Positions 1 through 61,904 of a stretch of DNA of 61,904 nucleotides are shown piece by piece. Each line of letters begins with the position of its first letter. Position 1 is the first letter of the stretch. The stretch comes from Blastocatellia bacterium (GTDB lineage: Bacteria > Acidobacteriota > Blastocatellia > RBC074). Below the pieces are notes generated by a model. The model was not told the origin of the DNA, ran no database searches, and saw nothing but the letters and a program-made list of their open reading frames with translations. The position numbers were made by a program, and so were the translations under genes. The stretch covers positions 1 through 61,904 of the forward strand of contig DATEMY010000434.1 in NCBI GenBank assembly GCA_035275345.1, given 5' to 3'.

Positions 1-571
1 AATTGGCCGAGCGCATGTCGGGGTTGAAGAGGACTTTGGGCCGCGCCTCGACGGGGAGCGTCCGCCTGGTCACGGAAACGCTCAGCGCCCGCTCCAGCGA
101 TTCGCTCAGCGCGATGGCGTTGGCGACGTTCATCGCTTCGCCGGCCACCGAGGATTCAGATCCGTCAATGAGGATCAGCGCGCTGGCCGTTTCACCCGCC
201 ATCAGCCTGCGCGAATAATCGGGAGGAATCTTGACGCCGACGCGCGCGCGCCCGGAGATAATCTCCCGGTTTAGCTCGTCATCCGAAGCTACGCTGCGGA
301 CGATCTGGAAGTCGTCGGAATTGACGAATCGGTCGAGCAGGCGGCGGCTCTCCTGAGTCCTTGCCGCGTCGTAAACTGCCGTCGGAATGTCGCGAACGTT
401 GGTGTTGATCGCGAAGCCGATCATGAATAACTGCATGGTCGGAATAAGGATGGTGAAAAAGAGCGCCATCGGATCGCGGCGGATGTGAATCGCTTCTTTG
501 CGCAACACCGGGAGCAGGCCGGTAAACGGATTGGATCGCCCATTGGTCGCGGTTGCGATTCGAGATTTCAT
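1..571 (-). CDS. ABC-2 type transporter permease (N-terminal part; runs off the window start)
   Basis: The minus-strand frame is open from the ATG at 569-571 to position 2. That ATG overlaps the ATPase stop as ATGA. Hand translation: [68 protein letters not shown]...[36 protein letters not shown], which is YbhS/YhhJ-like. It is absent from the ORF track because there is no stop codon inside the window. Confidence 0.75.
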
Positions 572-1512
572 AGCGTCTCCCTCAATGAATGCGTCATCGT
601 GACGAAAACATCTTCGAGCGATGGCGTAATTACCCTCAGTTCGGCGTCGAGGAATCCTTCAGTCTCCAGATCGGATTTGACCTGGTCGAGCGTGACGGCC
701 TCATCCATCAGCAGGTGGATCGACTGGCCGAAGATCGTCGCGTTTTGAACGTAAGGTTTGCTTTTGATCGTGGCCAGGGCGTTCGATGTGCGCTTGGTAT
801 CAATCTCGATGCGGCGAGCTCCTGGTGGATTGACTGCGGGAATCTCTTTCAGCTCGTCCGGCGTGCCGTATGCGATCAGCTTTGAAAGGTATATGTAACC
901 GACTCGCCCGCACCGTTCAGCCTCGTCCATGTAATGCGTCGTGACAAAAAAGGTCACGCCTTGTCCCGAAAGCTGAAAGAGCAGGTCCCATAGATCGCGC
1001 CGCGCCACAGGATCAATGCCCGCGGTCGGCTCGTCCAGGAACATCATCCGAGGCTCGTGGATGAACGCGCAGGCCAGCGCCAATCGCTGTTTCCATCCGC
1101 CCGACAGCTTTCCCGCGCGGCGGTCGAGGTAAGGTTCGAGATGGGTCAACGCGACGGCGTCGTCTTTCCGCCGCTGCAGGTAACCGCCGCGAAGCCCGTA
1201 CACTCCGGCGTAAAATTCGATGTTCTCCATTACGGTCAGGTCTTCATAGAGGCTGAACTTCTGCGACATATAGCCGACGCGCTGGCGAATTTGATCGGCC
1301 TCAGTCACGCAATCGAAGCCGAGCACCGAGCCTTTGCCTTCGGCCGGTTTGAGCAATCCGCACAGCGCTTTGATCAGCGTCGTCTTGCCCGAACCGTTCG
1401 GGCCCAGGAAGCCGAAGATTTCACCTTCTTCGACCGAGATGCTCACGTGGTCTACGGCGGTGAAATTACCGAACCGAACGGTGAGGTCTTGAGTGGTTAT
1501 GGCAGCGTTCAT
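568..1512 (-). CDS. ABC transporter ATP-binding protein
   Basis: Walker [13 protein letters not shown] signature LSGGWKQR and Walker B MMFLDEPT. Translationally coupled to the downstream ABC-2 permease. Confidence 0.95.
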
Positions 1513-1530
1513 TTTACGAACTCATCAGAG

Positions 1531-1610
1531 AATCAACCACGAAGAAATGAAGGACACGAAGAAGAAACATAATAAAGACCATCGCGCTCTTCGTTTCTTA
1601 GTGGTTGATT
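1531..1610. repeat. Intercistronic inverted repeat (17-nt arms, 1 mismatch) between the HlyD and ATPase genes
   Basis: AATCAACCACGAAGAAA at 1531-1547 pairs with TTTCTTAGTGGTTGATT at 1594-1610. The loop carries further CACGAAGAA words. Confidence 0.6.
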
Positions 1611-1672
1611 TTCATTGTTTCATGGGATTGCCGGGCGACATCAGTTATCCCTCCCGGAATAGAATCCTTGGG

Positions 1673-2833
1673 CTACTTCTCCAGGGTCACATCCGCCGCC
1701 ATTCCCGGCTTCAGCAGCCCTTCGCGGTTGTCAATGCGTACTTTGACGCCGAAGACCAGGTGATTGCGTTCGCTGCGGCTCTGCACGTTGCGCGGAGTGA
1801 ATTCGCCTTGCGTATTGATCTGTTCGATCACGCCGTCGAACGAGCGGTCGGTGAAGGCATCGACTTTGATTTTTGCCTTCTGGCCGACTTTGATCAGACC
1901 GAGCTGCGGTTCAGGGACGAAGATGCGGACGTAAATTTGATCTTTTTCGAGCAGCCGCGCGATGGTCTGGTTGGGCGTGATCAGATCGCCGGGACGAACC
2001 GGCAGGACTTCCACAATGGAGTTCGCGGGCGATTTGACTTCGCCTTCGGCGACCTGGACTTTGATCTCTTCCAGCCTGGCTTTCGCCTCGGCCAGTTGGG
2101 CGCGGGCGTCGGCGATCTCTTCGGCGCGTGGGCCTGCGATGACGAGCCTTTCCGACTCCTGAGCCTGCCGGAAGCGTTCCTCCGCCGCCCGTATATCTTC
2201 TTTTCGGCTGCCGTTGAGCAGGAGGTCCAGACGTTTCTTTTCGGCGTCGCGCTTCGCCCGCGCGTTGTCCAGTCGGAATTTCGCCGCGTCTAATTCCTGT
2301 TGTGAAGTGTCACCTGTCGAGAAGAGCTTGCGGATGCGCTGGAACGACACTTCGGCGTTGTTGACATCGGCCTCGGCGGCGGCCAGCGCGGCGCGAGATT
2401 GTTCGATTTCTTCCGGGCGTGGCCAGTTGCGAACCCCTTCCAGGTTGGCGCGGGCGGTTTCAGTCGCGGCGCTGGCTTGCGCCTTCTCTTCGGGCCTCGA
2501 TCCCCGTTGCAGCCGGTCGAGCCTGGCCTGTTGCTGCGCGACCTTCGCCTCGGCCTGCGATCGCTGCGCTTCCACCCCGGCGATGTCGAAACGGACGATC
2601 GTTTGTCCGGCCTGTGTCTCCTGCCCTTCCAGGACAAGCGCTTCCTTGACTCTTCCTCCCAACTTCGACCCGACGCGAATCTCGCGCGTCTCAATCGTTC
2701 CGGAAAAGAGCAGCGGATCTTCTTTCCTGAATCCGATGCCGCCATTCGCGCAACTGACGCAAAAGATCGCGGCGCAGGCCAGAACCGGCAGGGACGCCCA
2801 GGTCGTCATATTTCTTTTGGCAAGCTTTTTCAT
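1673..2833 (-). CDS. HlyD-family periplasmic adaptor / secretion protein
   Basis: N-terminal signal/lipobox-like segment, a long Ala/Glu/Arg-rich coiled-coil hairpin, and a C-terminal beta-barrel region ([11 protein letters not shown]...[10 protein letters not shown]). First gene of the operon with the ABC ATPase and permease. Confidence 0.9.
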
Positions 2834-2950
2834 AAATGAGTCTCCGGATCAGCCAGTTCACAATGTAAGTAAGCACTTACATATACACGATCACTACGAC
2901 GCGGCGCAAGGCAGCGAGGTTCGAGAGGGCGGGCTGTGGACTTCAAAAGA

Positions 2951-3072
<122 letters not shown>

Positions 3073-3080
3073 TCGATTTT

Positions 3081-3185
3081 GGGATTAGGCATTCCCAGAA
3101 TCGGACGTTCAGCTAAAAGTTTCAATCATCGCGTCCAATAGATTCAGGCATTTAATCGGCCTTCCATATGGCACATGGATTGGTA
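3081..3185 (+). promoter_or_regulatory. Sigma-54-like -24/-12 element with upstream inverted-repeat site (candidate UAS)
   Basis: TGGCACATGGATTGGTAA at 3169-3185 (TGGCAC-N5-TTGGT). GGGATTAGGCATTCCC at 3081-3096. The same module occurs at three other ADOP loci. Confidence 0.5.
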
Positions 3186-3308
3186 ATTGTCGGGTAAGTG
3201 ATTCTGCGCATATGCAGTATGGCGAGCGTCGCCAGCGGTTGGCTGATGAGACTGCCGCTTGCGGCGCTGTACCAACCTCGTGATTTCTGATTTGGATAGG
3301 GGGAACTG

Positions 3309-5699
3309 ATGGGACAATTGCTTCAGGACTTGCGGTATGGGTGGCGAATGCTGATCAGACATCGAGCGGTAACGGCGATCGCCATCATTACACTCGCGAT
3401 GGGCATCGGCGCGAACACGGCGATTTTCACTATCGTCAACGCCGTACTATTGCGGCCTTTGCCATATCAAGAGCCGGAGCGGTTGGTTTCTTTCCGCTCG
3501 AACCAGTCCGTTCTTGATGTAACCGACGTCAAAGCCTGGAGCCAGTCGTTCGCCGAGATCGGTGGGAACACGCAGCAACCGCTCGATTACACAGGCAGCG
3601 GCGAGCCGTTGCAGTGGACCGCCGGTCTAGTGACCGGAGGGTTCTTCCGAACGCTTGGCGCGCAGCCGCTGTTGGGTCGAGTGATCACGGAAGAGGATGA
3701 CAAACAAGGAGGGACTTTCGTCGTCGTGCTGGGGCATGCGCTGTGGCGCCGGCAATTCGGCGGCGACCCCGGCGTCGTCGGCAAGACCATCACACTGAGC
3801 GGAAACAGTTACACCGTGGTTGGAGTGATGCCGGCCGATTTCAAAGCGCCGCGCGGCGAAACAGAAGTGTGGGCGCCGGTCCACGTCGTCAGCCCGATTG
3901 CCGCCGCGTACCGCGGCGTTCACTTCCTGCAAACCTACGCGCGGCTGAAGCCCGGCGTGACGATCGAGCAGGCGCAAAACGAAATGGTCGCGGTTGACAG
4001 GCGGATGGCCGAGGCCTTCCCCGCGGAGAACCGGCGCAGGCAGACGGCGTTGATACCGCTGCACGATCGCGTCGTCGGGCAGGTCAGACCCGCTCTGCTG
4101 GTGTTCTTTGGCGCTGTCGGCCTGGTGCTGCTGATCGCCTGCGTCAACTTCGCGAATTTGTTGTTGGCGCGCGCGGCGGCGCGGGGACAGGAGCTGGTCG
4201 TGCGCGCGGCGCTGGGCGCCGGTCGGGGCCGGCTGACGCGGCAGTTGCTGACGGAGAGCGTTCTGATATCGCTGCTCGGCGGAGCGGCCGGCGTCGCTCT
4301 CGCCGTCTGGGGGGTTGAGCTGCTCGTCGCGATGAAACCCGCGAACTTACCGCGGCTCGAGACCATCGGCGTGGACGCGCGCGCGTTGCTTTTCACTCTG
4401 GCGGTCTCGGTATTGACCGGGGTCGTCTTCGGCCTGGCCCCGGCCTGGCAGGCGACGCGCGTCAACGTGAACGATTCGCTGAAGGAGGGAGGGCGCGGGG
4501 AAGCTGGCGGCGCAAAACATCGGCTGCGCAGCGCGCTGGTGGTCGTTGAGATGGCGATGGCGCTGGTCCTGCTCTCCGGCGCGGGATTGTTGATCAAAAG
4601 CTTCTGGCAATTGGGCGCCGTCCAGCCTGGTTTCAATCCTGACAACCTGCTGACGATGCGGGTCGAACTGCCGGAGTCGCGTTACCGCCAGATGCCGGAG
4701 CAGACGCGATATCGCCGGGCGCTGCTTGAGGAAGTCGGCTCGTTGCCGGGAGCGCGGGCCGCGCTGGTCAGCGAGACTCCGATGAGCGGCGACTGGCTGA
4801 CGCACGACTTTACGGTCGAAGGGCAGCAGCTGGCCGCGGGCGAAGAGCCTGATGTTCAAACGATCAGCGTCGAGGGCGATTATCTCAGCGTCATGCAGAT
4901 CCCCTTGCTCTCAGGGCGAGATTTCACGTCGCAGGACAACGAGAACGCGCCACTGGTCGGAATTGTCAACCAGAGTCTGGCGCGACGCTTTTTCAGGGAA
5001 GAGAACCCGCTCGGCAAGCGCGTCCGCTGGGCGCGCGACGAGCAGGTGAACTGGATCACGATCATCGGCGTCGCCGGCGACATCAAACATTTCGGACTGG
5101 ATGCGCCTGAGCAGCCGGCGCTCTACACGCCATATCCGCAGTCCGGGCGAGCCTGGAAACGGTGGATGAATCTGGTCGTCCGCAGCGAGGGCGACCCGGC
5201 GGCGCTCACGCAGTCGGTCAAAAGCCGCGTCTGGCGGGTTGATGGGCAGATTCCCGTGACCAGGGCGAGGACGATGATCGAAGTGATGGGCGCGTCGGTC
5301 GAGGAGCGGCGCTTCAACATGCTTCTGTTAGGCGTCTTCGCGGCGGTGGCCATGCTGCTGGCGGCCGTGGGCATTTACGGGGTGATGTCTTACGCGGTCA
5401 CCCAGCGAACGCGCGAAATCGGCTTACGGATCGCCCTTGGAGCTCGCCCGCGCGATGTGATCGGAAAGGTTGTGGGACGAGGGATGTTATTGACCTCGAT
5501 CGGCGCTGCGGCGGGTGTGGCGTTGTCGTTGGCGTTGACCAGCTTGATGTCCGGCATGCTTTTCGGCGTGGGAGCCAGAGATCCGTTGACCCTCGCGCTC
5601 GTGTCGTTGTTATTGTTCGGGGTGGCTCTGCTGGCGTGTTATGTGCCCGCGCGGCGGGCGGCGAAGGTAGACCCGATGGTGGCGTTAAGGCGCCAATAA
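3309..5699 (+). CDS. ADOP-family duplicated MacB/FtsX-type permease
   Basis: N-terminal [12 protein letters not shown] signature, two FtsX-type permease halves and a C-terminal [19 protein letters not shown] tail. Confidence 0.95.
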
Positions 5700-5713
5700 T
5701 AAGGCGCGAATAA

Positions 5714-8140
5714 ATGGAGGCGAGGATGAACAATCTGCTACAGGATCTGAGGTACGGTTTTCGACTGTTGGTCAACAAGCCCGCATTCACGTTGGTCGCC
5801 GGTTTGACGCTGGCGTTGGGAATCGGCGCGAACACGGCGATCTTCAGCGTAGTCAATTCAGTGCTGTTGCGCCCGCTGCCTTATCCGGGCGCCGAGCGGC
5901 TGATGACCATCTGGGAAGATCACCGGGCGAGCAATGGGCCGGAGACTGAATGGACTTCACCTCCGGGCTTTGAAGATTGGCGTGATCAGGCGAAATCCTT
6001 CGACCACGTCGTGGCGCTGCAGAACTGGCAGCCGACGCTGACCGGACAAGGCGAGCCTGAGCGATTGATCGGCGCCCAGGTTTCTCACGACACATTCGCG
6101 ACGCTCGGCGTCACGCCTATGCTGGGCCGCGCGTTTCGTCCGGAAGAAGATCAGCGAGGCGTTGAGAGCGTCGTCATCATTAGTCACGGTCTGTGGCGGC
6201 GGCGTTTCGGCGCGGACCCATCATTGGTAGGTAAGAGGGTTTCGCTCAATGGCGAGAGCCGAATGGTAATCGGCGTCATGCCTGCGGGCTTCAACTTTCC
6301 GATCATCGCCAACGCCGATATCTGGCGGCCGATCCAGCCCATCCTCGGCCCCGGATGCCAGAGAGGATGCATCACAGTCAGAGTGATGGCGCGGCTGAAG
6401 CCCGATGTGACCGAGGCGCAGGCGCGCGCCGAGCTGAAAACCATCGCCGCGCGAATCGAACAGCAGTTTCCCGATACGAACACGAAGGTCGGAGTGACGC
6501 TCATTCCGCTACACGAATTTCTGGTCGGCCGAGTGAAAACGCAAATACTGGCGCTGCTCGTCGCCGTCGGCTTCGTGCTTTTGATCGCCTGCGCTAATGT
6601 CTCAAATCTGCTGCTGGCGCGGTCGGCGACGCGCGAGAAGGAGATCGCCATCAGGGCTTCGCTCGGCGCGGGGCGATGGCGCATCGCGCGGCAGTTATTG
6701 TCGGAAAGCCTGCTGCTGGCGATGATCGGTGGAGCGTTTGGGGTATTGCTGTCGTACGGGCTCGTTGACCTGCTCGTCAGTTTCAGCCCGCAGGGTACGC
6801 CGCGTCTGGACGAGATCGGGATAGACCGGCGCGCGTTGGGTTACACAATGGCGATCACGGCGCTGACCGGGTTGTTGTTCGGCGCGGCCCCGGTCTGGCA
6901 GCTTTTTAAATCCGACCTCAGCCAGTCGCTCCGCGACGGCGGCAAAGGCGTGCAGGTTGCGATTAGCGGACGCCGCGCGCTGAGAGGGTTGGTGGTTGCT
7001 GAGACGGCGCTGGCGTTGACTCTGCTTGTCGGGGCCGGGCTGCTGATCAGAAGCTTCATCCGGCTTCAGCGCGTCGACCCGGGCTTCAACCCTCGCAATA
7101 CGCTGACCGCCGTCATGACATTGCCGCTGGCGGTTTATAACGATTCTCAGGTCAGGGATTTCTACAGCCAACTCCTGGAACGCGTTAAGACGTTGCCTGG
7201 CGTGCAAGCGGCCGCAGCGGTTTCGTCGCTTCCGCTCGCGGGCAGCGACACGGACGTCGGGTTCTTGATCGAAGGCCGTCCGGCGCCGCAGCCCGATCAA
7301 CGGCCGGTGGCGTGGATCAGCTCCGTGAGTCCCGACTATTTCCACGCGATGGGAATGCGGCTTGTCGCGGGGCGCGAGTTCAACGAACGCGACAACGAGA
7401 ATGCGCCCAACGTCGTCATCATCAGCGAGGCGACCGCGCGCCGCCACTTCCCGAACGGAGACGCGATCGGCAAGCGCATCGGCAACGGGCGCCCTGATGG
7501 CTGGCGTGAGATAGTCGGCGTAACGGCGGACGTCAAGCATTTCGGCCTTAAACAGGACGCGCGCGTGTCAATGTTCTTTCCCCACCGCCAGCGGCCGGCG
7601 CGGCAAATGTTCGTTGTCGCCCGCACGGCGTCGGACCCCATGAGCCAGGTCGCGGCGCTCCGCGGAGCGGTCGCCGCGATGGATAAAAACCTGGCCGTCT
7701 CGAGCATCAGATCGATGGAAGAGATTACGGCGCAATCGATCGGGCAGGAGAGGTTCACGCTGTTATTGCTGGGCGTATTTTCGGCGCTCGCGCTGCTGCT
7801 CGCGGTCGCGGGCGTTTACGGCGTGATGTCTTACGCCGTCGCGCAACGGACGTATGAGATCGGCGTTCGCATGACGCTGGGAGCGCAGACCCGCGACGTG
7901 TTGAAGCTGATCGTAGCCCAGGGAATGACTCTAGTGCTGGCGGGCGTGGGGATCGGGCTGGCGTCGGCCTACGCGCTGACCAGATTCATCAGGGGATTGC
8001 TCTTCGGCGTGAGCGCGACCGATCCGATGACGTTCGCCGGCGTGGCGGCGCTGCTGGCGCTGGTCGCGCTGGTCGCTTGTTATGTTCCGGCTCGCCGCGC
8101 GTCGAAGGTGGATCCGATGGTCGCATTGCGGCGCGATTAA
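5714..8140 (+). CDS. ADOP-family duplicated MacB/FtsX-type permease
   Basis: [14 protein letters not shown] signature and a [19 protein letters not shown] tail. The ATG at 5726 is preceded by GGAGG and is the more likely start. Confidence 0.95.
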   Translation: MEARMNNLLQDLRYGFRLLVNKPAFTLVAGLTLALGIGANTAIFSVVNSVLLRPLPYPGAERLMTIWEDHRASNGPETEWTSPPGFEDWRDQAKSFDHVVALQNWQPTLTGQGEPERLIGAQVSHDTFATLGVTPMLGRAFRPEEDQRGVESVVIISHGLWRRRFGADPSLVGKRVSLNGESRMVIGVMPAGFNFPIIANADIWRPIQPILGPGCQRGCITVRVMARLKPDVTEAQARAELKTIAARIEQQFPDTNTKVGVTLIPLHEFLVGRVKTQILALLVAVGFVLLIACANVSNLLLARSATREKEIAIRASLGAGRWRIARQLLSESLLLAMIGGAFGVLLSYGLVDLLVSFSPQGTPRLDEIGIDRRALGYTMAITALTGLLFGAAPVWQLFKSDLSQSLRDGGKGVQVAISGRRALRGLVVAETALALTLLVGAGLLIRSFIRLQRVDPGFNPRNTLTAVMTLPLAVYNDSQVRDFYSQLLERVKTLPGVQAAAAVSSLPLAGSDTDVGFLIEGRPAPQPDQRPVAWISSVSPDYFHAMGMRLVAGREFNERDNENAPNVVIISEATARRHFPNGDAIGKRIGNGRPDGWREIVGVTADVKHFGLKQDARVSMFFPHRQRPARQMFVVARTASDPMSQVAALRGAVAAMDKNLAVSSIRSMEEITAQSIGQERFTLLLLGVFSALALLLAVAGVYGVMSYAVAQRTYEIGVRMTLGAQTRDVLKLIVAQGMTLVLAGVGIGLASAYALTRFIRGLLFGVSATDPMTFAGVAALLALVALVACYVPARRASKVDPMVALRRD

Positions 8141-8289
8141 GGGATAGTAGTGAGGATGAAAGGTCACGCCGGAGGGTTAGCGCAGGGTGGCTCAGACGTT
8201 ATTTCGCATCAGTCTCACCTACGTAGCGCTTGAGCCAGTATGCCCGCATTGAAGCCTCGTCTGCGATGTATCAGATAACTTGGGCATTT

Positions 8290-9789
8290 CTATTGAACCT
8301 GCAGCATCGCCGTCGTGTTCCTCTTTGGCACATGCCCGACCGGGATGCGGGTTACTTCTTTCATCGTTTTGATGTCTACCACAGACACGGAGTTCGATCC
8401 GGCGTTGGCCACGTAAGCGGTTTTGCTGTCGGGGGTGAGCGTCACCCAGTCGGGCGCCGCTCCCACGTCAGCGCCGCCCAAAAGCTTTAAGTCTGGGAGC
8501 GAGTACGCATAGAGCGCGCTATTCTGCCTGCTGGTGACGACCAGTGTCTTGCCATCGGCGGTGACGGCCATGCCATGGGAGATGTTTCCGCCTTCGTGAA
8601 TCTCAACTTTCCCGGGCGGCAAATGCGGAAGCTTGATCCGCGTGATCTCCTTGTGGGTTTGAAAATCCAACGCCGCGAACCCATGAAAATCGGACAACTG
8701 GAAGAATATTCGTTTGGTCGAGCCGTCGGCGTTCTGCTCGAAGGCCATTGGACGAACGCCCAGATCGAACTCCACCGACCACACAGGCTGCTCGGTCTGC
8801 GCATCAATCACGGTCATAATCTTCCCGACGATGGAGCCGGCGACCACGTACTTGCCGTCCGGCGTGACATAGGTGTTGTGCACGCCGCCTTTCGCCGGGA
8901 TGGTCTTGACTCGCTCTTGAGACGCCGTATCAATGACATCTACCGCGCCCGGCGCCTGGACGATCGCCACGTATACTCGCCGCCCATCGCGACTGATCGC
9001 GATATTGTTGGGACGGCCACTGAGCGGGACCCGTTTGGTCACCTGCAGCGTCCTCGCGTCAACGATGTCCAGCGTCTCAAGCGCCTCATCACTGAAGTAC
9101 ATTCGGCTTCCGTCCGGCGCCGCAGCGGCTCCATGGTTGGCTTCGATGTCCTTGATTTCCCCCACCACCTTGTTCGTGACGGGATCAATGAGGTGGACGT
9201 TGTCTCCGGCGCTGTTGGTCTGAATGATCCGGAGTTTAGTGTATGTGTCGGCCTTTGCCCCAAGCACCCAGGCAGCGAGCGTTCGCCACTCCGGGGCATT
9301 TTTGGAGTCCCAGTGTTTGCCGCCGGCGTGGAATTCGTCGCCGCCCGCCTCGGCCGCCAACAGGTGGATGAGCAGTTTGCTCTGCAGGTTGCCGGGAATC
9401 ACCCTCTGACGGACGATGTCAAAGTTCTGGCGGGATTGGTCTTCATCCCAGGCGTCGCTTCCGGGCGAGAGTGGCCTCAGGCGCATGGGAGTACTCGTAA
9501 TATGGCAACCGACGCAGCGGGCGTGACCCGGCCGCTTCGCCAGAAAGATGGGTTGTACCTGCGTTTTGAAAAACTCGAAATCCAACTGCGCCGACGCGGT
9601 CATCGGCGAAGGCGATTGCTGGACTGCGAACCCAATCGTCGTCAAGACCCAGGCGCCTGTCGCCAGAAACAGAAATCCTCGCCAGTTGAGAATCTTTGTT
9701 AGACACATAAATCCCCCCCGTGAGTCGCCGTTGCGGCTCTTTTGCTGTTGAGCGTATTGGCCGGGCGCTACTTTGCGAGTGATCTGCAT
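8290..9789 (-). CDS. Secreted cytochrome c (CxxCH) domain fused to a YVTN-type beta-propeller
   Basis: FFKTQVQPIFLAKRPGHARCVGCH heme-binding motif of PSCyt type, followed by repeated YVANAGSNSVSVVD / RVYVAIVQAPGAVDVID blades. The true start may be the internal Met at 9708, just before the hydrophobic signal segment. Confidence 0.8.
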   Translation of the reverse strand: MQITRKVAPGQYAQQQKSRNGDSRGGFMCLTKILNWRGFLFLATGAWVLTTIGFAVQQSPSPMTASAQLDFEFFKTQVQPIFLAKRPGHARCVGCHITSTPMRLRPLSPGSDAWDEDQSRQNFDIVRQRVIPGNLQSKLLIHLLAAEAGGDEFHAGGKHWDSKNAPEWRTLAAWVLGAKADTYTKLRIIQTNSAGDNVHLIDPVTNKVVGEIKDIEANHGAAAAPDGSRMYFSDEALETLDIVDARTLQVTKRVPLSGRPNNIAISRDGRRVYVAIVQAPGAVDVIDTASQERVKTIPAKGGVHNTYVTPDGKYVVAGSIVGKIMTVIDAQTEQPVWSVEFDLGVRPMAFEQNADGSTKRIFFQLSDFHGFAALDFQTHKEITRIKLPHLPPGKVEIHEGGNISHGMAVTADGKTLVVTSRQNSALYAYSLPDLKLLGGADVGAAPDWVTLTPDSKTAYVANAGSNSVSVVDIKTMKEVTRIPVGHVPKRNTTAMLQVQ

Positions 9790-10058
9790 GGCCGTGATCT
9801 CCTCTTACAAGGCAAAATGTTTGCAGAGCCGGTATTATTGAATCGTGTGAATGCGAGATGGCGCGGAGTATACGAGAGGCTCAGCATGCATGCAAAGGTT
9901 TTGCTCGCTCAACGGGCAGGTTTCATAGACCGCCATAAGTAGATAACAGTTTTTTCAAGGCAAAAGGTCAAAGGTTTGAAAGGCGCCAGGTCCTTTGACC
10001 TTATTGACCCTTTGACCATTTGCGTTAAAAAGTCTCCTCATAGCGAGTGCTCGAAACT

Positions 10059-10177
10059 GGGATTGCGCAGTCCCGGAAGCGCACACCACAGGCCGCTCCA
10101 CTGCCTGCCTTTAACGCGCCAAACCATAAGAGACTAACGGGTTAGTGTTTTCCTCCGGCTGGCACGCGGTTTGGTTA
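10059..10177 (+). promoter_or_regulatory. Sigma-54-like -24/-12 element with upstream inverted-repeat site
   Basis: TGGCACGCGGTTTGGTTA at 10160-10177. GGGATTGCGCAGTCCC at 10059-10074, which is 101 nt upstream of the TGGCAC. It is followed by GGAAGCGCACAC, which is shared with the 25094 locus. Confidence 0.6.
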
Positions 10178-10296
10178 TCCATTCGCAGGATGGGTAACAT
10201 ACTTAGCGGAAGTGTGTACATCAGCGAGCCGTTTTGGATCGGCATTTGAGATGCGTCTGGTCTCAAAGCCGGGAGAAGCAATGAAGGGGATTAATT

Positions 10297-12729
10297 ATGC
10301 GGACCTTATGGCAAGATCTGAGCTACAGCATGCGAATGTCGCTGAAGCAACCCGGCTTCACATTGACCGCTGTGATTACGCTGGCGCTGGGCATCGGAGC
10401 GAACACGGCGATCTTCAGCTTGGTGAACGCCGTGTTGTTGCGCCCCCTGCCTTACCGCGAAGCTGAGCGCATTGTGGCGATTCAGGAACTGGATCCACAG
10501 GGGAATCGAATTCAAGTCACTTCCGCCAACTTCCTCGACTGGCGCGCGCAGAACACGGTCTTCGAGCATCTGGCGGCCATACGGACGCGGCAATCAAATC
10601 TGGCGAATGACGGGCAGGCGGAGCGAATCGAGACGGCGATCGCGTCGGCGAATTTCTTCGAGGTCTTCGGCGCGCGACCGCAGGCGGGACGGCTCTTTAC
10701 GCCGGCCGATGAACAGGCGGGTCACGAGCCGGTGGTGGTCCTCAGCCATAGATTATGGCAGAGGCGATTTGGCGGGGCGGAGAGCGTTATCGGTCAACAA
10801 ATGATCCTTGACGGCGGAAGCTATACGGTCATCGGAGTCGCGCCTGCGGGATTTCGGTATCCGGACAAAACCGAACTGTGGTTCCCGCCGCTGCGACTCG
10901 CCCCGGAAATCAACGCGACCTTCGATGTGACGCAGACTCGCGGCTTCGGCTATCTGAGCGCCGTGGGACGGCTCAAGCCGGCGGTTTCTCTGGAACAGGC
11001 GAAGGCCGAGATGGAGACGATTACCACCCGCTTGCGGAAGCAATACCCGGAGACCAACAACAATCGGTTCAACCGCGTCGTTTCGTTGCAAACGCATCTG
11101 GTCGGCGATACGAAGAGATCGCTCTGGCTGCTGTTCGGCGCGGTCGGTTGTGTGTTGCTGATCGCGTGCGCCAATGTCGCCAATCTTTTGCTGGCTCGGG
11201 CGACGACGCGGCGGCGTGAACTGGCGGTGCGCGCCGCTCTAGGCGCGACGCGCGGGCGGACGCTGCGGCAGTTGTTGACGGAAAGTTTGTCGCTCGCCCT
11301 GGCTGGCGGGCTATTCGGTCTGCTGCTGGCGTGGTGGGGCGTGGATGCCCTGACGCGGTTGCTGCCGGCAGGCTTCCCGCGCCTGGGCGAGATCGCGCTT
11401 GATCTGCCGGCGCTCGGCTTTGCGCTGCTTGCCTCTCTGGCGACGGCGATTATCTTTGGCCTCGCCCCGGCGTGGCAAAGCGCGAAGATTGAACTGCAGG
11501 AAGCGTTGAAAGAGAGCGCGCGGGGCAGCGTCGGGGCGCGGCGCAATCGTCTACGCGGCGCGCTGGTGACCGCTGAGGTCGCCCTGTCGCTGGCGCTGCT
11601 GGTGGGCGCCGGGTTGCTCTTTCGCAGCTTCATGCGGTTACAGGCTGTGAACGCAGGCTTCGACGCAGTGGGCGTATTGACGATGCGGCTAGCGCCTTCG
11701 GGGACGAATTTCCGCGAAGACCCGCAGTACATCGGCTTTTATCAAAAGGTGGGCGAGAAGATCGCCACAATCGCGGGCGTCGAGGCCGTCGGCGCAATCA
11801 ATACGCTTCCCCTTTCGAAAGGCCCGACCTTCGACTTCCGCGTCGAGGGGCAGCCTGAGAAGCCTGTGGACCAGTGGCCCGGCGCGAATTATCGCAACGT
11901 CACCCCGGACTATTTTCGCGTCATGAAGATTCCTATTGCGCAAGGCCGCCCCTTCACCGAACGAGACAACGAGTCAGCCCCGCCGGTCGCGCTCATCAAT
12001 CAAGCCGTCGCCGAGCGCGACTTCGCAGGCCAAAACCCAGTCGGCAAACGCATTAACTTCGGCGGACGGGATCGCAGCGGACAACCTATCTGGCATGAAA
12101 TAGTCGGCGTCGCAGCCAACGTCCGCAATAAGGAGTTGCAGGGCGAAGCCGAGCCGGAGATTTATACCGCCGCCTGGCAGGACGCTTTCGCCGGAATGAC
12201 CTTCGTCATTCGCGCGTCGGTCGACCCCACGACTCTGGCGACTGCCGTGCGGCAAGCCGTGCGCGAGGTCGATCCCGCGCAGCCTGTGTCTGATTTGCGC
12301 GCGATGGAAACCGTCGTCGGGGAAACCATAACGCAGGAGAAGTTAAATTTGACTTTGCTCGGTCTTTTCGGCGGCCTGGCGCTGGCGCTGTCGGCGGCGG
12401 GCATCTACGGCGTGACTTCTTATACCGTGGCGCAATGCTCGCAGGAGATCGGCGTTCGCAAGGCCCTGGGCGCGCAGAACGGCGACGTACTGCGGTTAGT
12501 GATCCGGCAGGGAATGGCGATGGTCATGCGCGGCGTCGCGATCGGGCTGGTCATGGCGCTTGCCGCGACGCGCGTGATGAAGGGATTGCTCTTTGGCGTG
12601 GGTGCGACTGACCCGCTGACGTTTTCAATGATTGCGCTGTTGTTGATCTCGGTCGCTTTGCTAGCCTGCTGGATTCCGGCCCGACGGGCGTCGAATGTGG
12701 ACCCGATGGTCGCTCTCAGATACGAATAG
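10297..12729 (+). CDS. ADOP-family duplicated MacB/FtsX-type permease
   Basis: MRTLWQDLSYSMRM signature, duplicated FtsX halves and a [19 protein letters not shown] tail. Confidence 0.95.
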   Translation: MRTLWQDLSYSMRMSLKQPGFTLTAVITLALGIGANTAIFSLVNAVLLRPLPYREAERIVAIQELDPQGNRIQVTSANFLDWRAQNTVFEHLAAIRTRQSNLANDGQAERIETAIASANFFEVFGARPQAGRLFTPADEQAGHEPVVVLSHRLWQRRFGGAESVIGQQMILDGGSYTVIGVAPAGFRYPDKTELWFPPLRLAPEINATFDVTQTRGFGYLSAVGRLKPAVSLEQAKAEMETITTRLRKQYPETNNNRFNRVVSLQTHLVGDTKRSLWLLFGAVGCVLLIACANVANLLLARATTRRRELAVRAALGATRGRTLRQLLTESLSLALAGGLFGLLLAWWGVDALTRLLPAGFPRLGEIALDLPALGFALLASLATAIIFGLAPAWQSAKIELQEALKESARGSVGARRNRLRGALVTAEVALSLALLVGAGLLFRSFMRLQAVNAGFDAVGVLTMRLAPSGTNFREDPQYIGFYQKVGEKIATIAGVEAVGAINTLPLSKGPTFDFRVEGQPEKPVDQWPGANYRNVTPDYFRVMKIPIAQGRPFTERDNESAPPVALINQAVAERDFAGQNPVGKRINFGGRDRSGQPIWHEIVGVAANVRNKELQGEAEPEIYTAAWQDAFAGMTFVIRASVDPTTLATAVRQAVREVDPAQPVSDLRAMETVVGETITQEKLNLTLLGLFGGLALALSAAGIYGVTSYTVAQCSQEIGVRKALGAQNGDVLRLVIRQGMAMVMRGVAIGLVMALAATRVMKGLLFGVGATDPLTFSMIALLLISVALLACWIPARRASNVDPMVALRYE

Positions 12730-12862
12730 GTGTCAGGTGTCAGGTGTCAGGTGTCAGGTGTCAGGTGTCAGGTGTCAGGTGTCAGGTGTCAGGTGTCAGG
12801 TTGGAATCTCCAGCGTCATTCATTTCCTGAAACCTGAAACCTGACACCTGACACCTGACACC
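12729..12862. repeat. Heptamer-array hairpin: 10 x GGTGTCA facing 5 x TGA(A/C)ACC
   Basis: Perfect tandem GGTGTCA at 12729-12798, starting inside the stop codon. The complementary heptamers lie at 12828-12862 and end 16 nt before the next ADOP start. Confidence 0.9.
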
Positions 12863-12878
12863 TTCTCCAGGAGGAACT

Positions 12879-15305
<2,427 letters not shown>

Positions 15306-15401
15306 CTTTTCCTCGCTAAGCTATACGAAGGCTCACATAGATGCGAAATGACCTTCGTGATGTTTCGTGTGGCTTCGTGGATGAATCTCAGTGGAGGAAC
15401 A

Positions 15402-17828
15402 ATGCAGATCCTCTGGCAAGAACTGCGCTACGGCGCTCGAATGTTGCTGAAGAAACGCGGCTTCACGGTTGTGGCCGTTATCACGCTCGGCCTGGGCATC
15501 GGGGCGAACGCCACGATGTTCAGCGTCATCAACGGAATGTTGCTGCGGCCCTTGCCGTTCAAAGATCCGGAGCGGCTCGCGCACCTTGACGAGAAGGCTC
15601 TGAAAGCCGGGCTCGATACTGCGGGGTTATCGTTTCCTGATTTCAGCGACTGGCGTTCAGGCAGCCGAAGCTTCGAGCGGATGGCGTTATACGAAGAGGT
15701 TTCGTTCACACTGTCGAGCGGCAATGCGACCGAACGCGCCGAGCGGGTCGAGGGCGCCCGCGTCACGGCGAGCCTGTTTCCGCTGCTCGGCGTGGAGGCG
15801 GCTCAAGGCAGGTATTTTCTTGAAGAAGAAGACAAGCCCGGCGCGGCTCCGGCGGCGATCATCGGCTATGGTTTGTGGCGCCGGCGCTATGGCGGCGATC
15901 CGGGAATCATCGGTCGAGCCGTCCGGATTGACGGCGTGAGCGTGACCATCGTCGGCGTAATGCCCGCGGGCTTCGGCTTTCCCATCAAAGCGGAACTCTG
16001 GAAGCCGCTCGCCGCCGCGTTCGATGAAAAAGACCGCGGACATCATTTCGCATTCGGCATCGGCCGGCTCAAACCGGGAGTCACGATTGAAGCCGCCGGC
16101 GCCGAAATAGAGGCGATCGCAGCGGCCATTGCGCGTGAGCATCCTAAAACCAACGACGGCTTTGAAGGCGTCGTGAAGCCGTGGCGCGATGCCGTGCTCG
16201 AAGATGCGGGTGATTTGTTGTGGCTCCTGCTCGGCGCCGTCGGTTTCGTCATGCTGATCGCCTGCGCGAATGTGGCGAACCTGCTGCTCACCGCGGGCGC
16301 GTCGCGCGCCGGCGAATTGGCTATCCGCTCTGCGCTCGGCGCCAGCCGCGCATCGCTCATGCGGCAGATGTTGATCGAAAGCCTGTTGCTCGCGTCGCTC
16401 GGAGGCGCTCTCGGATTGCTCATCGCGCTGTGGGGCGCGGACGGAATAACGGCGATGCTTCCCGAAGCGATGCCGGCCTGGATGGCGTTCTCGATTGATT
16501 GGCGCGTGCTCGCGTTTACGCTCGGCGCGACGACGGCGACGGCGATATTGTGCGGGTTCGCCCCTGGCTGGCAGGCGTCGAAGACTGACCTGATGTCGGT
16601 TATGAAAGACGGCGCCCGCGGCTCGGCCGGCTTGAGAAAACAGCGGCTGCGCAGCCTGCTGGTGATCGGCGAGGTCGCGCTGGCGATGACGCTGCTCATC
16701 GGCGCGGGATTGATGATGAAGAGTTTTATCCGCGTGCGACAGATCAACATCGGCTTCAAGGCCGATCATGTGATGACTGCCAAAGTTGCGCTGCTCGAAA
16801 CGCAATATTCCGCGCCCGCGCAGCGAAACAATTTCTACCGGCAGTTGCTTGAACGTCTGTCGGCGACGCCAGGCGTCGAATCCGCCGCGCTGACCTCCAG
16901 CCTTCCATTGTTGGAAGAGGATATTTTCGGCTCCGGCTTCTACGCCGAAGGCAAGCCTAAGCCGCGGAGCACCTCGGAGGTCCCCATCGCCCTTCAATCC
17001 GTCGTCTCTCCCGGCTATTTCCGAACGATGGGAATGCAGCTGATCAGAGGCCGCGATTTCAACGACGCCGATATTGAAGGCAAAGAGAAGGTGGTGATCG
17101 TGGATGAAACGATCGCGCGCCGCATCTTTGCGGACGAAGACCCGATCGGCAAGCGGATCGCATTCGACGGGGCGATGTCCGACCCGCATTGGTCGACAAT
17201 CATCGGTGTGGTAGGCGCGGTCAGGCATTACGGGTTGAAGCGGGACGCCAGGATGCAGGCTTATCAGACGTATCAACAATCGTCGAGCGGCGTTATGACC
17301 ATCGTCGCGCGCGCGACCGGCGATCCGGCGAGCCTGACCGCGGCGCTGCGCGATGAAGTCGCCGCGCTCGATAAGGATTCGCCCCTCTACGCCCCACGCC
17401 TGATGACCGAAGTCGTGGCGACGGCGATGTGGGACGACAAGTACGTCGGAATCCTGTTCGGATTATTCGCGGCGCTGGCGCTGTGTCTGGCGGCGGTCGG
17501 AATTTACGGCGTGGTCTCTAACTCCGTCGCGCAGCGCACGCATGAGATCGGTATCAGGATGGCGCTCGGCGCGCAAACCGGCGATGTCATGCGAATGATC
17601 TTCCGGCAGGGAATCATGCTCGCCGCTCTGGGAGCGGCCGTCGGTCTGGGTCTAGCGGCGCTGGGGTCGCGGTTGATGGAGAGTCTGCTATTCAATGTGA
17701 GCGCGACTGACCCGGTGATTTTCACGTTTCTGCCGCTGACGCTGCTGGCCGTCACTCTGGCGGCTTGCTGGCTTCCGGCGCGGCGGGCGGCGAAGGTGGA
17801 CCCGATGGTCGCGCTTCGGTTCGAGTGA
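15402..17828 (+). CDS. ADOP-family duplicated MacB/FtsX-type permease
   Basis: The family signature starts at MQILWQELRYGARML (ATG 15402, preceded by GGAGGA). The 18 extra codons of the track ORF (15348) have no counterpart in the paralogs. Confidence 0.93.
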   Translation: MQILWQELRYGARMLLKKRGFTVVAVITLGLGIGANATMFSVINGMLLRPLPFKDPERLAHLDEKALKAGLDTAGLSFPDFSDWRSGSRSFERMALYEEVSFTLSSGNATERAERVEGARVTASLFPLLGVEAAQGRYFLEEEDKPGAAPAAIIGYGLWRRRYGGDPGIIGRAVRIDGVSVTIVGVMPAGFGFPIKAELWKPLAAAFDEKDRGHHFAFGIGRLKPGVTIEAAGAEIEAIAAAIAREHPKTNDGFEGVVKPWRDAVLEDAGDLLWLLLGAVGFVMLIACANVANLLLTAGASRAGELAIRSALGASRASLMRQMLIESLLLASLGGALGLLIALWGADGITAMLPEAMPAWMAFSIDWRVLAFTLGATTATAILCGFAPGWQASKTDLMSVMKDGARGSAGLRKQRLRSLLVIGEVALAMTLLIGAGLMMKSFIRVRQINIGFKADHVMTAKVALLETQYSAPAQRNNFYRQLLERLSATPGVESAALTSSLPLLEEDIFGSGFYAEGKPKPRSTSEVPIALQSVVSPGYFRTMGMQLIRGRDFNDADIEGKEKVVIVDETIARRIFADEDPIGKRIAFDGAMSDPHWSTIIGVVGAVRHYGLKRDARMQAYQTYQQSSSGVMTIVARATGDPASLTAALRDEVAALDKDSPLYAPRLMTEVVATAMWDDKYVGILFGLFAALALCLAAVGIYGVVSNSVAQRTHEIGIRMALGAQTGDVMRMIFRQGIMLAALGAAVGLGLAALGSRLMESLLFNVSATDPVIFTFLPLTLLAVTLAACWLPARRAAKVDPMVALRFE

Positions 17829-17875
17829 TCGCTTTGCGCTGAGTCGGTCGGCGATCCTGCCGCCGTCCGGGGGCG

Positions 17876-17937
17876 GTGCTAAAAAAATAGCATTTTGAGC
17901 TTGACCGCTTTCAGAGATGGTGCTAAATTTTTAGCAC
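17876..17937 (+). promoter_or_regulatory. Candidate promoter with two palindromic operators upstream of the BlaI-like repressor gene
   Basis: Perfect palindrome GTGCTAAATTTTTAGCAC at 17920-17937 overlaps a TAAATT -10 (17924-17929), which lies 17 nt after TTGACC (17901-17906). A second, imperfect copy GTGCTAAAAAAATAGCAT lies at 17876-17893. Confidence 0.55.
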
Positions 17938-17998
17938 GCTGGCGCCGAACGGGTGTCGCGCTTCCTGAGAGATCATCACATTTTGCGAGGAACCGCAG

Positions 17999-18388
17999 AT
18001 GAGCAAGCAAGCCCACATTAACTTAAGCCGCCGCGAGCGGCAGATCATGGACATCATTTATCAGCGGGGGCAGGCCACCGCGGCGGAGGTGACCGAGAAC
18101 CTTCCCGATCCGCCGAGCTATTCGGCGGTCCGGGCCATGTTGAGACTGCTCGAAGAGAAAGGTCATCTGCGTCACGAGCAGGAGGGCCCGCGCTATGTTT
18201 TCAAACCGACGCTGGCCCGTGACAGGGCTAAGAAATCCGCGCTCAAACAGATGTTGCAGACTTTTTTCGACGGTTCGATTGAACAGGCCGTCGCTACTCT
18301 GCTTGACGTGTCGCGCTCGAAAATCTCACAGGAAGAGCTGGACAGGCTTTCGCAATTGATCGAGGAAGCCAGAAAGGAAGGCCGGTGA
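17999..18388 (+). CDS. BlaI/MecI/CopY-family transcriptional repressor
   Basis: LSRRERQIMDIIYQRGQATAAEV winged-helix N-terminus, 129 aa. Its stop overlaps the start of the downstream M56 sensor gene. Confidence 0.9.
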   Translation: MSKQAHINLSRRERQIMDIIYQRGQATAAEVTENLPDPPSYSAVRAMLRLLEEKGHLRHEQEGPRYVFKPTLARDRAKKSALKQMLQTFFDGSIEQAVATLLDVSRSKISQEELDRLSQLIEEARKEGR

Positions 18389-20691
18389 ATATGATCCGAA
18401 TGTCGTCAGAATCAATCGCATTGATCCAACTGTCGCTCGATACCTTAATCAAGAGCGTCGTTATTTTATCGGCTGCCGGTTTGCTGGCCGCGTCATTGCG
18501 TAAAGCCTCGGCGGCGTCCAGGCATCTGGTTTGGAGCGTGGCGATGGCCAGTCTACTGGCGCTGCCGGTCCTGTCGGTCGCGTTGCCATCCTGGCGAATA
18601 GCGGCGTTGCCATCGTTGGCTACGATCGCCGTTGCTGAGGATGGTCCGGCGGAGCCTGCCGGGGTTCGGACAAACGAAGCGGCTGTGATATTCGAGAGCA
18701 AGCCGGAACCCGAGGCGCCGGCGCTCAGCCAGCCCCGGACGTCCGACATCTGGGAGGAAACGCCGGCCACAGGCCCAGTCTCGTTACGATTCGATGGGAC
18801 GCCAAAACCTGTCCCGTCTTTCTGGAATAGTTTCGATTGGAAAGTCGTGTTGTCGCTGGCTTGGCTGGCCGGCGTGTTTGCGGTATTGGCGCGCCTTACG
18901 GCGAGCACGGCCAGAGTCTGGCTGTTGACGCGGCAGGCGCATCGAGTCACCGAAAGCTCGTGGATCATACTTGCGCGGACCCTCGCTACCAGACTGCGTT
19001 TACGGCGTCGAGTCAGGATTTTCAGGACTGAACGGATCTCCATGCCGATGACCTGGGGATTGATGCGATCGGCCGTGTTGTTGCCGAAGGAGGCGGACCA
19101 TTGGTCTATGGAATGCCGCTGGATTGTGATGGCGCACGAGCTGACGCACGTCAAACGGCGAGATTGTCTGATGCAGGCTCTGGCGCAACTGGCCTGCGCG
19201 ATCTACTGGTTCAACCCGTTGGTCTGGTTCGCCGCGTGGCGATTGCGCGTCGAACGCGAACTGGCCTGCGATGATCACGTGCTTGAAGCGGGTGCGAAAG
19301 CTTCGGATTACGCGAGCCATCTGGTGGAGATCGCAAGCTCGTTCGGCGTTTCGAATTGCAGCTCGCCGGTGACCGTCGGAATGGCGTGCTCGCATCTTGA
19401 GAGTCGCGTGCGTTCGATACTGGACCCGAACGCGCGACGTCGCGGCGTTAACGGCCTGAAGGTGGCTCTGGCGGCCGTTATCGCCGCTGTTTTAACGGCG
19501 CCGCTGGCGATGCTGCAACCGTGGGGGAACGCCGAAGCCTCGGGGCAAACGGATCGCGCGTCAGCCAATCCGGTAAACCCGTCAAACCCGTCGTACGCTG
19601 CGATTCTCCTTCAAAATTCGAAGAATCAGGATCAGTCTGGTCGTGAAAAAGCGCGTGGAGACGAAGAGCCTCAGAAGCAGATCGGCGTAGGCGCCGGCTC
19701 GGGACAAGGAATCGGGCAGGGGATTGGGCAAGGCGCCGGGCAGGGAGAAGGGCAGGGAACGGGGCAAGGAGCCGGGCAGGGGCAGGGACAGGGAACGGGG
19801 CAAGGCGCCGGGCAGGGACAGGGAAGACCGGGGGAGCTTTCTCTGGAGCAATTGATCGAGATGAGGGGTGTCGGTGTGACGCCTGAGTATATAGAGTTGA
19901 TTCGCAAACTCGGCTACAGCGATCTGACCGTCAAACAGGCGATCAATTTGCGGGCGCACGGCGTCGACGAAGAGTACATCAAACAGGCTCGCGGTTGGAT
20001 GAACGGCAATGTCTCAATCGAGAAGCTGGTGCAATTGAAAGCGATCGGCATGTCTTCCGAGTTCATCGACAGCATGAAGCAGGCGGGGTATAACAACCTG
20101 ACGATTGAACAGCTTATTGAGATGAAGGCCGTGGGCGCTGACCCTGAATTTGCCGAATCGATGCGAAGGGCCGGTTATGACGGGCTGACGCCGAAAAAAT
20201 TGACCCAATTGAAGGCTCTGGGAGTAAACGAGGCCTTCATCAGAGAAGCGCAGGGCTGGGGGTTCGGCCAGCTTTCACTGGAAAAACTGGTTCAAATAAA
20301 GGCGCTGGGCATAGGTCCGCAATATGTGGATTCGATGAAAGCTTTGGGATTCCAGAACCTCACGCTTGAGCAGCTCATCGATATGAAAGGGGTGGGATTG
20401 AGCCAGGAGTACATCAGGCAAATGCGGGAGATAGGATACGACAACGCGCCGCTCCAAAAGTTGATGGAAATGAAAGGAGTAGGCCTGACTCCCGCTTACA
20501 TCAGGCAAATGCGGGAGATGGGATTCGATAATCTGCCGCTCCAAAAGTTGATCGAAATGAAAGGGGTAGGCGTGACTCCCGAATACATCAGAAAAATGCG
20601 GGAGATCGGATTGAAGAACGTTTCGGTCAACGAATTGATAGAACTGAAAGCCACTGGCGTTGACAAGATACTCACTCGGGAGAAACGCTGA
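18385..20691 (+). CDS. BlaR1/M56-family membrane sensor-peptidase with a GQ-rich linker and about 34-aa C-terminal repeats
   Basis: HELTHVKRRD zinc motif with WFNPLVW...ELACDD. Low-complexity (GQG)n stretch. About nine repeats of the type LIEMKGVGVTPEYIRKMREIGxxNLxxxx. Confidence 0.88.
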   Translation: MNMIRMSSESIALIQLSLDTLIKSVVILSAAGLLAASLRKASAASRHLVWSVAMASLLALPVLSVALPSWRIAALPSLATIAVAEDGPAEPAGVRTNEAAVIFESKPEPEAPALSQPRTSDIWEETPATGPVSLRFDGTPKPVPSFWNSFDWKVVLSLAWLAGVFAVLARLTASTARVWLLTRQAHRVTESSWIILARTLATRLRLRRRVRIFRTERISMPMTWGLMRSAVLLPKEADHWSMECRWIVMAHELTHVKRRDCLMQALAQLACAIYWFNPLVWFAAWRLRVERELACDDHVLEAGAKASDYASHLVEIASSFGVSNCSSPVTVGMACSHLESRVRSILDPNARRRGVNGLKVALAAVIAAVLTAPLAMLQPWGNAEASGQTDRASANPVNPSNPSYAAILLQNSKNQDQSGREKARGDEEPQKQIGVGAGSGQGIGQGIGQGAGQGEGQGTGQGAGQGQGQGTGQGAGQGQGRPGELSLEQLIEMRGVGVTPEYIELIRKLGYSDLTVKQAINLRAHGVDEEYIKQARGWMNGNVSIEKLVQLKAIGMSSEFIDSMKQAGYNNLTIEQLIEMKAVGADPEFAESMRRAGYDGLTPKKLTQLKALGVNEAFIREAQGWGFGQLSLEKLVQIKALGIGPQYVDSMKALGFQNLTLEQLIDMKGVGLSQEYIRQMREIGYDNAPLQKLMEMKGVGLTPAYIRQMREMGFDNLPLQKLIEMKGVGVTPEYIRKMREIGLKNVSVNELIELKATGVDKILTREKR

Positions 20692-20875
20692 TATTCATGG
20701 GAGCGCCGCCCGTCCCCGCCCGCCAGGCCACGGGGGACCCGATTCCGGCAGCGTCTCCCGTTTTTGCATAACAGACATTTGTAAGTCCAATTGAATTTCA
20801 AGCCGCTTTCATTGTAAGCCGGTCAGGCTTGGATGGGCGGCGCCACGAGAACTGCGTTCGCAGGACAGGAGATGA

Positions 20876-21874
20876 ATGATGAAGAAAGTATTGATGGTTG
20901 GCATAGTCGCTCTTTCCCTCACTACGCTTGGCTTGATCAAGCGGGGTTACACCGCGCCGCCGGCGGTGGTTCAGGAGACGATCACCGGCGATTGGACGGC
21001 CAAGGTGAAGCAGACCGATAGAGTCCCCGTGCTCTGGCTGTCGTTGAATCACGGTTCCGATTCGCGAAAGGGCAGGTCACAAATGAGCAGCGATTTCCCG
21101 CTGCAGGCTTTCACCGGCCTCAACCCGAACGCTAACTCGAACGTCCAATTCACGCTCCAGCGTGAGGCCGGCACGATCTTCTTCGAAGGTTTATTCAAAG
21201 ACGGCAGGGGAGTGGGCGACTTCAGGTTCACTCCGAACGACGGCTTCATCGCCACGATGCGGAACCTGGGGTACGACAACCTGTCGACTGAAAAGCTTTT
21301 CTCGATGGTCGCCCTCGACGTCAGCACGAGCTATATCAATGAACTGAAATCGCTCGGCTTTGATCAACTGCCGCTGGATCAGTTGTTCGGCATGAGGGCG
21401 TTGGGCGTGACCGCGGCCTTCGCCAAAGAGGCGCAGGAATGGGGATTCGGCAAGCTGTCGGCTAACGATTTGATAGAAATCAAAGCCATGGGGATCACTC
21501 CCGATTATATCCGTTCCATGAAATCGCTGGGTTTCGAGGACTTGTCATTGAGGAAACTGATCGAGTTGAAAGCCCTCGGCGTGAATGAAGCTTACGTCAA
21601 GGAGATGCGCTCGACAGGCTTTGATAACCTGCCAGTTAACAAGTTCATCGAATTGAAAGCTCTGGGCGTGAATGAAGATTACGTCAAGGAGATGCGTTCG
21701 GTAGGCTTTGATAATCTGCCAGTGAATAAGCTGATCGAGTTGAAAGCGATGGGTATCAACGCCGATTACGTGAAGAAAATGCGGGAACTCGGGCTGAAAA
21801 ACCTTTCGGTCAACGAACTGATCGAGATCAAGGCCACCGGGGCGGACAAGATACTCACCAGAGAGAAACGCTGA
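20876..21874 (+). CDS. Secreted protein carrying the same ~34-aa repeats as the BlaR1-like C-terminus
   Basis: Signal peptide and an N-terminal domain ETITGDWTAKVKQTDR...FTLQREAG...GRGVGDFRFTPN. Then LIELKALGVNEAYVKEMRSTGFDNLPVNK repeats. The tail LIEIKATGADKILTREKR is nearly identical to the BlaR1-like tail. Confidence 0.8.
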   Translation: MMKKVLMVGIVALSLTTLGLIKRGYTAPPAVVQETITGDWTAKVKQTDRVPVLWLSLNHGSDSRKGRSQMSSDFPLQAFTGLNPNANSNVQFTLQREAGTIFFEGLFKDGRGVGDFRFTPNDGFIATMRNLGYDNLSTEKLFSMVALDVSTSYINELKSLGFDQLPLDQLFGMRALGVTAAFAKEAQEWGFGKLSANDLIEIKAMGITPDYIRSMKSLGFEDLSLRKLIELKALGVNEAYVKEMRSTGFDNLPVNKFIELKALGVNEDYVKEMRSVGFDNLPVNKLIELKAMGINADYVKKMRELGLKNLSVNELIEIKATGADKILTREKR

Positions 21875-21897
21875 GATGCAGGGCGAATGATCCGATA

Positions 21898-21958
21898 TTT
21901 TTCTGTCTCCTATTTTTCTGTCTGGTCAGAGCTGACAGAAAAATAAGAGACAGAAAAA
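21898..21958. repeat. Inverted repeat (25-nt arms, 1 mismatch) built from a 14-nt word
   Basis: TTTTTCTGTCTCCTATTTTTCTGTC at 21898-21922 pairs with GACAGAAAAATAAGAGACAGAAAAA at 21934-21958. Confidence 0.85.
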
Positions 21959-22030
21959 TGAGAGACAGAGTTAGGACTGCATCTGGATGGGAAACTTCCG
22001 AAATTTTCCACTACTTTCAAGGAGGCGAAG

Positions 22031-23029
22031 ATGAGAAAAACACTGATTGGCGCAACGATCGCATTGGTTCTCACAGCGCTCGGCATACAATCGGGCGGCT
22101 CGGCGGCGCCCGCGATTCAGGAGACGATCACCGGAGATTGGACGGCGAAAGTCAAACAAACCGATAGAGGCCCCGCGCTCTGGCTGTCGCTCAATCGCAG
22201 TACCGTCGCGGGGAAGGGCAATTTCCAGATGAGCAGCGATTTCCCCCTGCAGGATTTCACCGGCCTCAACCCGAACGCCAACTCGAATGTGCAATTCACG
22301 CTACAGCGCGAGGCCGGCGTGGTTCTCTTCGACGGGCTGTTCAAGGACGGAAGAGGGGTCGGAGATTTCAGATTCACGCCCAACAGCGGTTTTATCTCCA
22401 CGATGCGCAATCTGGGTTATGACGAGCTGACGGTCGACAAACTCTTCTCGATGACGATGCACGACGTCGGCACGCGCTTCATCAACGAATTGAAATCGTT
22501 CGGCTATGACAAAATCCCGCTCAATAAATTGATCGGGATGCGGATTCACGGCGCGGACGGCGATTTCATCCGCAGAATGCAGGCGATCGGGTACAGAGAA
22601 ATTCCAGCCGACAAATTGACCTCGATGCGCATCCATGGCGTGGATGAGGAGTTCATTCGAAGAGCCGAGGCGATGGGCTACAAAGATCTGCCTGTGAACG
22701 ATCTGATCACGATGCGGATTCACGGAATTGACGAAGAGTATGTCAAAAGCGTTCAGGCGATGGGATACAACAACATACCTTTCAACAAGCTGGTTTCGAT
22801 GCGCATCCACAACGTCAGCGGGAAATTCATCAAGGAGATGGAAGAAATCGGTTACAACAACATCCCTTTGAACAAATTGATCACGCTGCGCATCCACGGC
22901 ATTGACAGTAAATTCGTCAAAGATATGAAAGACCAGGGATTCAACAACCTCTCGATTGACGACCTGATCAAACTGCGCATCCACGGCGTGGACAGTGATT
23001 ACATCAGGAGGATGAGAGGGAATAGGTAA
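22031..23029 (+). CDS. Secreted paralog of 20876-21874 with a divergent ~34-aa repeat series
   Basis: Same N-terminal domain (ETITGDWTAKVKQTDRGPALWLSLN...FTLQREAG). Repeats of the type LITMRIHGIDEEYVKSVQAMGYNNIPFNK. Confidence 0.8.
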   Translation: MRKTLIGATIALVLTALGIQSGGSAAPAIQETITGDWTAKVKQTDRGPALWLSLNRSTVAGKGNFQMSSDFPLQDFTGLNPNANSNVQFTLQREAGVVLFDGLFKDGRGVGDFRFTPNSGFISTMRNLGYDELTVDKLFSMTMHDVGTRFINELKSFGYDKIPLNKLIGMRIHGADGDFIRRMQAIGYREIPADKLTSMRIHGVDEEFIRRAEAMGYKDLPVNDLITMRIHGIDEEYVKSVQAMGYNNIPFNKLVSMRIHNVSGKFIKEMEEIGYNNIPLNKLITLRIHGIDSKFVKDMKDQGFNNLSIDDLIKLRIHGVDSDYIRRMRGNR

Positions 23030-23046
23030 TCGCACGAACCGCCAAA

Positions 23047-23125
23047 GAAGCCAAAAGGGCCAGAAGGGCAAAAAGAACAAAATAGCTCTATTTTGTTCTT
23101 TTTGCCCTTCTGGCCCTTTTGCTTC
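23047..23125. terminator. Long near-perfect hairpin between convergent genes (candidate bidirectional terminator)
   Basis: GAAGCCAAAAGGGCCAGAAGGGCAAAAAGAACAAAATAG at 23047-23085 pairs with CTATTTTGTTCTTTTTGCCCTTCTGGCCCTTTTGCTTC at 23088-23125, with one bulged base. The arm has 9-nt periodic words. Confidence 0.7.
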
Positions 23126-23163
23126 TACTTTGCTTCCTTATTGCTCAATGGAGAGATCGCAGG

Positions 23164-25020
23164 TTACTGACGCCCATCTATTTGGTTATTGAATAGTTTT
23201 AAAGCGGCGCCGTCAATGTTCTCGAACGCGCTCTCTGAACTCGCGCGCTCAGCTTGCTGCTCGGTCTTTTGATCTGTGACCGGCAATTGGATCGTGAACG
23301 TGCTGCCCTCGCCGGGCTTGCTCTGGACGGTGATTTTGCCGCGGTGCGCCACGACGATGTGTTTGACCAGCGACAGACCAAGACCGCTCCCCTTTACGTC
23401 GTGAACCAGGCTGGAGCCGACCCGGTAAAATTTCTCGAAAATCTTCTCGTGTTCCTCAGGGGCAATGCCGACGCCGCGGTCGGCGACGGCTATCGCCACG
23501 AAACCATCGGATTGCGTGATGCGGACGTTGATCTCCTTCTCCTCGCAGGAATATTTGATCGCGTTGTCGAGCAGGTTCGTCAGCGCGAGCGCGAGCGCGT
23601 CGGGATCGAGAACGACTTTGGGCAGCGCGTTCTGCGGGGCTTCGTAAGCGAGAGTAAACCCGTTCTGCTTCAGGTGGACGGTGAAAGCCTCCAGCGTCCC
23701 GGTAACTATCTCTTTAATATCGCACGATTCAAACTGGAATATTTTGCGCCCGGATTCGATCCGTGAAAAGTCGAGGATGTTGTTGATGACCTGTGTCAAG
23801 CGGCGGCCTTCGCTCTCGATGTAGGCGCCGTATTCGCGCACGCGGTCGGGTTGGTTGATGCGTCCCAGGTTCAAAAGTTCGGCCAATACGCGGATCGAGG
23901 CGAGCGGGGTGCGCAGCTCGTGCGAAACGTTCGAGACGAAATCGGCCTTCATCTGCGTCAGCTTCATCTCACGCGACGCCGTGCGCAGCATCAGCGCGAC
24001 TGCGCCAATCAGAAAGAGCGTCATGATGATCCAGAGCGACAGGTTGATCATGAAGTTGCGCCGCGCCCACTGTTCGACGGTCAGGTTTTTCAACCGGACC
24101 GAAAGGATGAATCTCGGGCCGGAATTCGAGTAGACAAGCGAGAAAGACTGTGACGCCTCCGCTTTGATCTTTTGTTCGCTCTCGGAGAGTTTAAGGTTGT
24201 TGCCTTTCCCGTCATAGGCCATATAAAACCCTGATCTGTCGGACAAAGAGATGATGGCATCCTGGTCTTCGTGCGGCAGAAATTTACGCAGGGAGTTGCG
24301 GATAGCCTCTGGAAGGCGTGTGTCATAGAAGAATTCGTGATCCACGACCATTCCGGCGGCGGCCACTATCTTCTTCCAATCCTTCTTCACTTCGTGGAGC
24401 ACCGGCTTGACGATCAGCGGGTGGCGCAGGTTTCGATCAACGCTCGTGGCGGCCGGCAGTATGTTCATGGCTCCTTCACGAATGTAGACCATGTAAGAAG
24501 AGCAGGCGACGTTGATGGCGATCAACTCCGGCGCTTTGGGGTCGCGGATCATCGACTGGCTCGTAGGGTCGTAAAAGAAGATTTCGCTCCCCTGGGCTCC
24601 GTCCTTTTCAGTGGCCACGACGATGAAGTACCGGCGGGCGCCTTTGAAATCCTGTTTTTTGAAATGATCGGCCACGCGCGCCACAGCGTTCTGAGACAGC
24701 GAGCGCTCATCATCGTCCTCGACCACGCTGCTTTTTGGAAGATCAATCGCGCCGGCAGGGACGGCCAGCGCCTTTTCAGCGTTGATGTTGTAAAACTCCC
24801 TGAAGTCGTCGACCACCGACATCAGGTATTGCGCCATCAGTTGTTTGCGGTGAGCCGGAAGCGTTTCGTTCAAGGTAGTCAGCGCGTTATATTGCAGGAA
24901 GATGATGACGAGCAGCGGAATAGTTACAGCCATCCCACCGACAGCAAACGCGCGCTGCTTCAGAAACGCTCTTATTTTGTTGGTTAAAGACCCTTCCATT
25001 CCTCGCGGCGAAGTATACAC
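23164..25020 (-). CDS. Sensor histidine kinase
   Basis: Two transmembrane segments flank a periplasmic region. H-box VSHELRTPL, N-box LLDNAIKY, and G-boxes DRGVGI / GSGLGLS. Confidence 0.93.
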   Translation of the reverse strand: MYTSPRGMEGSLTNKIRAFLKQRAFAVGGMAVTIPLLVIIFLQYNALTTLNETLPAHRKQLMAQYLMSVVDDFREFYNINAEKALAVPAGAIDLPKSSVVEDDDERSLSQNAVARVADHFKKQDFKGARRYFIVVATEKDGAQGSEIFFYDPTSQSMIRDPKAPELIAINVACSSYMVYIREGAMNILPAATSVDRNLRHPLIVKPVLHEVKKDWKKIVAAAGMVVDHEFFYDTRLPEAIRNSLRKFLPHEDQDAIISLSDRSGFYMAYDGKGNNLKLSESEQKIKAEASQSFSLVYSNSGPRFILSVRLKNLTVEQWARRNFMINLSLWIIMTLFLIGAVALMLRTASREMKLTQMKADFVSNVSHELRTPLASIRVLAELLNLGRINQPDRVREYGAYIESEGRRLTQVINNILDFSRIESGRKIFQFESCDIKEIVTGTLEAFTVHLKQNGFTLAYEAPQNALPKVVLDPDALALALTNLLDNAIKYSCEEKEINVRITQSDGFVAIAVADRGVGIAPEEHEKIFEKFYRVGSSLVHDVKGSGLGLSLVKHIVVAHRGKITVQSKPGEGSTFTIQLPVTDQKTEQQAERASSESAFENIDGAALKLFNNQIDGRQ

Positions 25021-25093
25021 AAGATCACATGGGTCTGTGCTGTGAGTTTTGCAACTTTTTACAACTTCGTGGCTTCTTCGGAATTTCGATTTC

Positions 25094-25212
25094 GGGAACC
25101 GTCATTCCCGGAAGCGCACACTCCGGCGCGGCAGGGTTGTCTCCGTGGATTTACCAAATTCACTGATTTCATCAATTACCTGTGGCGAATAGACTGGCAC
25201 GACAATTGGTTA
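25094..25212 (+). promoter_or_regulatory. Sigma-54-like -24/-12 element with upstream inverted-repeat site
   Basis: TGGCACGACAATTGGTTA at 25195-25212. GGGAACCGTCATTCCC at 25094-25109, which is 101 nt upstream of the TGGCAC. Confidence 0.6.
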
Positions 25213-25282
25213 AGCAGCGAATACTGATTAGTGTGTCTGCGAATTCAAAATCTTGTCTGGCATTATAAAAAAAGAGGGTTGA

Positions 25283-27724
25283 ATGAGCGCATTGATTCAA
25301 GACTTCCGTTATGGCCTCCGCTGTCTTTGGCGTAATCCTGGATTTACGACTATCGCCGTGCTTTCGTTGTCGCTCGGGATCGGCGCAAACACTGCGATTT
25401 TCAGTTTGATCAATACGGTCTTACTACGGCCTTTGCCGTACCAAGAACCTGAGCGACTGGTGATGGTCTGGGAGGACGCGTCGTTCGCGGGGTTTCCGCA
25501 AAACACGCCCGCGCCGGCGAATTACGCCGATTGGAAGGCGCAGAATCAAACCTTCGAGGATATGGCGGCGCTTGCCCAGAGGAGTTTCAACCTGACCGGA
25601 GACGGCGAGCCGGAGAGGGTGGACGCTTATGCGGTGACAGCCAATTTCTTCCCGATACTGGGCGTCAAGCCCGCGCTCGGCCGCTCCTTCCTGGCCGATG
25701 AAGACCAACCCGGCGGGAATAATGCGGTCATGCTCAGCTACAGACTGTGGCAGCATAGGTATGGCGGCGAACGCGACATTATCGGAAGAGAGCTCCTGCT
25801 CAACGGCGAGAAATACAGCGTCGTCGGAGTGGCGCCCGCCGGATTTCAATTCATGGAAAGCGAGATCGGTCTTTGGGTTCCGGTAAGATTCACTCAACAG
25901 GAACTCGCCAACCGCGGCGGTCATTATTTGTGGGTTGTTGGGCGGATGAAACCCGGCGTGACCTTGGAAAAGGCGAATGCGGACATCAAGACGGTTATGA
26001 GCCGCATCGTGCGCGACAATCCGGGCAATGCGGGAAGGTTCGACGCCTATGTGATGTCAATGCGCGATCAGCTGGCCGGCGGTTCAAGACGGCCGTTGAT
26101 CGTGTTGCTGGTCGCGGTCGGATTCGTATTGCTGATCGCCTGCGCGAACATCGCAAACCTGCTGCTCGCGCGCGCAGTCAACCGAGGTCGCGAAATCGCC
26201 GTCCGCAGCGCGCTAGGAGCGGGAAGACTTCGGATCGTGCGCCAACTTCTTACAGAGAGCGTACTGCTATCGTTCGCCGGAGCGGCGGTCGGATTGCTGT
26301 TTGCCTCATGGAGCTTCAGCCTCCTGCAACGACTCATCCCCGAGGGTCTCGCGCTTTCGACGAGCCTCAACATCGACCTGAAGGTCCTGGGCTTCACGCT
26401 GATTGTCACGCTGGGCTCCGGGGTGGTCTTCGGTTTGGCTCCCGCCCTTCATGCCTCGAAGATTGATTTAAACGACGCGTTGAAGCAGAGCGGCGCCAGA
26501 GTGGGTTCGAGCGGCGGCGCCAACAGGCTGCGTAACGCTTTGGTCGTAGTCGAGGTCGCATTGTCGCTGGTGCTGCTGGTTGGCGCGGGGTTGCTAATTC
26601 AAACGTTCTTCAAGATGCTGAATCAATACTCCGGTCTTCGGCCTGAAAACGTTCTGCTAATGAGAACCAACCTGCCGCGAAGCAAATATGGCGATCCCCC
26701 GAAACGCAACGCCTTTTATGATCAGACGCTCGAGCGTCTGAAGAGCCTGCCGGGCGTGGTTTCCGTGGGATACACGATGAGCGTGCCGTTGGACTGGAAG
26801 GGCGGGACGAGCGGGTTCTGGATCGAGGGGCGCACTGTTGAACAGGCCGTCTCGCAAGGCCTGTCGTACGACGCCAACCACCGGCAGGTCAGCGCCGCTT
26901 ACCTGCAAACGATGGGCATCCCGCTCCGGCGTGGCCGATTCTTCGGCGAAAGCGACAACGAGAAATCAATGCCGGCGGCGATCATCAACGAAACGATGGC
27001 GAGACAATACTGGCCGGGCGAAGACGCGGTCGGAAAGCGGTTCAAGCTCGGCGATCCCAACTCGCCTGTTCCCTGGATAACGGTCGTCGGCGTCGTCGCC
27101 GATGTCAGGCAGATGGGAATGGACGCGGCGGTCAAAGCCGAAATGTATTTGCCTTACCGCCAGATGACGACTCACTCATTCTTCGCGCCGCGCGATCTGG
27201 TCATCCGCGCCTCAGTTGACCCAATGAGCCTCGTCGCCTCGGCTCGGCGCGAAATTCATGCCATTGACCCGGATCAACCGGTCTCGAACATCCGCACGAT
27301 GGAAGGTGTGTTGGACGAGGAGATAGGCCAGCGCCGTATGGGGATGACGCTGGTCGCGGCATTCGCTGGACTGGCCGTACTGCTCGCGTCGCTCGGGATT
27401 TACGGCGTTCTTTCGTATTTCGTTGTTCAACACACGCGGGAAATCGGCGTACGGCTGGCGTTGGGCGCGCAGCGCCGCAACATCCTTGGGCTGGTGATTA
27501 AGAAGGGGATGACGCTGGCTCTGATTGGCGTCTCGATCGGGCTGGCCGCCGCATTCGCTTTGACCAGGTTGATCTCGAGCCTGCTTTATGAAGTCAAAGC
27601 GGCTGATCCCTTAACCTTCACTGTAGTCGCGGCGATGCTGACAGTCGTGGCGTTGCTGGCTTGTTACATACCGGCGCGGCGAGCGATGAAGACGCTTCCG
27701 ATGGTGGCTTTGAGATGCGAATAG
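25283..27724 (+). CDS. ADOP-family duplicated MacB/FtsX-type permease
   Basis: SALIQDFRYGLRCLWRNPGFT signature, duplicated FtsX halves and a YIPARRAMKTLPMVALRCE tail. Confidence 0.95.
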   Translation: MSALIQDFRYGLRCLWRNPGFTTIAVLSLSLGIGANTAIFSLINTVLLRPLPYQEPERLVMVWEDASFAGFPQNTPAPANYADWKAQNQTFEDMAALAQRSFNLTGDGEPERVDAYAVTANFFPILGVKPALGRSFLADEDQPGGNNAVMLSYRLWQHRYGGERDIIGRELLLNGEKYSVVGVAPAGFQFMESEIGLWVPVRFTQQELANRGGHYLWVVGRMKPGVTLEKANADIKTVMSRIVRDNPGNAGRFDAYVMSMRDQLAGGSRRPLIVLLVAVGFVLLIACANIANLLLARAVNRGREIAVRSALGAGRLRIVRQLLTESVLLSFAGAAVGLLFASWSFSLLQRLIPEGLALSTSLNIDLKVLGFTLIVTLGSGVVFGLAPALHASKIDLNDALKQSGARVGSSGGANRLRNALVVVEVALSLVLLVGAGLLIQTFFKMLNQYSGLRPENVLLMRTNLPRSKYGDPPKRNAFYDQTLERLKSLPGVVSVGYTMSVPLDWKGGTSGFWIEGRTVEQAVSQGLSYDANHRQVSAAYLQTMGIPLRRGRFFGESDNEKSMPAAIINETMARQYWPGEDAVGKRFKLGDPNSPVPWITVVGVVADVRQMGMDAAVKAEMYLPYRQMTTHSFFAPRDLVIRASVDPMSLVASARREIHAIDPDQPVSNIRTMEGVLDEEIGQRRMGMTLVAAFAGLAVLLASLGIYGVLSYFVVQHTREIGVRLALGAQRRNILGLVIKKGMTLALIGVSIGLAAAFALTRLISSLLYEVKAADPLTFTVVAAMLTVVALLACYIPARRAMKTLPMVALRCE

Positions 27725-27857
27725 GTTTCAGGTGTCAGGTTTCAGGTGTCAGGTTTCAGGTGTCAGGTTCCAGGTTTCAAGAAAAGAATGTCGCCGCGGA
27801 TTACAACCTGAAACCTGACACCTGAAACCTGACACCTGGAACCTGACACCTGACACC
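27724..27857. repeat. Heptamer-array hairpin: 8 x GGT(T/G)TCA facing 7 x TG(A/G)(A/C)ACC
   Basis: Alternating GGTTTCA/GGTGTCA at 27724-27779. The complementary heptamers lie at 27809-27857. Same word family and same genic context as 12729-12862. Confidence 0.9.
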
Positions 27858-27873
27858 TTCTTCGGGAGGAATT

Positions 27874-30312
27874 ATGCAGACCCTTTGGCAGGATTTGCGA
27901 TACGGATTGCGAACGTTGCTCAAAAACCCCGGCTTCACTCTGGTCGCGGTCGTCACGCTAGCGCTCGGCGTCGGCGTCAACACAGCGATCTTCAGCGTGG
28001 TTAACGGCGTGCTGCTGCGCCCGCTGCCTTTCAATCAGCCCGAACGCATCGTCACGTTGTGGGAGAATAACCTGAAAGACGGAATTGAGCGTGACGACGT
28101 TTCGCCGGCCAATTTCCTCGACTGGAGCGAACGCAGCCGAAGCTTTGAAGAGATGGCCTTCGCCAATCCGTGGAGCCTGGATTTCATAGGCGAGACTGAG
28201 CCTGAGACGTGGCGCGCGACGCGCGTCTCACAAGGCTTTTTCCGCATTCTGGGCGCACAGGCGATAGTCGGGCGCACGTTTCTCCCTGAGGAATACGAGA
28301 CCGGGCGCAACCAGGTGGTCGTGCTGAGTTACGGTTTGTGGCGGAGGCGTTTTGGCGCCGAGCCAGGCGTCGTCGGGCGGAAGTTGACGCTCGACGGTCA
28401 GCCGATGACGGTAGTGGGCGTAATGCCGCCGGAATTCAAATTGCGTCTGTTCGATCGTGAAGAAGAGTTGTGGTGGCCGCAGACGCCTGATGAAAGCATG
28501 CGTCGACAGCGTCGAGCGACTTATCTGAAAGTGATCGCGAGACTGAAACCCGGCGTAAGCGTCGAACAGGCGCGCGCCGAGATGAGTTCGATTGCGGCCA
28601 ATCTCGCTTCGGAATATCCCCAGACCAACGCGGGCGTCGGCGCGACAACGGTTACATTGACCGAGCAGGAGACGGGGCATGTCCGCACGGCTCTGCTGGC
28701 GTTGCTCGCCGCGGTCGCCGCGGTGCTACTGATCGCCTGCGCTAACGTGGCCAACCTGTTGCTGGCCCGCGGCAATGAGCGCGAGCGCGAGTTCGCGATC
28801 CGCGCGGCGATCGGAGCGGGAGGCGCGCGGTTGGCTCGGCAGACGTTGACTGAAAGTTTGTTGCTCGCGTCGCTTGGATGTGGAGGCGGCTTGTTGCTCG
28901 CCGCGTGGGGCATTGATCTGATCGTGGCGATGAGTCCGGGCGACATCCCTCGCCTCGAACAGGTCAGGCTGGATCGAGTGACGCTGCTGTTCGTCGCGGG
29001 TCTTTCATTCCTGACGGCCTTGATCTTCGGCTTTGCGCCCGCGCTCCAGTTTTCAAGACCGAAGCTTAGCGACTGCCTCAAGGAGGCTTCGCACACTGCG
29101 ACTGGAGGATCGACCAGGCGCAGACTGCGTAGCGCTCTGGTGATTTCAGAGATCGCGTTGGCGCTGGCGCTCCTGGTCGGCGCGGGGTTGCTTGTTCGCA
29201 GCTTCTTCACGCTGCTGAAGACCGATCCCGGCTTTGCCGCGGACAAGCTGGTCGCCCTCCAGACCTTCGTCTGGGATCGTTACGGCAAGCCGGAAGAGCG
29301 CGCGGCTTATGTCCAACAAGTGACCGAAAAGATGAGGTCCGCGCCTGGAGTCCAGACCGTCGGCGTGACGACCGCGCTGCCGTTTTTTGAAAGCAGCATG
29401 GATTCATCCTACCCGTTCACGGTCGAAGGCCGTCCCGCGCCGCCCGTAGGGCAGGAACCGACGGCTTTTGCGACCATCGCCAACAACGATTACTTCGCGG
29501 CGTTGGGCGCTCCGCTGCTGCGCGGCAGGATGTTCAGCGAATTCGATAAGATGGGCGCGGCCCCAGTCATCCTGATCAACGAGACGATGGGTCGCCGCCA
29601 TTTCCGCGACGAAAACCCCATCGGGCGCAAGCTCACCGTCCGCGGATCGCTGCGCGGGCAACCCACGCCATTGACGTTTGAAATCGTCGGCGTGGTCGGC
29701 GATGTGCGCCACGACGGATTGGACAGGGAGCCGCGCGCCGAATACTTCAGACCTTACGCCCAAATACCCAACGGCTCGATCATTTTTGTCGTGCGAACCG
29801 ATGTTGAACCGACGAACCTGCTCCAGGCTCTCAAGGCTCGCATTTGGGAAGTCAACGCGACGCAGCCGATTTACGCCGTCAGCGTCATGGCCGATTCGAT
29901 TGACGCTTCGCTCAAATCGCGGCGGTTCAGTTTGTGGTTATTCATCGCTTTTGCGGCGCTGGCGCTGGCATTGGCCATCGTCGGGATATACGGCGTGATG
30001 AGTTACTCGACCTCGCAGCGCACCCATGAAATCGGCGTGCGAATGGCGCTCGGCGCGGCGTCGCACGACATCATTAAACTGGTTATGAAGCAGGGAATGC
30101 GATTGACGATGGCCGGCGTCGCCATTGGATTGCTCGTCTCGATACTCTTTACCAGGTTGATGAGAGGCCTGCTTTATGGGGTTAGCGCGACTGATCCGCT
30201 GACCCTCGTCGTCGTATCGCTATTGCTCACAGGGGTTGCGCTGCTTTCCTGTTACGCGCCGGCGCGGCGGGCGACGAAAGTCGATCCGATGGTCGCATTA
30301 AGGCGCGACTGA
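27874..30312 (+). CDS. ADOP-family duplicated MacB/FtsX-type permease
   Basis: [22 protein letters not shown] signature and a [19 protein letters not shown] tail. Confidence 0.95.
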
Positions 30313-30348
30313 GTCGCGAAGGCGTGAATGATTCGCGAAAGATGGTTG

Positions 30349-30377
30349 TTGAAAAAGTCCCCGCCTGAGTCTATAAT
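30349..30377 (+). promoter_or_regulatory. Sigma-70-type promoter candidate
   Basis: TTGAAA (30349-30354), a 17-nt spacer, then TATAAT (30372-30377), upstream of the ParA-like gene. Confidence 0.5.
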
Positions 30378-30442
30378 CCCGTTCTCTCCTCCGGATATGT
30401 CTTAGCTGAAGCATTTCCCATTATTCCCCCCATAGCCAATTT

Positions 30443-31339
30443 ATGCGAGCCGGAGTTATGTCAGAACATACATGTCTCCAGTTTGGCTCGGAGCGACTTC
30501 AGCGCGAAACCCCGGTCGCCCCGATAAAGCAAGAACCAACCCGGGTCCTTTCCTTCGTCAATCAGAAGGGGGGCACTGGTAAAACCACCATCGCGCAAAA
30601 TCTGGCCGTCTGTTTCGGTTTGCGCCACGATAAACGTGTGCTCTGTATTGACCTGGACCCTCAGGGAAACCTCGGCCAGGGGTTGCTCTACGGCCCGATC
30701 AATAATCCGAAAACAGCCGACCGCTTGCTTGTCGTTCCCAAGGTGGACATAGACGAATATATCATCCAGGTACGTCCCAATATTGACCTCATTCACAACA
30801 AGTTTCAGAAAGACCTGCGTGAGGCGGTAGACCGGTTGCCGCTCCACCCGAATTTATTGAGAAAGCAACTCGGCTCGGTGATAAAGCGTTATGATTACGT
30901 CATTGTCGACACTCCTGCCGGGTTATGCCGATCAACACAAGTCGGGATCGATGCGGCTGATCAGGTCATCCTTGTTGTTTCCTGTGGCATGTACGGGTTG
31001 AAGGGGATGATCGCCGTGGTTGACTGGATGGCGGGGATTCACAACCGGCTCGCCAAACCGATGCCCTCAATCAAGGTCGTGCTGAATAATTACGATGAAC
31101 GGCGGCGCTTCGACCGGGATTTTATACAGGAGGTACGGCACATTTTTGGCGACGACCTGTTCGAAACACACATCCGAACGAGCACCAGGATTATTGAAGC
31201 CGCGGCGCGGGGAGTCGGCGTAATCGAGCATGATAGCTCATGCGGCGCAGCCGAGGACTTCGAGTGGCTGAGCCTGGAAGTCCTCGGCCTGGCCAGCGCA
31301 AGAGACCGCCAGCTCGCCGTTGAAACCTGTTTTGGCTAA
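30443..31339 (+). CDS. ParA/MinD-family P-loop ATPase (no ParB gene recognised in the window)
   Basis: Deviant Walker A NQKGGTGKTT, CIDLDPQGN, and Walker B YVIVDTPAG. Confidence 0.9.
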   Translation: MRAGVMSEHTCLQFGSERLQRETPVAPIKQEPTRVLSFVNQKGGTGKTTIAQNLAVCFGLRHDKRVLCIDLDPQGNLGQGLLYGPINNPKTADRLLVVPKVDIDEYIIQVRPNIDLIHNKFQKDLREAVDRLPLHPNLLRKQLGSVIKRYDYVIVDTPAGLCRSTQVGIDAADQVILVVSCGMYGLKGMIAVVDWMAGIHNRLAKPMPSIKVVLNNYDERRRFDRDFIQEVRHIFGDDLFETHIRTSTRIIEAAARGVGVIEHDSSCGAAEDFEWLSLEVLGLASARDRQLAVETCFG

Positions 31340-31344
31340 ATTGA

Positions 31345-31638
31345 CTATGACGCCGATTGCGCGCCCGCTAATTTATCGCGAACCGTGGACCAGGTGCGTC
31401 CTGGCGTCAGCAGAAATTGCGGTGGGGTGGTCAATGCCACCGGTTTTCTCACCACAACCTCTTTGCTTTCGAGACGATCAATGGCTGCTCGGACCTGATC
31501 GACCCCTCCGATTTCAACTGCCCCGGCCAACGAATTTTCGTTTATGCCTCGCTCTTCAAATTCGGCGCGGTTGTCAGCCAACCAGCTTAGGACGCGATTC
31601 GCATCCTGCTCTATCTTTGCTTTGTGACGATCTGGCAT
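31345..31638 (-). CDS. Hypothetical protein (97 aa)
   Basis: ORF with an AGGAG ribosome-binding site 7 nt upstream of the ATG. Convergent with the ParA-like gene. No family recognised. Confidence 0.5.
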   Translation of the reverse strand: MPDRHKAKIEQDANRVLSWLADNRAEFEERGINENSLAGAVEIGGVDQVRAAIDRLESKEVVVRKPVALTTPPQFLLTPGRTWSTVRDKLAGAQSAS

Positions 31639-31804
31639 CTTGGACTCCTTTCTTTGCGGGTAAGTTTATCGACGCAGCCACTTCGGCTGCGGTTATAAAT
31701 TAGTCCTCAATACCCAATAAACCTATTGAACTATTCGCCAATTCCAGCGCGTCACTTATTTTCATCGTGTAGGCTCGATGAGAATCTTCCTGCATCTCTT
31801 CTGA

Positions 31805-32713
31805 CTACCTTACCATCCAGTACCCATTTTTATACGAGAGCTTCAGCTTCCCCAGTTGCGATGGCGCTTTGACCTGCAGGTGGATCTTATGCCAGGTCGT
31901 CCCTCCTGTTACATTATTCGGGTAAAAGCCTATGACATATTGCCGCCTGAGCATCAACGCCAACCGTGTGTAAATTAACTCAGCCGACGCGTAGTCGAAT
32001 GGAAAAAAAGCCTGGCCACCGGTCGGTTCCGCTATGAATTTCAGCGTGCCGGCGCCGCCGGAAAATTCACTCATGCCTATCGCATATATCTGAACGTCGT
32101 TCTCCTTGAGCAAATTCTGCAGCTCCCTGCCCGAATACCGGCTGCTGTTCTCCTCACCGTCGGAAAAGACCAAGATCACCTTCTTGTGATGTCGCCCCTG
32201 GCGGACCTTCTCGACCGCCGCATATGTCGCGTCGAACAAGGCCGTGCTTCCTTTCGCTTTGATAAAGGTCACGCGGCTCAGGAGCGCTTCCGGCAAAGAG
32301 GTGAAATCCTGAACCAGTTGAACGCGGTTGTTGAACGCATAGACATAGAACTCATCTTCCGCGTGCGAATTATCGAAGAAGTGTCTGAGCATCGACAAGG
32401 AGTGGGAGCTGAAGTCGCTCATAGAGCTGGAGACATCGTAGACAATCCCCAACGAGATTGGAGCGTCGTCATCGGAAAAGAAGGCGATGTCCTGCTTGAC
32501 GTTGTCGTCAAAGACCTCAAAATCCTCTTTTGTCAGGCCGGTAACGAATCTCCCAAGTTTGTCATTTACCGAAACTGTTAAATTCACCAACTTGGTATTT
32601 ATAACAATTTTGTCCTGGGGATTATTTGGCGCCTGTTTTGAATCGGGGGCTTGATGCAGGCTGAGCGCTGTGGTTATTAAGGTCACAATAACGCAGCTGA
32701 CTTTTCGTGACAT
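31805..32713 (-). CDS. Secreted von Willebrand factor A domain protein (VWFA-related acidobacterial type)
   Basis: Signal peptide, MIDAS motif DVSSSMS, and VILVFSDGEENSS. Confidence 0.85.
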   Translation of the reverse strand: MSRKVSCVIVTLITTALSLHQAPDSKQAPNNPQDKIVINTKLVNLTVSVNDKLGRFVTGLTKEDFEVFDDNVKQDIAFFSDDDAPISLGIVYDVSSSMSDFSSHSLSMLRHFFDNSHAEDEFYVYAFNNRVQLVQDFTSLPEALLSRVTFIKAKGSTALFDATYAAVEKVRQGRHHKKVILVFSDGEENSSRYSGRELQNLLKENDVQIYAIGMSEFSGGAGTLKFIAEPTGGQAFFPFDYASAELIYTRLALMLRRQYVIGFYPNNVTGGTTWHKIHLQVKAPSQLGKLKLSYKNGYWMVR

Positions 32714-32900
32714 GGCGCCTCCTTAGCTACAACGACTGCGCTAAAGAAATTGAGAGCCGCAACGACTTAAACAAACCACAAAGGGATAGCGTGGAGTATA
32801 TGACTGGCCTGGGGCGGATGCAAGGATCGGCGCTTCGAAGCGGAAGCGCCTCCCCTGATTCCATGACGGGAGTCTGATGGCGGCTGATTTTCCACATCTT

Positions 32901-35900
32901 TTAGCCCCTCTGCGGGAGCCTGACCAGGTTAGCGATCACGGCGGTCAGTTCGGCGGATTCGACCGGCTTGGCGACGTGGGACTGGAAGCCGGCCATCAAT
33001 GCGCGCACGCGGTCTTCGACTCGCCCGTAGGCCGTAAGCGCCACTGCCGGCGTGTAAAGGTTGTGTCCGCGTTCCCACTCGCGCACGCGTCGCAGCAGAC
33101 TGAAGCCATCTTCGTCCGGCATTCCCAGGTCGGCCACTATTACATCGGGCGCGTCGGTTGATTCCCGGGCCGGCGAGGTAATCAGATCGTAGGCTTCGGC
33201 GGCGGAACTCGCTGCGAGCACAACCGCGCCGTATTGCTCGAGCACCGCCCTGACCAGTTCACGCGCGTCGGTCTCATCATCAACCACTAGCGCTCGTACG
33301 CCAGCGAGTATTGGGATCACATCCAATCCTGGGACTTCGACCGGCTCGCCTTCGGGTTTACCCAGCGGCGAGGAGACGGCGCGTACCGGCAGCAGAACTT
33401 TGAAAGTCGATCCCTTGCCTTCGCCCGCGCTTGTGGCTTCGATCGTTCCGCCATGCAATTCGACCAGATATTTGACGAGCGCCAGGCCGAGGCCAAGACC
33501 GCCGTGCCTTCGCACGCTCGACGCGTCAGCCTGGCGAAAGCGGTCAAAGATAAACGGCAGGAATTCGGGGCTGACGCCTTCGCCCGTATCGCTGACGGTG
33601 AGGCAGACGTGCGGATCTATGCGCTCCAGGCGCAATTCAACCCGGCCGCCCGCCGGCGTGAATTTGACCGCGTTGGAAAGCAGGTTCCAGATCACTTGTT
33701 GCAAACGCGCAGGGTCGCCGGTGATCTGGCCGACTTCGGATGTGATGTCGGTATGGAGCGAGATGCCTTTGAGGTCGGCCGCAGGATAGATCGTCTGGGC
33801 CGCCTCCCTGATTACCGCGATCAGGTCCACCGGTCCGACATCGAGTTTGAGCTTGCCGCTGATAATGCGGGCCGTGTCGAGCAGGTCGTCAATCAGTTGC
33901 GACTGCGCCTTGCCGTTGCGCTCGATGATCTCCACCACCTGTTTGACCTTCCGAGCGTCCAGAGGGCCGTACTGCAGCAGACGCGCGTAGCCTAGCATTG
34001 CGTTTAAAGGCGAACGCAATTCGTGAGAAACGACGGCGAGGAATTCGTCTTTGGAGCGGTTGGCGGCCTCGGCGATTTCGCGCGCTTTCTGCTCGCGCGC
34101 CAGCAGTTCTTCGCGTTCGGCGTCGGCCTGCTTGCGGCCTGTGATGTCGCGGACGATAGCCTTCCATCGTCCATCCTGAAATATCTTGGCGCTGATCTCC
34201 ACGGGCAGATAATCACCGTCCTTGCGCTTCAGCCGCCACTCTCCGACATGAACCTCGCCCACCAACAGGCTCGCTCGCACCACGTCCAATCTGGGAATGT
34301 CTTCGGGCGAGATCAAGTCTGAGATCCTCTTTCCGATCAGCTCCTCGCGCATATAGCCGAGCATCTGGCAGGCGCTCTTATTCACGTCCGTATAGGTTCC
34401 GTCGAGGTTGGCTATGAAGATGCCGTCCGAGGCTTGCTCGACGAGTGAGCGGAACCGCTCCTCACTCGCCCGTAACGCCTCTTCCGCCCTCTTGCGCTCG
34501 GTGATGTCGGTAGCGATGCCGCAAACGGCGTAAGGCTCCCCGCTGGCGCCGTAGAGGGGAAACTTCACCGCAATGAAGTGATGCACCCCGTCGGCAAAGG
34601 GGACCTGTTCCTCGAACTGAATGGCCGCCTTGGACGCGAGCACTTCCCGGTCGTTGGCGCGCACTGAGTCGGCGACCTCCCTGGCGTAGAGGTCGTAATC
34701 GGTCTTGCCCTTGACCTCCGCCTCCTTCATGCCCTTCATTATCTCGTACCAGCGGTTGATTCGCAGGTAACGGCCCTCGATGTCTTTGACAAAGATGAAG
34801 GCCGTAGAATTGTCGAGGATGGCGCGCAGTTGCGCCTCGTTCGCGCGCAGCGCTTCCTCGGCGCGCTTGCGCGCCGTGATGTCTTGAATGTTGGCGACCG
34901 TATGCATCGGCCGCCCCTGAGAGTCGCTGATGACTTCCCAGTGGATCAAAACCCAGATGATCGAGCCGTCCTTCCGCACATAACGCTTCTCAATGCTGAA
35001 TTCGTCGGGCGCGTTGTCAAAAGAGGAGCTTAATATGTTGGCGCTGACCTCGCGGTCGTCGGGATGAGTCACTTCGTGGAGGGTAAGCTGGAGCATCTCC
35101 TGCTCCGTGTAACCCAGCATTTGGCAGAGCTTGCGGTTGACGCGCAGGTATCTGCCGCCCGGAGAGACTTGCGTCATGCCGATCGCCGACAGATCGAACA
35201 ACGAGCGGAACTCCTCCTCGCTTCTGCGCAATTCTTCTTCCACCCGACGTCGCTCACTCACTTCGCGCTGCGTGGCTATAAAGTGCGTCACTACACCATG
35301 CTCATTGCGCACCGGCCCGACACTCCATTCAAGATAAAATTCCGAGCCGTCCTTGCGGTAATTGACCGTCTCGCCGAAGAAGACCCGTCCCTCCTCGCAG
35401 TCTTTACGCAGGCGGTCAAGCATGGCGCGGTCGGTCTTCGGGCCTTGCAGGATGCGCGGCGTCTTACCGATCACGTCTTCGGGCGCGTAGCCGGTCATCT
35501 TCGTGAAAGCCGGGTTGACGTATACGATTTGCGGGCCGGGTGGATCGAGTTGCGCCGTGGTTATGATGACCGATTCGGTGCTCTGCTCGATGGCTGTTTT
35601 TAGCAATCGCAATTGCTCTCCGGCTAGCTTAAGTTCGGTTGTCTTCGGGGGCGGGACGCCCGTGGTCCTGTAGTCATGAACAACTCCGATCTTCTGCCTT
35701 GCCGCTTCCTTGATGGCGTAGCTCGCAACACGGCGTAGTTTTTCTACACGGGCTCGGTTTTTTTCCAGGCGATCGTTAGCGTCGCTCGGCGCCGCCTCAT
35801 CCGCCAAGGGCGTCGCGCGCGCGCCAGCCAACAAGACCACCTCGCAATCCAAAGTTCCTTCCCCGGCGGAAAGTTGTTTGAGCACGTCTAATCCTGACCT

Positions 35901-36200
35901 GTCTGGTAAGTCCTGATCTAGAATTACCCAATCCGGCGAGCGCTCACGGTACAACTCGATAGCGCGGGCCCCAGTTTCAGCTTCGATGACTGAATAGCGC
36001 GCCGAATTGTCACTCATAAATCTTTTCCGCAATTCGGCGCGCTCTTCCGACGCGCCGTTTACAATCAGCACACTCGTTAGTCGTTTCTCCATAATCACCA
36101 CCAGGCTGTAGCGCGCGAATCTCCATTCACTCTCACCAATCTCTGACCCACCCAAACATTTCACTGAATGCGAAGAACTACTAAAAATCCCCGTATTCAT
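32901..36200 (-). CDS. Hybrid sensor histidine kinase: N-terminal receiver-like domain, multiple PAS domains, HisKA/HATPase, C-terminal receiver
   Basis: H-box VSHELRSPLNAM and G-boxes DTGEGV / GGLGLGL. C-terminal receiver LVVDDE...VIVADLGMPDEDG...HVAKP. Four PAS-like modules (TGYAPEDVIGK, LGYTEQEML, MKEAEVKGK, LGYMREELIGK). The start is probably the internal Met near 36092 (MEKRLTSVLIVNG). Confidence 0.92.
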   Translation of the reverse strand: MNTGIFSSSSHSVKCLGGSEIGESEWRFARYSLVVIMEKRLTSVLIVNGASEERAELRKRFMSDNSARYSVIEAETGARAIELYRERSPDWVILDQDLPDRSGLDVLKQLSAGEGTLDCEVVLLAGARATPLADEAAPSDANDRLEKNRARVEKLRRVASYAIKEAARQKIGVVHDYRTTGVPPPKTTELKLAGEQLRLLKTAIEQSTESVIITTAQLDPPGPQIVYVNPAFTKMTGYAPEDVIGKTPRILQGPKTDRAMLDRLRKDCEEGRVFFGETVNYRKDGSEFYLEWSVGPVRNEHGVVTHFIATQREVSERRRVEEELRRSEEEFRSLFDLSAIGMTQVSPGGRYLRVNRKLCQMLGYTEQEMLQLTLHEVTHPDDREVSANILSSSFDNAPDEFSIEKRYVRKDGSIIWVLIHWEVISDSQGRPMHTVANIQDITARKRAEEALRANEAQLRAILDNSTAFIFVKDIEGRYLRINRWYEIMKGMKEAEVKGKTDYDLYAREVADSVRANDREVLASKAAIQFEEQVPFADGVHHFIAVKFPLYGASGEPYAVCGIATDITERKRAEEALRASEERFRSLVEQASDGIFIANLDGTYTDVNKSACQMLGYMREELIGKRISDLISPEDIPRLDVVRASLLVGEVHVGEWRLKRKDGDYLPVEISAKIFQDGRWKAIVRDITGRKQADAEREELLAREQKAREIAEAANRSKDEFLAVVSHELRSPLNAMLGYARLLQYGPLDARKVKQVVEIIERNGKAQSQLIDDLLDTARIISGKLKLDVGPVDLIAVIREAAQTIYPAADLKGISLHTDITSEVGQITGDPARLQQVIWNLLSNAVKFTPAGGRVELRLERIDPHVCLTVSDTGEGVSPEFLPFIFDRFRQADASSVRRHGGLGLGLALVKYLVELHGGTIEATSAGEGKGSTFKVLLPVRAVSSPLGKPEGEPVEVPGLDVIPILAGVRALVVDDETDARELVRAVLEQYGAVVLAASSAAEAYDLITSPARESTDAPDVIVADLGMPDEDGFSLLRRVREWERGHNLYTPAVALTAYGRVEDRVRALMAGFQSHVAKPVESAELTAVIANLVRLPQRG

Positions 36201-36302
36201 TGAATGAAATTATCATCGCATAAAATGTTGAGTGATGCAGCGTGGGTTGAATAGTCGATTTACGAATGAGCCGAAGCCCGGTTAACCCGAGTACCCGGTA
36301 AT

Positions 36303-36421
36303 GGGATTCATCATTCCCATAACCGCACACTAGACTGATCGCCGGGGCGGAGGCTCCGCATGTCAACTCGAGCAAAATAAACGATTTAGACTTTCGGATC
36401 AGGTGGCACGTCGTTTGGTTA
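36303..36421 (+). promoter_or_regulatory. Sigma-54-like -24/-12 element with upstream inverted-repeat site
   Basis: TGGCACGTCGTTTGGTTA at 36404-36421. GGGATTCATCATTCCC at 36303-36318, which is 101 nt upstream of the TGGCAC. Confidence 0.6.
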
Positions 36422-36508
36422 TCTGGAGACTAAGCCTAATTGTAGCCTGGTGTGAACTGAGTTCGTTGAGGCTGCTCAACCCACTTTCGTTTTACTAGGA
36501 GATTTCGG

Positions 36509-36689
36509 ATGAACACTCTCTGGCAAGACCTGCGTTACGGCGTGCGGGTGTTTCGGCGTCGCCGCGATGGACGCAATGACGTTCGCCGCGATCCCAATCC
36601 TGATGGCGCTGGTCGCCTTGTTCGCCAGCTACCTGCCCGCGCGACGCGCTATGAAAGTTGACCCGATGGTCGCATTGCGATGCGACTAA
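36509..36689 (+). pseudogene. Internally deleted ADOP permease relic (N-terminal signature fused out of frame to the last TM helix and tail)
   Basis: The ATG at 36509 encodes [14 protein letters not shown]. Another frame from the ATG at 36567 reads [40 protein letters not shown] then stop (36687-36689), which matches the C-terminal 40 aa of full-length paralogs. Confidence 0.8.
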
Positions 36690-36710
36690 AGTCGAGAAAG
36701 GAAAATTCAG

Positions 36711-37223
36711 ATGAAGGTACGATCTCAATTGTTTTTATTTCTCGTTCTGTGCGCCTCGATGTTTGCTATGACGTTCGAAGCGTTGGCGCAGCAACCGACT
36801 GAGCGCCCTGCGACGGGCGCTATGGCGAAACCGGGCGGCGCGTCCGAAGCCGATCTGGCCGCCATCAAGCAGACTGCGCTCGATTACATTGAAGGCTTTT
36901 ACGAAGGTAACGCGGAACGGATGGAGCGCGCTCTGCATCCCGATCTGGCCAAACGCATTGTTCATACGGATCAGAAATCGGGACGCAGCCGGCTGGATCA
37001 AATGAGCGCGATGTCGCTTGTGCATGTCACGCGGGCGCAGACTTCAAGGCCGACTCCGAAAGAGAAGCGCCAAAATGACGTGACTGTGCTCGACGTATTC
37101 GAAAACGTCGCGAGTGTGAAAATCGTGGCGACGGATTGGATAGATTATCTGCACGTAGCGAAATTCAACGGTCGCTGGGTGATTGTTAACGTGCTGTGGG
37201 AATTGAAACCGCAACCGAAATAA
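36711..37223 (+). CDS. Secreted NTF2/SnoaL-like fold protein (putative lumazine-binding family type)
   Basis: Signal peptide, then ALDYIEGFYEGNAERMERALHPDLAKR...VKIVATDWIDYLHVAKFNGRWVIVNVLWE. Confidence 0.7.
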   Translation: MKVRSQLFLFLVLCASMFAMTFEALAQQPTERPATGAMAKPGGASEADLAAIKQTALDYIEGFYEGNAERMERALHPDLAKRIVHTDQKSGRSRLDQMSAMSLVHVTRAQTSRPTPKEKRQNDVTVLDVFENVASVKIVATDWIDYLHVAKFNGRWVIVNVLWELKPQPK

Positions 37224-37238
37224 TAGGCGTTTGTAGAG

Positions 37239-37429
37239 CCGCCTTAAGGCCAATGGCATTAAGGTAGGACAAGAACATTGCCCATTGCCAATTTCACATT
37301 GCCCATTGTTTTGCAGCGAGGTCTATCCCGAACTCTTCTCCCTGCAAATCAATTGGCAATGGGCGATGCGAAATGGTCAAGGAAATCCGGCCCCCTAGGC
37401 TTAACTTAACGCCATTGGCCTTAAGGCGG
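37239..37429. repeat. Nested long-range inverted repeat (outer 19-nt perfect arms, inner 18-nt arms)
   Basis: Outer arms: CCGCCTTAAGGCCAATGGC at 37239-37257 pairs with GCCATTGGCCTTAAGGCGG at 37411-37429. Inner arms: CATTGCCCATTGCCAATT at 37276-37293 pairs with AATTGGCAATGGGCGATG at 37351-37368. Confidence 0.8.
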
Positions 37430-37488
37430 AAGGGAAAGTAAATCGAGACCGTCCGCCTGAAGGCGGCGCTCCGAACCGGGAGACAGTT

Positions 37489-39924
<2,436 letters not shown>

Positions 39925-39934
39925 CGCGCAGATA

Positions 39935-39995
39935 TTTTCCTGTCTTCCATTTTCCTGTCGGCGGAAAGCGGACGGGAAAATGGAAGACGGGAAAA
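39935..39995. repeat. Inverted repeat (25-nt arms with T/C differences that allow G-U pairs) built from a 14-nt word
   Basis: TTTTCCTGTCTTCCATTTTCCTGTC at 39935-39959 pairs with GACGGGAAAATGGAAGACGGGAAAA at 39971-39995. The word resembles the one at 21898-21958. Confidence 0.8.
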
Positions 39996-40011
39996 TAAGG
40001 AGCTGACCGTA

Positions 40012-42138
40012 ATGGGATTGCTTGATGTTTATCAAGGCCATCAGACGTGGACGGATTTTATCAGCGGCCAGAAGGCGTTTACCGCGCTTGAAGGATTATT
40101 AGCTCGTCGGATTGGGGACGCTACGACCGAAGAAAATCCCGGAGGGCTGTCGGTCGGGGTGACGAAGCGGGAACATCAGGTGGCGGTCGAGTCCGGGCTT
40201 GGGGCTTTGAATTTGGGACGCCTGCGCCACGTCAACGAGAACGCGGCGAGGTTGGAATTGGGAATTGAAAAGCTGGCGGGAGGTTTGGAGAGTCTCAAGG
40301 CCGATTTCAATTTGCTGCTGGGAGACATCGTCTGGCGTTTGGAGATGCAGCAGGAACCGCTCACGAACATCCTTGAAGAAATCCGTCTGGCCGAGTTCGA
40401 GCGCGAGGCCAGAGCTTATCGAACGCGCGCCGAGAGGGCTTATCTGAACGGCTGGTACGAAGAGGCGCTCGGCGATTATCTGGAAGCCGAAAAACGCAAC
40501 TACCCGGATTACACGGTTCATCGTTCAATCGCGCAGATCTACCTTTACAACATAGTCAATCCGCCGAAGGCCCTGGAATATTTCCTCAAAGCCGCCAAAT
40601 ACGCGCGGCCCAGCGATGTCGCTGGGGCGGCTGAGGCTCATTACTTCGCCGCCATAGTTTGCGTGATCGAGCGTCGGCTGGAACCCGCCCTCGAGCATTT
40701 GCGTCAGTCCACTCAACTCAACCCGAAACTCGCCGAAGCGCATTACCAGCAATCGTGCGTCGCCTCACTGCTGGGCGACGGCGAGCAGGCCGTCGCCAGT
40801 TTGGCCCAGGCCATAGAAGGCGACGCCCGATATTACGAACGCGCGAAGAGCGAAGCGGCCTTCGACCCGATTCGTTCGCGGGTTCAGGTTCTGCTCGACC
40901 AACTGATGCGCCCGGTCAGGGAGAAGATGGTCGAAGTCAAACAGGACGCGGCGCAATTGGACGGCTGTCTTATCGCGAGGGTTGCGGAAGAGGAGATCGC
41001 CGAGGCCTTTCATCAGGTCGAGCGCCAGGTGGCCGAATCTCCGACTTACCAGGCCGGCTTGCAGTCGCTCGAGACCCTTTCGCGGATCCAGCGCGAACTG
41101 CGCGAACTGCGCGACCGCTACTATAAACAATACGAGGTTAACCCGCGTGATTACGTTCGGTCGGTAGCCTTCAGCAACGACGGGCGGTTGCTGGCCTCGG
41201 GATTCCTTCAGGGCAATCTGCAGGTTTGGGAGGCCGGCTCGGGCGTCAAGCTTTACGCGCATTTGGCGCACCAGGCCAGCGTCACTTCGGTCGCTTTCAG
41301 CCCGAACAACCTGCTGCTGGCCACGGGCAGCCGCGACAACACGATCAAATTGTGGGAATCGGACACCGGCCAGGAGCTCCAGGTTCTGCGAGGGCACAAA
41401 GCCGAAGTGAGCTCCGTGGCCTTCAGTCCCGATGGCCAATGGCTCCTTTCTGCGAGTCACGACAAAACGATCAAAATCTGGCGAGTGATGACGGGGCGCG
41501 AAGCGCAAACTTTAGAAGGCCACACAATGCAGGTGACGGCGGCTGCCTTTACGCCCGACGGGCGGGCGATCGTTTCAGGGAGCTGGGACAAGACCATCAA
41601 AGTGTGGAACGTCTCGTCGGGATTGACGATACGAACCTTGACGGGACACACGAAGGGAGTCTCTTCGCTGGCCATCAGCCCCGTCTCCGGGGCCATCAGC
41701 CCCGTCTCCGGTCAGACCCCCGGTCAAAATGGATGCTGGCTGGCTTCGGGCGGCGAAGACGCGAAGGTCAAGCTCTGGGATTTGGAGCTTGGACGCGAAG
41801 TGCGGACTTTCAACGGACGTCGTAACAGCGTGACCTCCGTCGCATTCAGCCCCAACGGCGAGCTTCTGGCCTCCGGTTGTCTGGGGCAGGTGGTGATTTT
41901 GTGGAAGCTTTCCACGGGCGAAGTCGTCAAGCGGCTGAGATTCGAAAACATCAGTTACAACTCGGTTGCCTTCAGCCCGCAGGGACAATGGCTGGCGCTC
42001 GGCAACCGCGATCTGCAACTCTGGTTGAAGGCGATTTTGACTGAAGGGGAATTTGCCGAGATCAAGACGCCACACGGCGCTTTCCATTCGCCATTCGAGA
42101 TTCGCCATCTGTCATTCGATTTAACTGATGACGAATGA
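40012..42138 (+). CDS. TPR plus seven-bladed WD40 repeat protein with an uncharacterised N-terminal region
   Basis: The central region has TPR-like helices (AYLNGWYEEALGDYLEAEKRNP, AEAHYQQSC...). The C-terminal blades have the pattern VxSVAFSPDGxxLxSxSxDKTIKxW. Its 3' end overlaps the convergent AAA+ gene by 18 bp. Confidence 0.88.
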   Translation: MGLLDVYQGHQTWTDFISGQKAFTALEGLLARRIGDATTEENPGGLSVGVTKREHQVAVESGLGALNLGRLRHVNENAARLELGIEKLAGGLESLKADFNLLLGDIVWRLEMQQEPLTNILEEIRLAEFEREARAYRTRAERAYLNGWYEEALGDYLEAEKRNYPDYTVHRSIAQIYLYNIVNPPKALEYFLKAAKYARPSDVAGAAEAHYFAAIVCVIERRLEPALEHLRQSTQLNPKLAEAHYQQSCVASLLGDGEQAVASLAQAIEGDARYYERAKSEAAFDPIRSRVQVLLDQLMRPVREKMVEVKQDAAQLDGCLIARVAEEEIAEAFHQVERQVAESPTYQAGLQSLETLSRIQRELRELRDRYYKQYEVNPRDYVRSVAFSNDGRLLASGFLQGNLQVWEAGSGVKLYAHLAHQASVTSVAFSPNNLLLATGSRDNTIKLWESDTGQELQVLRGHKAEVSSVAFSPDGQWLLSASHDKTIKIWRVMTGREAQTLEGHTMQVTAAAFTPDGRAIVSGSWDKTIKVWNVSSGLTIRTLTGHTKGVSSLAISPVSGAISPVSGQTPGQNGCWLASGGEDAKVKLWDLELGREVRTFNGRRNSVTSVAFSPNGELLASGCLGQVVILWKLSTGEVVKRLRFENISYNSVAFSPQGQWLALGNRDLQLWLKAILTEGEFAEIKTPHGAFHSPFEIRHLSFDLTDDE

Positions 42139-43140
42139 TTTGCGTCCCATCATCCCGAGGCGCTCGCCCGGCGACAGGCGTGGAACCATGACCCTGAAGT
42201 TGAGAAAGTTCCACGGCGGCTCGTAGTTGACCAGTACCGCTCTGCCGGCCGCCAATTGTCCGGAGAGCATCAGATCGTAGAGTGGGAACTCCAGGAAGTT
42301 TCTGATCACGCGCTTGATCTGGCGCACCCTGTGGGTTGTGTCGTCCAGGCAGTGTCTGAGCAAAAAAGTTTTCGCCTCTTCCTCGATCCTGAAGCCGATC
42401 CCCGAGGTGGCCAGCTTTTGATCGACATCAGCGAGTTTGCTTTCCAACAGCGTGATGACGTCCTGCTCGTCAAGGCGTTCGAAGATCACTATCTCGTCAA
42501 TCCGGTTGACGAGGGAGGCGCCCAAGAGGTTATCAATCTCCTCCAAGACCACCATGCTTTGCCTCGGCTTCTCTTCCTCACCGCCGTTCTCGCCGTCCCC
42601 AAAGAACCCGATGGTTCGGCCCACCAGCTGATCGGTTTGCTTCTTCGACAAGTCGCCGGTCAGGATGATGAAAGTATTGCGGAGTGAAAAAATGTGGCCG
42701 ACCGTGTGGAGAACGCCGCGGTCAATGGAGGCGGCCAGATAGTCGCGAAAAACGGCAGGCGCTTTGTCTATCCTCTCGAATACCATGATGGAGAAAGGAG
42801 AAGGGCGGAACGGAGGAGTTACTTGCGAAAGCATTCTTCCGGCCATCAACTGTTCGCACAGGTTCGACTGCAAGTCGGAGGCTTGACCGAGAATCTGGCA
42901 ATTGACGTAGATCAGCTTGCGTTCATTCCCGAGCAAGACCTGGGCGAGCGCTTGAGCAAGATGCATTTTGCCCGAGCCGATCGGACCCGCGAAAAGAAGC
43001 GCCGCCAGCGGGCGACTCGAATCGGAATATCGGCCGTCGGCCAGAGCCAGCGTCACCGCCCGCGTCACGGCCGCTATGGCATACTCCTGCCCGACTACTT
43101 GCTCCTGAAGAGCCTGCATGAAATGACTTGAAAAGACCAT
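42121..43140 (-). CDS. Single-domain ClpA/ClpB D2-like AAA+ protein with non-canonical Walker motifs (cassette 1)
   Basis: LQEQVVGQEYAI...LLFAGPIGSGKMHLAQALA (GK-M in place of GK-T/S). IMVFERIDKA aligns with the ClpB LLDEIEKA. NTFIILTGDL, LVNRIDEIVIF, and a D2-small-like C-terminus. Confidence 0.8.
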   Translation of the reverse strand: MVFSSHFMQALQEQVVGQEYAIAAVTRAVTLALADGRYSDSSRPLAALLFAGPIGSGKMHLAQALAQVLLGNERKLIYVNCQILGQASDLQSNLCEQLMAGRMLSQVTPPFRPSPFSIMVFERIDKAPAVFRDYLAASIDRGVLHTVGHIFSLRNTFIILTGDLSKKQTDQLVGRTIGFFGDGENGGEEEKPRQSMVVLEEIDNLLGASLVNRIDEIVIFERLDEQDVITLLESKLADVDQKLATSGIGFRIEEEAKTFLLRHCLDDTTHRVRQIKRVIRNFLEFPLYDLMLSGQLAAGRAVLVNYEPPWNFLNFRVMVPRLSPGERLGMMGRKSFVIS

Positions 43141-43240
43141 ACAGCGCTTCAGCTTAAGGCGGCTTCCGGCTGGTTCAGGGAAGCGACACGGTCGGTTTTA
43201 GACCGTGGCCTCCCTGAACTGCCGTAGGGCCGAACGGGGC

Positions 43241-43864
43241 TTAGCAATTGATTCCAGGGATTGCCACCACTGGAGGACAGGGCAAAGCCATCTGGGGCAC
43301 ACCCACCTGTGGTCTCAGCGCCGGATGAATCTGGCTGACTGCCAGAGGCGGCGCCATGCAGGCCTGGGCCAGGGCGGCGGAGTAAGGATCGGTCACCTGA
43401 CCGGGCGCCACCCCGCACATTGCGGCCAATTGGATCGGGTCACACGCCTGCGGATTGATCAGCGGTCTGATCGGCAGCAGGCTCTGAGCAATTGGAGAAA
43501 CCTGCTGCGGAATCACCGCCCCGGTTACCGGATCAACGCACGTGACCGGAGTTCCATAGGGCGACGGTGGGCACCAGGCGACTTGCTGGAAGGGCGAGCC
43601 GATATGTCCAAGTGGGGATTGGAGCAGCGGCGCTACCTGCGGGATGATGTACGGGGAAATGCCGAATCCGGCTGCGTACGGAGAGACGCCGTATCCGGTT
43701 GTGTACGGACTGGCGCCGATTCCGCACTGCGCAGCGGCGATCGGGTTACACGCATAAGGATTCATGATTGGATTGATTCCTCCGAAAGCCGCGCCCGCGC
43801 CATATTGTGGCGGACAGTAGGCGACCGGCTGAAGAGGAGTAGTGAAATTCATTCTCGGGAACAT
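43241..43864 (-). CDS. Pro/Gly/Ala/Gln-rich low-complexity protein, Lys- and Glu-free, Cys-containing (cassette 1)
   Basis: GGAGG ribosome-binding site. MFPRMN start, PQYGAG..GGINP, SPY repeats, VDPVTGAVIPQQ and LPIRPLINP blocks, all conserved with the paralog at 46974-47621. No signal peptide is evident. Confidence 0.75.
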   Translation of the reverse strand: MFPRMNFTTPLQPVAYCPPQYGAGAAFGGINPIMNPYACNPIAAAQCGIGASPYTTGYGVSPYAAGFGISPYIIPQVAPLLQSPLGHIGSPFQQVAWCPPSPYGTPVTCVDPVTGAVIPQQVSPIAQSLLPIRPLINPQACDPIQLAAMCGVAPGQVTDPYSAALAQACMAPPLAVSQIHPALRPQVGVPQMALPCPPVVAIPGINC

Positions 43865-44025
43865 AACATAGCCTCCTAAGTTGCTTGAGTGTCTCGAAGA
43901 CCTCGGTTGACAATGACCGAGAGGCGCTCTCGCATGAGAGACACACCTCCCCCTCTCACTTCTTCAAGCGATTGTTGAAGCAAGATTCTACAAAGCATCG
44001 TTTGAAGGTTTTCCGGTGAACCACC

Positions 44026-44298
44026 TCAAAATCCTGGCACTCTCAAATACGGCGACATTCCCCAGGCGTATTGAACCATTGAATTCGCGTAGGGCGTCGA
44101 CGGCAGCGCGGACATCATTCCTGTCGTCGCGTAGGGCATCGCCGCGTTCTGCATCGGTCTGGCAGTCATCTCCGCGAACAACAGGTTGATCAATTCGTGT
44201 ATCTCTTGAAGCTTGTCCATTTCTTCGGGCGAGATCTGTGAGTTGGACATTTCATTGGGATGGTTAATTTGGTGTTGTGCTGGCGCAGCCCAAGCCAT
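44026..44298 (-). CDS. 90-aa protein: acidic helix plus Met/Pro/Tyr-rich tail (cassette 1)
   Basis: AGGAGG ribosome-binding site. SPEEMDKLQEIHELINLLFAEM, then PYATTGMM...YAWGMSPYLRVPGF. Strongly conserved with 47937-48209. Confidence 0.75.
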   Translation of the reverse strand: MAWAAPAQHQINHPNEMSNSQISPEEMDKLQEIHELINLLFAEMTARPMQNAAMPYATTGMMSALPSTPYANSMVQYAWGMSPYLRVPGF

Positions 44299-44342
44299 TG
44301 ATTTGCCTCCTTTCGGACAAATAAAAAGAAACAGTTAACATA

Positions 44343-44876
44343 CTACTCCTCCGATCTCCCGGCCCCTTCAACCTTAAGCTTGGGAATGGTGATCTGAAGA
44401 ATCCCGCTGACAAATTTATTTTTCATTCTTTCCGGCTGGACATTACTGGGCAGTGGAAAGAGCCGTTCGAAACTGCCGTAGGCGCGTTCCGAACTGTGAT
44501 AGGCGCTATCCTCACTCGCTTTTTTGAAACGCCGCATCCCGCGGATTGTGAGGATGTTGTTGGTCTGGGTCACCTTGACGTCTTCCTGTCCCAGCCCAGG
44601 CAACTCCAAATTGATCAGGTAGGCGTCCTGAGTCTCGCAAACCTCCGCCGCCGGCGTCCAGGCGGGGGACTTCGACAATCGCCACGAGATGCCGCTGTTA
44701 ATCAAGCACATGTTCAGTTGATCGATTTCACTTTGAACCAGCGTTACGGGATTGATTCCCTTAGGCAATGGATAGCGGGGTTTTTTTATATCAATCTCCG
44801 GAGCCGGAAGCCCGGTCATTTGCTCGAAGACATCTTTGACATCCGTCAGAACCTGGTCATAAGAGTACATCCTCAT
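44343..44876 (-). CDS. Hsp20/alpha-crystallin family small heat-shock protein with a conserved ~85-aa N-terminal extension (cassette 1)
   Basis: Alpha-crystallin domain AWTPAAEVCETQDAYLINLELPGLGQEDVKVTQTNNILTIRG...ERAYGSFERLFPLPSNV...GILQITIPK. The start is set at MRMYSY (GGAGAG ribosome-binding site, agrees with the paralog) rather than the track start at 44897. Confidence 0.9.
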   Translation of the reverse strand: MRMYSYDQVLTDVKDVFEQMTGLPAPEIDIKKPRYPLPKGINPVTLVQSEIDQLNMCLINSGISWRLSKSPAWTPAAEVCETQDAYLINLELPGLGQEDVKVTQTNNILTIRGMRRFKKASEDSAYHSSERAYGSFERLFPLPSNVQPERMKNKFVSGILQITIPKLKVEGAGRSEE

Positions 44877-45299
44877 AAGCTCTCTCCGTATTTTCATTTT
44901 TTCTTCGTTAGTATCTCAACCGGCTCGCACGAATGTACGGCGAATCGGTTCGTTCGCCGCGGGGCTTTCGTAAGTCTGATCGCGACAGCGCGCCGAAGCG
45001 GCTCGCCAGGCGATGATATGCGATTGGCCTTGATTATTGATCATAGGCGCTCTTGTTCGCGCCTTGCACAGGCGTAAGTATCAGCATTTCCTGTTCCTAA
45101 TTCGGAGATCAGCGAGGTTCTCAAGCAAAATTGCCCTAAATTCGGAGAAATAAGTAATCACAACGCAATGTCAATACATACGGATCGCGGCGCGAGGGCT
45201 AAGCGTTTGTTTGCTGTGATGGGAAGGGGTACGGCGATGTTTTAAGGAACGTTTTGCCGACATACAACCACTGTATGGCGGATGTTCATTCGATGATCG

Positions 45300-45728
45300 T
45301 TAGACAGGCTTTCGATTTGGGCGCCGGTTGTAAACCATGAGCGCCACCGTGTACAGGCACGCCAGACCGATAACAATAAGTGCGCCCCAGAATGAAACCG
45401 GAAGCAGATATGATGCGTTGCTCCCGTCGGTGGCGATCAGGAAGACCCACTCGTCGAGCGCCATCCCCATCCCGACGCCGAAAATCCAGCGCGCCAGATC
45501 GAGCCTGCGCGTCGCCGCGTCAAAAGTCGCCAACGGAATCCCTCCCGCAACGATCAGCAGCAGTCCCGTAAAGAGATGGTGAATGTTATAGCTCCCGACA
45601 TTCAGATCGGTATTGGGCGAAATATGCAGATAGGCGCGCAATAGCGCGAAGGTCAGGCTCATTGAACAGAGCACAATGATCCCGTTCTTATTAATTGCGC
45701 GGGAGGGTGTGGTCGAGTGGTTTTGCAT
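45300..45728 (-). CDS. Small integral membrane protein (about 4 TM segments)
   Basis: Hydrophobic segments IIVLCSMSLTFALL, LFTGLLLIVAGGIPLA, IFGVGMGMAL and WGALIVIGLACLYTVALMV. Lies 16 nt downstream of the cassette-2 AAA+ gene. No counterpart in cassette 1. Confidence 0.65.
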   Translation of the reverse strand: MQNHSTTPSRAINKNGIIVLCSMSLTFALLRAYLHISPNTDLNVGSYNIHHLFTGLLLIVAGGIPLATFDAATRRLDLARWIFGVGMGMALDEWVFLIATDGSNASYLLPVSFWGALIVIGLACLYTVALMVYNRRPNRKPV

Positions 45729-45744
45729 TGTCTTTCCGCGCCTT

Positions 45745-46755
45745 TCATCTCATTGCGAAATGCCCGCCAGGCGCCAAGCGGGGGATCATGACTCGGAAAT
45801 CGAGAAAATTCCGCGGCGGCTCGTGTTTGACCAGCGCCGCCATGCCGGATGTCAATCGCCCGGAGAGCATCAGATCGGAGAGCGGAAACACCAGGTGGTT
45901 TCTAACCGCGCGCTTGATCTGCCGCGCCCTATGCGTCGGATCGTTCAGGCACTGCCTGAGCAAAAAGGATTTCGCCCCCTCCTCGATCCTGAAGCCGATG
46001 CCCGATGAGGCCAGCTTTCGAGCTATCTCGGATAGTTTGCGTTCCAGCAGCGTGATCACGTTCTGCTCGTTGAGGCGCTCAAAAATCACGATCTCGTCAA
46101 TGCGGTTGACGAGAGTGGCGCCTAACAGGTTATCAATCTCTTCCATTAACACCAAGTGCTCCCGCGGCGCCTCCTGGGCGTCGCTCTCATCATCACTAAA
46201 AAAGCCTATGGTTCTGCCTACCAACTGATCAGTCTGCTTCTTTGACAGGTCGCTGGTCAGAATGATGAAAGTGTTGCGGAGTGAAAACATGCAGCCAAGC
46301 GAGTAGAGAACTCCGCGGTCAATCGCTGCGGCCAGATAATCGCGAAAGACGGGCGGCGCCTTCTCAATCTTCTCGAACGCCAGTATGGAGAAAGGAAAAG
46401 GGGTGAACGGAGGGGTTATTTGGGAAAGCATGCTTCCGGCCATCAACTGTTCGTGTAAGCTCGACTCCGCGTATAAGTTCGACTGCGAGTTCGAATGTTT
46501 ACTGAGGATTTGGCAATTGACATAGATCAATTTTCGATCGTCGCCGAGCAGAACTCGGGCGAGCGCTTTAGCGACATGCATTTTGCCCGAATTTGTTGGT
46601 CCTGCGAACAGGAGCGTTGCGAGCGGGTTGTTGGAATTGGAGTTGCGCCCATCGGCCAGAGCCAGCGTAACAGCTCTTGCTAAAGCCGCCACAGCATACT
46701 CGCGCCCTACCATTTGCTCCTGAAGAGCCTGCATTAGATGACTTGAAAAGACCAT
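45745..46755 (-). CDS. Single-domain ClpA/ClpB D2-like AAA+ protein with non-canonical Walker motifs (cassette 2)
   Basis: Paralog of 42121-43140: FAGPTNSGKMHVAKALA, ILAFEKIEKA, NTFIILTSDL, LVNRIDEIVIF. The start is set at MVFSS by alignment with the paralog. The 14-codon extension in the track starts at a TTG. Confidence 0.8.
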   Translation of the reverse strand: MVFSSHLMQALQEQMVGREYAVAALARAVTLALADGRNSNSNNPLATLLFAGPTNSGKMHVAKALARVLLGDDRKLIYVNCQILSKHSNSQSNLYAESSLHEQLMAGSMLSQITPPFTPFPFSILAFEKIEKAPPVFRDYLAAAIDRGVLYSLGCMFSLRNTFIILTSDLSKKQTDQLVGRTIGFFSDDESDAQEAPREHLVLMEEIDNLLGATLVNRIDEIVIFERLNEQNVITLLERKLSEIARKLASSGIGFRIEEGAKSFLLRQCLNDPTHRARQIKRAVRNHLVFPLSDLMLSGRLTSGMAALVKHEPPRNFLDFRVMIPRLAPGGHFAMR

Positions 46756-46973
46756 TTCATACGCCGTTTCTCCAGCGGAGGTTGGTGGATCGTTCAATCC
46801 AAGCCTATCGGCCCAAGCCTATCGCCGCCGCGCATAGGTTGGGCGAGAACGATCCACCGGCCATCGCCGGAGGGATTAAGGGAGGCTGAAGGCCCAGGCC
46901 CTCAGCCTCTCGTCACAAGTCTCCACAGGCTAGACCGTGTGTTCTCCCTGAGCCGCTGGGAAGCGCGGCGCGC

Positions 46974-47621
46974 CTAGAAAGGGATTCCGGCAGTGGGTGA
47001 ACCATACTGCGTCGCCGCGTTCCATACCGCCATCTGAAACGCGTCGGGCTGATGGGGAGTGATCAGCGGCCTGATCGGTAGATGAGTTTGGGCCAGCAGG
47101 GAAGACTGCTGGGCGATCAACGCTCCGGTGATCGGGTCAACGCCCAGAACCGGACCGTTGAGAGGCGTCGGAGCGCCCCATCCGAAGACTTGTTGCGGCG
47201 CCGGATATCCGAACGCTTGCTGTGGGAAGGTGTGCAAACTGAGCGGGACGCCAGGTTGACCGATCCCGCCTCCGAATTGCTGCCCCCAACCCTGATGCAA
47301 GAGCGGGCTGATCCCCTGGCTGAACGGATTGCCCCAGCCGCCATATGGGCTTTGCCCGATCGCCGAATGTTGAGTATGCGGCGGCAGGAGCGCCGGGTTG
47401 GTCGTCGGGATTTGCGCGACCAGTACGGGATGAACATATTGGGTCTGTCCCAACGCGTATGGATTTACCCCGATTCCGCTCAGTCCCGCTATCGGGTTAA
47501 TCGGATACGGAAGCGCCTGGTGTGGAACCATCGGATTGATTCCTCCGAACCCCACGCCATATTGGGGAAAGCCGAAGGCAAACGTTTGAAATGGATTCGT
47601 GATATTCATTCTTGGGAACAT
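46974..47621 (-). CDS. Pro/Gly/Gln-rich low-complexity protein, Lys-, Glu- and Cys-free (cassette 2)
   Basis: AGGAG ribosome-binding site. MFPRMN, PQYGVGFGGINP, VDPITGALIAQQ and LPIRPLITP blocks shared with 43241-43864. Confidence 0.75.
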   Translation of the reverse strand: MFPRMNITNPFQTFAFGFPQYGVGFGGINPMVPHQALPYPINPIAGLSGIGVNPYALGQTQYVHPVLVAQIPTTNPALLPPHTQHSAIGQSPYGGWGNPFSQGISPLLHQGWGQQFGGGIGQPGVPLSLHTFPQQAFGYPAPQQVFGWGAPTPLNGPVLGVDPITGALIAQQSSLLAQTHLPIRPLITPHQPDAFQMAVWNAATQYGSPTAGIPF

Positions 47622-47936
47622 AAAAAAATCTCCTAAAGTTTCATGAGTGTCTCAATGACCTCAGTTAATCGTGATCAAGAGGCGCGTTGGCGCATTCTCG
47701 CGCGCGCGCCTCTCCCTCTCACTTCTCCATGCGATTGTTGAAGCGAGGGTCGACACTAAAGAATGAGACGGAATGCGGACATCCCGACAGCGTCACGACC
47801 GTAAGGAGAGGCTCAATTTTCAGCCTGCCTCACGGGTGTGGGCTACTGACGCGGCGTCGCATCCCCATCCCAGCGATTGTTGTGTGTGACGCGTAAGTTC
47901 TGGCGCTTACGCATGATTGATTCGGCGTAAACCGCC

Positions 47937-48209
47937 CTAGAAGCCTGGCGTCCTCAAATAAGGCGCGATTCCCCAGGCATAATGGAACAGTGGCTGTGTG
48001 TAGGGCGCCGATGGCATCGCGGGCATCATCCCTGTCGTCGTGTAGGGCAATGCCGCGCTCTGCGGCGATCTGGCGGCTAGTTCTGCGAACAATAGATTGA
48101 TCAGCTCGTGTATCTCCTGAAGCTTCTCCATCTCCTCTTGTGAGATCTGTGGGCCGTTCATCTCGTTGGGATTACTGGTTTGGTATTGCGCTGGCGCTGC
48201 AAAAGTCAT
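47937..48209 (-). CDS. 90-aa protein: acidic helix plus Met/Pro/Tyr-rich tail (cassette 2)
   Basis: The ATG at 48209 is preceded by AGGAGG. MTFAAPAQYQ...SQEEMEKLQEIHELINLLFAEL...YAWGIAPYLRTPGF. Confidence 0.75.
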   Translation of the reverse strand: MTFAAPAQYQTSNPNEMNGPQISQEEMEKLQEIHELINLLFAELAARSPQSAALPYTTTGMMPAMPSAPYTQPLFHYAWGIAPYLRTPGF

Positions 48210-48246
48210 TATTTGCCTCCTTCTGAACAAAGAAATAATTCATGGG

Positions 48247-48780
48247 TTAATCCTCTGACCTTCCTGTCCCATTAGCCTTGGCCTTGGGGATGATGATCTG
48301 AAGGATTCCATTGATAAATTTATATTTCATCCTCTCAGGTTGGGTATTGCTCGGTAGTGGAAAGAGCCGCTCGAACGCCCCGTAGATGCGCTCTGAGCTG
48401 TGATAGACGGCCTCTTCAGTCACTTTCTTGAAACGCCGCGCGCCGCGCACCGTGAGTATGTTATTGGCTTGTGTAACCTTGACATCTTCCTGGCCCAGTC
48501 CAGGCAGTTCCAGATTGACCGTATAAGCGTCCTGGGTCTCGTATATTTCCGAGGCCGGCGCCCACGCGGGCGACTTCGCCAACCGAGACGAGATGCCGCT
48601 GTTGATCAGGCACATATTGAGCTGATTGATTTCGCTCTGTACCAGCGTTATCGGATTGACCCCCTTAGGCAGTGGGTAACGTGGTCTTTTGATGTCGATC
48701 TCCGGAGCCGGAAGACCGGTGAGCTGCTCATACACATCTTTGGCGTCTGTTAAAACCTGGTCATAAGAATACATTCTCAT
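48247..48780 (-). CDS. Hsp20/alpha-crystallin family small heat-shock protein (cassette 2)
   Basis: Close paralog of 44343-44876: AWAPASEIYETQDAYTVNLELPGLGQEDVKVTQANNILTVRG...ERIYGAFERLFPLP. GGAGGG ribosome-binding site. Confidence 0.9.
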   Translation of the reverse strand: MRMYSYDQVLTDAKDVYEQLTGLPAPEIDIKRPRYPLPKGVNPITLVQSEINQLNMCLINSGISSRLAKSPAWAPASEIYETQDAYTVNLELPGLGQEDVKVTQANNILTVRGARRFKKVTEEAVYHSSERIYGAFERLFPLPSNTQPERMKYKFINGILQIIIPKAKANGTGRSED

Positions 48781-49268
48781 AAGCCCTCCAATATTTCATT
48801 TTCGATTCTTCGTCAGAATCCCAACCGGCCCGCGCGAATATGCTGCGAATCGGTTAATCGGCAGCAAGTTTTCGTGAGTCTGATCACACGTCAGCTATGA
48901 ATAGACTCGCTCACTATAGCTTGCGATGGCATACGCCCATCATTGAGGATCGTTGTTTGAAACATCAACGATCGGTTTATATTATTTTTTTGTAGACGCC
49001 ATTGACCTACCGCTTTACCTAATCGGAATTCCTCGCATTTCCCGTTCCTCTATTCGAAGATGGGCAAATAAACTCGAAGAGCCAAGTGATCACAACGGCT
49101 TGTCAATTCAATCGGAAAAAAGCGCGGATAAGTCGGTTGATGACATCGAAGGAAAAGGATACGACGATGATGTAAAAAGGTAATGTTGAAACTAGACACA
49201 CTGCGAGGCAAGTTCATTCAATCATCGATCGCCTTAATGTAGCGAGAAAAATGGGCGCCTCGATTGCA

Positions 49269-49323
49269 ATGAGACGGAAGGATGAGACAGGGGAAATGAG
49301 ACAGAGGAAATGAGACAGGGGAA
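49269..49323. repeat. Tandem direct repeat, 4 units of ATGAGAC(A/G)G(G/A)GGAA (13-14 nt)
   Basis: ATGAGACGGAAGG / ATGAGACAGGGGAA / ATGAGACAGAGGAA / ATGAGACAGGGGAA. The word is related to the arms of the hairpins at 21898 and 39935, but no complementary arm lies nearby. Confidence 0.8.
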
Positions 49324-49373
49324 ATCCGATATAAAAAGTTGTGATAAAATTTGTGAATGCATAAGCCGATTGC

Positions 49374-49538
49374 TTGACAGCTTTTTGACGGCTCTGTTAT
49401 AAAGTCTGCGAAATTTAAATATGAACGTGGCGATTTAGGGCGACTTGCTCCACGTAAAAAGACTGCTAAAGAGCCGCTGGGATTCCAGAGAGATTCAACG
49501 AACCCTGCGCACTCTTCAGGCGCGGGGTTTTTGATTTT
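49374..49538 (+). promoter_or_regulatory. Promoter plus short leader ending in an intrinsic terminator (candidate attenuator, riboswitch or small RNA) upstream of the transsulfuration genes
   Basis: TTGACA at 49374-49379, an 18-nt spacer, then TATAAA at 49398-49403. The stem AACCCTGCGC / GCGCGGGGTT (one G-U pair) is followed by TTTGATTTT, ending at 49538. Confidence 0.45.
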
Positions 49539-49604
49539 CCGCTCCTTTGAGATTCTCGCCTTCCAATCGCCATGCGAAACAAAATGAAAACCTCTGGGGA
49601 AGTT

Positions 49605-49641
49605 ATGAATGGGACTTATAAGTCTTATAAGTCCCATTCAT
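49605..49641. repeat. Perfect 18-nt-arm palindrome just upstream of the cystathionine synthase-like gene
   Basis: ATGAATGGGACTTATAAG t CTTATAAGTCCCATTCAT. It contains CTTATAAGT twice in tandem. Confidence 0.85.
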
Positions 49642-49673
49642 AAGGCTCACGAGAATTTTCGGAGGAAACAGCG

Positions 49674-50834
49674 ATGGCGACTGCGGATTATCAATTTCTC
49701 GAAACGATATCATTGCATGGCGGAACGACGCCCGATCCGACGACCGGCGCGATGCTAACGCCGATATATCAGACCACAACCTACAGGCAGCCGGCGGTCG
49801 GAGAGCACAAAGGCTACACCTACAGCCGTTCGGGGAATCCGACCGTGACCGCGCTCGAAGGCCGTCTGGCGGCGATTGAGGGCGCGGAGTTCGCCACGGC
49901 TTATGTAACCGGGCTGGCGGCGACGACAGTCTTGTGCCTGGCGCTGCTCAAAGCCGGCGACAGAGTCGTGTTGTCACAGGCGGTTTATGGCGGCACAGTG
50001 AGACTCTTGAAACAGGTGCTCGCTCAATTCGGGGTCGAATCTGATTTCATCGATACATCCGACTCTGCCGCGCTCGTCAAGGCGCTGGAAGAGCCGGCGA
50101 AGTTTCTCTTCATCGAAACGCCCGCGAATCCTACTTTGAAATTGACCGACATCGAATTGGCCGCGCATCTGTCGAAAGACGCGGGAGCGTTGTTGGTGGT
50201 TGACAACACTCTGCTGACGCCGGCGCTGCAGCGCCCGCTCGATCTGGGCGCAGACATCGTTCTGCATTCCACGACGAAATTCATCGAAGGCCACAACGCG
50301 ACGGTCGGTGGATCGTTGATTACGCGTGACGCCGAATTGCACGAGAAACTGGCCTTCGTTCGCAACGCCATCGGCGCGATCCAGGCGGCCTTCCCCGCGT
50401 GGCTGACGTTACAGGGGGTCAAGACTTTGCCGTTGCGAATGGCGCAGCATTCGGCCAATGCGCTGCGGGTCGCCGAATTCCTGGAATCGCACCCGCGCGT
50501 CGAATGGATCGCCTATCCCGGCCTCGAATCGTTCCCGCAATATGAATTGGCGAAACGACAGCAAACTTCCGGCGGCGCGTTGCTTGCGTTCGAGGTCGAA
50601 GGCGGCGTCGAAGCCGGCGTGCGGTTAATGAATTCGGTCAAGCTCTGTTCGCTGGCCGAAAACCTGGGCGCGGCGGAAACGCTGATCACTCATCCAGTCT
50701 CGATGACGCATGGAGACGTGCCGCCGGAGCAGCGGGCCGCCGCCGGCATCACCGACGGGCTGGTGCGCCTCTCGGTCGGTTTGGAAAACCCTGACGATTT
50801 GATCGCCGATCTCGACCAGGCTTTGAAGCGATAA
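49674..50834 (+). CDS. Cys/Met-metabolism PLP-dependent enzyme (cystathionine gamma-synthase/gamma-lyase-like)
   Basis: YSRSGNPT motif, the PLP-lysine context HSTTKFIEGH, and the C-terminal LVRLSVGLE. Confidence 0.9.
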   Translation: MATADYQFLETISLHGGTTPDPTTGAMLTPIYQTTTYRQPAVGEHKGYTYSRSGNPTVTALEGRLAAIEGAEFATAYVTGLAATTVLCLALLKAGDRVVLSQAVYGGTVRLLKQVLAQFGVESDFIDTSDSAALVKALEEPAKFLFIETPANPTLKLTDIELAAHLSKDAGALLVVDNTLLTPALQRPLDLGADIVLHSTTKFIEGHNATVGGSLITRDAELHEKLAFVRNAIGAIQAAFPAWLTLQGVKTLPLRMAQHSANALRVAEFLESHPRVEWIAYPGLESFPQYELAKRQQTSGGALLAFEVEGGVEAGVRLMNSVKLCSLAENLGAAETLITHPVSMTHGDVPPEQRAAAGITDGLVRLSVGLENPDDLIADLDQALKR

Positions 50835-50903
50835 TAGTGAGCAGTGGGCAGTGTGCAGTGGGCAGTGAAGAGATCAAAGCCGCCCACTGCCCACCGCCCA
50901 CTT
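50835..50903. repeat. Heptamer-array imperfect hairpin (GCAGTGG words facing (C/T)GCCCAC words)
   Basis: GCAGTGG GCAGTGT GCAGTGG GCAGTGA at 50841-50868. CGCCCAC TGCCCAC CGCCCAC at 50881-50901. Confidence 0.7.
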
Positions 50904-50925
50904 ATTGTGGGAGGAAAGTTCAACC

Positions 50926-52101
50926 ATGAAGACCGCAACGCAATGCGTACATTTCAATTCGAATGACGACCCGCACTGTTCGATCTCCCCGCCGATCTAT
51001 CAGACGGCCACTTTTCGCCAACCCTCGGCGGACGAGTTCGGCGAATACGATTACACGCGCACCGGAAACCCGACTCGCAGCCTGGTCGAAGGACAGATCG
51101 CCAGGCTGGAAGGCGCCGAATACGCTTGCGCCTTCTCAAGCGGGATGGCCGCCATCAGCGCGCTGACGCGTTTCGCCGTCGCCGGGGATGAGATCATCGC
51201 CGGCGACGACCTTTACGGCGGCACGGTGCGACTGCTCGATCAAATTCTGCCCCGCCTGGGAATCCACGTGCGCTACGTCGACGTGACGGATGTCGCGGCG
51301 GCGCGCGAAGCTTTGAATCCGCGCGTCAAGCTAATCCTGATCGAAACCCCGTCGAACCCGACTATGCGCATCGCTGACATTCGCGCTCTGGCAGGAGTCG
51401 CGCGCGAAGCGGGCGCCTTATTGGCCGTCGACAACTCGATGCTCTCGCCATGCTTTCAAAAACCGCTCAAACTCGGCGCGGACGTCGTCGTTCATTCGGC
51501 CACGAAATTCCTCTGCGGCCACAGCGACGTGACCGCGGGCGCTCTGGTCACGAACGATTACGATCTCCATCGTCAGATAGCCTTTGATCAGAACGCGGAA
51601 GGCGCTGGTTTGAGTCCGTTCGATTCCTGGTTGCTGCTGCGGGGGATGAAGACGCTTTCCTTGCGCGTCGAACGTCAGAACGAATCGGCGCTGAAAATCG
51701 CCGAATTCCTGTCGCTGCGCCCGGAGGTTGACCGGGTTTATTATCCGGGCCTCGCCGATCATCCCGGACACGAGATTCATCGCAATCAATCAATAGGAGA
51801 TGGCGCGGTCATTAGCTTCACGACCGGCGCCGTAGAAGTTTCGCGACAGGTGGTCGAGGCTACCAGGCTTTTCGACATCGCGGTCAGCTTCGGATCAGTC
51901 AACTCGACCATCAGTCTGCCTTGCCGGATGTCGCACGCCAGCATCCCGCAGACGCTTCGCGACAGACTCGCGCCCCCACCCGATCTTGTGCGTATCTCGG
52001 TCGGCATCGAAGATGTTGATGATTTGATCGAAGACTTGTCGCGGGCATTTGCAATGGCTGAGGCCGGCGAGGACGCAGTTTCCGCAGCATTCGTCGCTTA
52101 A
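50926..52101 (+). CDS. Cys/Met-metabolism PLP-dependent enzyme (cystathionine beta-lyase-like)
   Basis: YTRTGNPT, HSATKFLCGHSD and LVRISVGIED motifs. The start is set at the ATG at 50926, preceded by GGAGGA. Confidence 0.9.
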   Translation: MKTATQCVHFNSNDDPHCSISPPIYQTATFRQPSADEFGEYDYTRTGNPTRSLVEGQIARLEGAEYACAFSSGMAAISALTRFAVAGDEIIAGDDLYGGTVRLLDQILPRLGIHVRYVDVTDVAAAREALNPRVKLILIETPSNPTMRIADIRALAGVAREAGALLAVDNSMLSPCFQKPLKLGADVVVHSATKFLCGHSDVTAGALVTNDYDLHRQIAFDQNAEGAGLSPFDSWLLLRGMKTLSLRVERQNESALKIAEFLSLRPEVDRVYYPGLADHPGHEIHRNQSIGDGAVISFTTGAVEVSRQVVEATRLFDIAVSFGSVNSTISLPCRMSHASIPQTLRDRLAPPPDLVRISVGIEDVDDLIEDLSRAFAMAEAGEDAVSAAFVA

Positions 52102-52246
52102 CCGTGGCGCCTAACTAATGAGGTCGAAGAGAGATTACGGAACAAACGGAAATAACGGGACAGACTGAAAAAAACGAAAATCGTCAGTCTGTTCCGTTAT
52201 TTCCGTAATCTCTCTTCGACCTGGTCTGACTCTCTCCACGGTTAAG
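52097..52246. repeat. Nested long inverted repeat overlapping the stop codon of the preceding gene
   Basis: Outer arms: CTTAACCGTGG at 52097-52107 pairs with CCACGGTTAAG at 52236-52246. Inner arms: AGGTCGAAGAGAGATTACGGAA...ACAGACTGA at 52121-52168 pairs with TCAGTCTGTTCCGTTATTTCCGTAATCTCTCTTCGACCT at 52184-52222. The left arm carries one extra CAAACGGAA word. Confidence 0.8.
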
Positions 52247-53003
52247 CATAGACCAACCGTCCCAACGACGGGGCGGCGAGTCAGTTCGCGCTTTTATCCC
52301 CAACCGACCTGGCCTCCCACAAGGGCCAATCCGACTCCTTCCAGTCCCCCCTGATCTTGAAATCCTCTTCCATTAAAAACGCAAACTTCCTCGCCTAATT
52401 CAATAGCTCAAATTGTCTGATATTGGTATATAATCGCGGCGATTCGGAAAGCCGAGGCTTGCCACATCGGCTTTCTGACGAACTGATATGGTGAAATTTC
52501 CCCAGAATAAAATTTCACCCAGCCTCGAAGATCCGTGCGAACCGTTCGGGACATACTCGATCGCAGTAGCGAAGTTTTTATTCCCCACAAATTCCAACTC
52601 CACCGTGGCCACCAAGACAGTCGTCATTCGCCCCGGTTTTCCAAATCGCGAGGGTGATAGTACGCATAGCTCTTGAGTGGTTCTTGAGCGTTCGAATGCC
52701 CGATTTGTGGTTGGAATTGCTCCTTACGAGGAATTAGACAAGGCGCCGGAATGATTCTTAAACTCCTGCAAACACAGCTTTTGTCGCTTATGTGCCTGCG
52801 AACAAAGAATTTTTACGTCATACTTGCCACCACACTCAAGAATTTCTCAAGCCGGATTGTCTATTCTGGGCCCGCTTTTAAGGTTGAAAAAAATTTTCAG
52901 ATAAGGTTGAAAAAAAAATTCAGACGCCCAAAAGCATGATTTCAGCGACCAACAGACCCTGAACGAAACGCTACGAGCCACACTCCAGGCGTTCATTTGC
53001 CGG

Positions 53004-53750
53004 ATGAGAAACATGAAGATAATCAATAATAAAGTAATGATCCCCCAGGAGGTTCCACGAGTTTGCCGGCATGGACTGCTCGACACGCTGCGGGAAAACC
53101 TCAATTCCTGCCAGGCGACGGTCATTAATGGACGCGCTGGAACGGGTAAAACCATGCTGGCTGCTGATTTCGTCCGGCGCCATAAGGGGAGTGTGGCCTG
53201 GTATAAGGTGGATGCGCCGGATATTAGCCTTTCGGTTTTTATGGAGTATCTGGTGGCTAGTGTGGCCTGTGTGCGCCCCGGATTCGGTAGCGAAGCTCTG
53301 GCCAGCCAGTTGCAAATATCTGGCGAATTCAATATTCCCGCGCTGGCGGAAGCTTATGTCTACGATCTTGAGAGTTGGGCGGAACCTTTGATTCTGGTAA
53401 TTGACGACTTGCATTTAATCTATGACGCCGAATGGTTGGTCCCTTTCTTCCATCGGCTGCTCCCACTGATGCCGGCTGATATACACATGGTGATCCTTGG
53501 CCGAGGGATGCCGCCCACGCCACTGTGGCGGCTGCGCTCCAAGCAACGACTGTTCGTGATTACCGAACAGATGCTGGCATTTACACAGCCGGAGGCGGAG
53601 GAACTGTTTTTGGGCTACGGACTCGGCGCGGAGGATGCGAGTTTTGCTCTTAAGCAAACCGGCGGGCGCGCCGCCGATTTGCATGAGGCGGCGATCCGCG
53701 CCAGCGCGTCTCTTACGACAGCCGGCGCGACATGTGTGCTAAACTGCTGA
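53004..53750 (+). CDS. Stand-alone N-terminal P-loop module paralogous to the start of the downstream STAND regulator (possibly a truncated gene)
   Basis: VINGRAGTGKTMLAADFVRRHKGSVAWYKVD...LILVIDDLHLI parallels LVTASAGAGKTTLVADFVRAHAPRFVWYQLD...LVIVLDDYHHL in 54042-57389. It ends after 248 aa. Confidence 0.6.
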   Translation: MRNMKIINNKVMIPQEVPRVCRHGLLDTLRENLNSCQATVINGRAGTGKTMLAADFVRRHKGSVAWYKVDAPDISLSVFMEYLVASVACVRPGFGSEALASQLQISGEFNIPALAEAYVYDLESWAEPLILVIDDLHLIYDAEWLVPFFHRLLPLMPADIHMVILGRGMPPTPLWRLRSKQRLFVITEQMLAFTQPEAEELFLGYGLGAEDASFALKQTGGRAADLHEAAIRASASLTTAGATCVLNC

Positions 53751-54041
53751 AACTTATAAGTTTGTATGCTAGACTGCTGAATCTTGTAAACTGCCCCGCT
53801 CAAGAATTCCTATTTTTCGACTGTGGCTTTGTGCGGCGCCAACCCATCTTTTCGGCTGTGGCTTTATGCGGCGCCGGCCGTCGTCGAAGTCAACCATATA
53901 ACTGTCATCGTTGCCCTGACGACTAATATTTCCTTGCGTGACGAGCAACCCCACCTGCCCAAACGCACTGTGATCGGATGGTAAATCATTCCGGGTAACG
54001 ACTACCCTCAATGCTTGAATTAGATTGAGAGGCTACGGCCA

Positions 54042-57000
54042 ATGATCAATAGCGCACATCGCCCAGAAGTAGCGCAAACTGCGTCGTCACGACCGGCGCC
54101 CACATTGACAACTCCCCAGCCGGCGTTCTTCCTGCGCACAAAGCTGATGCCGCCACGCCCGGCGCCTGCTTTGTTGTCCAGGCCGAGGCTGGTTGAACGG
54201 CTCGCCGCCAACCTCGGGCGCACGGTTACGCTCGTGACCGCCAGCGCCGGGGCGGGCAAGACGACGCTCGTGGCCGATTTCGTGCGCGCGCATGCCCCCC
54301 GCTTCGTCTGGTATCAGTTGGATCATACCGACGCAGACCCGGCGGTTTTCCTCAGTTACATTGCGCATGGCATCAGGCAACTTTTCCCGGATTTCGGCCA
54401 GGCCACTCTCGCCTACTTGCAGCAATCGCCGGCCGAAGTCGGGCAGCGCCCTGAACGCGCTGTGGATGTCTTGTTAAACGAGGCGCTCGATCATATCGAT
54501 CAGCCGCTGGTCATCGTGCTCGACGATTACCATCATCTCGGCGCCGCGGAAGCGGTGCACGCCGCGGTCGACCGTCTCCTGGCCTATCAGCCCGACGTGT
54601 TACACACGATCATCATCTCCCGTGACGCCCCTCCGCTGCAGGTGGCCAGGCTCCGTTCGCAGGGGGAGCTCACGACCATCGATCGCAACGACTTGCTCTT
54701 TACTGACGAAGAGACGCAGATCCTGTTCAACCAGGTCTTCGGGCTGGCGGTTACGAAGGAGCAACTGGTCGAATTCCGCGAGCGCACGCAGGGCTGGATT
54801 ATGGCCTTGCAACTCATCCGGCAAGTGGCGCAGCGCCAATCCAACTCAAGCGGCGGCTCCGGCGCGGGCGTTGGGGCGGCCTTGCCTGATCTGAGCGAAA
54901 TATTGCGGCAGTCCGAACGCGACGTTTTCGATTATTTCGCCGAAGAGGTCTACGAGTTCGAGCCGGAGCAGGCAAGGGAACTGCTGTTGCATATCTCACT
55001 GCTGGCGCGGGTCGAGCTGGAGATTTGCGTCCGGCTCTATCCGGATTCCGGCTGTACCTTGATCTTGCCGTCATTGGTCAACCGCAACGTTTTCGTCACG
55101 GTCGCGAGCGACGGGAGCGGCGAAGAGTACCGGCTGCATCCGCTCTTCCGGGATTTTCTAAAGCGCCGGTTTCTTTCGGAGGTCGGACGCTCCGGAGTGG
55201 TGACCGAACACGCGCGATTAGCCGGCTTTTTTCTGAGCCGAGGGAATTGGGAGCAAGCCATGCGTCACTTTCTGGAAGCGGAAGAATTCGATCGCGCGGC
55301 CAGGATGATCGCCGACAGGGGGCAGGAGTGGATCGCGTCGGGCGCGCTCGGCAGCCTGGCCGCTTCAGCCGACGCGCTTCCTGCCGAGGCGATGGAACGT
55401 TATCCACGCGCGCTCACCCACCGCGCGGAAGTGGCGAGATTACGTGGCGAGTACGACAAGGCCCAGGCCATGCTCCGCCGCGCCGCAGTTCTGCTGCAGG
55501 ATCTGGAAGACTGTGAAGGCGAGGCTGAAACGCTTCACTCACTGGCCACGATCTCGCGGCGGTACGGTGATTATACGGCGGCATTCGCATATCTGGAGCG
55601 CGCGATCGAACTGACAGATGAACATTCGGACGTTCGGACCAAATGTGGAAATACGCGAGGACTATGCCTGGTTGCGTTGGGCAAGTGGACCGAGGCCGAG
55701 AGTGAATTCCGCGCCGCATTGCAATCGGCTGAAGAGCAGCATGACGAATATTACGCCCGCTGGATTGTTCACAACCTGGGGTTGCCAGCGATGGTGCGAG
55801 GGGATTTTGGCGAAGCTCTCCGTTGGCTGCGCCGGCCATTGCTCGACGATCACAACACCGCGCCCATGCCACGGGAGACTGCGGCGCATCTGAACGTGGC
55901 GCGCTGCTATCTTTTTCGCGGCGACTTCGTGAGTTGCGAGCGACACCTGGATAGCGCGCTTGAATATTGCCAACTCTTTAACCTGCTTACAGTGCGAGCC
56001 GAGACGTTCGAGACTTACGGCAACCTGTATCGTGAACTCAGTGATACGGCTCGGGCTATAGAATTTTACGAACGCGCCGAGCGTGATTACGACAAGGCGG
56101 GTATCGAACCAGCCCGCCGTGAGTTACTCGAAGAACAATCGCTGCTCAAGATGCAAATGGGCGATTTGGCGTCCGCCCGCAAATTGATTGAGCAATTGGT
56201 CAATGCCCGCCGCGAGTTGGGCGACGAGATGCGTGTTCAGACGGCGGCGCTCACCCGGGGACGCGTCATGATCGCTCAGGGCGAAGAGGCGTCTGCGCGC
56301 GCCGACCTTGAACCGGCGCTCAAGTACTTTCGGCAGAACAGCCTTTATTACTATGAAGCCCAAGCTTGTATGGCGCTGGCTCAATGTGATTTGGCGGCTG
56401 GCAGCGACGTCCAAATGCTGGAGCGGTTGCGCCGCGCAGTGGATCTGGCGGCGCGCTATGATTATGAACACTGGCTGCGACGTGAATTGGCCTGGCGCCC
56501 GCAACTGTTCAAAACGCCTGAAGCGGCCGAATTATTACCGCCTGACGCGCGCGAGTTTCTCGCCTCTCAAGTGGCGTTGCAGGAGCCAGCTCCTGTGCAA
56601 ACGGTTCAAGAAGCGGCGCTCATCCAACTCGCCGATCTGACGATTAACCTGCTCGGGCACATTGAAATCTTTCGTGACCCGAAGCGCCTGTTTGCAGTCG
56701 ACGCCTGGACGACCAGGAGAGCGCACGACATCCTCTGTTTCATCGCCTCCCGGCGACACCGCCGCGCTTCCAAAGACACGATTATTGATACTTTCTGGGG
56801 CGAAGCGGATTTCGATGTCGTGGCCAAGAATTTTCATCCGACCGTGTCGCACATTCGCAAGGCGCTCAACAGCAATCAACCACTCAAACAGAACTTTTTG
56901 CTCTACCGTGATAGCGATTACCTGCTCAACCCGGATTTCGCGTACTCAATCGACATTGAGGAGTTCGACCGCCTTGTGGCGGAGGGTGACTCTGCTCGCC

Positions 57001-57389
57001 GCGCCAGAGATCAGGATCGTTGCGTCGTTAGCTACGAGGCGGCAATTAAACTCTATCGCGGCGAGTTTATGCGTGGTTGCTATGATGAATGGGTTGAAGA
57101 ACAACGCTCTTATTACAACGAGCGGTATTTGCACATACTCGAAACTCTGGCCGTGGTTGCGCTCGGCCAGGAGGAGTGGCCCCGAACTCTCCAACTAGCG
57201 CATCAGATCCTCCGTGACGACCCTTACCGTGAGGACATTCACTGTCTGGTCATGCGAACGCATGCCGCGCAGGGTAACCGGGCTGCGGTCAAAGAGCAGT
57301 ACGAGACTCTGCGCGCTCTTTTACGAAAGGAACTGGGAATAGAGCCGGCGTCCGAGACCCAGAAGGTTTACCGAGGGTTGATCGGATAG
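54042..57389 (+). CDS. STAND-type NTPase, TPR region, and C-terminal winged-helix plus BTAD (SARP-like) transcriptional regulator
   Basis: MalT-like N-terminus RTKLMPPRPAPALLSRPRLVERL, Walker A SAGAGKTT and Walker B VIVLDDYH. Long TPR region. C-terminal LLGHIEIF...WTTRRAHDILCFIA...FHPTVSHIRKAL, then a BTAD segment YRGEFM...EEQRSYYNERYL...YETLRALLRKELGIEP. Confidence 0.85.
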   Translation: MINSAHRPEVAQTASSRPAPTLTTPQPAFFLRTKLMPPRPAPALLSRPRLVERLAANLGRTVTLVTASAGAGKTTLVADFVRAHAPRFVWYQLDHTDADPAVFLSYIAHGIRQLFPDFGQATLAYLQQSPAEVGQRPERAVDVLLNEALDHIDQPLVIVLDDYHHLGAAEAVHAAVDRLLAYQPDVLHTIIISRDAPPLQVARLRSQGELTTIDRNDLLFTDEETQILFNQVFGLAVTKEQLVEFRERTQGWIMALQLIRQVAQRQSNSSGGSGAGVGAALPDLSEILRQSERDVFDYFAEEVYEFEPEQARELLLHISLLARVELEICVRLYPDSGCTLILPSLVNRNVFVTVASDGSGEEYRLHPLFRDFLKRRFLSEVGRSGVVTEHARLAGFFLSRGNWEQAMRHFLEAEEFDRAARMIADRGQEWIASGALGSLAASADALPAEAMERYPRALTHRAEVARLRGEYDKAQAMLRRAAVLLQDLEDCEGEAETLHSLATISRRYGDYTAAFAYLERAIELTDEHSDVRTKCGNTRGLCLVALGKWTEAESEFRAALQSAEEQHDEYYARWIVHNLGLPAMVRGDFGEALRWLRRPLLDDHNTAPMPRETAAHLNVARCYLFRGDFVSCERHLDSALEYCQLFNLLTVRAETFETYGNLYRELSDTARAIEFYERAERDYDKAGIEPARRELLEEQSLLKMQMGDLASARKLIEQLVNARRELGDEMRVQTAALTRGRVMIAQGEEASARADLEPALKYFRQNSLYYYEAQACMALAQCDLAAGSDVQMLERLRRAVDLAARYDYEHWLRRELAWRPQLFKTPEAAELLPPDAREFLASQVALQEPAPVQTVQEAALIQLADLTINLLGHIEIFRDPKRLFAVDAWTTRRAHDILCFIASRRHRRASKDTIIDTFWGEADFDVVAKNFHPTVSHIRKALNSNQPLKQNFLLYRDSDYLLNPDFAYSIDIEEFDRLVAEGDSARRARDQDRCVVSYEAAIKLYRGEFMRGCYDEWVEEQRSYYNERYLHILETLAVVALGQEEWPRTLQLAHQILRDDPYREDIHCLVMRTHAAQGNRAAVKEQYETLRALLRKELGIEPASETQKVYRGLIG

Positions 57390-57455
57390 CTCAGCGATGT
57401 AAATCCCAGAATATAAACGCAGCGCTACAGCAAATTTTTTATTGGAGGTTCCCTT

Positions 57456-60437
57456 ATGAGGGCATACACACTCAGCAAGAAAGCGAATCGGACACTCGTT
57501 CTGGCATTAATTGTCGTGATCGCAGTCGGTTCAGCCAGCGCCGGTCTGCTCATTAAATCAGCCAGCATTACAGGCAGCGGTATCTTCAACACTCAGACGA
57601 ACGGGATTACCTACCAGGGACCTTCCGGGATTGTCGCCACCGGCATAGACGGACTTCTGACTTTTCTCCCGAACAACATAACGGCGCCAACGAGTTCTGG
57701 AATAGTCGCGACGGGCATTGACGGCCTAACTTACTCCGGCGCCAACGGCATTGTCGCGACCGGCATTGACGGCCTTACTTTCAATCAGGGTTCGGGGATA
57801 GTCGCGACTGGGATAGACGCGCTGACGATTACGAGTGGGAACAATAGTTACCAGGTGGATTCAGTCTTTATACATCAGGCTAATGGCATCGTAGCTACCG
57901 GTATCGATAACCTCAATATAATTGGCTCCAACGGCATTGTCGCAACCGGGATTGATAGCCGCGAGATCGCATTTGCCAACGGCCTCAATGCTGCGGGAAT
58001 TGACGGGATAACGATTAACGGCGCCAGTGGCATTGTCGCGACCGGGATCGACGGCCAGACCTTTTCGATCTCGCCGAACGGGTTAACAATTAGCGGAGCC
58101 AGTGGAATAGTCGCGACTGGCATCGACGGCCTCAGCTTCAGCGGCGCCAATGGCATCGTCGCGACCGGCATCGACGACGGAACGATGCCCAGCCTGTTAG
58201 GGCTGCTGAGCCTCGATCCTGAGCTGGCGGCGCTGCTGGATCGTCTGACCGATGACAGCAACGTCAACGCCGCCGTGGTCTATCACAGCTACCCGACCAA
58301 CGACGATATTGATGATCTGCGACAGATCGGAGTGCTTCTGGGCCAGCGTTATCGAGTCCTGCCAGTGGTTTCGGTGACTACGACCAAGGCGAAGCTCATG
58401 CAGATTTCGCGCCTGCGGGGGGTCCGCTCGATATACAGCAATCGCACGCTGAAACTGCTCGGGGAGCCGGGCAACGGATTGACCGGCACGGAGAGGGTGA
58501 AGACGGACGCGGATCTGACTGCGGCCAATGGAGGTCAGACGGTCACTGGCCGCAACGTTACGGTGGCCGTACTCGACACTGGGCTGGACTCCACGCACGG
58601 AGACATTGCGGGACGCGTCGTGAAGAACGTCAAGCTCGTTGGTCTGGCGGGTCTGGGCGTCAACTTCAACTATCCGATCAGCGAAGTGGGGTTGCCGAAC
58701 ACTGATCTCGTTTCCGGACACGGCACATTCGTCGGTGGAGTGATCGCCGGCAACGGCGCGCGCTCGGGCGGCAGATACACCGGCGTTGCGCCTGGGGCCA
58801 AATTGGTCGGGCTGAGCGCGGGCGACGCCACTCTGCTCTCAATTATCGAAGGGTTTGATTATCTGCTCTGGAAAAGGCAGGAACTCGGCGTGCGAGTCGT
58901 CAATTGCAGCTTCTCCGCCGATACGCTCTACGACTCGAACGATCCGGTCAATGTGGCCACCAAGATGCTCACCGACCAAGGCGTCAGCGTGGTCTTCTCG
59001 GCTGGCAACAACGGCCCGGGCGCCGACACGCTCAATCCTTACGCGATGGCGCCGTGGGTGATCAGCGTCGGGGCGACGGATGAAGAAGGTAAGTTGGCCG
59101 ACTTCTCCTCGCTCGGCTCTTTTACTAAGTTGAGCGGTCCGTCGCTTGTCGCGCCGGGCGTCAACGTCGTCAGCCTGCGCGCCAGTGGCGTCAGCCTGAA
59201 CGGGTTGCTCAATCTCGGCCTCGGAGGCGACCTCTCGCGACTGTCGACAGAGGATCTACTCAATTACACCGTCGGCAGCGGCACCAGCTTTTCAGCGCCG
59301 CAGGTGGCAGGAACAATAGCGATGATGCTCGACGTCAATCCGTCGCTCATGCCGGCTCAGATAAAAGACATCCTGCAGCGCACCGCCACGCCGATGACGC
59401 AATATTACCGCTATGAGGTCGGCGCAGGGATGCTCAACGCGCACGCGGCCGTGCTCGAAGCGGCTTTCCCGCAGCGCCGGATGGGAATGTTCCGCGCTTC
59501 GCTCGACCGCGGACAGGCGCGCTTCGTCAACGACCCGCTTCGGACGTTCTCCGGGACAGTGCCGCTGGGGTTGCTCGGCCTACTCGGCTCCTACACGGCC
59601 AATTTCAATATCCCAGAGAACACTTTGGTGGCCTCAGTGCAGATCGCATGGGGGCCGGAGACATCCATTAACGACCTGTCTTTGCAATTGATCGATCCTG
59701 GCGGCATGGCGCGACCCGTAGTAAATACGCTCAACCTGCCGGTCTTGACCGGGCGCCGCGAGCGCGACCTGATCAAGAATCCGATACCGGGAACGTGGCG
59801 CGCCAAGGTGCAGCACACTATTATCGGCACGCCACAAGCGTTCATAGGCACGGTTGAGAATACGCGCGCCGAATACCAGCCGCTTACTGACATCAGCGGT
59901 TTGTCCATGTTGGCGCGATCTGAAGTTCTACAGAATCTGCGATCGTTCATGATTGCGCCACTCGGCAATAACTTTCGTCCCAATTTCACCATCTCGCGTT
60001 TTGAGCTGGCTTCGGCGCTGGTGTTCGGCGGACGCGTGCCTCAGTATCTGGCCGGACAGCCGCGCTTCACCGACGCGACTGACCAGGCGACGAGGATCAT
60101 GGTTGAGAGCGCCCAAGCGGCGCCGGGCGGGCCGTTGTTCACTGACGCGTCGCCGGGTGGGCTTTTCCGTCCGGATGACCGCGCCGCCAGGCTCACGGCG
60201 GCGATTGCCCTGGTGCGCGCCGCTGGATTACGGTCTGAAGCGGAATCGAAAGCCGGTATCTCGCTGCCGGTGAGCGACGCGTATGCGATTCCTTCCAGCT
60301 TGCGCGGTTACGTCTGGGTCGCGCTCAATCGCGGGCTGATGAGCGCCGATGGCGGAGTCTTTCGCCCCAACAGCGCAATGAATCGCGTCGAACTCGCGCA
60401 CGCGATGGTCGGAATCGCCAGACTGGCCATACAGTGA
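57456..60437 (+). CDS. Secreted subtilisin-family (S8) serine protease with N-terminal GIVATGID repeats and C-terminal SLH-like modules
   Basis: Signal peptide. Nine exact GIVATGID units plus one degenerate unit. Catalytic motifs VAVLDTGLD, SGHGTFVGG and GSGTSFSAPQVAG. Three C-terminal F(R)PN..(I/M).R.ELA.A(L/M)V segments. Confidence 0.88.
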   Translation: MRAYTLSKKANRTLVLALIVVIAVGSASAGLLIKSASITGSGIFNTQTNGITYQGPSGIVATGIDGLLTFLPNNITAPTSSGIVATGIDGLTYSGANGIVATGIDGLTFNQGSGIVATGIDALTITSGNNSYQVDSVFIHQANGIVATGIDNLNIIGSNGIVATGIDSREIAFANGLNAAGIDGITINGASGIVATGIDGQTFSISPNGLTISGASGIVATGIDGLSFSGANGIVATGIDDGTMPSLLGLLSLDPELAALLDRLTDDSNVNAAVVYHSYPTNDDIDDLRQIGVLLGQRYRVLPVVSVTTTKAKLMQISRLRGVRSIYSNRTLKLLGEPGNGLTGTERVKTDADLTAANGGQTVTGRNVTVAVLDTGLDSTHGDIAGRVVKNVKLVGLAGLGVNFNYPISEVGLPNTDLVSGHGTFVGGVIAGNGARSGGRYTGVAPGAKLVGLSAGDATLLSIIEGFDYLLWKRQELGVRVVNCSFSADTLYDSNDPVNVATKMLTDQGVSVVFSAGNNGPGADTLNPYAMAPWVISVGATDEEGKLADFSSLGSFTKLSGPSLVAPGVNVVSLRASGVSLNGLLNLGLGGDLSRLSTEDLLNYTVGSGTSFSAPQVAGTIAMMLDVNPSLMPAQIKDILQRTATPMTQYYRYEVGAGMLNAHAAVLEAAFPQRRMGMFRASLDRGQARFVNDPLRTFSGTVPLGLLGLLGSYTANFNIPENTLVASVQIAWGPETSINDLSLQLIDPGGMARPVVNTLNLPVLTGRRERDLIKNPIPGTWRAKVQHTIIGTPQAFIGTVENTRAEYQPLTDISGLSMLARSEVLQNLRSFMIAPLGNNFRPNFTISRFELASALVFGGRVPQYLAGQPRFTDATDQATRIMVESAQAAPGGPLFTDASPGGLFRPDDRAARLTAAIALVRAAGLRSEAESKAGISLPVSDAYAIPSSLRGYVWVALNRGLMSADGGVFRPNSAMNRVELAHAMVGIARLAIQ

Positions 60438-60443
60438 GGAATT

Positions 60444-60540
60444 GGTAGTGGGTAGTGGGCATTGGGTAGTGGGCAGTGGGGAATAGGGAATGATTTCTTT
60501 TCCTGATTTCCCACTACCCACTGCCCAATGCCCACTACCC
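60444..60540. terminator. Heptamer-array hairpin between convergent genes (candidate bidirectional terminator)
   Basis: GGTAGTG GGTAGTG GGCATTG GGTAGTG GGCAGTG at 60444-60478 faces CACTACC CACTGCC CAATGCC CACTACC at 60512-60539. The 31-nt arms have 2 mismatches caused by swapped units. Confidence 0.7.
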
Positions 60541-60550
60541 GCTTACGATG

Positions 60551-61904
60551 TTAGCGCACGAATAATTTCTCCGCGTTCCAGAGTGAGAAGGGTTGGATCG
60601 CGCTCGGACTGTAATTGCCGACGCGCTTGTTGGCCGCCGTTGGCACATGACGCGCGACGATGGGTATGGCCGGCACTTGTTCTGACAGGATTTGTTGGAT
60701 CTCGTTGAAGAGGGCTCGACGGCGCTCGGGGTTGGTCTCGCGGGCCTGCGCCGCAAGCAGTTCGTCAGTCCGCGCTTCCCAGGGAGTCGCTGGCCGTGGT
60801 TGCTTGGGGCGCCACGGATTCGAATCACTACCGCTATGTAACAAATTAGTGTAGGTGGACGGATCCGGCTCGCTTGGCGCTGTTACGTAAAGGGCGACTT
60901 CAAAATCGTAATCTTTCGTTGTTCGACGTATGAACTCGCTCGGATCAATCGGAGCCACCTGCACTTTCATTCCCAACCGGGACAGGTCTTCTTGGATTAC
61001 CACCGCCATATCTTTACGCGGCTGGTTCGTAGACAGCAGGATCAAAGTTAGTTCCACGCGATTGCCGTTCGCGTCATACAACTCGGGCCGATCCTGCGGG
61101 CCTCGCGTGGTGAAGCCGGCTTCGCGCAAAAGCGCCCGCGATCTTTCCATGTCATATGCGCAGGGAGGAAGATCCGTGGCGACCCACCCGCGATTTCCCG
61201 GAGAGACGAAGCCATTGAGCGGCGTGGCCAGTCCTCGCAGGGTTATCGTCGCGATTGTCTGGCGATCAATCGCGTGGGACACGGCCTGGCGGAATCGAGT
61301 GTCGTTGAACCAGGCGCGCTTGGCGGGATCCACGAGTGGCTTGCCGTTCAGTTCGCCGCCGTTCAGGTTGAACAAGAAGTTTTCGGTTTGCAGTCCAGGG
61401 CCGAGATCAAAGACCTTCGTTATTCCCGGTTGCGAATTCAACTCTGCGAAGTCCGCCGGGCGCAGCCGGTCGTAGATGTCCAAGGACCCTTGCTGCAACC
61501 GCGCGAAGGCGTTGTTTGCGTCCTTCACGACTTCGATCACCAACCGATCCAGGTATGGCAACTGTATGCCCGCTTCGTCTTTTTTCCAGTAGTGCGGGTT
61601 GCGTTTGAGCGTAACGCGGTCGCCAGGCGCCGCTGATTCGACGGCGAAGGCTCCAGAGGTGACGACTCTCGACGGATCGGCAGTCAGGCTGTAAGCTTCA
61701 TGCAGCGCGCCGCGGTTGAAATCGGCTTCGAGGATGTGCCGCGGCAATACGGCTAGATTTGAGAGATAACTTTCAGGCGTCGCGACGACCTCTGGAAAGG
61801 CCAATCGCAATCTTCGCGCATTCTTACCATCGACGCCATCGGGTATGCTGGCCTCGATCCGGCGTTTCCCGATCATCATCGCGTCGCGAAAAATAGGAAT
61901 GGGA
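60551..61904 (-). CDS. ABC transporter substrate-binding protein, family 5 (peptide/nickel type); N-terminus lies outside the window
   Basis: RNPHYWKKDEAG, DIYDRLRPADFAEL and VSPGNRGW blocks typical of DppA/OppA-like binding proteins. The frame stays open upstream of the track ATG (61879) to the window edge. Confidence 0.85.
   Translation of the reverse strand, partial: PIPIFRDAMMIGKRRIEASIPDGVDGKNARRLRLAFPEVVATPESYLSNLAVLPRHILEADFNRGALHEAYSLTADPSRVVTSGAFAVESAAPGDRVTLKRNPHYWKKDEAGIQLPYLDRLVIEVVKDANNAFARLQQGSLDIYDRLRPADFAELNSQPGITKVFDLGPGLQTENFLFNLNGGELNGKPLVDPAKRAWFNDTRFRQAVSHAIDRQTIATITLRGLATPLNGFVSPGNRGWVATDLPPCAYDMERSRALLREAGFTTRGPQDRPELYDANGNRVELTLILLSTNQPRKDMAVVIQEDLSRLGMKVQVAPIDPSEFIRRTTKDYDFEVALYVTAPSEPDPSTYTNLLHSGSDSNPWRPKQPRPATPWEARTDELLAAQARETNPERRRALFNEIQQILSEQVPAIPIVARHVPTAANKRVGNYSPSAIQPFSLWNAEKLFVR

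Follow-up and report, generated by a model that had tools for sequence, protein, structure and literature searches.

Intergenic Hairpins Built from Arrays of Short Tandem Words in a Blastocatellia Bacterium

Results

The intergenic hairpins within the analyzed stretch of 61,904 nt (hereafter the window) are real, but rather than being isolated cases they are members of multi-copy palindrome families that are built from short repeated words. The best explanation, favored with modest confidence, is a genome-wide population of short-tandem-repeat palindromes that would be grown by slippage, copied in short patches and punctuate transcripts, a Blastocatellia counterpart of the cyanobacterial STRR (short tandemly repeated repetitive) hairpins and the GGGAATC arrays of Xanthomonas.

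Hairpins and Their Genomic Location

Inverted repeats were identified at all 13 intergenic sites that a first-pass annotation had listed (table 1), with arms of 20–54 nt that are 81–100% complementary and predicted folding energies of −33 to −109 kcal/mol. Of the 31 intergenic regions with a length of 30 nt or more, approximately 13–15 carry a hairpin (z mostly −5 to −23 compared with shuffled sequences), and the claim of strong inverted repeats was confirmed at every listed position, far above chance. Hairpins outside the earlier list are located at 43160–43232, 17872–17940, 46770–46872, and approximately 15318–15385, the last of which is apparent only if the start of gene A5 is shifted to approximately 15403.

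Table 1. Hairpins and related arrays within the window; depth is metagenome depth at the element compared with its flanks.
Element	Position	Sequence organization	Location	Depth (element vs. flanks)
S1 hairpin	1518–1621	CACGAAG words	Spacer between HlyD-like gene and ABC ATPase gene, co-directional, minus strand	~1345 vs. 8.4
S2 hairpin	2949–3074	41-nt arms, 98% complementary; CACGAAT each 10 nt; 44-nt loop	Divergent region	27–69 vs. 8
S3 hairpin	9952–10031	GGTCAAAGG-type words; weak periodicity	Divergent intergenic region	
S4 hairpin	12728–12863	(AGGTGTC)x10.6, loop, (GACACCT/GAAACCT)x5.4	ADOP A3-A4 spacer	600–1965 vs. 9
Decayed CACGAA-type hairpin	15318–15385	3′ arm TTCGTG x3, period 10 at 15353–15379	A4-A5 spacer	
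S5 hairpin	21888–21969	15-mer ATTTTTCTGTCTCCT x2 + inverse	Between two co-directional paralogous genes	245 vs. 8.3
S6 hairpin	23046–23126	Perfect 34-bp palindrome, 2-nt loop, purine-rich 9-nt words	Convergent genes	~17 vs. 8
S7 hairpin	27723–27858	14-mer (AGGTTTCAGGTGTC)x4 + inverse	ADOP A6-A7 spacer	
S8 nested element	37239–37429	Outer 35-nt arms non-periodic; inner hairpin 37276–37380 of CATTGCC heptamers		
S9 hairpin	39933–39997	15-mer ATTTTCCTGTCTTCC x2 + inverse	After ADOP A8	
Unlisted hairpin	43160–43232	29 bp, non-periodic, z = −11.3	Co-directional minus-strand spacer	
Lone 14-mer array	49268–49325	No inverted partner; reverse complement = TGTCTC word family of S5/S9		
S10 hairpin	49600–49646	Perfect 20-bp palindrome, CTTATAAGT at apex; non-periodic	Divergent region	
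S11 hairpin	50836–50902	AGTGRGC heptamers + inverse	Occupies spacer from PLP1 stop codon to PLP2 SD	
S12 hairpin	52115–52228	31-nt outer arms, inner ACGGAAnnn 9-mers	Post-PLP2, convergent region	842 vs. 8
S13 hairpin	60441–60549	AGTGGGY heptamers x5 + inverse	Convergent genes	

The elements are found mainly in the spacer between a stop codon and the Shine-Dalgarno sequence (SD) of the next gene. The median distance of a hairpin is 24 nt from the stop codon compared with 64.5 nt to the next start codon (57 vs. 20), and hairpin density is 1.00 per kb in co-directional, 0.96 in convergent, and 0.38 in divergent regions. As with STRR-like elements, the hairpins are intergenic, lie near or overlap stop codons and are rare between divergent ORFs. 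The convergent and co-directional contexts described by the earlier annotation were borne out, yet three sites (S2, S3, and S10) lie between divergent genes, with S10 placed 30 nt ahead of the start of PLP1. The fit to the spacer can be tight: the 5′ end of S4 lies within the TAG stop codon of the ADOP gene A3 and its 3′ end 15 nt ahead of the ATG of A4; S7 also begins within a TAG stop codon and has stop-codon and SD junctions that match those of S4; and S9 is separated by 8 nt from the stop codon of ADOP A8 and by a single nucleotide from the SD.

The hairpins lack a clear U-tract, as had been claimed, based on a U-tract count and a search for the terminator consensus. Among 78 sites, a tract of at least 6 T within 8 nt accompanies 4 on the sense strand and 3 on the antisense strand, no match to the consensus terminator was found at the 13 sites, and canonical terminator-like sites are not enriched within the window. 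Intrinsic (Rho-independent) terminators share a stable stem-loop 3′ of a gene with the hairpins, but the stems in the window are several times longer and copies of this type are found within operon-like spacers directly ahead of the SD. On these counts, the hairpins do not qualify as intrinsic terminators, which are defined by a GC-rich stem with a subsequent U-tract on the transcribed strand. A canonical terminator with a GC stem and a T-tract is present separately in L004, one of the related loci. No match to Rfam at the gathering threshold was found anywhere in the window.

Periodicity and Polarity of the Arms

Each arm was compared with 1000 dinucleotide shuffles and tandem arrays were also called by TRF. 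Periodicity is strong at seven sites (S4, S5, S7, the inner hairpin of S8, S9, S11, and S13; none of the 1000 shuffles was as periodic as S4) and marginal at S2 (period 10, equalled in 32 and 60 of 1000 shuffles) and S6 (period 9). S1 (1531), S3 (9960), S10 (49605), S12 (52097), and the outer arms of S8 show no significant periodicity. The statement that each arm is internally repetitive holds strongly for seven sites, marginally for two and not for four to five. A tandem array with at least two to three copies of a short unit, as in STRR-like elements, is present at the seven strong sites, marginal at S2 and S6, and lacking at S1, S3, S10, and in the outer arms of S12. Within 1.29 Mb of acidobacterial loci, 36 out of 168 hairpins have periodic arms compared with 3.1 expected.

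With few exceptions, the 5′ arm is the purine/G-rich array. Within two heptamer families this order was observed in 74 cases compared with 5 of the reverse (59 vs. 3, 6 vs. 1, and 9 vs. 1), and a purine-rich 5′ arm is found in 103 versus 57 hairpins overall and in 27 versus 7 of those with periodic arms. Paired arrays are accordingly in the convergent orientation (G-rich 5′ arm) of STRR-like elements, and elsewhere roughly one array in two is a lone direct one without an inverted partner. No earlier statement of an arm-polarity rule across families was found in the literature.

Word Families and Copy Number

About eight word families with word lengths of 7, 9–10, and 14–15 nt recur across the window. 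Words are shared by S4 and S7, by S11 and S13, by S5, S9, and the lone array at 49268, and by S1, S2, and the decayed hairpin at 15318. The earlier description of most sites as having different sequences was not borne out because the sites share words. The same words are found at other loci of related genomes: GGTCAAAGG also builds the post-PLP2 hairpin in L003, CATTGCC recurs in L078, and the high-copy family of S12 is present in L026 (2261–2369).

The families are multi-copy and have common arms but not loops. The summed depth over the arms in the source metagenome is 27–1965 compared with ~8 in the flanks (a ratio of up to ~230x), and all tested sites are multi-copy except for S6, which is essentially single-copy. 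Additional contigs at ~8x depth share the arms and differ in the loops, including four further copies of S5 with identical arms and at least five further contigs with S13 arrays; they are assigned to the same genome by their equal depth only. The unit is dispersed at many loci, as in STRR-like elements, with placement in one genome inferred from this depth.

Slippage, Pairing, and Turnover at Orthologous Junctions

Unit numbers differ between arms (10.6 vs. 5.4 in S4) and between the orthologous hairpins of L023 and L054, which supports the suggested growth by slippage. Arm pairing is kept by compensatory changes: double changes that maintain pairing are present in 3 out of 31 and 6 out of 29 pairs and the loops vary freely, in support of the suggestion that pairing is maintained.

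The elements are insertions of 60–190 nt that may be present, absent or exchanged for another family at one and the same junction in close relatives. The PLP1-PLP2 junction contains four different families in the window, L003, L004, and L005, and a bare SD spacer of 23–29 nt without a hairpin in L010 and L026. L003 and L004 lack an element at the position of S10, where L005 contains another palindrome of 30 bp, and the position of S9 is taken in L004 by an unrelated 45-bp hairpin. The PLP1-PLP2 spacer and the post-PLP2 spacer each contain some hairpin in all four of the close genomes. Since close relatives carry different hairpins or none at orthologous stop-to-SD spacers, the elements are gained, lost and replaced, and their absence from the same junctions in many relatives indicates that they are not essential. 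No earlier report of site-specific replacement of such hairpins was found in the literature. The S4/S7 patch is 86% identical, and the ADOP paralogs that host it are only ~61% identical overall.

Comparison with Known Repeat Systems

The first-pass annotation regarded the architecture as undescribed. The same architecture has already been published, however: cyanobacteria have STRR heptamer hairpins, one of them in the spacer that separates hupS from hupL (PMC2670836, with reference to Mazel 1990 and others), and Rehm et al. (2015, PMC4692102) described paired inverted GGGAATC heptamer arrays in Xanthomonas campestris and X. axonopodis. The STRR elements likewise comprise several dispersed heptamer families that form intercistronic hairpins of co-transcribed genes and have no established function; for both systems, roles in stability, translational coupling, and termination have been suggested. 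They differ in that they belong to filamentous cyanobacteria of low GC content and usually consist of heptamers only; in Nostoc PCC 7120, few G-rich arrays are paired (PMC4692102). The Xanthomonas genomes each contain ~70–75 pairs in "convergent orientation", that is with a G-rich 5′ arm (PMC4692102). Tandem heptamers in intergenic regions, the G-rich 5′ arm, the position relative to the stop codon, the preference for aligned ORFs, the rarity between divergent ORFs and the lack of conservation at the same genes between species are common to both systems. However, Xanthomonas has one G-rich heptamer family that was interpreted as G-quadruplex-forming, whereas the window, in the phylum Acidobacteriota, contains about eight families with words of 7, 9–10, and 14–15 nt, several of which are incapable of forming a G-quadruplex.

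REP/BIME/REPIN elements are similarly transcribed high-copy intergenic palindromes, mostly downstream of genes, with compensatory stem variation and inverted doublets that form long hairpins (PMC3733652, PMC3116915). REPs have a conserved GTAG/CGTC tag and stems of 5–13 bp that contain no tandem words, and those with the GTAG tag are tied to RAYT genes. In contrast, the window hairpins have stems of 20–54 bp with word-array arms, and inspection of the flanks identified GTAG at one of the 13 sites (S13), where it is part of the repeat unit. MITEs (Correia/NEMIS, ERIC, RUP) are also short, non-coding and multi-copy, with terminal inverted repeats and a polymorphism of filled and empty sites, but they have target-site duplications, a cognate transposase family and few families per genome, in contrast to the many word families without duplications observed here. 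Filled and empty sites do exist among the related genomes, as for MITEs; the boundaries of the PLP1-PLP2 insertions in the four genomes, compared with the empty sites of L010 and L026, show no target-site duplication. The earlier contrast of unrelated sequences with single-family REP/MITE elements does not hold either, as the sites belong to multi-copy word families that are inserted, lost and replaced at orthologous positions. The direct TAACTGA heptamer repeats of marine Beggiatoaceae (PMC4679880) resemble the window arrays in their intergenic location, patchy phylogenetic distribution and lack of a known spreading mechanism, and differ in their almost exclusively direct orientation (a single inverted case among 170 sets), their location just upstream of start codons and their lack of hairpins.

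Alternative Explanations

It is possible, although doubtful, that selection acts on the hairpins primarily as RNA elements (terminators independent of a U-tract, 3′-end stabilizers or RNase III sites) that are needed at each junction, with the turnover reflecting selection for structure only. Such a role would agree with hairpins that start right behind stop codons and end just ahead of the SD, the depletion in divergent regions, the compensatory arm changes, the constant occupation of both PLP spacers in the four close genomes and the lack of enrichment of canonical terminator-like sites; S9 even contains two G·U pairs on the sense strand only. Across hairpins, however, there is no significant strand asymmetry in G·U versus A·C pairs (46 vs. 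36, p = 0.32) and no clear one in sense versus antisense folding stability (45 vs. 31, p = 0.075). Furthermore, some relatives have empty sites, some copies are located in divergent regions, L004 contains a canonical terminator, and neither the recurrence of words genome-wide and across genomes nor the fixed arm order is explained. An origin as non-autonomous mobile elements of the MITE or REPIN type, with the arms as terminal inverted repeats containing sub-terminal repeats and a transposase encoded elsewhere, appears unlikely. Acidobacteria do encode Y1 RAYT/TIRYT-type enzymes (PMC3733652) that might serve this purpose, and multi-copy families with conserved arms and variable loops, filled and empty sites, a constant arm order within each family and toleration chiefly at the 3′ ends of genes (as for REPs) would all be expected. 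Against this stand the well-defined insertion boundaries without target-site duplication, the lack of a transposase gene, including a RAYT (Y1 transposase) gene, within the 62-kb window, the near absence of the GTAG tag, the lone direct arrays, and the need to recognize each of at least eight unrelated word families. The polarity is identical across these unrelated families and common descent of one family is therefore no explanation for it.

It is very improbable that the elements serve as repeated binding sites for a protein that recognizes DNA or RNA (iteron-like, nucleoid or cold-shock-type heptamer binders) or as non-B DNA signals such as G-quadruplexes. The conservation of specific words across genomes and the regular spacing of 7 or 9–10 nt would fit, and inspection identified the required four G-tracts in the AGTGGGY arrays and a GGGAGTA-type array of L003, which could form G-quadruplexes (PMC4692102). 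The four tracts are confined to these arrays and are lacking in AGGTGTC, CACGAAT, CATTGCC, and TTTCTGTCTC; moreover, many unrelated words exist in one genome, an unrelated word can replace a hairpin at the same site, and the arms co-vary to preserve pairing rather than a motif. Artefacts of metagenome assembly at palindromic or repetitive sequence can practically be dismissed. Although Logan contigs end at hairpins, the same elements are present in independent assemblies (an ENA contig and a Logan contig), similar ones are found in contigs from JGI and IMG/VR as well as in many MAGs from GenBank, among them multi-megabase contigs and assemblies at chromosome level, and their positions relative to genes are consistent.

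Discussion

According to the favored explanation, a population of short-tandem-repeat palindromes, a free loop in each element separates the array of a word of 7, 9/10, or 14/15 nt from its inverted counterpart. Replication slippage would lengthen and shorten the arrays, and complementarity of the arms might be held by selection on the hairpin, by templated repair from arm to arm or by both. The spread of words from one site to another would rely on the copying of short patches and not on a sequence-specific transposase. As part of the transcript of the upstream gene, the elements would fold into stems of 20–50 bp that lack a U-tract. The most likely effect is the punctuation of transcripts, with the hairpin acting as a barrier to 3′-exonucleases or as an RNase III-type processing site between cistrons, or alternatively, where genes converge, as a roadblock. 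Speculatively, the order with the G-rich arm first may persist because a C-rich arm that is transcribed first would be left as naked RNA and thus be accessible to factors such as Rho. Some observations speak against this explanation: S2, S3, and S10 lie between divergent genes, a setting in which a 3′ end would not be expected, many relatives have no hairpin at the corresponding junctions, and the strand-asymmetry tests for selection at the RNA level were not significant. A putative RNA role of the hairpins, for example in stability or processing, is plausible. The tandem-word hairpin is thus an already known architecture that is found here in the Blastocatellia with several word lengths (7, 9–10, and 14–15 nt).

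Hairpins and Tandem-Word Arms

Strong inverted repeats, listed at 13 intergenic sites by the first-pass annotation, are present at all 13 (S1 to S13, table), with arms of 20-54 nt that are 81-100% complementary and predicted folding energies of -33 to -109 kcal/mol. A region-by-region survey of the window identified an exceptionally stable hairpin in about 13-15 of the 31 intergenic regions that measure 30 nt or more (mostly z -5 to -23), including three absent from that list. Overall, about 17% of the non-coding DNA of the window consists of these elements. Neither Rfam, searched at gathering thresholds, nor tRNA/tmRNA scans gave a match in the window.

The arms had been described as internally repetitive throughout. 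Based on 1,000 dinucleotide shuffles per arm, the tandem-word observation is real, yet it holds for roughly two-thirds of the listed sites (table). Periodicity also exceeds expectation in a set of 168 strong hairpins from the window and 80 related acidobacterial loci (1.29 Mb), where 36 carry periodic arms compared with 3.1 expected; their periods are 7, 9, and 14, with a few of 8 and 10.

Hairpins and other repeat features of the window (periodicity from dinucleotide shuffles; depth summed over arms, strain about 8x)
Feature	Position	Word	Arm periodicity	Depth
Eight ADOP permease genes (TIGR03434)	3309-39924
S1	1518..1621	CACGAAK	not significant	about 1345
S2	2949..3074	CACGAAK	marginal	27-69
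S3	9952..10031		not significant
S4, between ADOP genes A3 and A4	12728..12863	AGGTKTC	strongly significant	600-1965
A4-A5 spacer and A5 start region	15306-15420	CACGAAK, decayed copy
Hairpin from survey	17872-17940
36-nt coding repeat	19713-19824
87-nt repeat	20377-20650; 21557-21747; 22763-23015
S5	21888..21969	TTTYCTGTCTYC	strongly significant	245
S6	23046..23126		marginal
S7, between ADOP genes A6 and A7	27723..27858	AGGTKTC	strongly significant
S8	37239..37429		outer arms not significant
S8, inner hairpin	37276-37380		strongly significant
S9, after ADOP gene A8	39933..39997	TTTYCTGTCTYC	strongly significant
HSP20 genes	42121-43140; 45745-46797
Hairpin from survey	43160-43232
AAA_2/ClpB_D2-small genes	44343-44897; 48247-48780
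Hairpin from survey	46770-46872
Lone array	49268-49325	TTTYCTGTCTYC
S10, upstream of PLP1	49600..49646		not significant
S11, PLP1-PLP2 spacer	50836..50902	AGTGGGY	strongly significant	about 50
S12, after PLP2	52115..52228		not significant	842
30-nt direct repeat (x1.9)	53733-53789	contains AACTTATAAGTT
S13	60441..60549	AGTGGGY	strongly significant	55-123

Most of the hairpins had been taken to differ in sequence, which is contradicted by words common to several sites (table) and by arms that are multi-copy in the metagenome. Copy number was read from the contigs of the sole public run that holds the strain, and over the arms the depth greatly exceeded that of the flanks; among the sites overlaid with run contigs, S6 alone appeared single-copy. 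Many additional contigs of the run, also at about 8x, carry identical arms with differing loops and are probably further copies within the same genome. The proposed growth by slippage agrees with unequal unit numbers in the two arms (10.6 vs. 5.4 in S4) and with comparison loci from other genomes and metagenomes, where unit number and order differ between orthologous hairpins (L023 vs. L054, L029 vs. L054).

Turnover at Orthologous and Paralogous Junctions

Three comparison loci (L003, L004, and L005) share synteny with the window, and their coding DNA is 80-86% identical. The spacer between two adjacent PLP-enzyme genes (PLP1 and PLP2) holds a strong hairpin in all four, built from a different word in each: AGTGGGC heptamers in the window, GGGAGTA-type heptamers in L003, CACGAAG every 10 nt in L004 (the word of S1 and S2), and CCTATAAGT 9-mers in L005 (the word of S10). 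Downstream of PLP2 and of ADOP gene A8, the spacers likewise differ in word between genomes. At the PLP1-PLP2 junction, the stop codon and the segment from the Shine-Dalgarno sequence (SD) to the ATG are homologous across the four loci, and exchange is confined to a stretch that begins 0-5 nt past the stop and ends about 5-8 nt short of the SD; no target-site duplication was found at this stretch in the genomes compared. In two further loci (L010 and L026), this junction consists of a bare SD spacer of 23-29 nt. The S10 position is empty in L003 and L004 and holds a different 30-bp palindrome in L005.

Within the window, S4 and S7 occupy spacers with 86% identity, SD spacer included, whereas the eight ADOP paralogs share only about 61% nucleotide and 45% amino acid identity, so the patch is younger than the gene duplication. 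Segmental duplication as the source of this likeness is rejected because the high identity is confined to the junction patch. Taken together, the replaced and empty junctions and the young S4/S7 patch show that the elements are inserted, lost, copied, and replaced, and the same evidence rejects vertically inherited terminators. The 62-kb window contains no transposase or RAYT gene.

Position and Pairing

The elements had been placed between convergent genes and between co-directional genes, and on approximate, crude ORF-based gene calls they are indeed densest there (0.96 and 1.00 per kb of intergenic DNA, respectively), with a lower density between divergent genes (0.38) that the original description did not include. 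In co-directional spacers, by the same approximate calls, the hairpin lies closer to the upstream stop (median 24 nt) than to the next start (median 64.5 nt; 57 vs. 20). The reported lack of a U-tract was borne out (U-tract in 4/78 on the sense strand vs. 3/78 on the antisense); consensus terminator matches were not above the shuffled expectation, with 0 at the 13 sites. A textbook intrinsic terminator is found upstream of PLP1 in L004 (9856-9890), with a GC stem AACCCCGCGC...GCGCGGGGTT followed by the T-tract TTTTTTATTTT, indicating that the clade also uses canonical terminators.

Compensatory double changes were observed in 3/31 and 6/29 pairs (orthologous and paralogous sets) while the loops vary freely. 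Arm pairing is therefore maintained, which does not imply that selection acts at the level of RNA. Among single-sided changes, A.C was as frequent as G.U (G.U vs. A.C 46 vs. 36, P = 0.32), giving no significant RNA-strand bias, and sense and antisense stability did not differ significantly (45 vs. 31, P = 0.075). No public RNA runs holding the strain were found; word sharing with metatranscriptome runs was limited to about 6-7%.

Breadth and Arm Polarity

Tandem-word hairpins are present throughout the Blastocatellia, Pyrinomonadaceae, and Thermoanaerobaculia loci examined, where classic REP-like families coexist with them, and several words recur between genomes (CACAGAG, CACAAAAAG, CACAGAT, AAGGACnnn, GTGAATG, GATGAGT, and AGATTKC). 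Exact matches to (AGGTGTC)x3 were found at no fewer than 120 loci (>=120) in JGI metagenomes; among the matches listed, 80 composition-checked loci span a GC content of 0.33-0.71, and adjacent or nested arrays of other heptamers are frequent. Differing heptamer or 9-mer arrays adjoin, or form a hairpin within a hairpin, in seven metagenome loci (L128, L092, L113, L089, L093, L151, and L155); in L128, inner CAGAGGA/CAGATGT arms are enclosed by outer AGGTGTC arms. AGGTGTC and AGTGGGY arrays, some as hairpins, also occur in predicted viral contigs of IMG/VR (L203-L261, GC 0.33-0.74). CAG/CTG is the commonest trinucleotide class in the heptamer units of the window and L003-L082, but a rule of CAG plus 4 nt was dropped since this is a mere enrichment (34/79 vs. 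about 20% expected). The cyanobacterial short tandemly repeated repetitive (STRR) units CCCCAGT and CAACAGT contain CAG, as does the reverse complement of TAACTGA, the unit of Beggiatoaceae arrays.

The order of the arms is polar. Among the metagenome matches listed, the inverted partner lies downstream of the G-rich AGGTGTC array in 59 cases versus 3, and the viral sets agree (AGGTGTC 6 vs. 1, AGTGGGY 9 vs. 1); about half of the arrays listed in these sets have no inverted partner. The acidobacterial set has a purine-rich 5' arm in 103 hairpins versus 57 (P = 3e-4), and in 27 versus 7 of the periodic hairpins. Neither strand bias nor duplex stability can explain this polarity, because the two strands of a palindrome read the same and either arm order gives an identical duplex.

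Relation to Described Elements

The architecture had been regarded as undescribed, but it is published for cyanobacterial STRR (PMC2670836) and for GGGAATC arrays in Xanthomonas (PMC4692102). The former describes STRR with a 7-bp repeat unit and hairpin-forming capacity as "not unusual in filamentous cyanobacteria" (e.g., between hupS and hupL), with proposed roles in stability, translational coupling, or termination (PMC2670836). The Xanthomonas arrays number 186 per genome, with about 70-75 pairs in convergent orientation; they favour aligned ORFs, are rare between divergent ORFs, are transcribed, and are not kept at the same genes between species (PMC4692102). Their anatomy and polarity are the same as those of the window elements. 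The Xanthomonas authors read them as G-quadruplexes (PMC4692102), a structure that most window words cannot form, and words that are not G-quadruplex-capable behave like those that are, which argues against G-quadruplexes as a general explanation.

Other known repeats fit less well. The Beggiatoaceae arrays consist of direct repeats located upstream of start codons (PMC4679880), unlike the window hairpins, and REPs carry GTAG or CGTC tags and short stems (PMC3733652, PMC3116915), whereas GTAG is present at only 1 of the 13 sites. Integron attC sites were rejected because inspection of the arm ends showed no GTTRRRY core and because the elements are flanked by 2.4-kb ADOP permease genes, not by cassettes; an identity as CRISPR-type direct repeats with spacers was likewise rejected. 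A published description of such elements in Acidobacteria was not found in the literature searched. Identification as a described architecture in a new Blastocatellia case is well supported; the new case has several coexisting word families and word lengths of 7, 9-10, and 14-15 nt.

Genomic Setting and Annotation

The window is acidobacterial and has a match in a 77-kb metagenome contig from soil or rhizosphere; one marker gene places the closest relatives among Blastocatellia/Blastocatellales MAGs (92-95% protein identity). Its eight ADOP permease genes lie within 37 kb and are about equally diverged, which indicates an old family expansion rather than recent tandem duplication. ADOP gene A5 was probably given the wrong start by the first-ATG call (15348): GGAGGAACAATGCAGATCCTCTGGCAAG, whose ATG lies near 15403, agrees with the paralogs in both its SD and the MQxLWQ N-terminus. 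With this start the spacer would measure 97 nt, and the apparently N-terminal TTCGTG x3 would fall within it as the 3' arm of a decayed CACGAA hairpin. In the source run, short-read (Logan) contigs stop at hairpins (50860-50871, 52150-52192, and 12713-12891), so the elements fragment assemblies of such genomes. Since they also shift predicted start codons, annotation of acidobacterial MAGs should allow for them.

Other repeats occur nearby. An 87-nt (29-aa) tandem repeat is found in three consecutive genes, at the C-terminus of a BlaR1-like protein and in two 332-aa paralogs, and the BlaR1-like gene also carries a coding repeat of 36 nt that is G-rich. A pair of HSP20 genes and a pair of short AAA_2/ClpB_D2-small proteins, of which the second was recognised in the gene table of its encoding contig, look like a duplicated small-heat-shock/ClpB-C-terminal module. 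The palindromic word found in S10 and in the L005 hairpin also occurs within the 30-nt direct repeat upstream of a MalT/AfsR-like regulator gene.

Implications

In the mechanism proposed here, slippage would replicate the words into arrays, the arrays would be copied between narrow spacers where tolerated, and arm complementarity would be actively maintained. As RNA, the elements would most likely serve as long stems that punctuate transcripts, both between cistrons and between convergent genes. It appears unlikely that polar tandem-word palindromes form one cross-phylum class of transcript punctuation arising from a common array-generating and copying process, with arm order and stop-to-SD siting reflecting an RNA-level rule; polarity might then be explained by, for example, the C-rich arm being kept from Rho. 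If true, the class would span Acidobacteriota, xanthomonads, cyanobacteria, many uncultured bacteria, and some phage contigs. The same architecture occurs in contigs spanning 33 to 74% GC, and how heptamer-type arrays arise, spread, and function has been at issue since STRR were described in 1990. Three results make this question more testable: in close relatives, elements at a constant stop-to-SD slot are replaced outright and not just mutated; the arm order is fixed whatever the word family; and words with and without G-quadruplex capacity behave alike.

What the first reader, a model, noticed from the sequence alone, without database searches (positions are those of the whole stretch)
42121..48780. 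Tandemly duplicated four-gene cassette: Hsp20, 90-aa bipartite protein, uncharged Pro/Gly/Gln-rich protein, ClpB-D2-like AAA+
Two co-oriented copies on the minus strand (48780 to 45745, and 44876 to 42121) keep the same gene order. Each of the four proteins is clearly paralogous to its counterpart. Conservation is high for the sHSPs, the small proteins and the AAA+ proteins. It is block-wise for the low-complexity proteins. I know of no described system with this combination: a holdase-type chaperone, a Hsp100-related single-ring ATPase and two aromatic/proline-rich proteins that look intrinsically disordered. Inference: the cassette is either a dedicated chaperone/remodeller pair for a self-assembling or condensate-forming low-complexity protein, or a stress-induced protective matrix. 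Cassette 2 additionally carries a small 4-TM membrane protein (45300-45728). The neighbouring TPR-WD40 gene overlaps the cassette-1 AAA+ gene tail to tail.
Basis: partly seen in the sequence, partly recalled or inferred. Interest (0 to 1): 0.88.

Follow-up and report, generated by a model that had tools for sequence, protein, structure and literature searches.

The report
Soil-bacterial chaperone operon for disordered protein
Two old copies of a four-gene operon found only in soil Blastocatellia (Acidobacteriota) encode a small heat-shock protein, a 90-residue helix-plus-tail protein, an abundant uncharged disordered protein and a ClpB-like ATPase that has lost its catalytic residues; no described system matches it, and its function is still inferred, not shown.

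Summary
Both cassettes sit where stated. The four paralogue pairs are 80, 67, 37 and 72% identical, and all eight genes are under purifying selection.

In 92 non-redundant loci the order sHSP, small protein, P-rich protein, AAA+ never breaks (69/69, 66/66, 38/38 where the contig reaches). Among 185,579 species genomes it occurs in only 8, all Blastocatellia or Acidobacteriota MAGs.

- The AAA+ is not a credible unfoldase here. Walker A is GKM, Walker B DE is ER/EK, sensor-1 N is D, and the pore loop is gone.
- The two copies are old paralogues (dS 0.8-1.3), not sister lineages.
- The 4-TM gene is a dispensable upstream neighbour of cassette B.
- The convergent TPR-WD40 gene belongs to the system in this clade.

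New findings:
- The P-rich protein is predicted disordered (pLDDT 47).
- P-rich_B plus small_B are among the best RNA-covered stretches of the 62-kb window in four soil metatranscriptomes. The AAA+ and WD40 genes are nearly silent.
- A conserved structured leader precedes every P-rich gene of the window's clade, and a strong hairpin follows it.
- More basal relatives carry a response-regulator-ANTAR gene and leader terminators instead.

No family, defence, phage, PDB or literature match names the system. Best reading (about 0.4): a regulated, chaperone-controlled, self-associating disordered protein for stress or dormancy.

The parts
48247..48780 (-). sHSP_A: Hsp20/alpha-crystallin protein, 177 aa, with a conserved 75-aa N-terminal region and an acidic tail ...GRSED
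   Evidence: ORF; PF00011 E 3e-18; 80% identical to sHSP_B; dN/dS 0.09 against L014
47937..48209 (-). small_A: 90-aa protein with one amphipathic helix (KLQEIHELINLL) and a Pro/aromatic tail
   Evidence: no Pfam or NCBIfam match; dN/dS 0.37
47622..47758 (-). Leader_A: conserved structured 5' leader ending at the P-rich_A start codon. A terminator-like hairpin lies just upstream at 47769-47786.
   Evidence: Covariance-model hit, 140.8 bits; fold z -4.7; alignment A3; terminator-like site
46974..47621 (-). P-rich_A: 215-aa uncharged Pro/Gly/Gln/aromatic-rich low-complexity protein
   Evidence: dN/dS 0.46
46756..46973 (-). Spacer between P-rich_A and AAA+_A holding strong GC hairpins (attenuator or terminator-like)
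   Evidence: fold z -2.9 to -3.5
45745..46755 (-). AAA+_A: ClpB/ClpC-D2-like single AAA+ module, 336 aa, degenerate (Walker A GKM, Walker B EK)
45300..45728 (-). 4-TM membrane protein: facultative upstream neighbour of the sHSP, not a cassette member
   Evidence: Homologue upstream of the sHSP in L019, L022, L024; remnants only in L001 and L014-L017; no family match
45083..45098 (-). Candidate -24/-12 (sigma-54-type) element AGGAACAGGAAATGCT, about 220 nt upstream of sHSP_B, followed by a conserved hairpin
   Evidence: GGAA[CT]-N5-ATGCT is kept 215-290 nt upstream of the sHSP in most cassettes of this clade but not in tandem A copies. As a bare pattern it is not above chance.
44343..44876 (-). 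sHSP_B: Hsp20, 177 aa, tail ...GRSEE
   Evidence: Shine-Dalgarno GGAGAG 7 nt before the ATG at 44876; dN/dS 0.06; RNA contigs
44026..44298 (-). small_B: 90-aa helix-plus-tail protein
   Evidence: AF2 gives helix 24-45 and the rest at low confidence; dN/dS 0.17; high RNA depth
43865..43995 (-). Leader_B: conserved structured 5' leader of P-rich_B (helices P1-P3, then AGGAGG). This copy lacks about 125 nt present in L014b upstream of the leader.
   Evidence: Covariance-model hit, 142.2 bits; covariation counts; intergenic comparison; an RNA contig with no differences spans 43425-44082
43241..43864 (-). P-rich_B: 207-aa uncharged, Pro-rich, Cys-containing disordered protein; among the best RNA-covered stretches of the window
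   Evidence: AF2 mean pLDDT 47.5, pTM 0.15; dN/dS 0.23-0.29; RNA depth
43161..43234 (-). Long GC hairpin between P-rich_B and AAA+_B (attenuator or 3'-stabiliser)
   Evidence: -48.8 kcal/mol, z -5.0; the equivalent spacer in L014, L005 and L001 also holds a strong hairpin, and GC-rich inverted repeats are visible in that spacer in L027, L029 and L031; RNA depth falls at least tenfold across it
42121..43140 (-). AAA+_B: ClpB/ClpC-D2-like single AAA+ module, 339 aa, degenerate (Walker A GKM, Walker B ER, sensor-1 D, no pore loop)
40012..42138 (+). TPR-WD40 protein, 708 aa, convergent with the AAA+ gene: N-terminal region, about 4 TPRs (132-276), a region without Pfam match (about 290-370), then a WD40 propeller
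   Evidence: found convergent and downstream of the last AAA+ gene in all 22 non-A-type cassettes of this clade with enough sequence, in at least two different neighbourhoods

Best explanation
This is a Blastocatellia-specific operon whose main product is an abundant, almost uncharged, intrinsically disordered protein rich in Pro, Gly, Gln and aromatic residues. I propose that this protein self-associates in the cytoplasm into a condensate, gel or other assembly, and that the other gene products control this.

Proposed roles (all inferred):
- The sHSP keeps the P-rich protein soluble or dosed. It lacks its own C-terminal IXI anchor, so its beta4/beta8 groove would be free to bind the invariant LPIRPLI or terminal GIPC motifs of the P-rich protein.
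- The 90-aa protein acts as adaptor or cap. Its helix could dock on a folded partner, and its tail resembles the P-rich protein.
- The ClpB-D2-like AAA+ is made at low level. In this clade it has lost its hydrolysis and threading residues, so it would act as a scaffold or nucleotide-sensing regulator, not an unfoldase.
- The convergent TPR-WD40 protein is a second low-abundance scaffold or regulator. It may dock the acidic sHSP tail (G[RK]S[EG][ED]-COOH).

Expression appears graded by RNA elements: a candidate -24/-12 promoter, a structured leader before the P-rich gene, and a hairpin after it. Basal relatives use a response-regulator-ANTAR antiterminator instead, which implies signal-dependent induction.

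The likely physiological role is stress or dormancy protection in soil (heat, drying, starvation).

Shown here: gene content, conservation, selection, predicted disorder, motif loss, RNA abundance pattern and RNA structures. Inferred: every binding step, the self-association and the physiological role.
For: Co-occurrence:
- sHSP upstream in 69/69, P-rich downstream in 66/66 and AAA+ downstream in 38/38 cassettes where sequence allows.
- Only 8 of 185,579 species genomes carry it, all Blastocatellia or Acidobacteriota MAGs.

Real, selected genes:
- dN/dS is 0.06-0.46 for all eight genes.

Disorder:
- P-rich_B has mean pLDDT 47.5 and pTM 0.15 with a 33-sequence alignment.
- The family has 4-8 charged residues per 168-332 aa, variable repeat cores, and invariant short motifs (MFPRMN..., DPxTGA, LPIRPL, DPYS, terminal Cys).
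- The small protein is one helix plus a low-confidence tail, with 0 to about 9 PG(M/L)(T/N) repeats.

Expression:
- RNA contigs in four soil metatranscriptomes concentrate on P-rich_B and small_B. Run X8 shows depth 142-162 there against 7 or less elsewhere in the window.
- sHSP_B is lower, and the AAA+ and WD40 genes are near zero.
- A contig with no differences spans the small/P-rich junction.

sHSP:
- No [IV]x[IV] motif follows the ...IPK motif in 82/85 family members, and the N-terminal region is unusually conserved.
- The acidic 177-aa form occurs only with the TPR-WD40 gene; relatives without it have basic, longer tails.

AAA+ degeneracy.

RNA elements:
- The leader is found once per P-rich gene and nowhere else in 603 kb. 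96.9% of cells pair, and 6 pairs show compensatory change, above all 500 shuffles and all slid controls.
- Post-P-rich hairpins.
- ANTAR genes with leader terminators in relatives.
Against: - No experiment and no structure-based docking supports any of the proposed contacts.
- Disorder and composition do not prove condensation or self-assembly.
- The metatranscriptome evidence comes from assembled contigs without strand information or sampling conditions. Reads from related strains pile up on conserved stretches, so 'stress-induced' is not shown. In runs X4 and X6 other short stretches reach equal or higher depth.
- The link between the TPR-WD40 gene and the acidic sHSP tail is confined to one clade, so shared ancestry could explain it.
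- ANTAR-linked relatives keep Walker A GKT and Walker B EE and may be active ATPases, so a remodelling role cannot be excluded for the family as a whole.
- The -24/-12 match is no better than chance as a pattern.
Confidence: 0.4

Rival explanations
1. The P-rich and small proteins are not clients but partners or regulators of the sHSP. They would form a chaperone-buffer or 'molecular shield' that coats other cellular proteins or membranes under stress, or a storage form that keeps the sHSP inactive until it is needed.
For: The genes are co-transcribed and the RNA ranking is P-rich and small above sHSP. The sHSP lacks its own IXI anchor. The P-rich protein is disordered. The small protein's tail resembles the P-rich composition.
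Against: Known protective disordered proteins (LEA, CAHS, hydrophilins; my own knowledge) are highly charged and hydrophilic, whereas this one is almost uncharged and rich in aromatics and proline. Nothing here separates this reading from the best explanation.
Confidence: 0.2
2. The P-rich protein is an exported or envelope-associated structural protein (matrix, sheath or adhesive). The sHSP, small protein and AAA+ would act as cytoplasmic export chaperones.
For: Its composition recalls extracellular structural proteins. A terminal Cys and several conserved Cys could cross-link outside the cell. A 4-TM gene and many MacB-type permease genes lie nearby in the window.
Against: The N-terminus MFPRMN(I/F)TTPL... 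has no signal-peptide-like n- and h-regions (read from sequence). No secretion-system gene is conserved with the cassette. The flanks differ between loci, and the 4-TM gene is often decayed.
Confidence: 0.1
3. The P-rich protein is a prolamin-like storage protein (carbon and nitrogen reserve as Pro and Gln), deposited with chaperone help and regulated by nitrogen-type signalling.
For: It is rich in Pro and Gln. L029 and L030 carry (PFQQ[SP])n repeats like cereal prolamins. ANTAR regulators often control nitrogen genes (my own knowledge). mRNA abundance is high.
Against: Gln makes up about 8-15% in most of the family members examined, and Arg and Asn are scarce, so the protein is a poor nitrogen store. 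Invariant short motifs and a conserved N-terminus argue for specific interactions. No protease or mobilising enzyme is linked.
Confidence: 0.05
4. The small protein is a precursor of a ribosomally made, modified peptide (leader helix plus core tail). Alternatively, the locus is an anti-phage defence system.
For: The small protein has a bipartite leader-like helix and a variable tail. There is a weak PADLOC hit of the AAA+ to DolB.
Against: No modifying enzyme, protease or exporter is conserved with it. The DolB hit covers only the shared D2-small region, and DolA is absent. There are no phage-family links beyond generic Hsp20 and Clp matches.
Confidence: 0.03

Closest known systems
sHSP-Hsp100 bichaperone pairs (IbpA/IbpB with ClpB; sHSP20-ClpG/ClpK heat-resistance loci)
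   Same: An Hsp20-family holdase is encoded with a ClpB-related AAA+ module. The best sequence matches of the AAA+ are the D2 rings of ClpB and ClpC (E 1e-34 to 1e-27).
   Different: The AAA+ here has a single module with no N-, M- or D1 domain. Walker A Thr, Walker B Glu, sensor-1 Asn and the pore loop are lost. Scores of 90-120 bits compare with cut-offs of 1232-1900 for ClpB, ClpG and ClpK. Two dedicated disordered proteins and a TPR-WD40 partner have no counterpart in those systems.
Motif-mediated docking on chaperones: IPV/IXI motifs in the sHSP beta4/beta8 groove (for example BAG3-HSPB8), and acidic EEVD tails on TPR co-chaperones (Hop, CHIP). From my own knowledge.
   Same: The sHSP has no IXI tail of its own (82/85), while the P-rich family keeps an invariant L-P-I-R-P-L-I and a G-I-P-C end. 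The sHSP tail G[RK]S[EG][ED]-COOH co-occurs with a TPR protein.
   Different: These are resemblances in logic only. No homology to BAG3, Hop or CHIP was found, no carboxylate-clamp residues were identified, and no binding was tested.
Degenerate AAA+ proteins used as scaffolds or regulators (for example Torsin-type non-canonical AAA+). From my own knowledge.
   Same: The fold is conserved and the protein is under strong purifying selection (dN/dS 0.15-0.23) even though catalytic motifs are lost.
   Different: This family keeps the Arg-finger (NRID) and sensor-2 Arg positions by alignment. It derives from the Clp D2 ring. Basal members still have GKT and EE.
Eukaryotic low-complexity, uncharged, aromatic/Pro/Gln-rich proteins (FG-nucleoporins, FUS-like LC domains, prolamins, amelogenin). 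From my own knowledge.
   Same: Composition: 7-11% aromatic residues among Gly, Pro, Gln and Ser spacers, almost no charge, and repeat-number variation.
   Different: No sequence homology was found. This is a bacterial cytoplasmic protein carrying conserved short motifs and served by a dedicated operon.
ANTAR-controlled operons (EutV, AmiR, NasR/NasT type)
   Same: Basal relatives have a receiver-ANTAR gene directly upstream. One or two leader units each combine a conserved motif, a GC hairpin and a T-run before the sHSP.
   Different: The window's clade has neither the ANTAR gene nor the motif. No chaperone or disordered-protein operon under ANTAR control turned up in the papers searched.

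Membership tests
Hsp20/alpha-crystallin small heat-shock proteins | Alpha-crystallin domain | tested here: met
   PF00011 E 1e-19 and 3e-18, above the cut-off
Hsp20/alpha-crystallin small heat-shock proteins | C-terminal I/V-x-I/V anchor used for oligomer assembly (typical, not universal) | tested here: not met
   Absent after the ...IPK motif in 82 of 85 family members and in both window copies
Hsp20/alpha-crystallin small heat-shock proteins | ATP-independent holdase activity | not testable with these tools
   Needs an aggregation-suppression assay
Hsp100/Clp unfoldases (ClpB, ClpC, ClpA, ClpG/K, ClpV) | AAA_2 large subdomain plus ClpB_D2-small subdomain | tested here: met
   PF07724 and PF10431 above cut-offs; aligned to ClpC/ClpB D2 over 300 residues
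Hsp100/Clp unfoldases (ClpB, ClpC, ClpA, ClpG/K, ClpV) | Walker A GxxGxGK[T/S] | tested here: not met
   GSGKM in both window copies. Family census: GKM 32, GKI 6, GKT 10, GKC 1, GKK 1
Hsp100/Clp unfoldases (ClpB, ClpC, ClpA, ClpG/K, ClpV) | Walker B hhhhDE with a catalytic Glu | tested here: not met
   DE is replaced by ER (B) and EK (A). Census: EK 23, ER 8, EE 11, EN 1
Hsp100/Clp unfoldases (ClpB, ClpC, ClpA, ClpG/K, ClpV) | Pore-loop aromatic residue (GYVG) for substrate threading | tested here: not met
   The aligned segment reads ...EQLMAGRMLSQVTPPF, with no GYVG
Hsp100/Clp unfoldases (ClpB, ClpC, ClpA, ClpG/K, ClpV) | Full-length architecture (N domain, D1, and M domain where relevant, D2), reaching the equivalog score | tested here: not met
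   339 and 336 aa, matching only the D2 part. 118-120 bits against a cut-off of 1232 for ClpB, and 85-100 against 1900 for ClpG/ClpK
Hsp100/Clp unfoldases (ClpB, ClpC, ClpA, ClpG/K, ClpV) | Arg finger and sensor-2 Arg | tested here: inconclusive
   NRID and R-x-x-x-R align with the ClpC positions, but function was not assessed
Dodola anti-phage system (DolA/DolB) | DolB-like ATPase together with DolA | tested here: not met
   The PADLOC DolB hit (E 2e-11) covers only residues 200-291. No DolA or other defence model matched
Gas-vesicle clusters (sHSP-like GvpH plus AAA+ GvpN) | GvpA/J shell proteins and GvpF/L, GvpN families | tested here: not met
   No Gvp family matched any cassette protein in Pfam or NCBIfam
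ANTAR-regulated operon | Adjacent receiver-ANTAR gene and a leader with motif plus terminator | tested here: not met
   Absent from the window (tblastn and motif scan). Present in relatives L027, L030-L032, L095, L096, L098, L102-L105, L108 and L112
Sigma-54-dependent promoter | GG and GC elements at -24/-12 spacing, plus an enhancer-binding activator | tested here: inconclusive
   GGAAC-N5-ATGCT has the right spacing and is conserved across diverged upstream regions. It has 3 mismatches to the consensus and is not above chance. No activator was identified.
Rfam RNA families (for the P-rich leader) | Match to a curated covariance model | tested here: not met
   No hit at gathering or at E<=1 over the leaders

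The most novel reading that the evidence does not exclude
Soil Blastocatellia make a prion-like or FG-like, uncharged low-complexity protein in bulk. This protein reversibly gels or condenses the cytoplasm for dormancy. Assembly would be gated by a dedicated sHSP (groove-motif binding), a helix-tail capping protein, a catalytically dead Clp-D2 ring and a TPR-WD40 scaffold, with riboregulatory leaders setting the ratios of the parts. That would be a bacterial, operon-encoded system for regulating a condensate, with no described counterpart.
Probability: 0.25. Interest if true: 0.85.

Novelty: new variant of a known kind. Interest (0 to 1): 0.66.

Why it matters
Acidobacteriota are among the most abundant soil bacteria, and little is known about how they persist.

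This operon is lineage-specific and strictly conserved in gene order. Its disordered-protein gene is among the best RNA-covered stretches of this 62-kb region in situ. If the reading is right, it would be a rare bacterial example of a low-complexity protein with its own chaperone and regulator set. It would then be a tractable model for how cells keep an aggregation- or condensation-prone protein under control.

The family also offers a natural series of Clp-D2 modules, running from apparently intact (GKT/EE) to degenerate (GKM/E[KR]).

Two protein families (the small protein and the P-rich protein) and one leader RNA have no entry in Pfam, NCBIfam, PHROGs, PADLOC or Rfam. Gene callers sometimes miss the P-rich gene, so it is under-annotated.

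Tried and rejected
Searches that found nothing:
- Rfam, at gathering threshold over the window and at E<=1 over the locus: nothing on the leaders.
- tRNA scan: none.
- PADLOC and PHROGs: only generic Hsp20 and Clp similarity, plus a partial DolB hit.
- Profiles of the P-rich and small families against PDB sequences: nothing significant. The best E of 0.03 was to polyester hydrolases and is compositional.
- Four literature searches for the gene combination, for Blastocatellia with Hsp20 and desiccation, for ANTAR with sHSP, and for disordered protein with sHSP operon: no description of this system.

Weak or uninformative results:
- Sigma-70 promoter and terminator scan: fewer sites than shuffles give.
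- Sigma-54 consensus search: not above chance, so the candidate rests on conservation only.
- AF2 of the P-rich protein gave no fold, so no structure search was run.
- The fold of leader_B alone is not better than shuffles (z -0.8). Support comes from leader_A and from covariation.

Ideas dropped:
- A recent tandem duplication or gene conversion (dS 0.8-1.3; A+B sister in 14/100).
- Spurious ORFs.
- The 4-TM gene as part of the cassette.
- P0201, a 312-aa fusion of the small protein's N-terminus to an AAA+ lacking Walker A. It looks like a deletion allele or assembly chimera and was not used as evidence.

Full report
**1. Observation**

The ORF list shows both cassettes on the minus strand at the stated places. 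The paralogue pairs are 80% (sHSP), 67% (90-aa protein), 37% in blocks (P-rich) and 72% (AAA+) identical.

Pfam and NCBIfam recognise only HSP20, AAA_2 plus ClpB_D2-small, and TPR plus WD40. The small, P-rich and 4-TM proteins match nothing. The P-rich proteins have 4 and 6 charged residues in 215 and 207 aa.

Start codons were refined from orthologues and Shine-Dalgarno positions: sHSP_B at 44876, small_A at 48209, AAA+_A at 46755.

**2. Is it a unit?**

The small protein has 111 homologue clusters in the 5.8-billion-protein collection, all unnamed. A profile search of 1.84 billion representatives finds only 23. The P-rich family has 79 clusters, also unnamed.

In 185,579 species genomes the marker occurs in 8, all Blastocatellia or Acidobacteriota MAGs.

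I gathered 112 loci, of which 92 are non-redundant and hold 95 cassettes, and mapped the window's proteins onto them. Where the contig reaches far enough:
- the sHSP is upstream in 69/69;
- the P-rich gene is downstream in 66/66;
- the AAA+ gene is downstream in 38/38.

Flanking genes differ between lineages, so the linkage is not just local synteny.

All eight window genes are under purifying selection against the L014-L016 orthologues. dN/dS is 0.06-0.09 for the sHSPs, 0.17 and 0.37 for the small proteins, 0.23-0.46 for the P-rich proteins and 0.15-0.23 for the AAA+ proteins. Copy A is the more relaxed.

**3. The duplication**

Paralogue dS is 0.8-1.3. In a neighbour-joining tree of sHSP plus AAA+, the A and B types each form a clade (100/100), but A+B as sisters gets 14/100.

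The tandem A-(4TM)-B arrangement recurs in L014, L015 and L036. A-type cassettes also stand alone, without B or WD40, in L041, L055 and L087; in L055 the cassette is followed by efflux genes. So these are old paralogues, or one copy was acquired from a relative. This is not a recent tandem copy.

The 4-TM gene lies upstream of the sHSP in single-cassette loci and is often decayed.

**4. The proteins**

*sHSP.* It has a normal alpha-crystallin domain. The 75-aa N-terminal region is unusually conserved, and no I/V-x-I/V anchor follows ...IPK in 82/85 members. Every sHSP linked to the TPR-WD40 gene is exactly 177 aa and ends G[RK]S[EG][ED]. Relatives without the WD40 gene have longer, basic tails.

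*Small protein.* It has an invariant helix KLQEIHELINLL (AF2 helix 24-45), then 0 to about 9 PG(M/L)(T/N) repeats, then a tail PY..S.FQY.WG..PY.R.PGF.

*P-rich protein.* AF2 with 33 sequences gives mean pLDDT 47.5 and pTM 0.15. The conserved islands are MFPRMN(I/F)T.P, GFGGINP, DPxTGAxI, LPIRPLI, DPYS and a terminal Cys. Between them the repeats vary (GQQFGG, SPISPI, PFQQP).

*AAA+.* Aligned to ClpC/ClpB D2, Walker A is GSGKM, Walker B DE is ER or EK, sensor-1 N is D, and the GYVG pore loop is absent. The Arg-finger and sensor-2 positions are kept. Across the family there is a gradient:
- ANTAR-linked basal loci have GKT with EE.
- L025 and L026 have GKT with EN or EK.
- The window's clade has GK[M/I] with E[K/R].

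The window's proteins are therefore unlikely to hydrolyse ATP or thread substrates. This is inferred from motif knowledge, not tested.

*TPR-WD40.* It has about four TPRs (132-276) and a WD40 propeller. It is convergent with the last AAA+ gene in all 22 non-A-type cassettes of this clade with enough sequence. It is absent from standalone A-type cassettes and from basal loci.

**5. Expression and regulation**

Four soil metatranscriptomes hold contigs of the locus. Depth is concentrated on P-rich_B and small_B:
- X8: 142-162
- X5: 23-31
- X6: 7-17
- X4: 5-11

sHSP_B is lower, the AAA+ and WD40 genes are near zero, and cassette A is almost silent. Over the rest of the window, depth stays at 7 or below in X8. 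Elsewhere only short partial matches reach similar values. A 658-nt contig with no differences spans the small_B/P-rich_B junction.

Three RNA features fit this pattern:

(a) *A leader of about 130 nt directly before every P-rich gene of this clade.* A covariance model built from 16 copies finds 62 hits in 603 kb, one per cassette and none elsewhere. These include a weak hit in an ANTAR-clade locus. In the resulting alignment 96.9% of cells pair and 6 pairs show compensatory change. This is above all 500 shuffles and all slid controls, although the alignment was fitted to the model.

(b) *A strong hairpin between the P-rich and AAA+ genes in every lineage folded.* Sequences differ but z is -2.9 to -5.0. 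This matches the drop in RNA.

(c) *A conserved GGAA[CT]-N5-ATGCT element at -24/-12 spacing, 215-290 nt upstream of most sHSP genes of this clade.* It is missing before the tandem A copies. As a bare pattern it is not above chance.

Basal relatives instead have a receiver-ANTAR gene directly upstream of the sHSP, in three different neighbourhoods. Their leaders hold one or two units, each with the motif G[CA]GATGGCGC[CT], a GC hairpin and a T-run. The window has neither. Signal-dependent control is therefore an old property of the system.

**6. Mechanism**

The evidence fits an operon built to make a large amount of a disordered, uncharged, aromatic and Pro-rich protein. It makes somewhat less of a dedicated sHSP and a helix-tail adaptor, and trace amounts of two scaffold or regulator proteins.

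I propose chaperone-controlled self-association of the P-rich protein as a stress or dormancy device. The contacts would be motif-based: LPI or IPC motifs in the free sHSP groove, and the acidic sHSP tail on the TPR domain. Every binding step is inference.

The rivals are listed with their tests: a shield or co-chaperone role, an exported structural protein, a storage protein, and a modified-peptide precursor or defence system.

**7. Comparison and novelty**

The nearest known logic is the sHSP-Hsp100 bichaperone pair. Membership of the Clp unfoldases fails on four defining motifs and on architecture.

No library or paper searched names the set. I rate it a new variant of a known kind: a chaperone operon. 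It includes two unannotated protein families and an unannotated leader RNA. A more novel reading is not excluded.

Noticed in passing
window 49417-49489 (+): Sub-threshold match to the SAM_alpha (SAM-II) riboswitch: 27.5 bits against a gathering score of 36, E 0.0046. It keeps the CGUGG...CCACGU helix and GCUAAAG, and lies about 185 nt upstream of a Cys/Met-metabolism PLP enzyme gene (49674-50834). This is probably a real SAM riboswitch. The 139-aa ORF on the opposite strand (49218-49637) is then likely spurious. RNA contigs touch 49424-49572.
   Followed up: partly
window about 12725-12870 and about 27720-27865 (+): Just upstream of two MacB-type permease genes lie runs of about 10 heptamer repeats (GGTGTCA or GGTTTCA). 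They are followed by the complementary heptamers (CCTGACA or CCTGAAA), which would form long repeat-built hairpins. Soil metatranscriptome contigs pile up here (depth 11-26).
   Followed up: partly
window 3309-5699, 5714-8140, 10297-12729, 12879-15305, 15348-17828, 25283-27724, 27874-30312, 37489-39924 (+); perhaps also 18385-20691: At least eight paralogous genes of about 810 aa for MacB/FtsX-type duplicated permeases, 41-49% identical to the copy at 37489-39924. This large local family is typical of Acidobacteriota.
   Followed up: partly
window 3169-3184, 10160-10175, 25195-25210, 36404-36419 (+): Four near-consensus sigma-54-type sites, TGGCAC-N5-TTGGT. Three lie about 90-140 nt upstream of MacB-type permease genes. 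They are much closer to consensus than the candidate upstream of sHSP_B.
   Followed up: no
window 43996-44025 compared with L014 10274-10433: Compared with its closest relatives, the window's small_B/P-rich_B spacer lacks about 125 nt upstream of the leader. In L014b that stretch includes GC-rich inverted repeats. This may explain why an exact RNA contig reads through from small_B into P-rich_B.
   Followed up: partly
protein P0201 (metagenome, 312 aa): The small protein's N-terminus (residues 1-63) is fused in frame to an AAA+ protein that starts at ...YVNCQ and so lacks Walker A. It looks like a deletion allele or assembly chimera that removes the small protein's tail, the P-rich gene and the AAA+ N-terminus.
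   Followed up: no
L014 10550-10855, L016 1825-2157, L029/L030 9113-9346: Gene callers miss or mis-start P-rich genes and call an ORF on the opposite strand instead. In L029 and L030 the real gene starts upstream and carries about ten PFQQ(S/P) repeats. The family is therefore under-annotated in public data.
   Followed up: partly
L025 5003-8401: A 1132-aa PhoH-like ATPase ORF that seems to be interrupted by two intein-like insertions, downstream of a basal cassette.
   Followed up: no
window 20876-21874 and 22031-23029 (+): Two tandem paralogous 332-aa proteins with signal-peptide-like N-termini and many repeats of about 30 aa (..LIELKALGV..YVKEMR..GF.NL..). Short inverted repeats (TGTCTC.TATTTTTCT) lie in the spacer at 21904-21967.
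   Followed up: no

Follow-up and report, generated by a model that had tools for sequence, protein, structure and literature searches.

A tandemly duplicated four-gene cassette of Blastocatellia encodes stand-alone ClpB NBD2-type AAA+ proteins with the features of a putative natural pseudo-ATPase

Results

Layout of the duplicated cassette

The window, by which we mean the whole stretch of DNA analysed, comprises 61,904 nt of contig DATEMY010000434.1 from a Blastocatellia bacterium (GCA_035275345.1). It holds a cassette of four genes in the order HSP20, ~90-aa protein, low-complexity protein and, last, AAA+. The whole cassette is duplicated in tandem; the two AAA+ copies share 72% identity and both are degenerate. 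The genes and flanking features are as follows.

42121 to 43140, minus strand: AAA+ copy 1, 339 aa, stand-alone ClpB-NBD2-like protein of 'M-E-R-D' type (sequence, profiles, AF2 model, structural match)
43241 to 43864, minus strand: low-complexity protein A, 207 aa (P/A/G/Q-rich composition)
44026 to 44298, minus strand: small protein A, 90 aa; KLQEIHELINLL helix plus P/A/M/Y-rich tail
44343 to 44897, minus strand: sHSP A, HSP20 domain (profile matches), likely start 44876
44898 to 45299, minus strand: conserved stretch of ~400 nt upstream of sHSP A; its sigma-54-like block GGAAC-N5-ATGC is invariant
45300 to 45728, minus strand: predicted membrane protein of 142 aa between the cassettes, syntenic at crown-clade loci
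45745 to 46755, minus strand: AAA+ copy 2, 336 aa from ATG, 'M-E-K-D' type (profiles, alignments); the ORF extends to TTG 46797
46974 to 47621, minus strand: low-complexity protein B, 215 aa, 1.9% charged residues
47937 to 48230, minus strand: small protein B, likely start 48209
48247 to 48780, minus strand: sHSP B, HSP20 (profile matches)
48781 to 49240, minus strand: conserved region upstream of cassette B, sharing its conserved blocks with cassette A

For AAA+ copy 2 the start is most likely ATG 46755, which is preceded by GGAGAA, rather than TTG 46797. The tandem arrangement, with intact ORFs, is also found on a related contig of ~83% identity. The same four genes occur together at every locus examined, in stable chromosomal synteny. 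The cassette is a conserved, unannotated operon specific to Blastocatellia-type Acidobacteriota.

Low-complexity protein A contains only 2.9% charged residues and matches no Pfam or NCBIfam model. The low-complexity proteins have a single invariant linear motif in common, QxxLPIRPL, a plausible docking site. Small protein A has 111 homologue clusters, named in their sources only as 'hypothetical protein', and the N-terminal region of sHSP A (~75 aa) is unusually conserved. Soil metatranscriptome contigs cover the cassette, which is transcribed in soil. Coverage is deepest over the low-complexity gene; contig depth, a poor measure of expression, reaches 258 there as against 0–3 over the AAA+ gene, a contrast in keeping with an abundant protein, client or structural, and a regulator present in few copies.

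Co-occurrence of an sHSP gene with a Clp/Hsp100 ATPase recalls the heat-resistance loci that pair sHsp20 with ClpK or ClpG. ClpK and ClpG, however, are disaggregases of full length that have two rings and carry canonical motifs, and we know of no low-complexity or small-protein partners described for their loci.

The AAA+ proteins are single NBD2-type modules

Both copies exceed the gathering thresholds of Pfam AAA_2 (46.3 bits for copy 1 and 45.0 for copy 2; threshold 27) and ClpB_D2-small (38.6 and 38.3 bits; threshold 21.9), the latter in agreement with the D2-small-like C-terminus proposed by a first-pass annotation of this DNA. Along the ClpB, ClpA and ClpK models only the last ~290 positions are covered, and both proteins stay far under the equivalog cut-offs for ClpB, ClpA, ClpK and ClpG: the ClpB equivalog TIGR03346 gives 119.8 and 117.9 bits (cut-off 1232) over model positions ~558–853 only, and with ClpK/ClpG they reach 95 and 90 bits where the cut-offs are 1900. 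This profile coverage bears out the earlier description of a single ClpB-D2-like module of ~335 aa without N-domain, D1 or middle domain. The nearest sequence matches are ClpC1/ClpC, and the AF2 model of copy 1 (pLDDT 84) finds T. thermophilus ClpB NBD2 as its top structural match.

Fold and domain order are therefore those of the ClpB/ClpC/Hsp104 NBD2, and the P-loop Lys, the NRID Arg finger, the sensor-2 Arg and the D2-small domain are kept. In contrast to those proteins, N-domain, NBD1 and M-domain were absent from both copies in profile searches, and Walker, sensor-1, GAR and pore-loop residues are altered. Human CLPB/Skd3 and other single-NBD2 relatives likewise contain no Hsp100 module besides an NBD2-type one (weak PDB matches, E about 5e-5); Skd3, however, has an ankyrin-repeat domain, works as a disaggregase and is canonical at its Walker, sensor and pore-loop residues. 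Neither in the cassette nor elsewhere in the 61,904-nt window did we find an active AAA+ paralogue of the degenerate module.

Could the AAA+ protein belong to an anti-phage system, as a relative of the ClpB-like DolB of Dodola? A partial match to the PADLOC DolB model over a C-terminal stretch (41.6 bits, E 2e-11) points that way, but it spans generic positions of the Clp D2 and small domains, and neither DolA nor any other PADLOC match was found among the neighbouring genes. With an sHSP and low-complexity proteins as cassette partners, and a locus in stable chromosomal synteny, we regard a role in defence as very improbable.

Catalytic residues are replaced, nucleotide-contact residues are kept

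Neither copy carries the canonical Walker A GxxxxGK[T/S], Walker B hhhhDE, sensor-1 Asn/Thr or GYVG pore loop, whereas both possess the Arg finger and sensor-2 Arg expected of a Clp/Hsp100 NBD2. The motifs lie at the following positions.

42964 to 42987, minus strand: copy 1 Walker A GPIGSGKM, residues 52–59; Lys present, Mg-ligand Thr replaced by Met (alignments)
42838 to 42855, minus strand: copy 1 pore-loop position EQLMAG, aligned with ClpC PGYVGH; Tyr replaced by Leu (alignment; helix in the model)
42760 to 42786, minus strand: copy 1 Walker B MVFERIDKA, residues 119–127; Asp replaced by Glu-122, catalytic Glu by Arg-123 (alignments)
42652 to 42660, minus strand: copy 1 sensor-1 TGD; Asn replaced by Asp-163 (alignments)
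42481 to 42507, minus strand: copy 1 Arg-finger segment NRIDEIVIF; Arg-213 present (alignment)
42310 to 42333, minus strand: copy 1 sensor-2 segment HRVRQIKR; GAR replaced by RVR, Arg-273 kept, Arg-271 gained (alignment)
46579 to 46602, minus strand: copy 2 Walker A GPTNSGKM
46357 to 46383, minus strand: copy 2 Walker B LAFEKIEKA; Asp replaced by Glu, catalytic Glu by Lys (family-HMM alignment)
46249 to 46257, minus strand: copy 2 sensor-1 TSD
46081 to 46107, minus strand: copy 2 Arg-finger segment NRIDEIVIF
45910 to 45933, minus strand: copy 2 sensor-2 segment HRARQIKR

The replacement of Ser/Thr by Met in both Walker A motifs, reported by the first-pass annotation, is read directly from the sequence and agrees with the NBD2 alignment. 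Residue-by-residue alignment to ClpC/ClpB NBD2 likewise confirms its sensor-1 Asn-to-Asp change (TGD, TSD), and the Arg of the retained NRIDEIVIF segment aligns with that of ClpC NRVD. Its reading of Walker B, Asp replaced by Phe with the Glu retained, was off by one residue. In a phmmer alignment with ClpC/ClpB NBD2 of known structure, ClpC 'ILFDEIEKA' falls onto 'MVFERIDKA', and a family-HMM alignment of 150 library representatives places 'hLFDEIEKA' of full-length Clp proteins on the same stretch. Because both alignments put DEIEKA there, the Phe of VFE[R/K] corresponds to the Phe/Leu that precedes the Walker B motif. Three independent alignments agree on this register, in which Asp becomes Glu and the catalytic Glu becomes Arg or Lys. 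Loss of the catalytic Glu moves the mechanistic reading from an odd Mg site to the lack of a catalytic base.

Two further deviations had gone unremarked. The pore loop GYVG is replaced by QLMA, so that the Tyr is gone, and AF2 predicts a continuous helix for this segment; no crown-clade sequence has an aromatic residue in the neighbourhood. In sensor 2, alignment to ClpC shows GAR changed to R[VA]R in both copies, the Arg that ends this R-x-R aligning with the Arg of GAR.

The deviant residues are fixed in one crown clade

The two copies belong to a Blastocatellia crown clade of 53 sequences. The Walker A Lys is present in 53/53, followed by Met in 46, Ile in four, Phe in two and Thr in one. 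Glu occupies the Walker B Asp position in 51/53, and the catalytic-Glu position holds Lys (39), Arg (13) or Ser (1). Sensor-1 Asp, Arg finger and sensor-2 Arg are each found in 53/53, as is Arg-271, a position occupied by Gly in 62/62 sequences of other clades. P53, G57 and K58 are invariant (53/53) and G52 nearly so (52/53), although only 37% of all crown-alignment columns reach at least 95% conservation.

The first-pass annotation had held that canonical motifs in homologues from other genomes would speak against its reading. Half of this turned out to apply: ~60 more distant homologues from other genomes, encoded in the same four-gene cassette, carry GKT and Glu-Glu. Since they do, the deviations are derived and clade-specific; by this comparison of sequences they are fixed in one Blastocatellia crown clade and are not family-wide. 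A neighbour-joining (NJ) tree rooted on ClpB-type sequences, with no support values on its branches, places the states in a nested, stepwise series, from T-D-E-N (ClpB) through basal T-E-E-(T/D) and T-E-K-D intermediates (P0057, P0060, P0067) to the crown state M/I/F-E-K/R-D plus R-x-R. In a second degenerate lineage (P0068, P0071, P0073, P0074, P0080), Ile follows the Lys and the Arg finger is replaced by His.

The AAA+ genes are under purifying selection, with dN/dS values of 0.16–0.19 (0.18 at dS 0.79 between copy 1 and copy 2). An AAA+ fold that is under purifying selection although the catalytic Glu is missing is one mark of a degenerate (pseudo-)AAA+ module, and it is present here. The earlier proposal that the deviations are selected rather than decayed survives in that they are maintained, as seen from dN/dS, the 53 sequences, the second tandem contig and the transcripts. 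Its original argument does not, because identical deviations in two paralogues are expected from common descent alone; what speaks for selection is dN/dS together with the wider clade.

The simultaneous absence of several canonical motifs might also indicate decaying pseudogenes or an alignment artefact. This reading is effectively refuted: dN/dS is low, the ORFs are intact, the deviations are fixed across 53 sequences, the independent alignments concur, the AF2 model is confident and the cassette appears in metatranscriptome assemblies. We attach practically no probability to it.

Discussion

What does a Clp-type module do without its catalytic residues? We lean, on balance, towards a natural 'trap'-like pseudo-ATPase derived from a ClpB/ClpC NBD2-type module, a reading drawn from the residues that are lost and kept. 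It is the Walker B Glu that activates water for attack, and the sensor-1 substitution N709A in ClpB NBD2 lowers ATPase activity ~30-fold while nucleotide binding is unaffected (PMC3940203). Residues that hold nucleotide and sense it from one subunit to the next are retained (P-loop Gly/Lys, Arg finger, sensor-2 Arg). The module would still bind nucleotide (ATP or ADP), perhaps even Mg-free now that a pair of basic side chains would line the phosphate site, and would probably oligomerise in a nucleotide-dependent manner; hydrolysis would be very slow or nil, and polypeptide threading absent. Most likely it would hold or scaffold the low-complexity protein in a nucleotide-gated manner, jointly with the dedicated sHSP, and so control the assembly state of that protein rather than disaggregate it by force. 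The low-complexity protein is a presumptive client on the basis of conserved gene order.

ClpB 'trap' variants hold substrate via the pore-loop Tyr. As this Tyr is absent here, any holding would need another surface. Like the engineered variants E279A/E678A of ClpB/Hsp104, whose Walker B Glu-to-Ala changes leave ATP bound but not hydrolysed and substrate held, the Blastocatellia proteins have the catalytic Glu removed and nucleotide-binding residues kept (PMC5447042). Here, however, the change is natural, leads to a basic residue and is accompanied by loss of the Mg-ligand Thr and the pore-loop Tyr. The D1 domains of PEX1/PEX6 are degenerate AAA+ domains without hydrolysis, and they too keep an AAA+ fold under selection despite missing hydrolysis residues (PMC6862443), but their polypeptide also contains an active motor ring to which they are joined, whereas the Blastocatellia module stands alone.

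The D2 domain of NSF is another degenerate, non-hydrolysing AAA+ domain, and degenerate type II AAA+ domains are thought to serve as nucleotide-stabilised assembly platforms. Torsins have a residue other than Ser/Thr after the Walker A Lys. They are also single Clp-clade (HCLR) modules, they lack a pore-loop consensus and they are probably not threading machines (PMC4999309). Three traits are thereby shared, single module, residue after the Lys and no pore-loop motif, and the torsin analogy drawn by the first-pass annotation holds only loosely. It breaks down in that Torsin PF06309 scores only 14.9 and 13.8 bits (threshold 27), over an N-terminal stretch, no torsin chain is among the PDB sequence matches at E≤0.001, and the pattern of retained residues is reversed: in torsins the Arg finger is missing and is supplied by LAP1/LULL1, the Walker B Glu (E171) is present and sensor 2 reads Gly-Cys-Lys (PMC4999309), whereas the Blastocatellia AAA+ has lost the Glu but retains both Arg finger and sensor-2 Arg.

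The Arg finger is needed mainly for hydrolysis, and its conservation raises the question whether the protein is a working ATPase after all, with a non-canonical catalytic set. In principle the general base could be the sensor-1 Asp instead, or a partner might provide one, with Arg/Lys-123 stabilising the transition state and a cofactor activating the enzyme as LAP1/LULL1 activate torsin, itself an apparently inactive Clp-clade module activated in trans (PMC4999309). Consistent with this are the strict conservation of Arg finger, sensor-2 Arg, Walker A Lys and sensor-1 Asp across the crown clade, and the three partner genes that are always co-encoded. Yet Mg-ligand Thr, catalytic Glu and sensor-1 Asn are all lost, together with the pore-loop aromatic, and a basic residue sits at the position of the catalytic base. 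Moreover, basal GKT/Glu-Glu clades already combine the sensor-1 Asp with the catalytic Glu, so the Asp did not arise as its replacement. We judge such activity unlikely, though deserving of attention.

A P-loop that is empty or binds another anion, in a nucleotide-free adaptor for sHSP and low-complexity protein, strikes us as distinctly improbable. The hydrophobic Met/Ile/Phe after the Walker A Lys and the two added basic residues do reshape the pocket, and degeneration recurs in the second lineage with its Ile and its His. But the invariance in the crown clade of P53, G57, K58, Arg finger and sensor-2 Arg (and, but for one sequence, G52), in an alignment otherwise so variable, would be difficult to account for if no phosphate ligand were bound.

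A bolder extension of the pseudo-ATPase reading, which we offer as speculation with rather low odds, is that the cassette forms a self-contained bacterial system built around a protein that is prion-like or forms condensates. The sHSP and the small adaptor would set the material state of this abundant, P/G/Q/A/Y-rich and almost charge-free protein, and the ClpB-NBD2-derived AAA+ protein would act as a cellular ATP/ADP sensor rather than a motor. If so, the assembly might be locked or released as soil dries and is rewetted, and the AAA+ family would show how evolution turned a motor into a sensor.

The usual way to recognise an AAA+ motor is through its invariant catalytic residues. The trap mechanism proposed for this module is what we infer from its residues. 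Within one conserved operon the family spans a near-canonical state (GKT/Glu-Glu), an intermediate (GKT/Glu-Lys) and a fully degenerate one (GKM/Glu-Lys or Arg with R-x-R and no pore-loop aromatic), while all nucleotide-contact residues stay fixed along the whole series. It thus offers a compact setting in which to study how a module of unfoldase type is converted to a nucleotide-binding non-motor, and a stand-alone protein of ~335 aa should be easy to express. The cassette is confined to Blastocatellia-type Acidobacteriota, which are a major group in soil and have been little studied, and the function of this operon could bear on proteostasis or stress handling by these bacteria in soil.

A duplicated cassette with two NBD2-like genes

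The two AAA+ genes are part of a cassette of four minus-strand genes that is duplicated in tandem. The two sets, A and B, are arranged as follows.

44343-44897, minus strand: sHSP (HSP20 family), cassette A
44026-44298, minus strand: small protein (90-97 aa), cassette A
43241-43864, minus strand: low-complexity protein, 207 aa, cassette A
42121-43140, minus strand: AAA+ copy 1, cassette A
45300-45728: predicted membrane-protein gene, 142 aa, between cassettes A and B
48247-48780, minus strand: sHSP (HSP20 family), cassette B
47937-48230, minus strand: small protein (90-97 aa), cassette B
46974-47621, minus strand: low-complexity protein, 215 aa, cassette B
45745-46797, minus strand: AAA+ copy 2, cassette B

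The AAA+ proteins are 72% identical to each other, and a search of the window for a third copy found only these 2. All loci examined, whether from the crown clade that holds both copies or from the more distant basal clades, share the gene order HSP20, small protein, low-complexity protein, AAA+. Three related loci carry a single cassette each in conserved synteny: the 142-aa gene, the cassette, a convergent WD40 gene and a permease in L004 (a Blastocatellales MAG) and L087, and the same without the 142-aa gene in L088. The contig L093, ~83% identical to the window, has the same tandem cassettes, and its upstream AAA+ protein is 87% identical to copy 2. The duplication is therefore older than the window organism, and both copies have been retained.

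The WD40-repeat protein gene (708 aa; 40012-42138, plus strand) converges on copy 1, with an 18-nt overlap at the 3' end of the latter. This pairing is kept in the crown-clade loci L004, L088 and L093, is truncated in L087 and is absent from basal-clade loci. About nine paralogous ORFs of ~800-830 aa occupy 3309-30312 and 37489-39924; 37489-39924, the ORF examined, encodes a duplicated MacB_PCD/FtsX permease, as do its syntenic counterparts, and this is expected for Acidobacteriota. Basal-clade cassettes have lineage-specific extra genes. In L001, L002 and L003 the gene of an ANTAR-domain protein directly precedes the sHSP gene (5201-5827 in L001/L002), and in L090 an inserted epoxide-hydrolase-like gene (8765-9925) separates the low-complexity gene from the AAA+ gene.

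Both AAA+ copies score above threshold for the Pfam domains AAA_2 and ClpB_D2-small. Their match to the ClpB, ClpA, ClpK, ClpG and ClpV models is confined to ~290 C-terminal positions, in agreement with the single-module architecture described in the first-pass annotation. Among PDB sequences, the NBD2 domains of ClpC1/ClpC and ClpB match best (E 1e-31 to 1e-27); by structure, the AlphaFold2 model (pLDDT 84.4) is closest to T. thermophilus ClpB NBD2. Judged by homology, the copies are Clp/Hsp100 NBD2 relatives, yet they fail four defining catalytic and pore features of that group. Residue roles were taken from ClpB NBD2: Walker A K601/T602, Walker B D667/E668, sensor-1 N709 and sensor-2 R806 (PMC3940203).

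Motifs in the residue-level alignment of the window protein to ClpC
Walker A: ClpC GPTGVGKT, window GPIGSGKM; Thr replaced by Met
Walker B: ClpC ILFDEIEKA, window MVFERIDKA; Asp replaced by Glu, catalytic Glu by Arg (Lys in copy 2)
Sensor-1: ClpC MTSN, window LTGD; Asn replaced by Asp
Arg finger: ClpC NRVDD, window NRIDE; Arg retained
Sensor-2: ClpC YGARPL, window HRVRQI; Arg retained, Gly replaced by Arg
Pore loop: ClpC PGYVGH, window EQLMAG; Tyr replaced by Leu

Walker A and sensor-1 thus read as first annotated, and the Arg of NRIDE falls on that of NRVDD, as proposed for the Arg finger. Walker B does not: the earlier reading, with Asp replaced by Phe and Glu retained, was shifted by one residue relative to the ClpC alignment. 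A family-HMM alignment of 150 library representatives, mostly ordinary full-length Clp ATPases, keeps the corrected register throughout, with hLFDEIEKA aligned to hVFE[E/K/R]IDKA. The correction matters because, on these alignments, the residue missing from both copies is the catalytic base.

Are these proteins torsins? In torsins the residue after the Walker A Lys is neither Ser nor Thr. The analogy drawn in the first-pass annotation holds for this feature, and both groups also lack a pore loop, but identity was rejected: the Pfam Torsin model stays below threshold, and the residues retained and lost are the mirror image of torsin's (PMC4999309).

A nested series of motif states

Homologue searching gave 167 proteins at E <= 1e-10, and the best 120 of the 167 are all ~330-aa single modules; the closest bear the source names of Blastocatellia, Blastocatellales or Acidobacteria MAGs. 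These names, together with the many MacB_PCD/FtsX permeases of ~810 aa in the neighbourhood, assign the window to Blastocatellia-type Acidobacteriota. Tabulated motifs and an NJ tree with ClpB-type sequences as the root revealed a nested series, written here as Walker A+1 / Walker B / sensor-1. ClpB-type sequences are T / D-E / N. Basal family clades are T / E-E / (T or D); they keep GAR and often have an aromatic residue a few positions past the former Tyr of the pore loop, and a small intermediate group (P0057, P0060, P0067) is T or A / E-K / D. The crown clade comprises 53 sequences, with copy 1 in an M-E-R subclade and copy 2 in a separate M-E-K subclade. Its Walker A+1 residue is Met in 46, Ile in 4, Phe in 2 and Thr in 1; Walker B has Glu in 51 of 53, followed by Lys (39), Arg (13) or Ser (1). 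Sensor-1 Asp and the Arg finger are present in 53/53, and none of the 53 has a pore-region aromatic. In 53/53 crown sequences a new Arg stands two positions ahead of the sensor-2 Arg, where 62/62 sequences elsewhere have Gly. Across all 115 sequences, the sensor-2 Arg itself and the Lys of Walker A are invariant. A second, independent erosion marks another lineage (P0068, P0071, P0073, P0074, P0080), in which Ile follows the Lys and the Arg finger is replaced by His.

The order of events bears on the main rival reading, a cofactor-activated ATPase that would use Asp-163 (copy 1 numbering) or a partner residue. It is weakened by the tabulation and tree, in which Asp-163 is older than the Glu loss. 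An obligatory heteromer of an active and an inactive copy was rejected, since degeneracy affects both copies and related genomes have one cassette each.

The first-pass annotation named homologues with canonical motifs as evidence against its reading, and this objection applies in part: the deviations are derived and clade-specific, but were stably fixed once acquired. dN/dS is 0.18 between the copies (dS 0.79) and 0.16-0.19 against the L004 orthologue. With Walker B corrected, the deviant motifs are real and kept by selection, as had been argued.

A family-alignment scan of GTDB species-representative genomes found the NRIDE pattern in every ClpB/ClpC as well; among the matches listed, one is a true family locus (L007) and the others are ordinary Clp genes. 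Another stand-alone ClpB-D2-like set of ~330-410 aa (P0134, P0137, P0141, P0142, P0145, P0147, P0148, P0162, P0163, P0173, P0185, P0193, P0207) has a GTGKTH P-loop, sensor-1 TSNLC/TSSLC and, in several members, GAW or GAH for GAR. In place of the catalytic Glu it has Q, Y, R, N, H, D or G, and loss of the Glu seems recurrent among single-module D2 relatives.

Partner proteins, expression and upstream elements

The family's sHSPs have an unusually conserved N-terminal region of ~75 residues. The small proteins, a family of 111 clusters with 'hypothetical protein' as the only source name, combine a KLQEIHELINLL helix with a P/A/M/Y tail. The low-complexity proteins span 200-330 aa, with 2-3% charged residues (D/E/K/R) and ~64% P/G/Q/N/A/Y/F/S. 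They are highly divergent (31% mean column identity), with QxxLPIRPL as the sole invariant motif. An N-terminal MF(P)R is also retained (43241-43864 and 46974-47621 in the window; alignment A3 of these proteins), and length and repeats diverge freely, as seen in the GGFGANPYSPQV repeats of L006 and the GYGQP repeats of L004/L005. Beyond HSP20, the partners had no match in Pfam, NCBIfam or PADLOC. A defence system was rejected, as PADLOC yielded no more than a generic, partial match to DolB.

Four soil metatranscriptomes contain contigs that map on cassette A. Assembler depth, a crude expression measure, reaches at most 258 over the low-complexity gene; the small-protein and sHSP genes have depths in the tens and the AAA+ gene 0-3. 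Such an uneven profile argues for RNA and against contaminating DNA, and suggests that the AAA+ protein is produced at a much lower level than its presumed client. Depth over 43102-44436 (low-complexity, small-protein and sHSP genes) is 10- to 100-fold above that over 42121-43101 (AAA+). The drop suggests that the ~100-nt spacer at 43141-43240 is a site of attenuation or processing. This spacer and that of cassette B share the sequence CAGGGAG..CACGGTCTA. Counts in a promoter/terminator scan were below shuffled expectation and left the depth drop without an explanation.

Each sHSP gene is preceded by a conserved ~400-nt non-coding region (44898-45299 and 48781-49240, minus strand; also in L004, L087 and L093). 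It contains an invariant block, AGGAACnGGAAATGCTG, whose GG-N10-GC spacing resembles that of sigma-54 -24/-12 promoters. A block reading TTGACA..CCGTTGTGATTAC is also present, and the region could be a promoter with a long structured leader. Rfam gave no match at gathering score over 41500-49800, and sub-gathering mir-1791 and HOTTIP matches there were dismissed as chance. A sub-threshold SAM_alpha (SAM-II) riboswitch match (49417-49489, plus strand; 27.5 bits vs 36, E 0.005) lies directly upstream of a Cys/Met-metabolism PLP enzyme gene (49674-50834), and metatranscriptome contigs also end near it.

Discussion

What might an AAA+ module of this kind do? The NBD2 fold and all phosphate- and interface-contacting residues are retained; the Mg ligand, catalytic base, sensor-1 Asn and pore-loop Tyr are replaced, and the nucleotide pocket has gained one or two basic residues. 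Because of this residue pattern and established AAA+ enzymology (PMC3940203, PMC5447042), we infer that the module would retain nucleotide binding, and nucleotide sensing across subunit interfaces, but would hydrolyse very poorly and be unable to thread substrate. On these predictions the protein is most likely a natural trap-like pseudo-ATPase. Together with the sHSP, it would hold or scaffold the low-complexity protein in a nucleotide-gated manner. More speculatively, the basic substitutions may permit Mg-independent nucleotide binding. Ligands of sHSPs carry I/L-P-I/V motifs, and by analogy QxxLPIRPL might dock in the sHSP beta4/beta8 groove. Equally speculative is a role of the cassette in governing a condensate or assembly tied to soil stress.

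The closest functional parallels are ClpB variants engineered as traps and, in PEX1/PEX6, the degenerate D1 domains (PMC6862443). The D1 domains are fused to an active ring, whereas the window module stands alone. A search of the accessible literature for a Blastocatellia sHSP/AAA+ system found no published description, and the operon with its degenerate AAA+ protein is uncharacterised. The AAA+ pair offers a tractable natural case of the conversion of a motor into a non-motor; the expressed operon around the low-complexity protein is arguably the more novel object.
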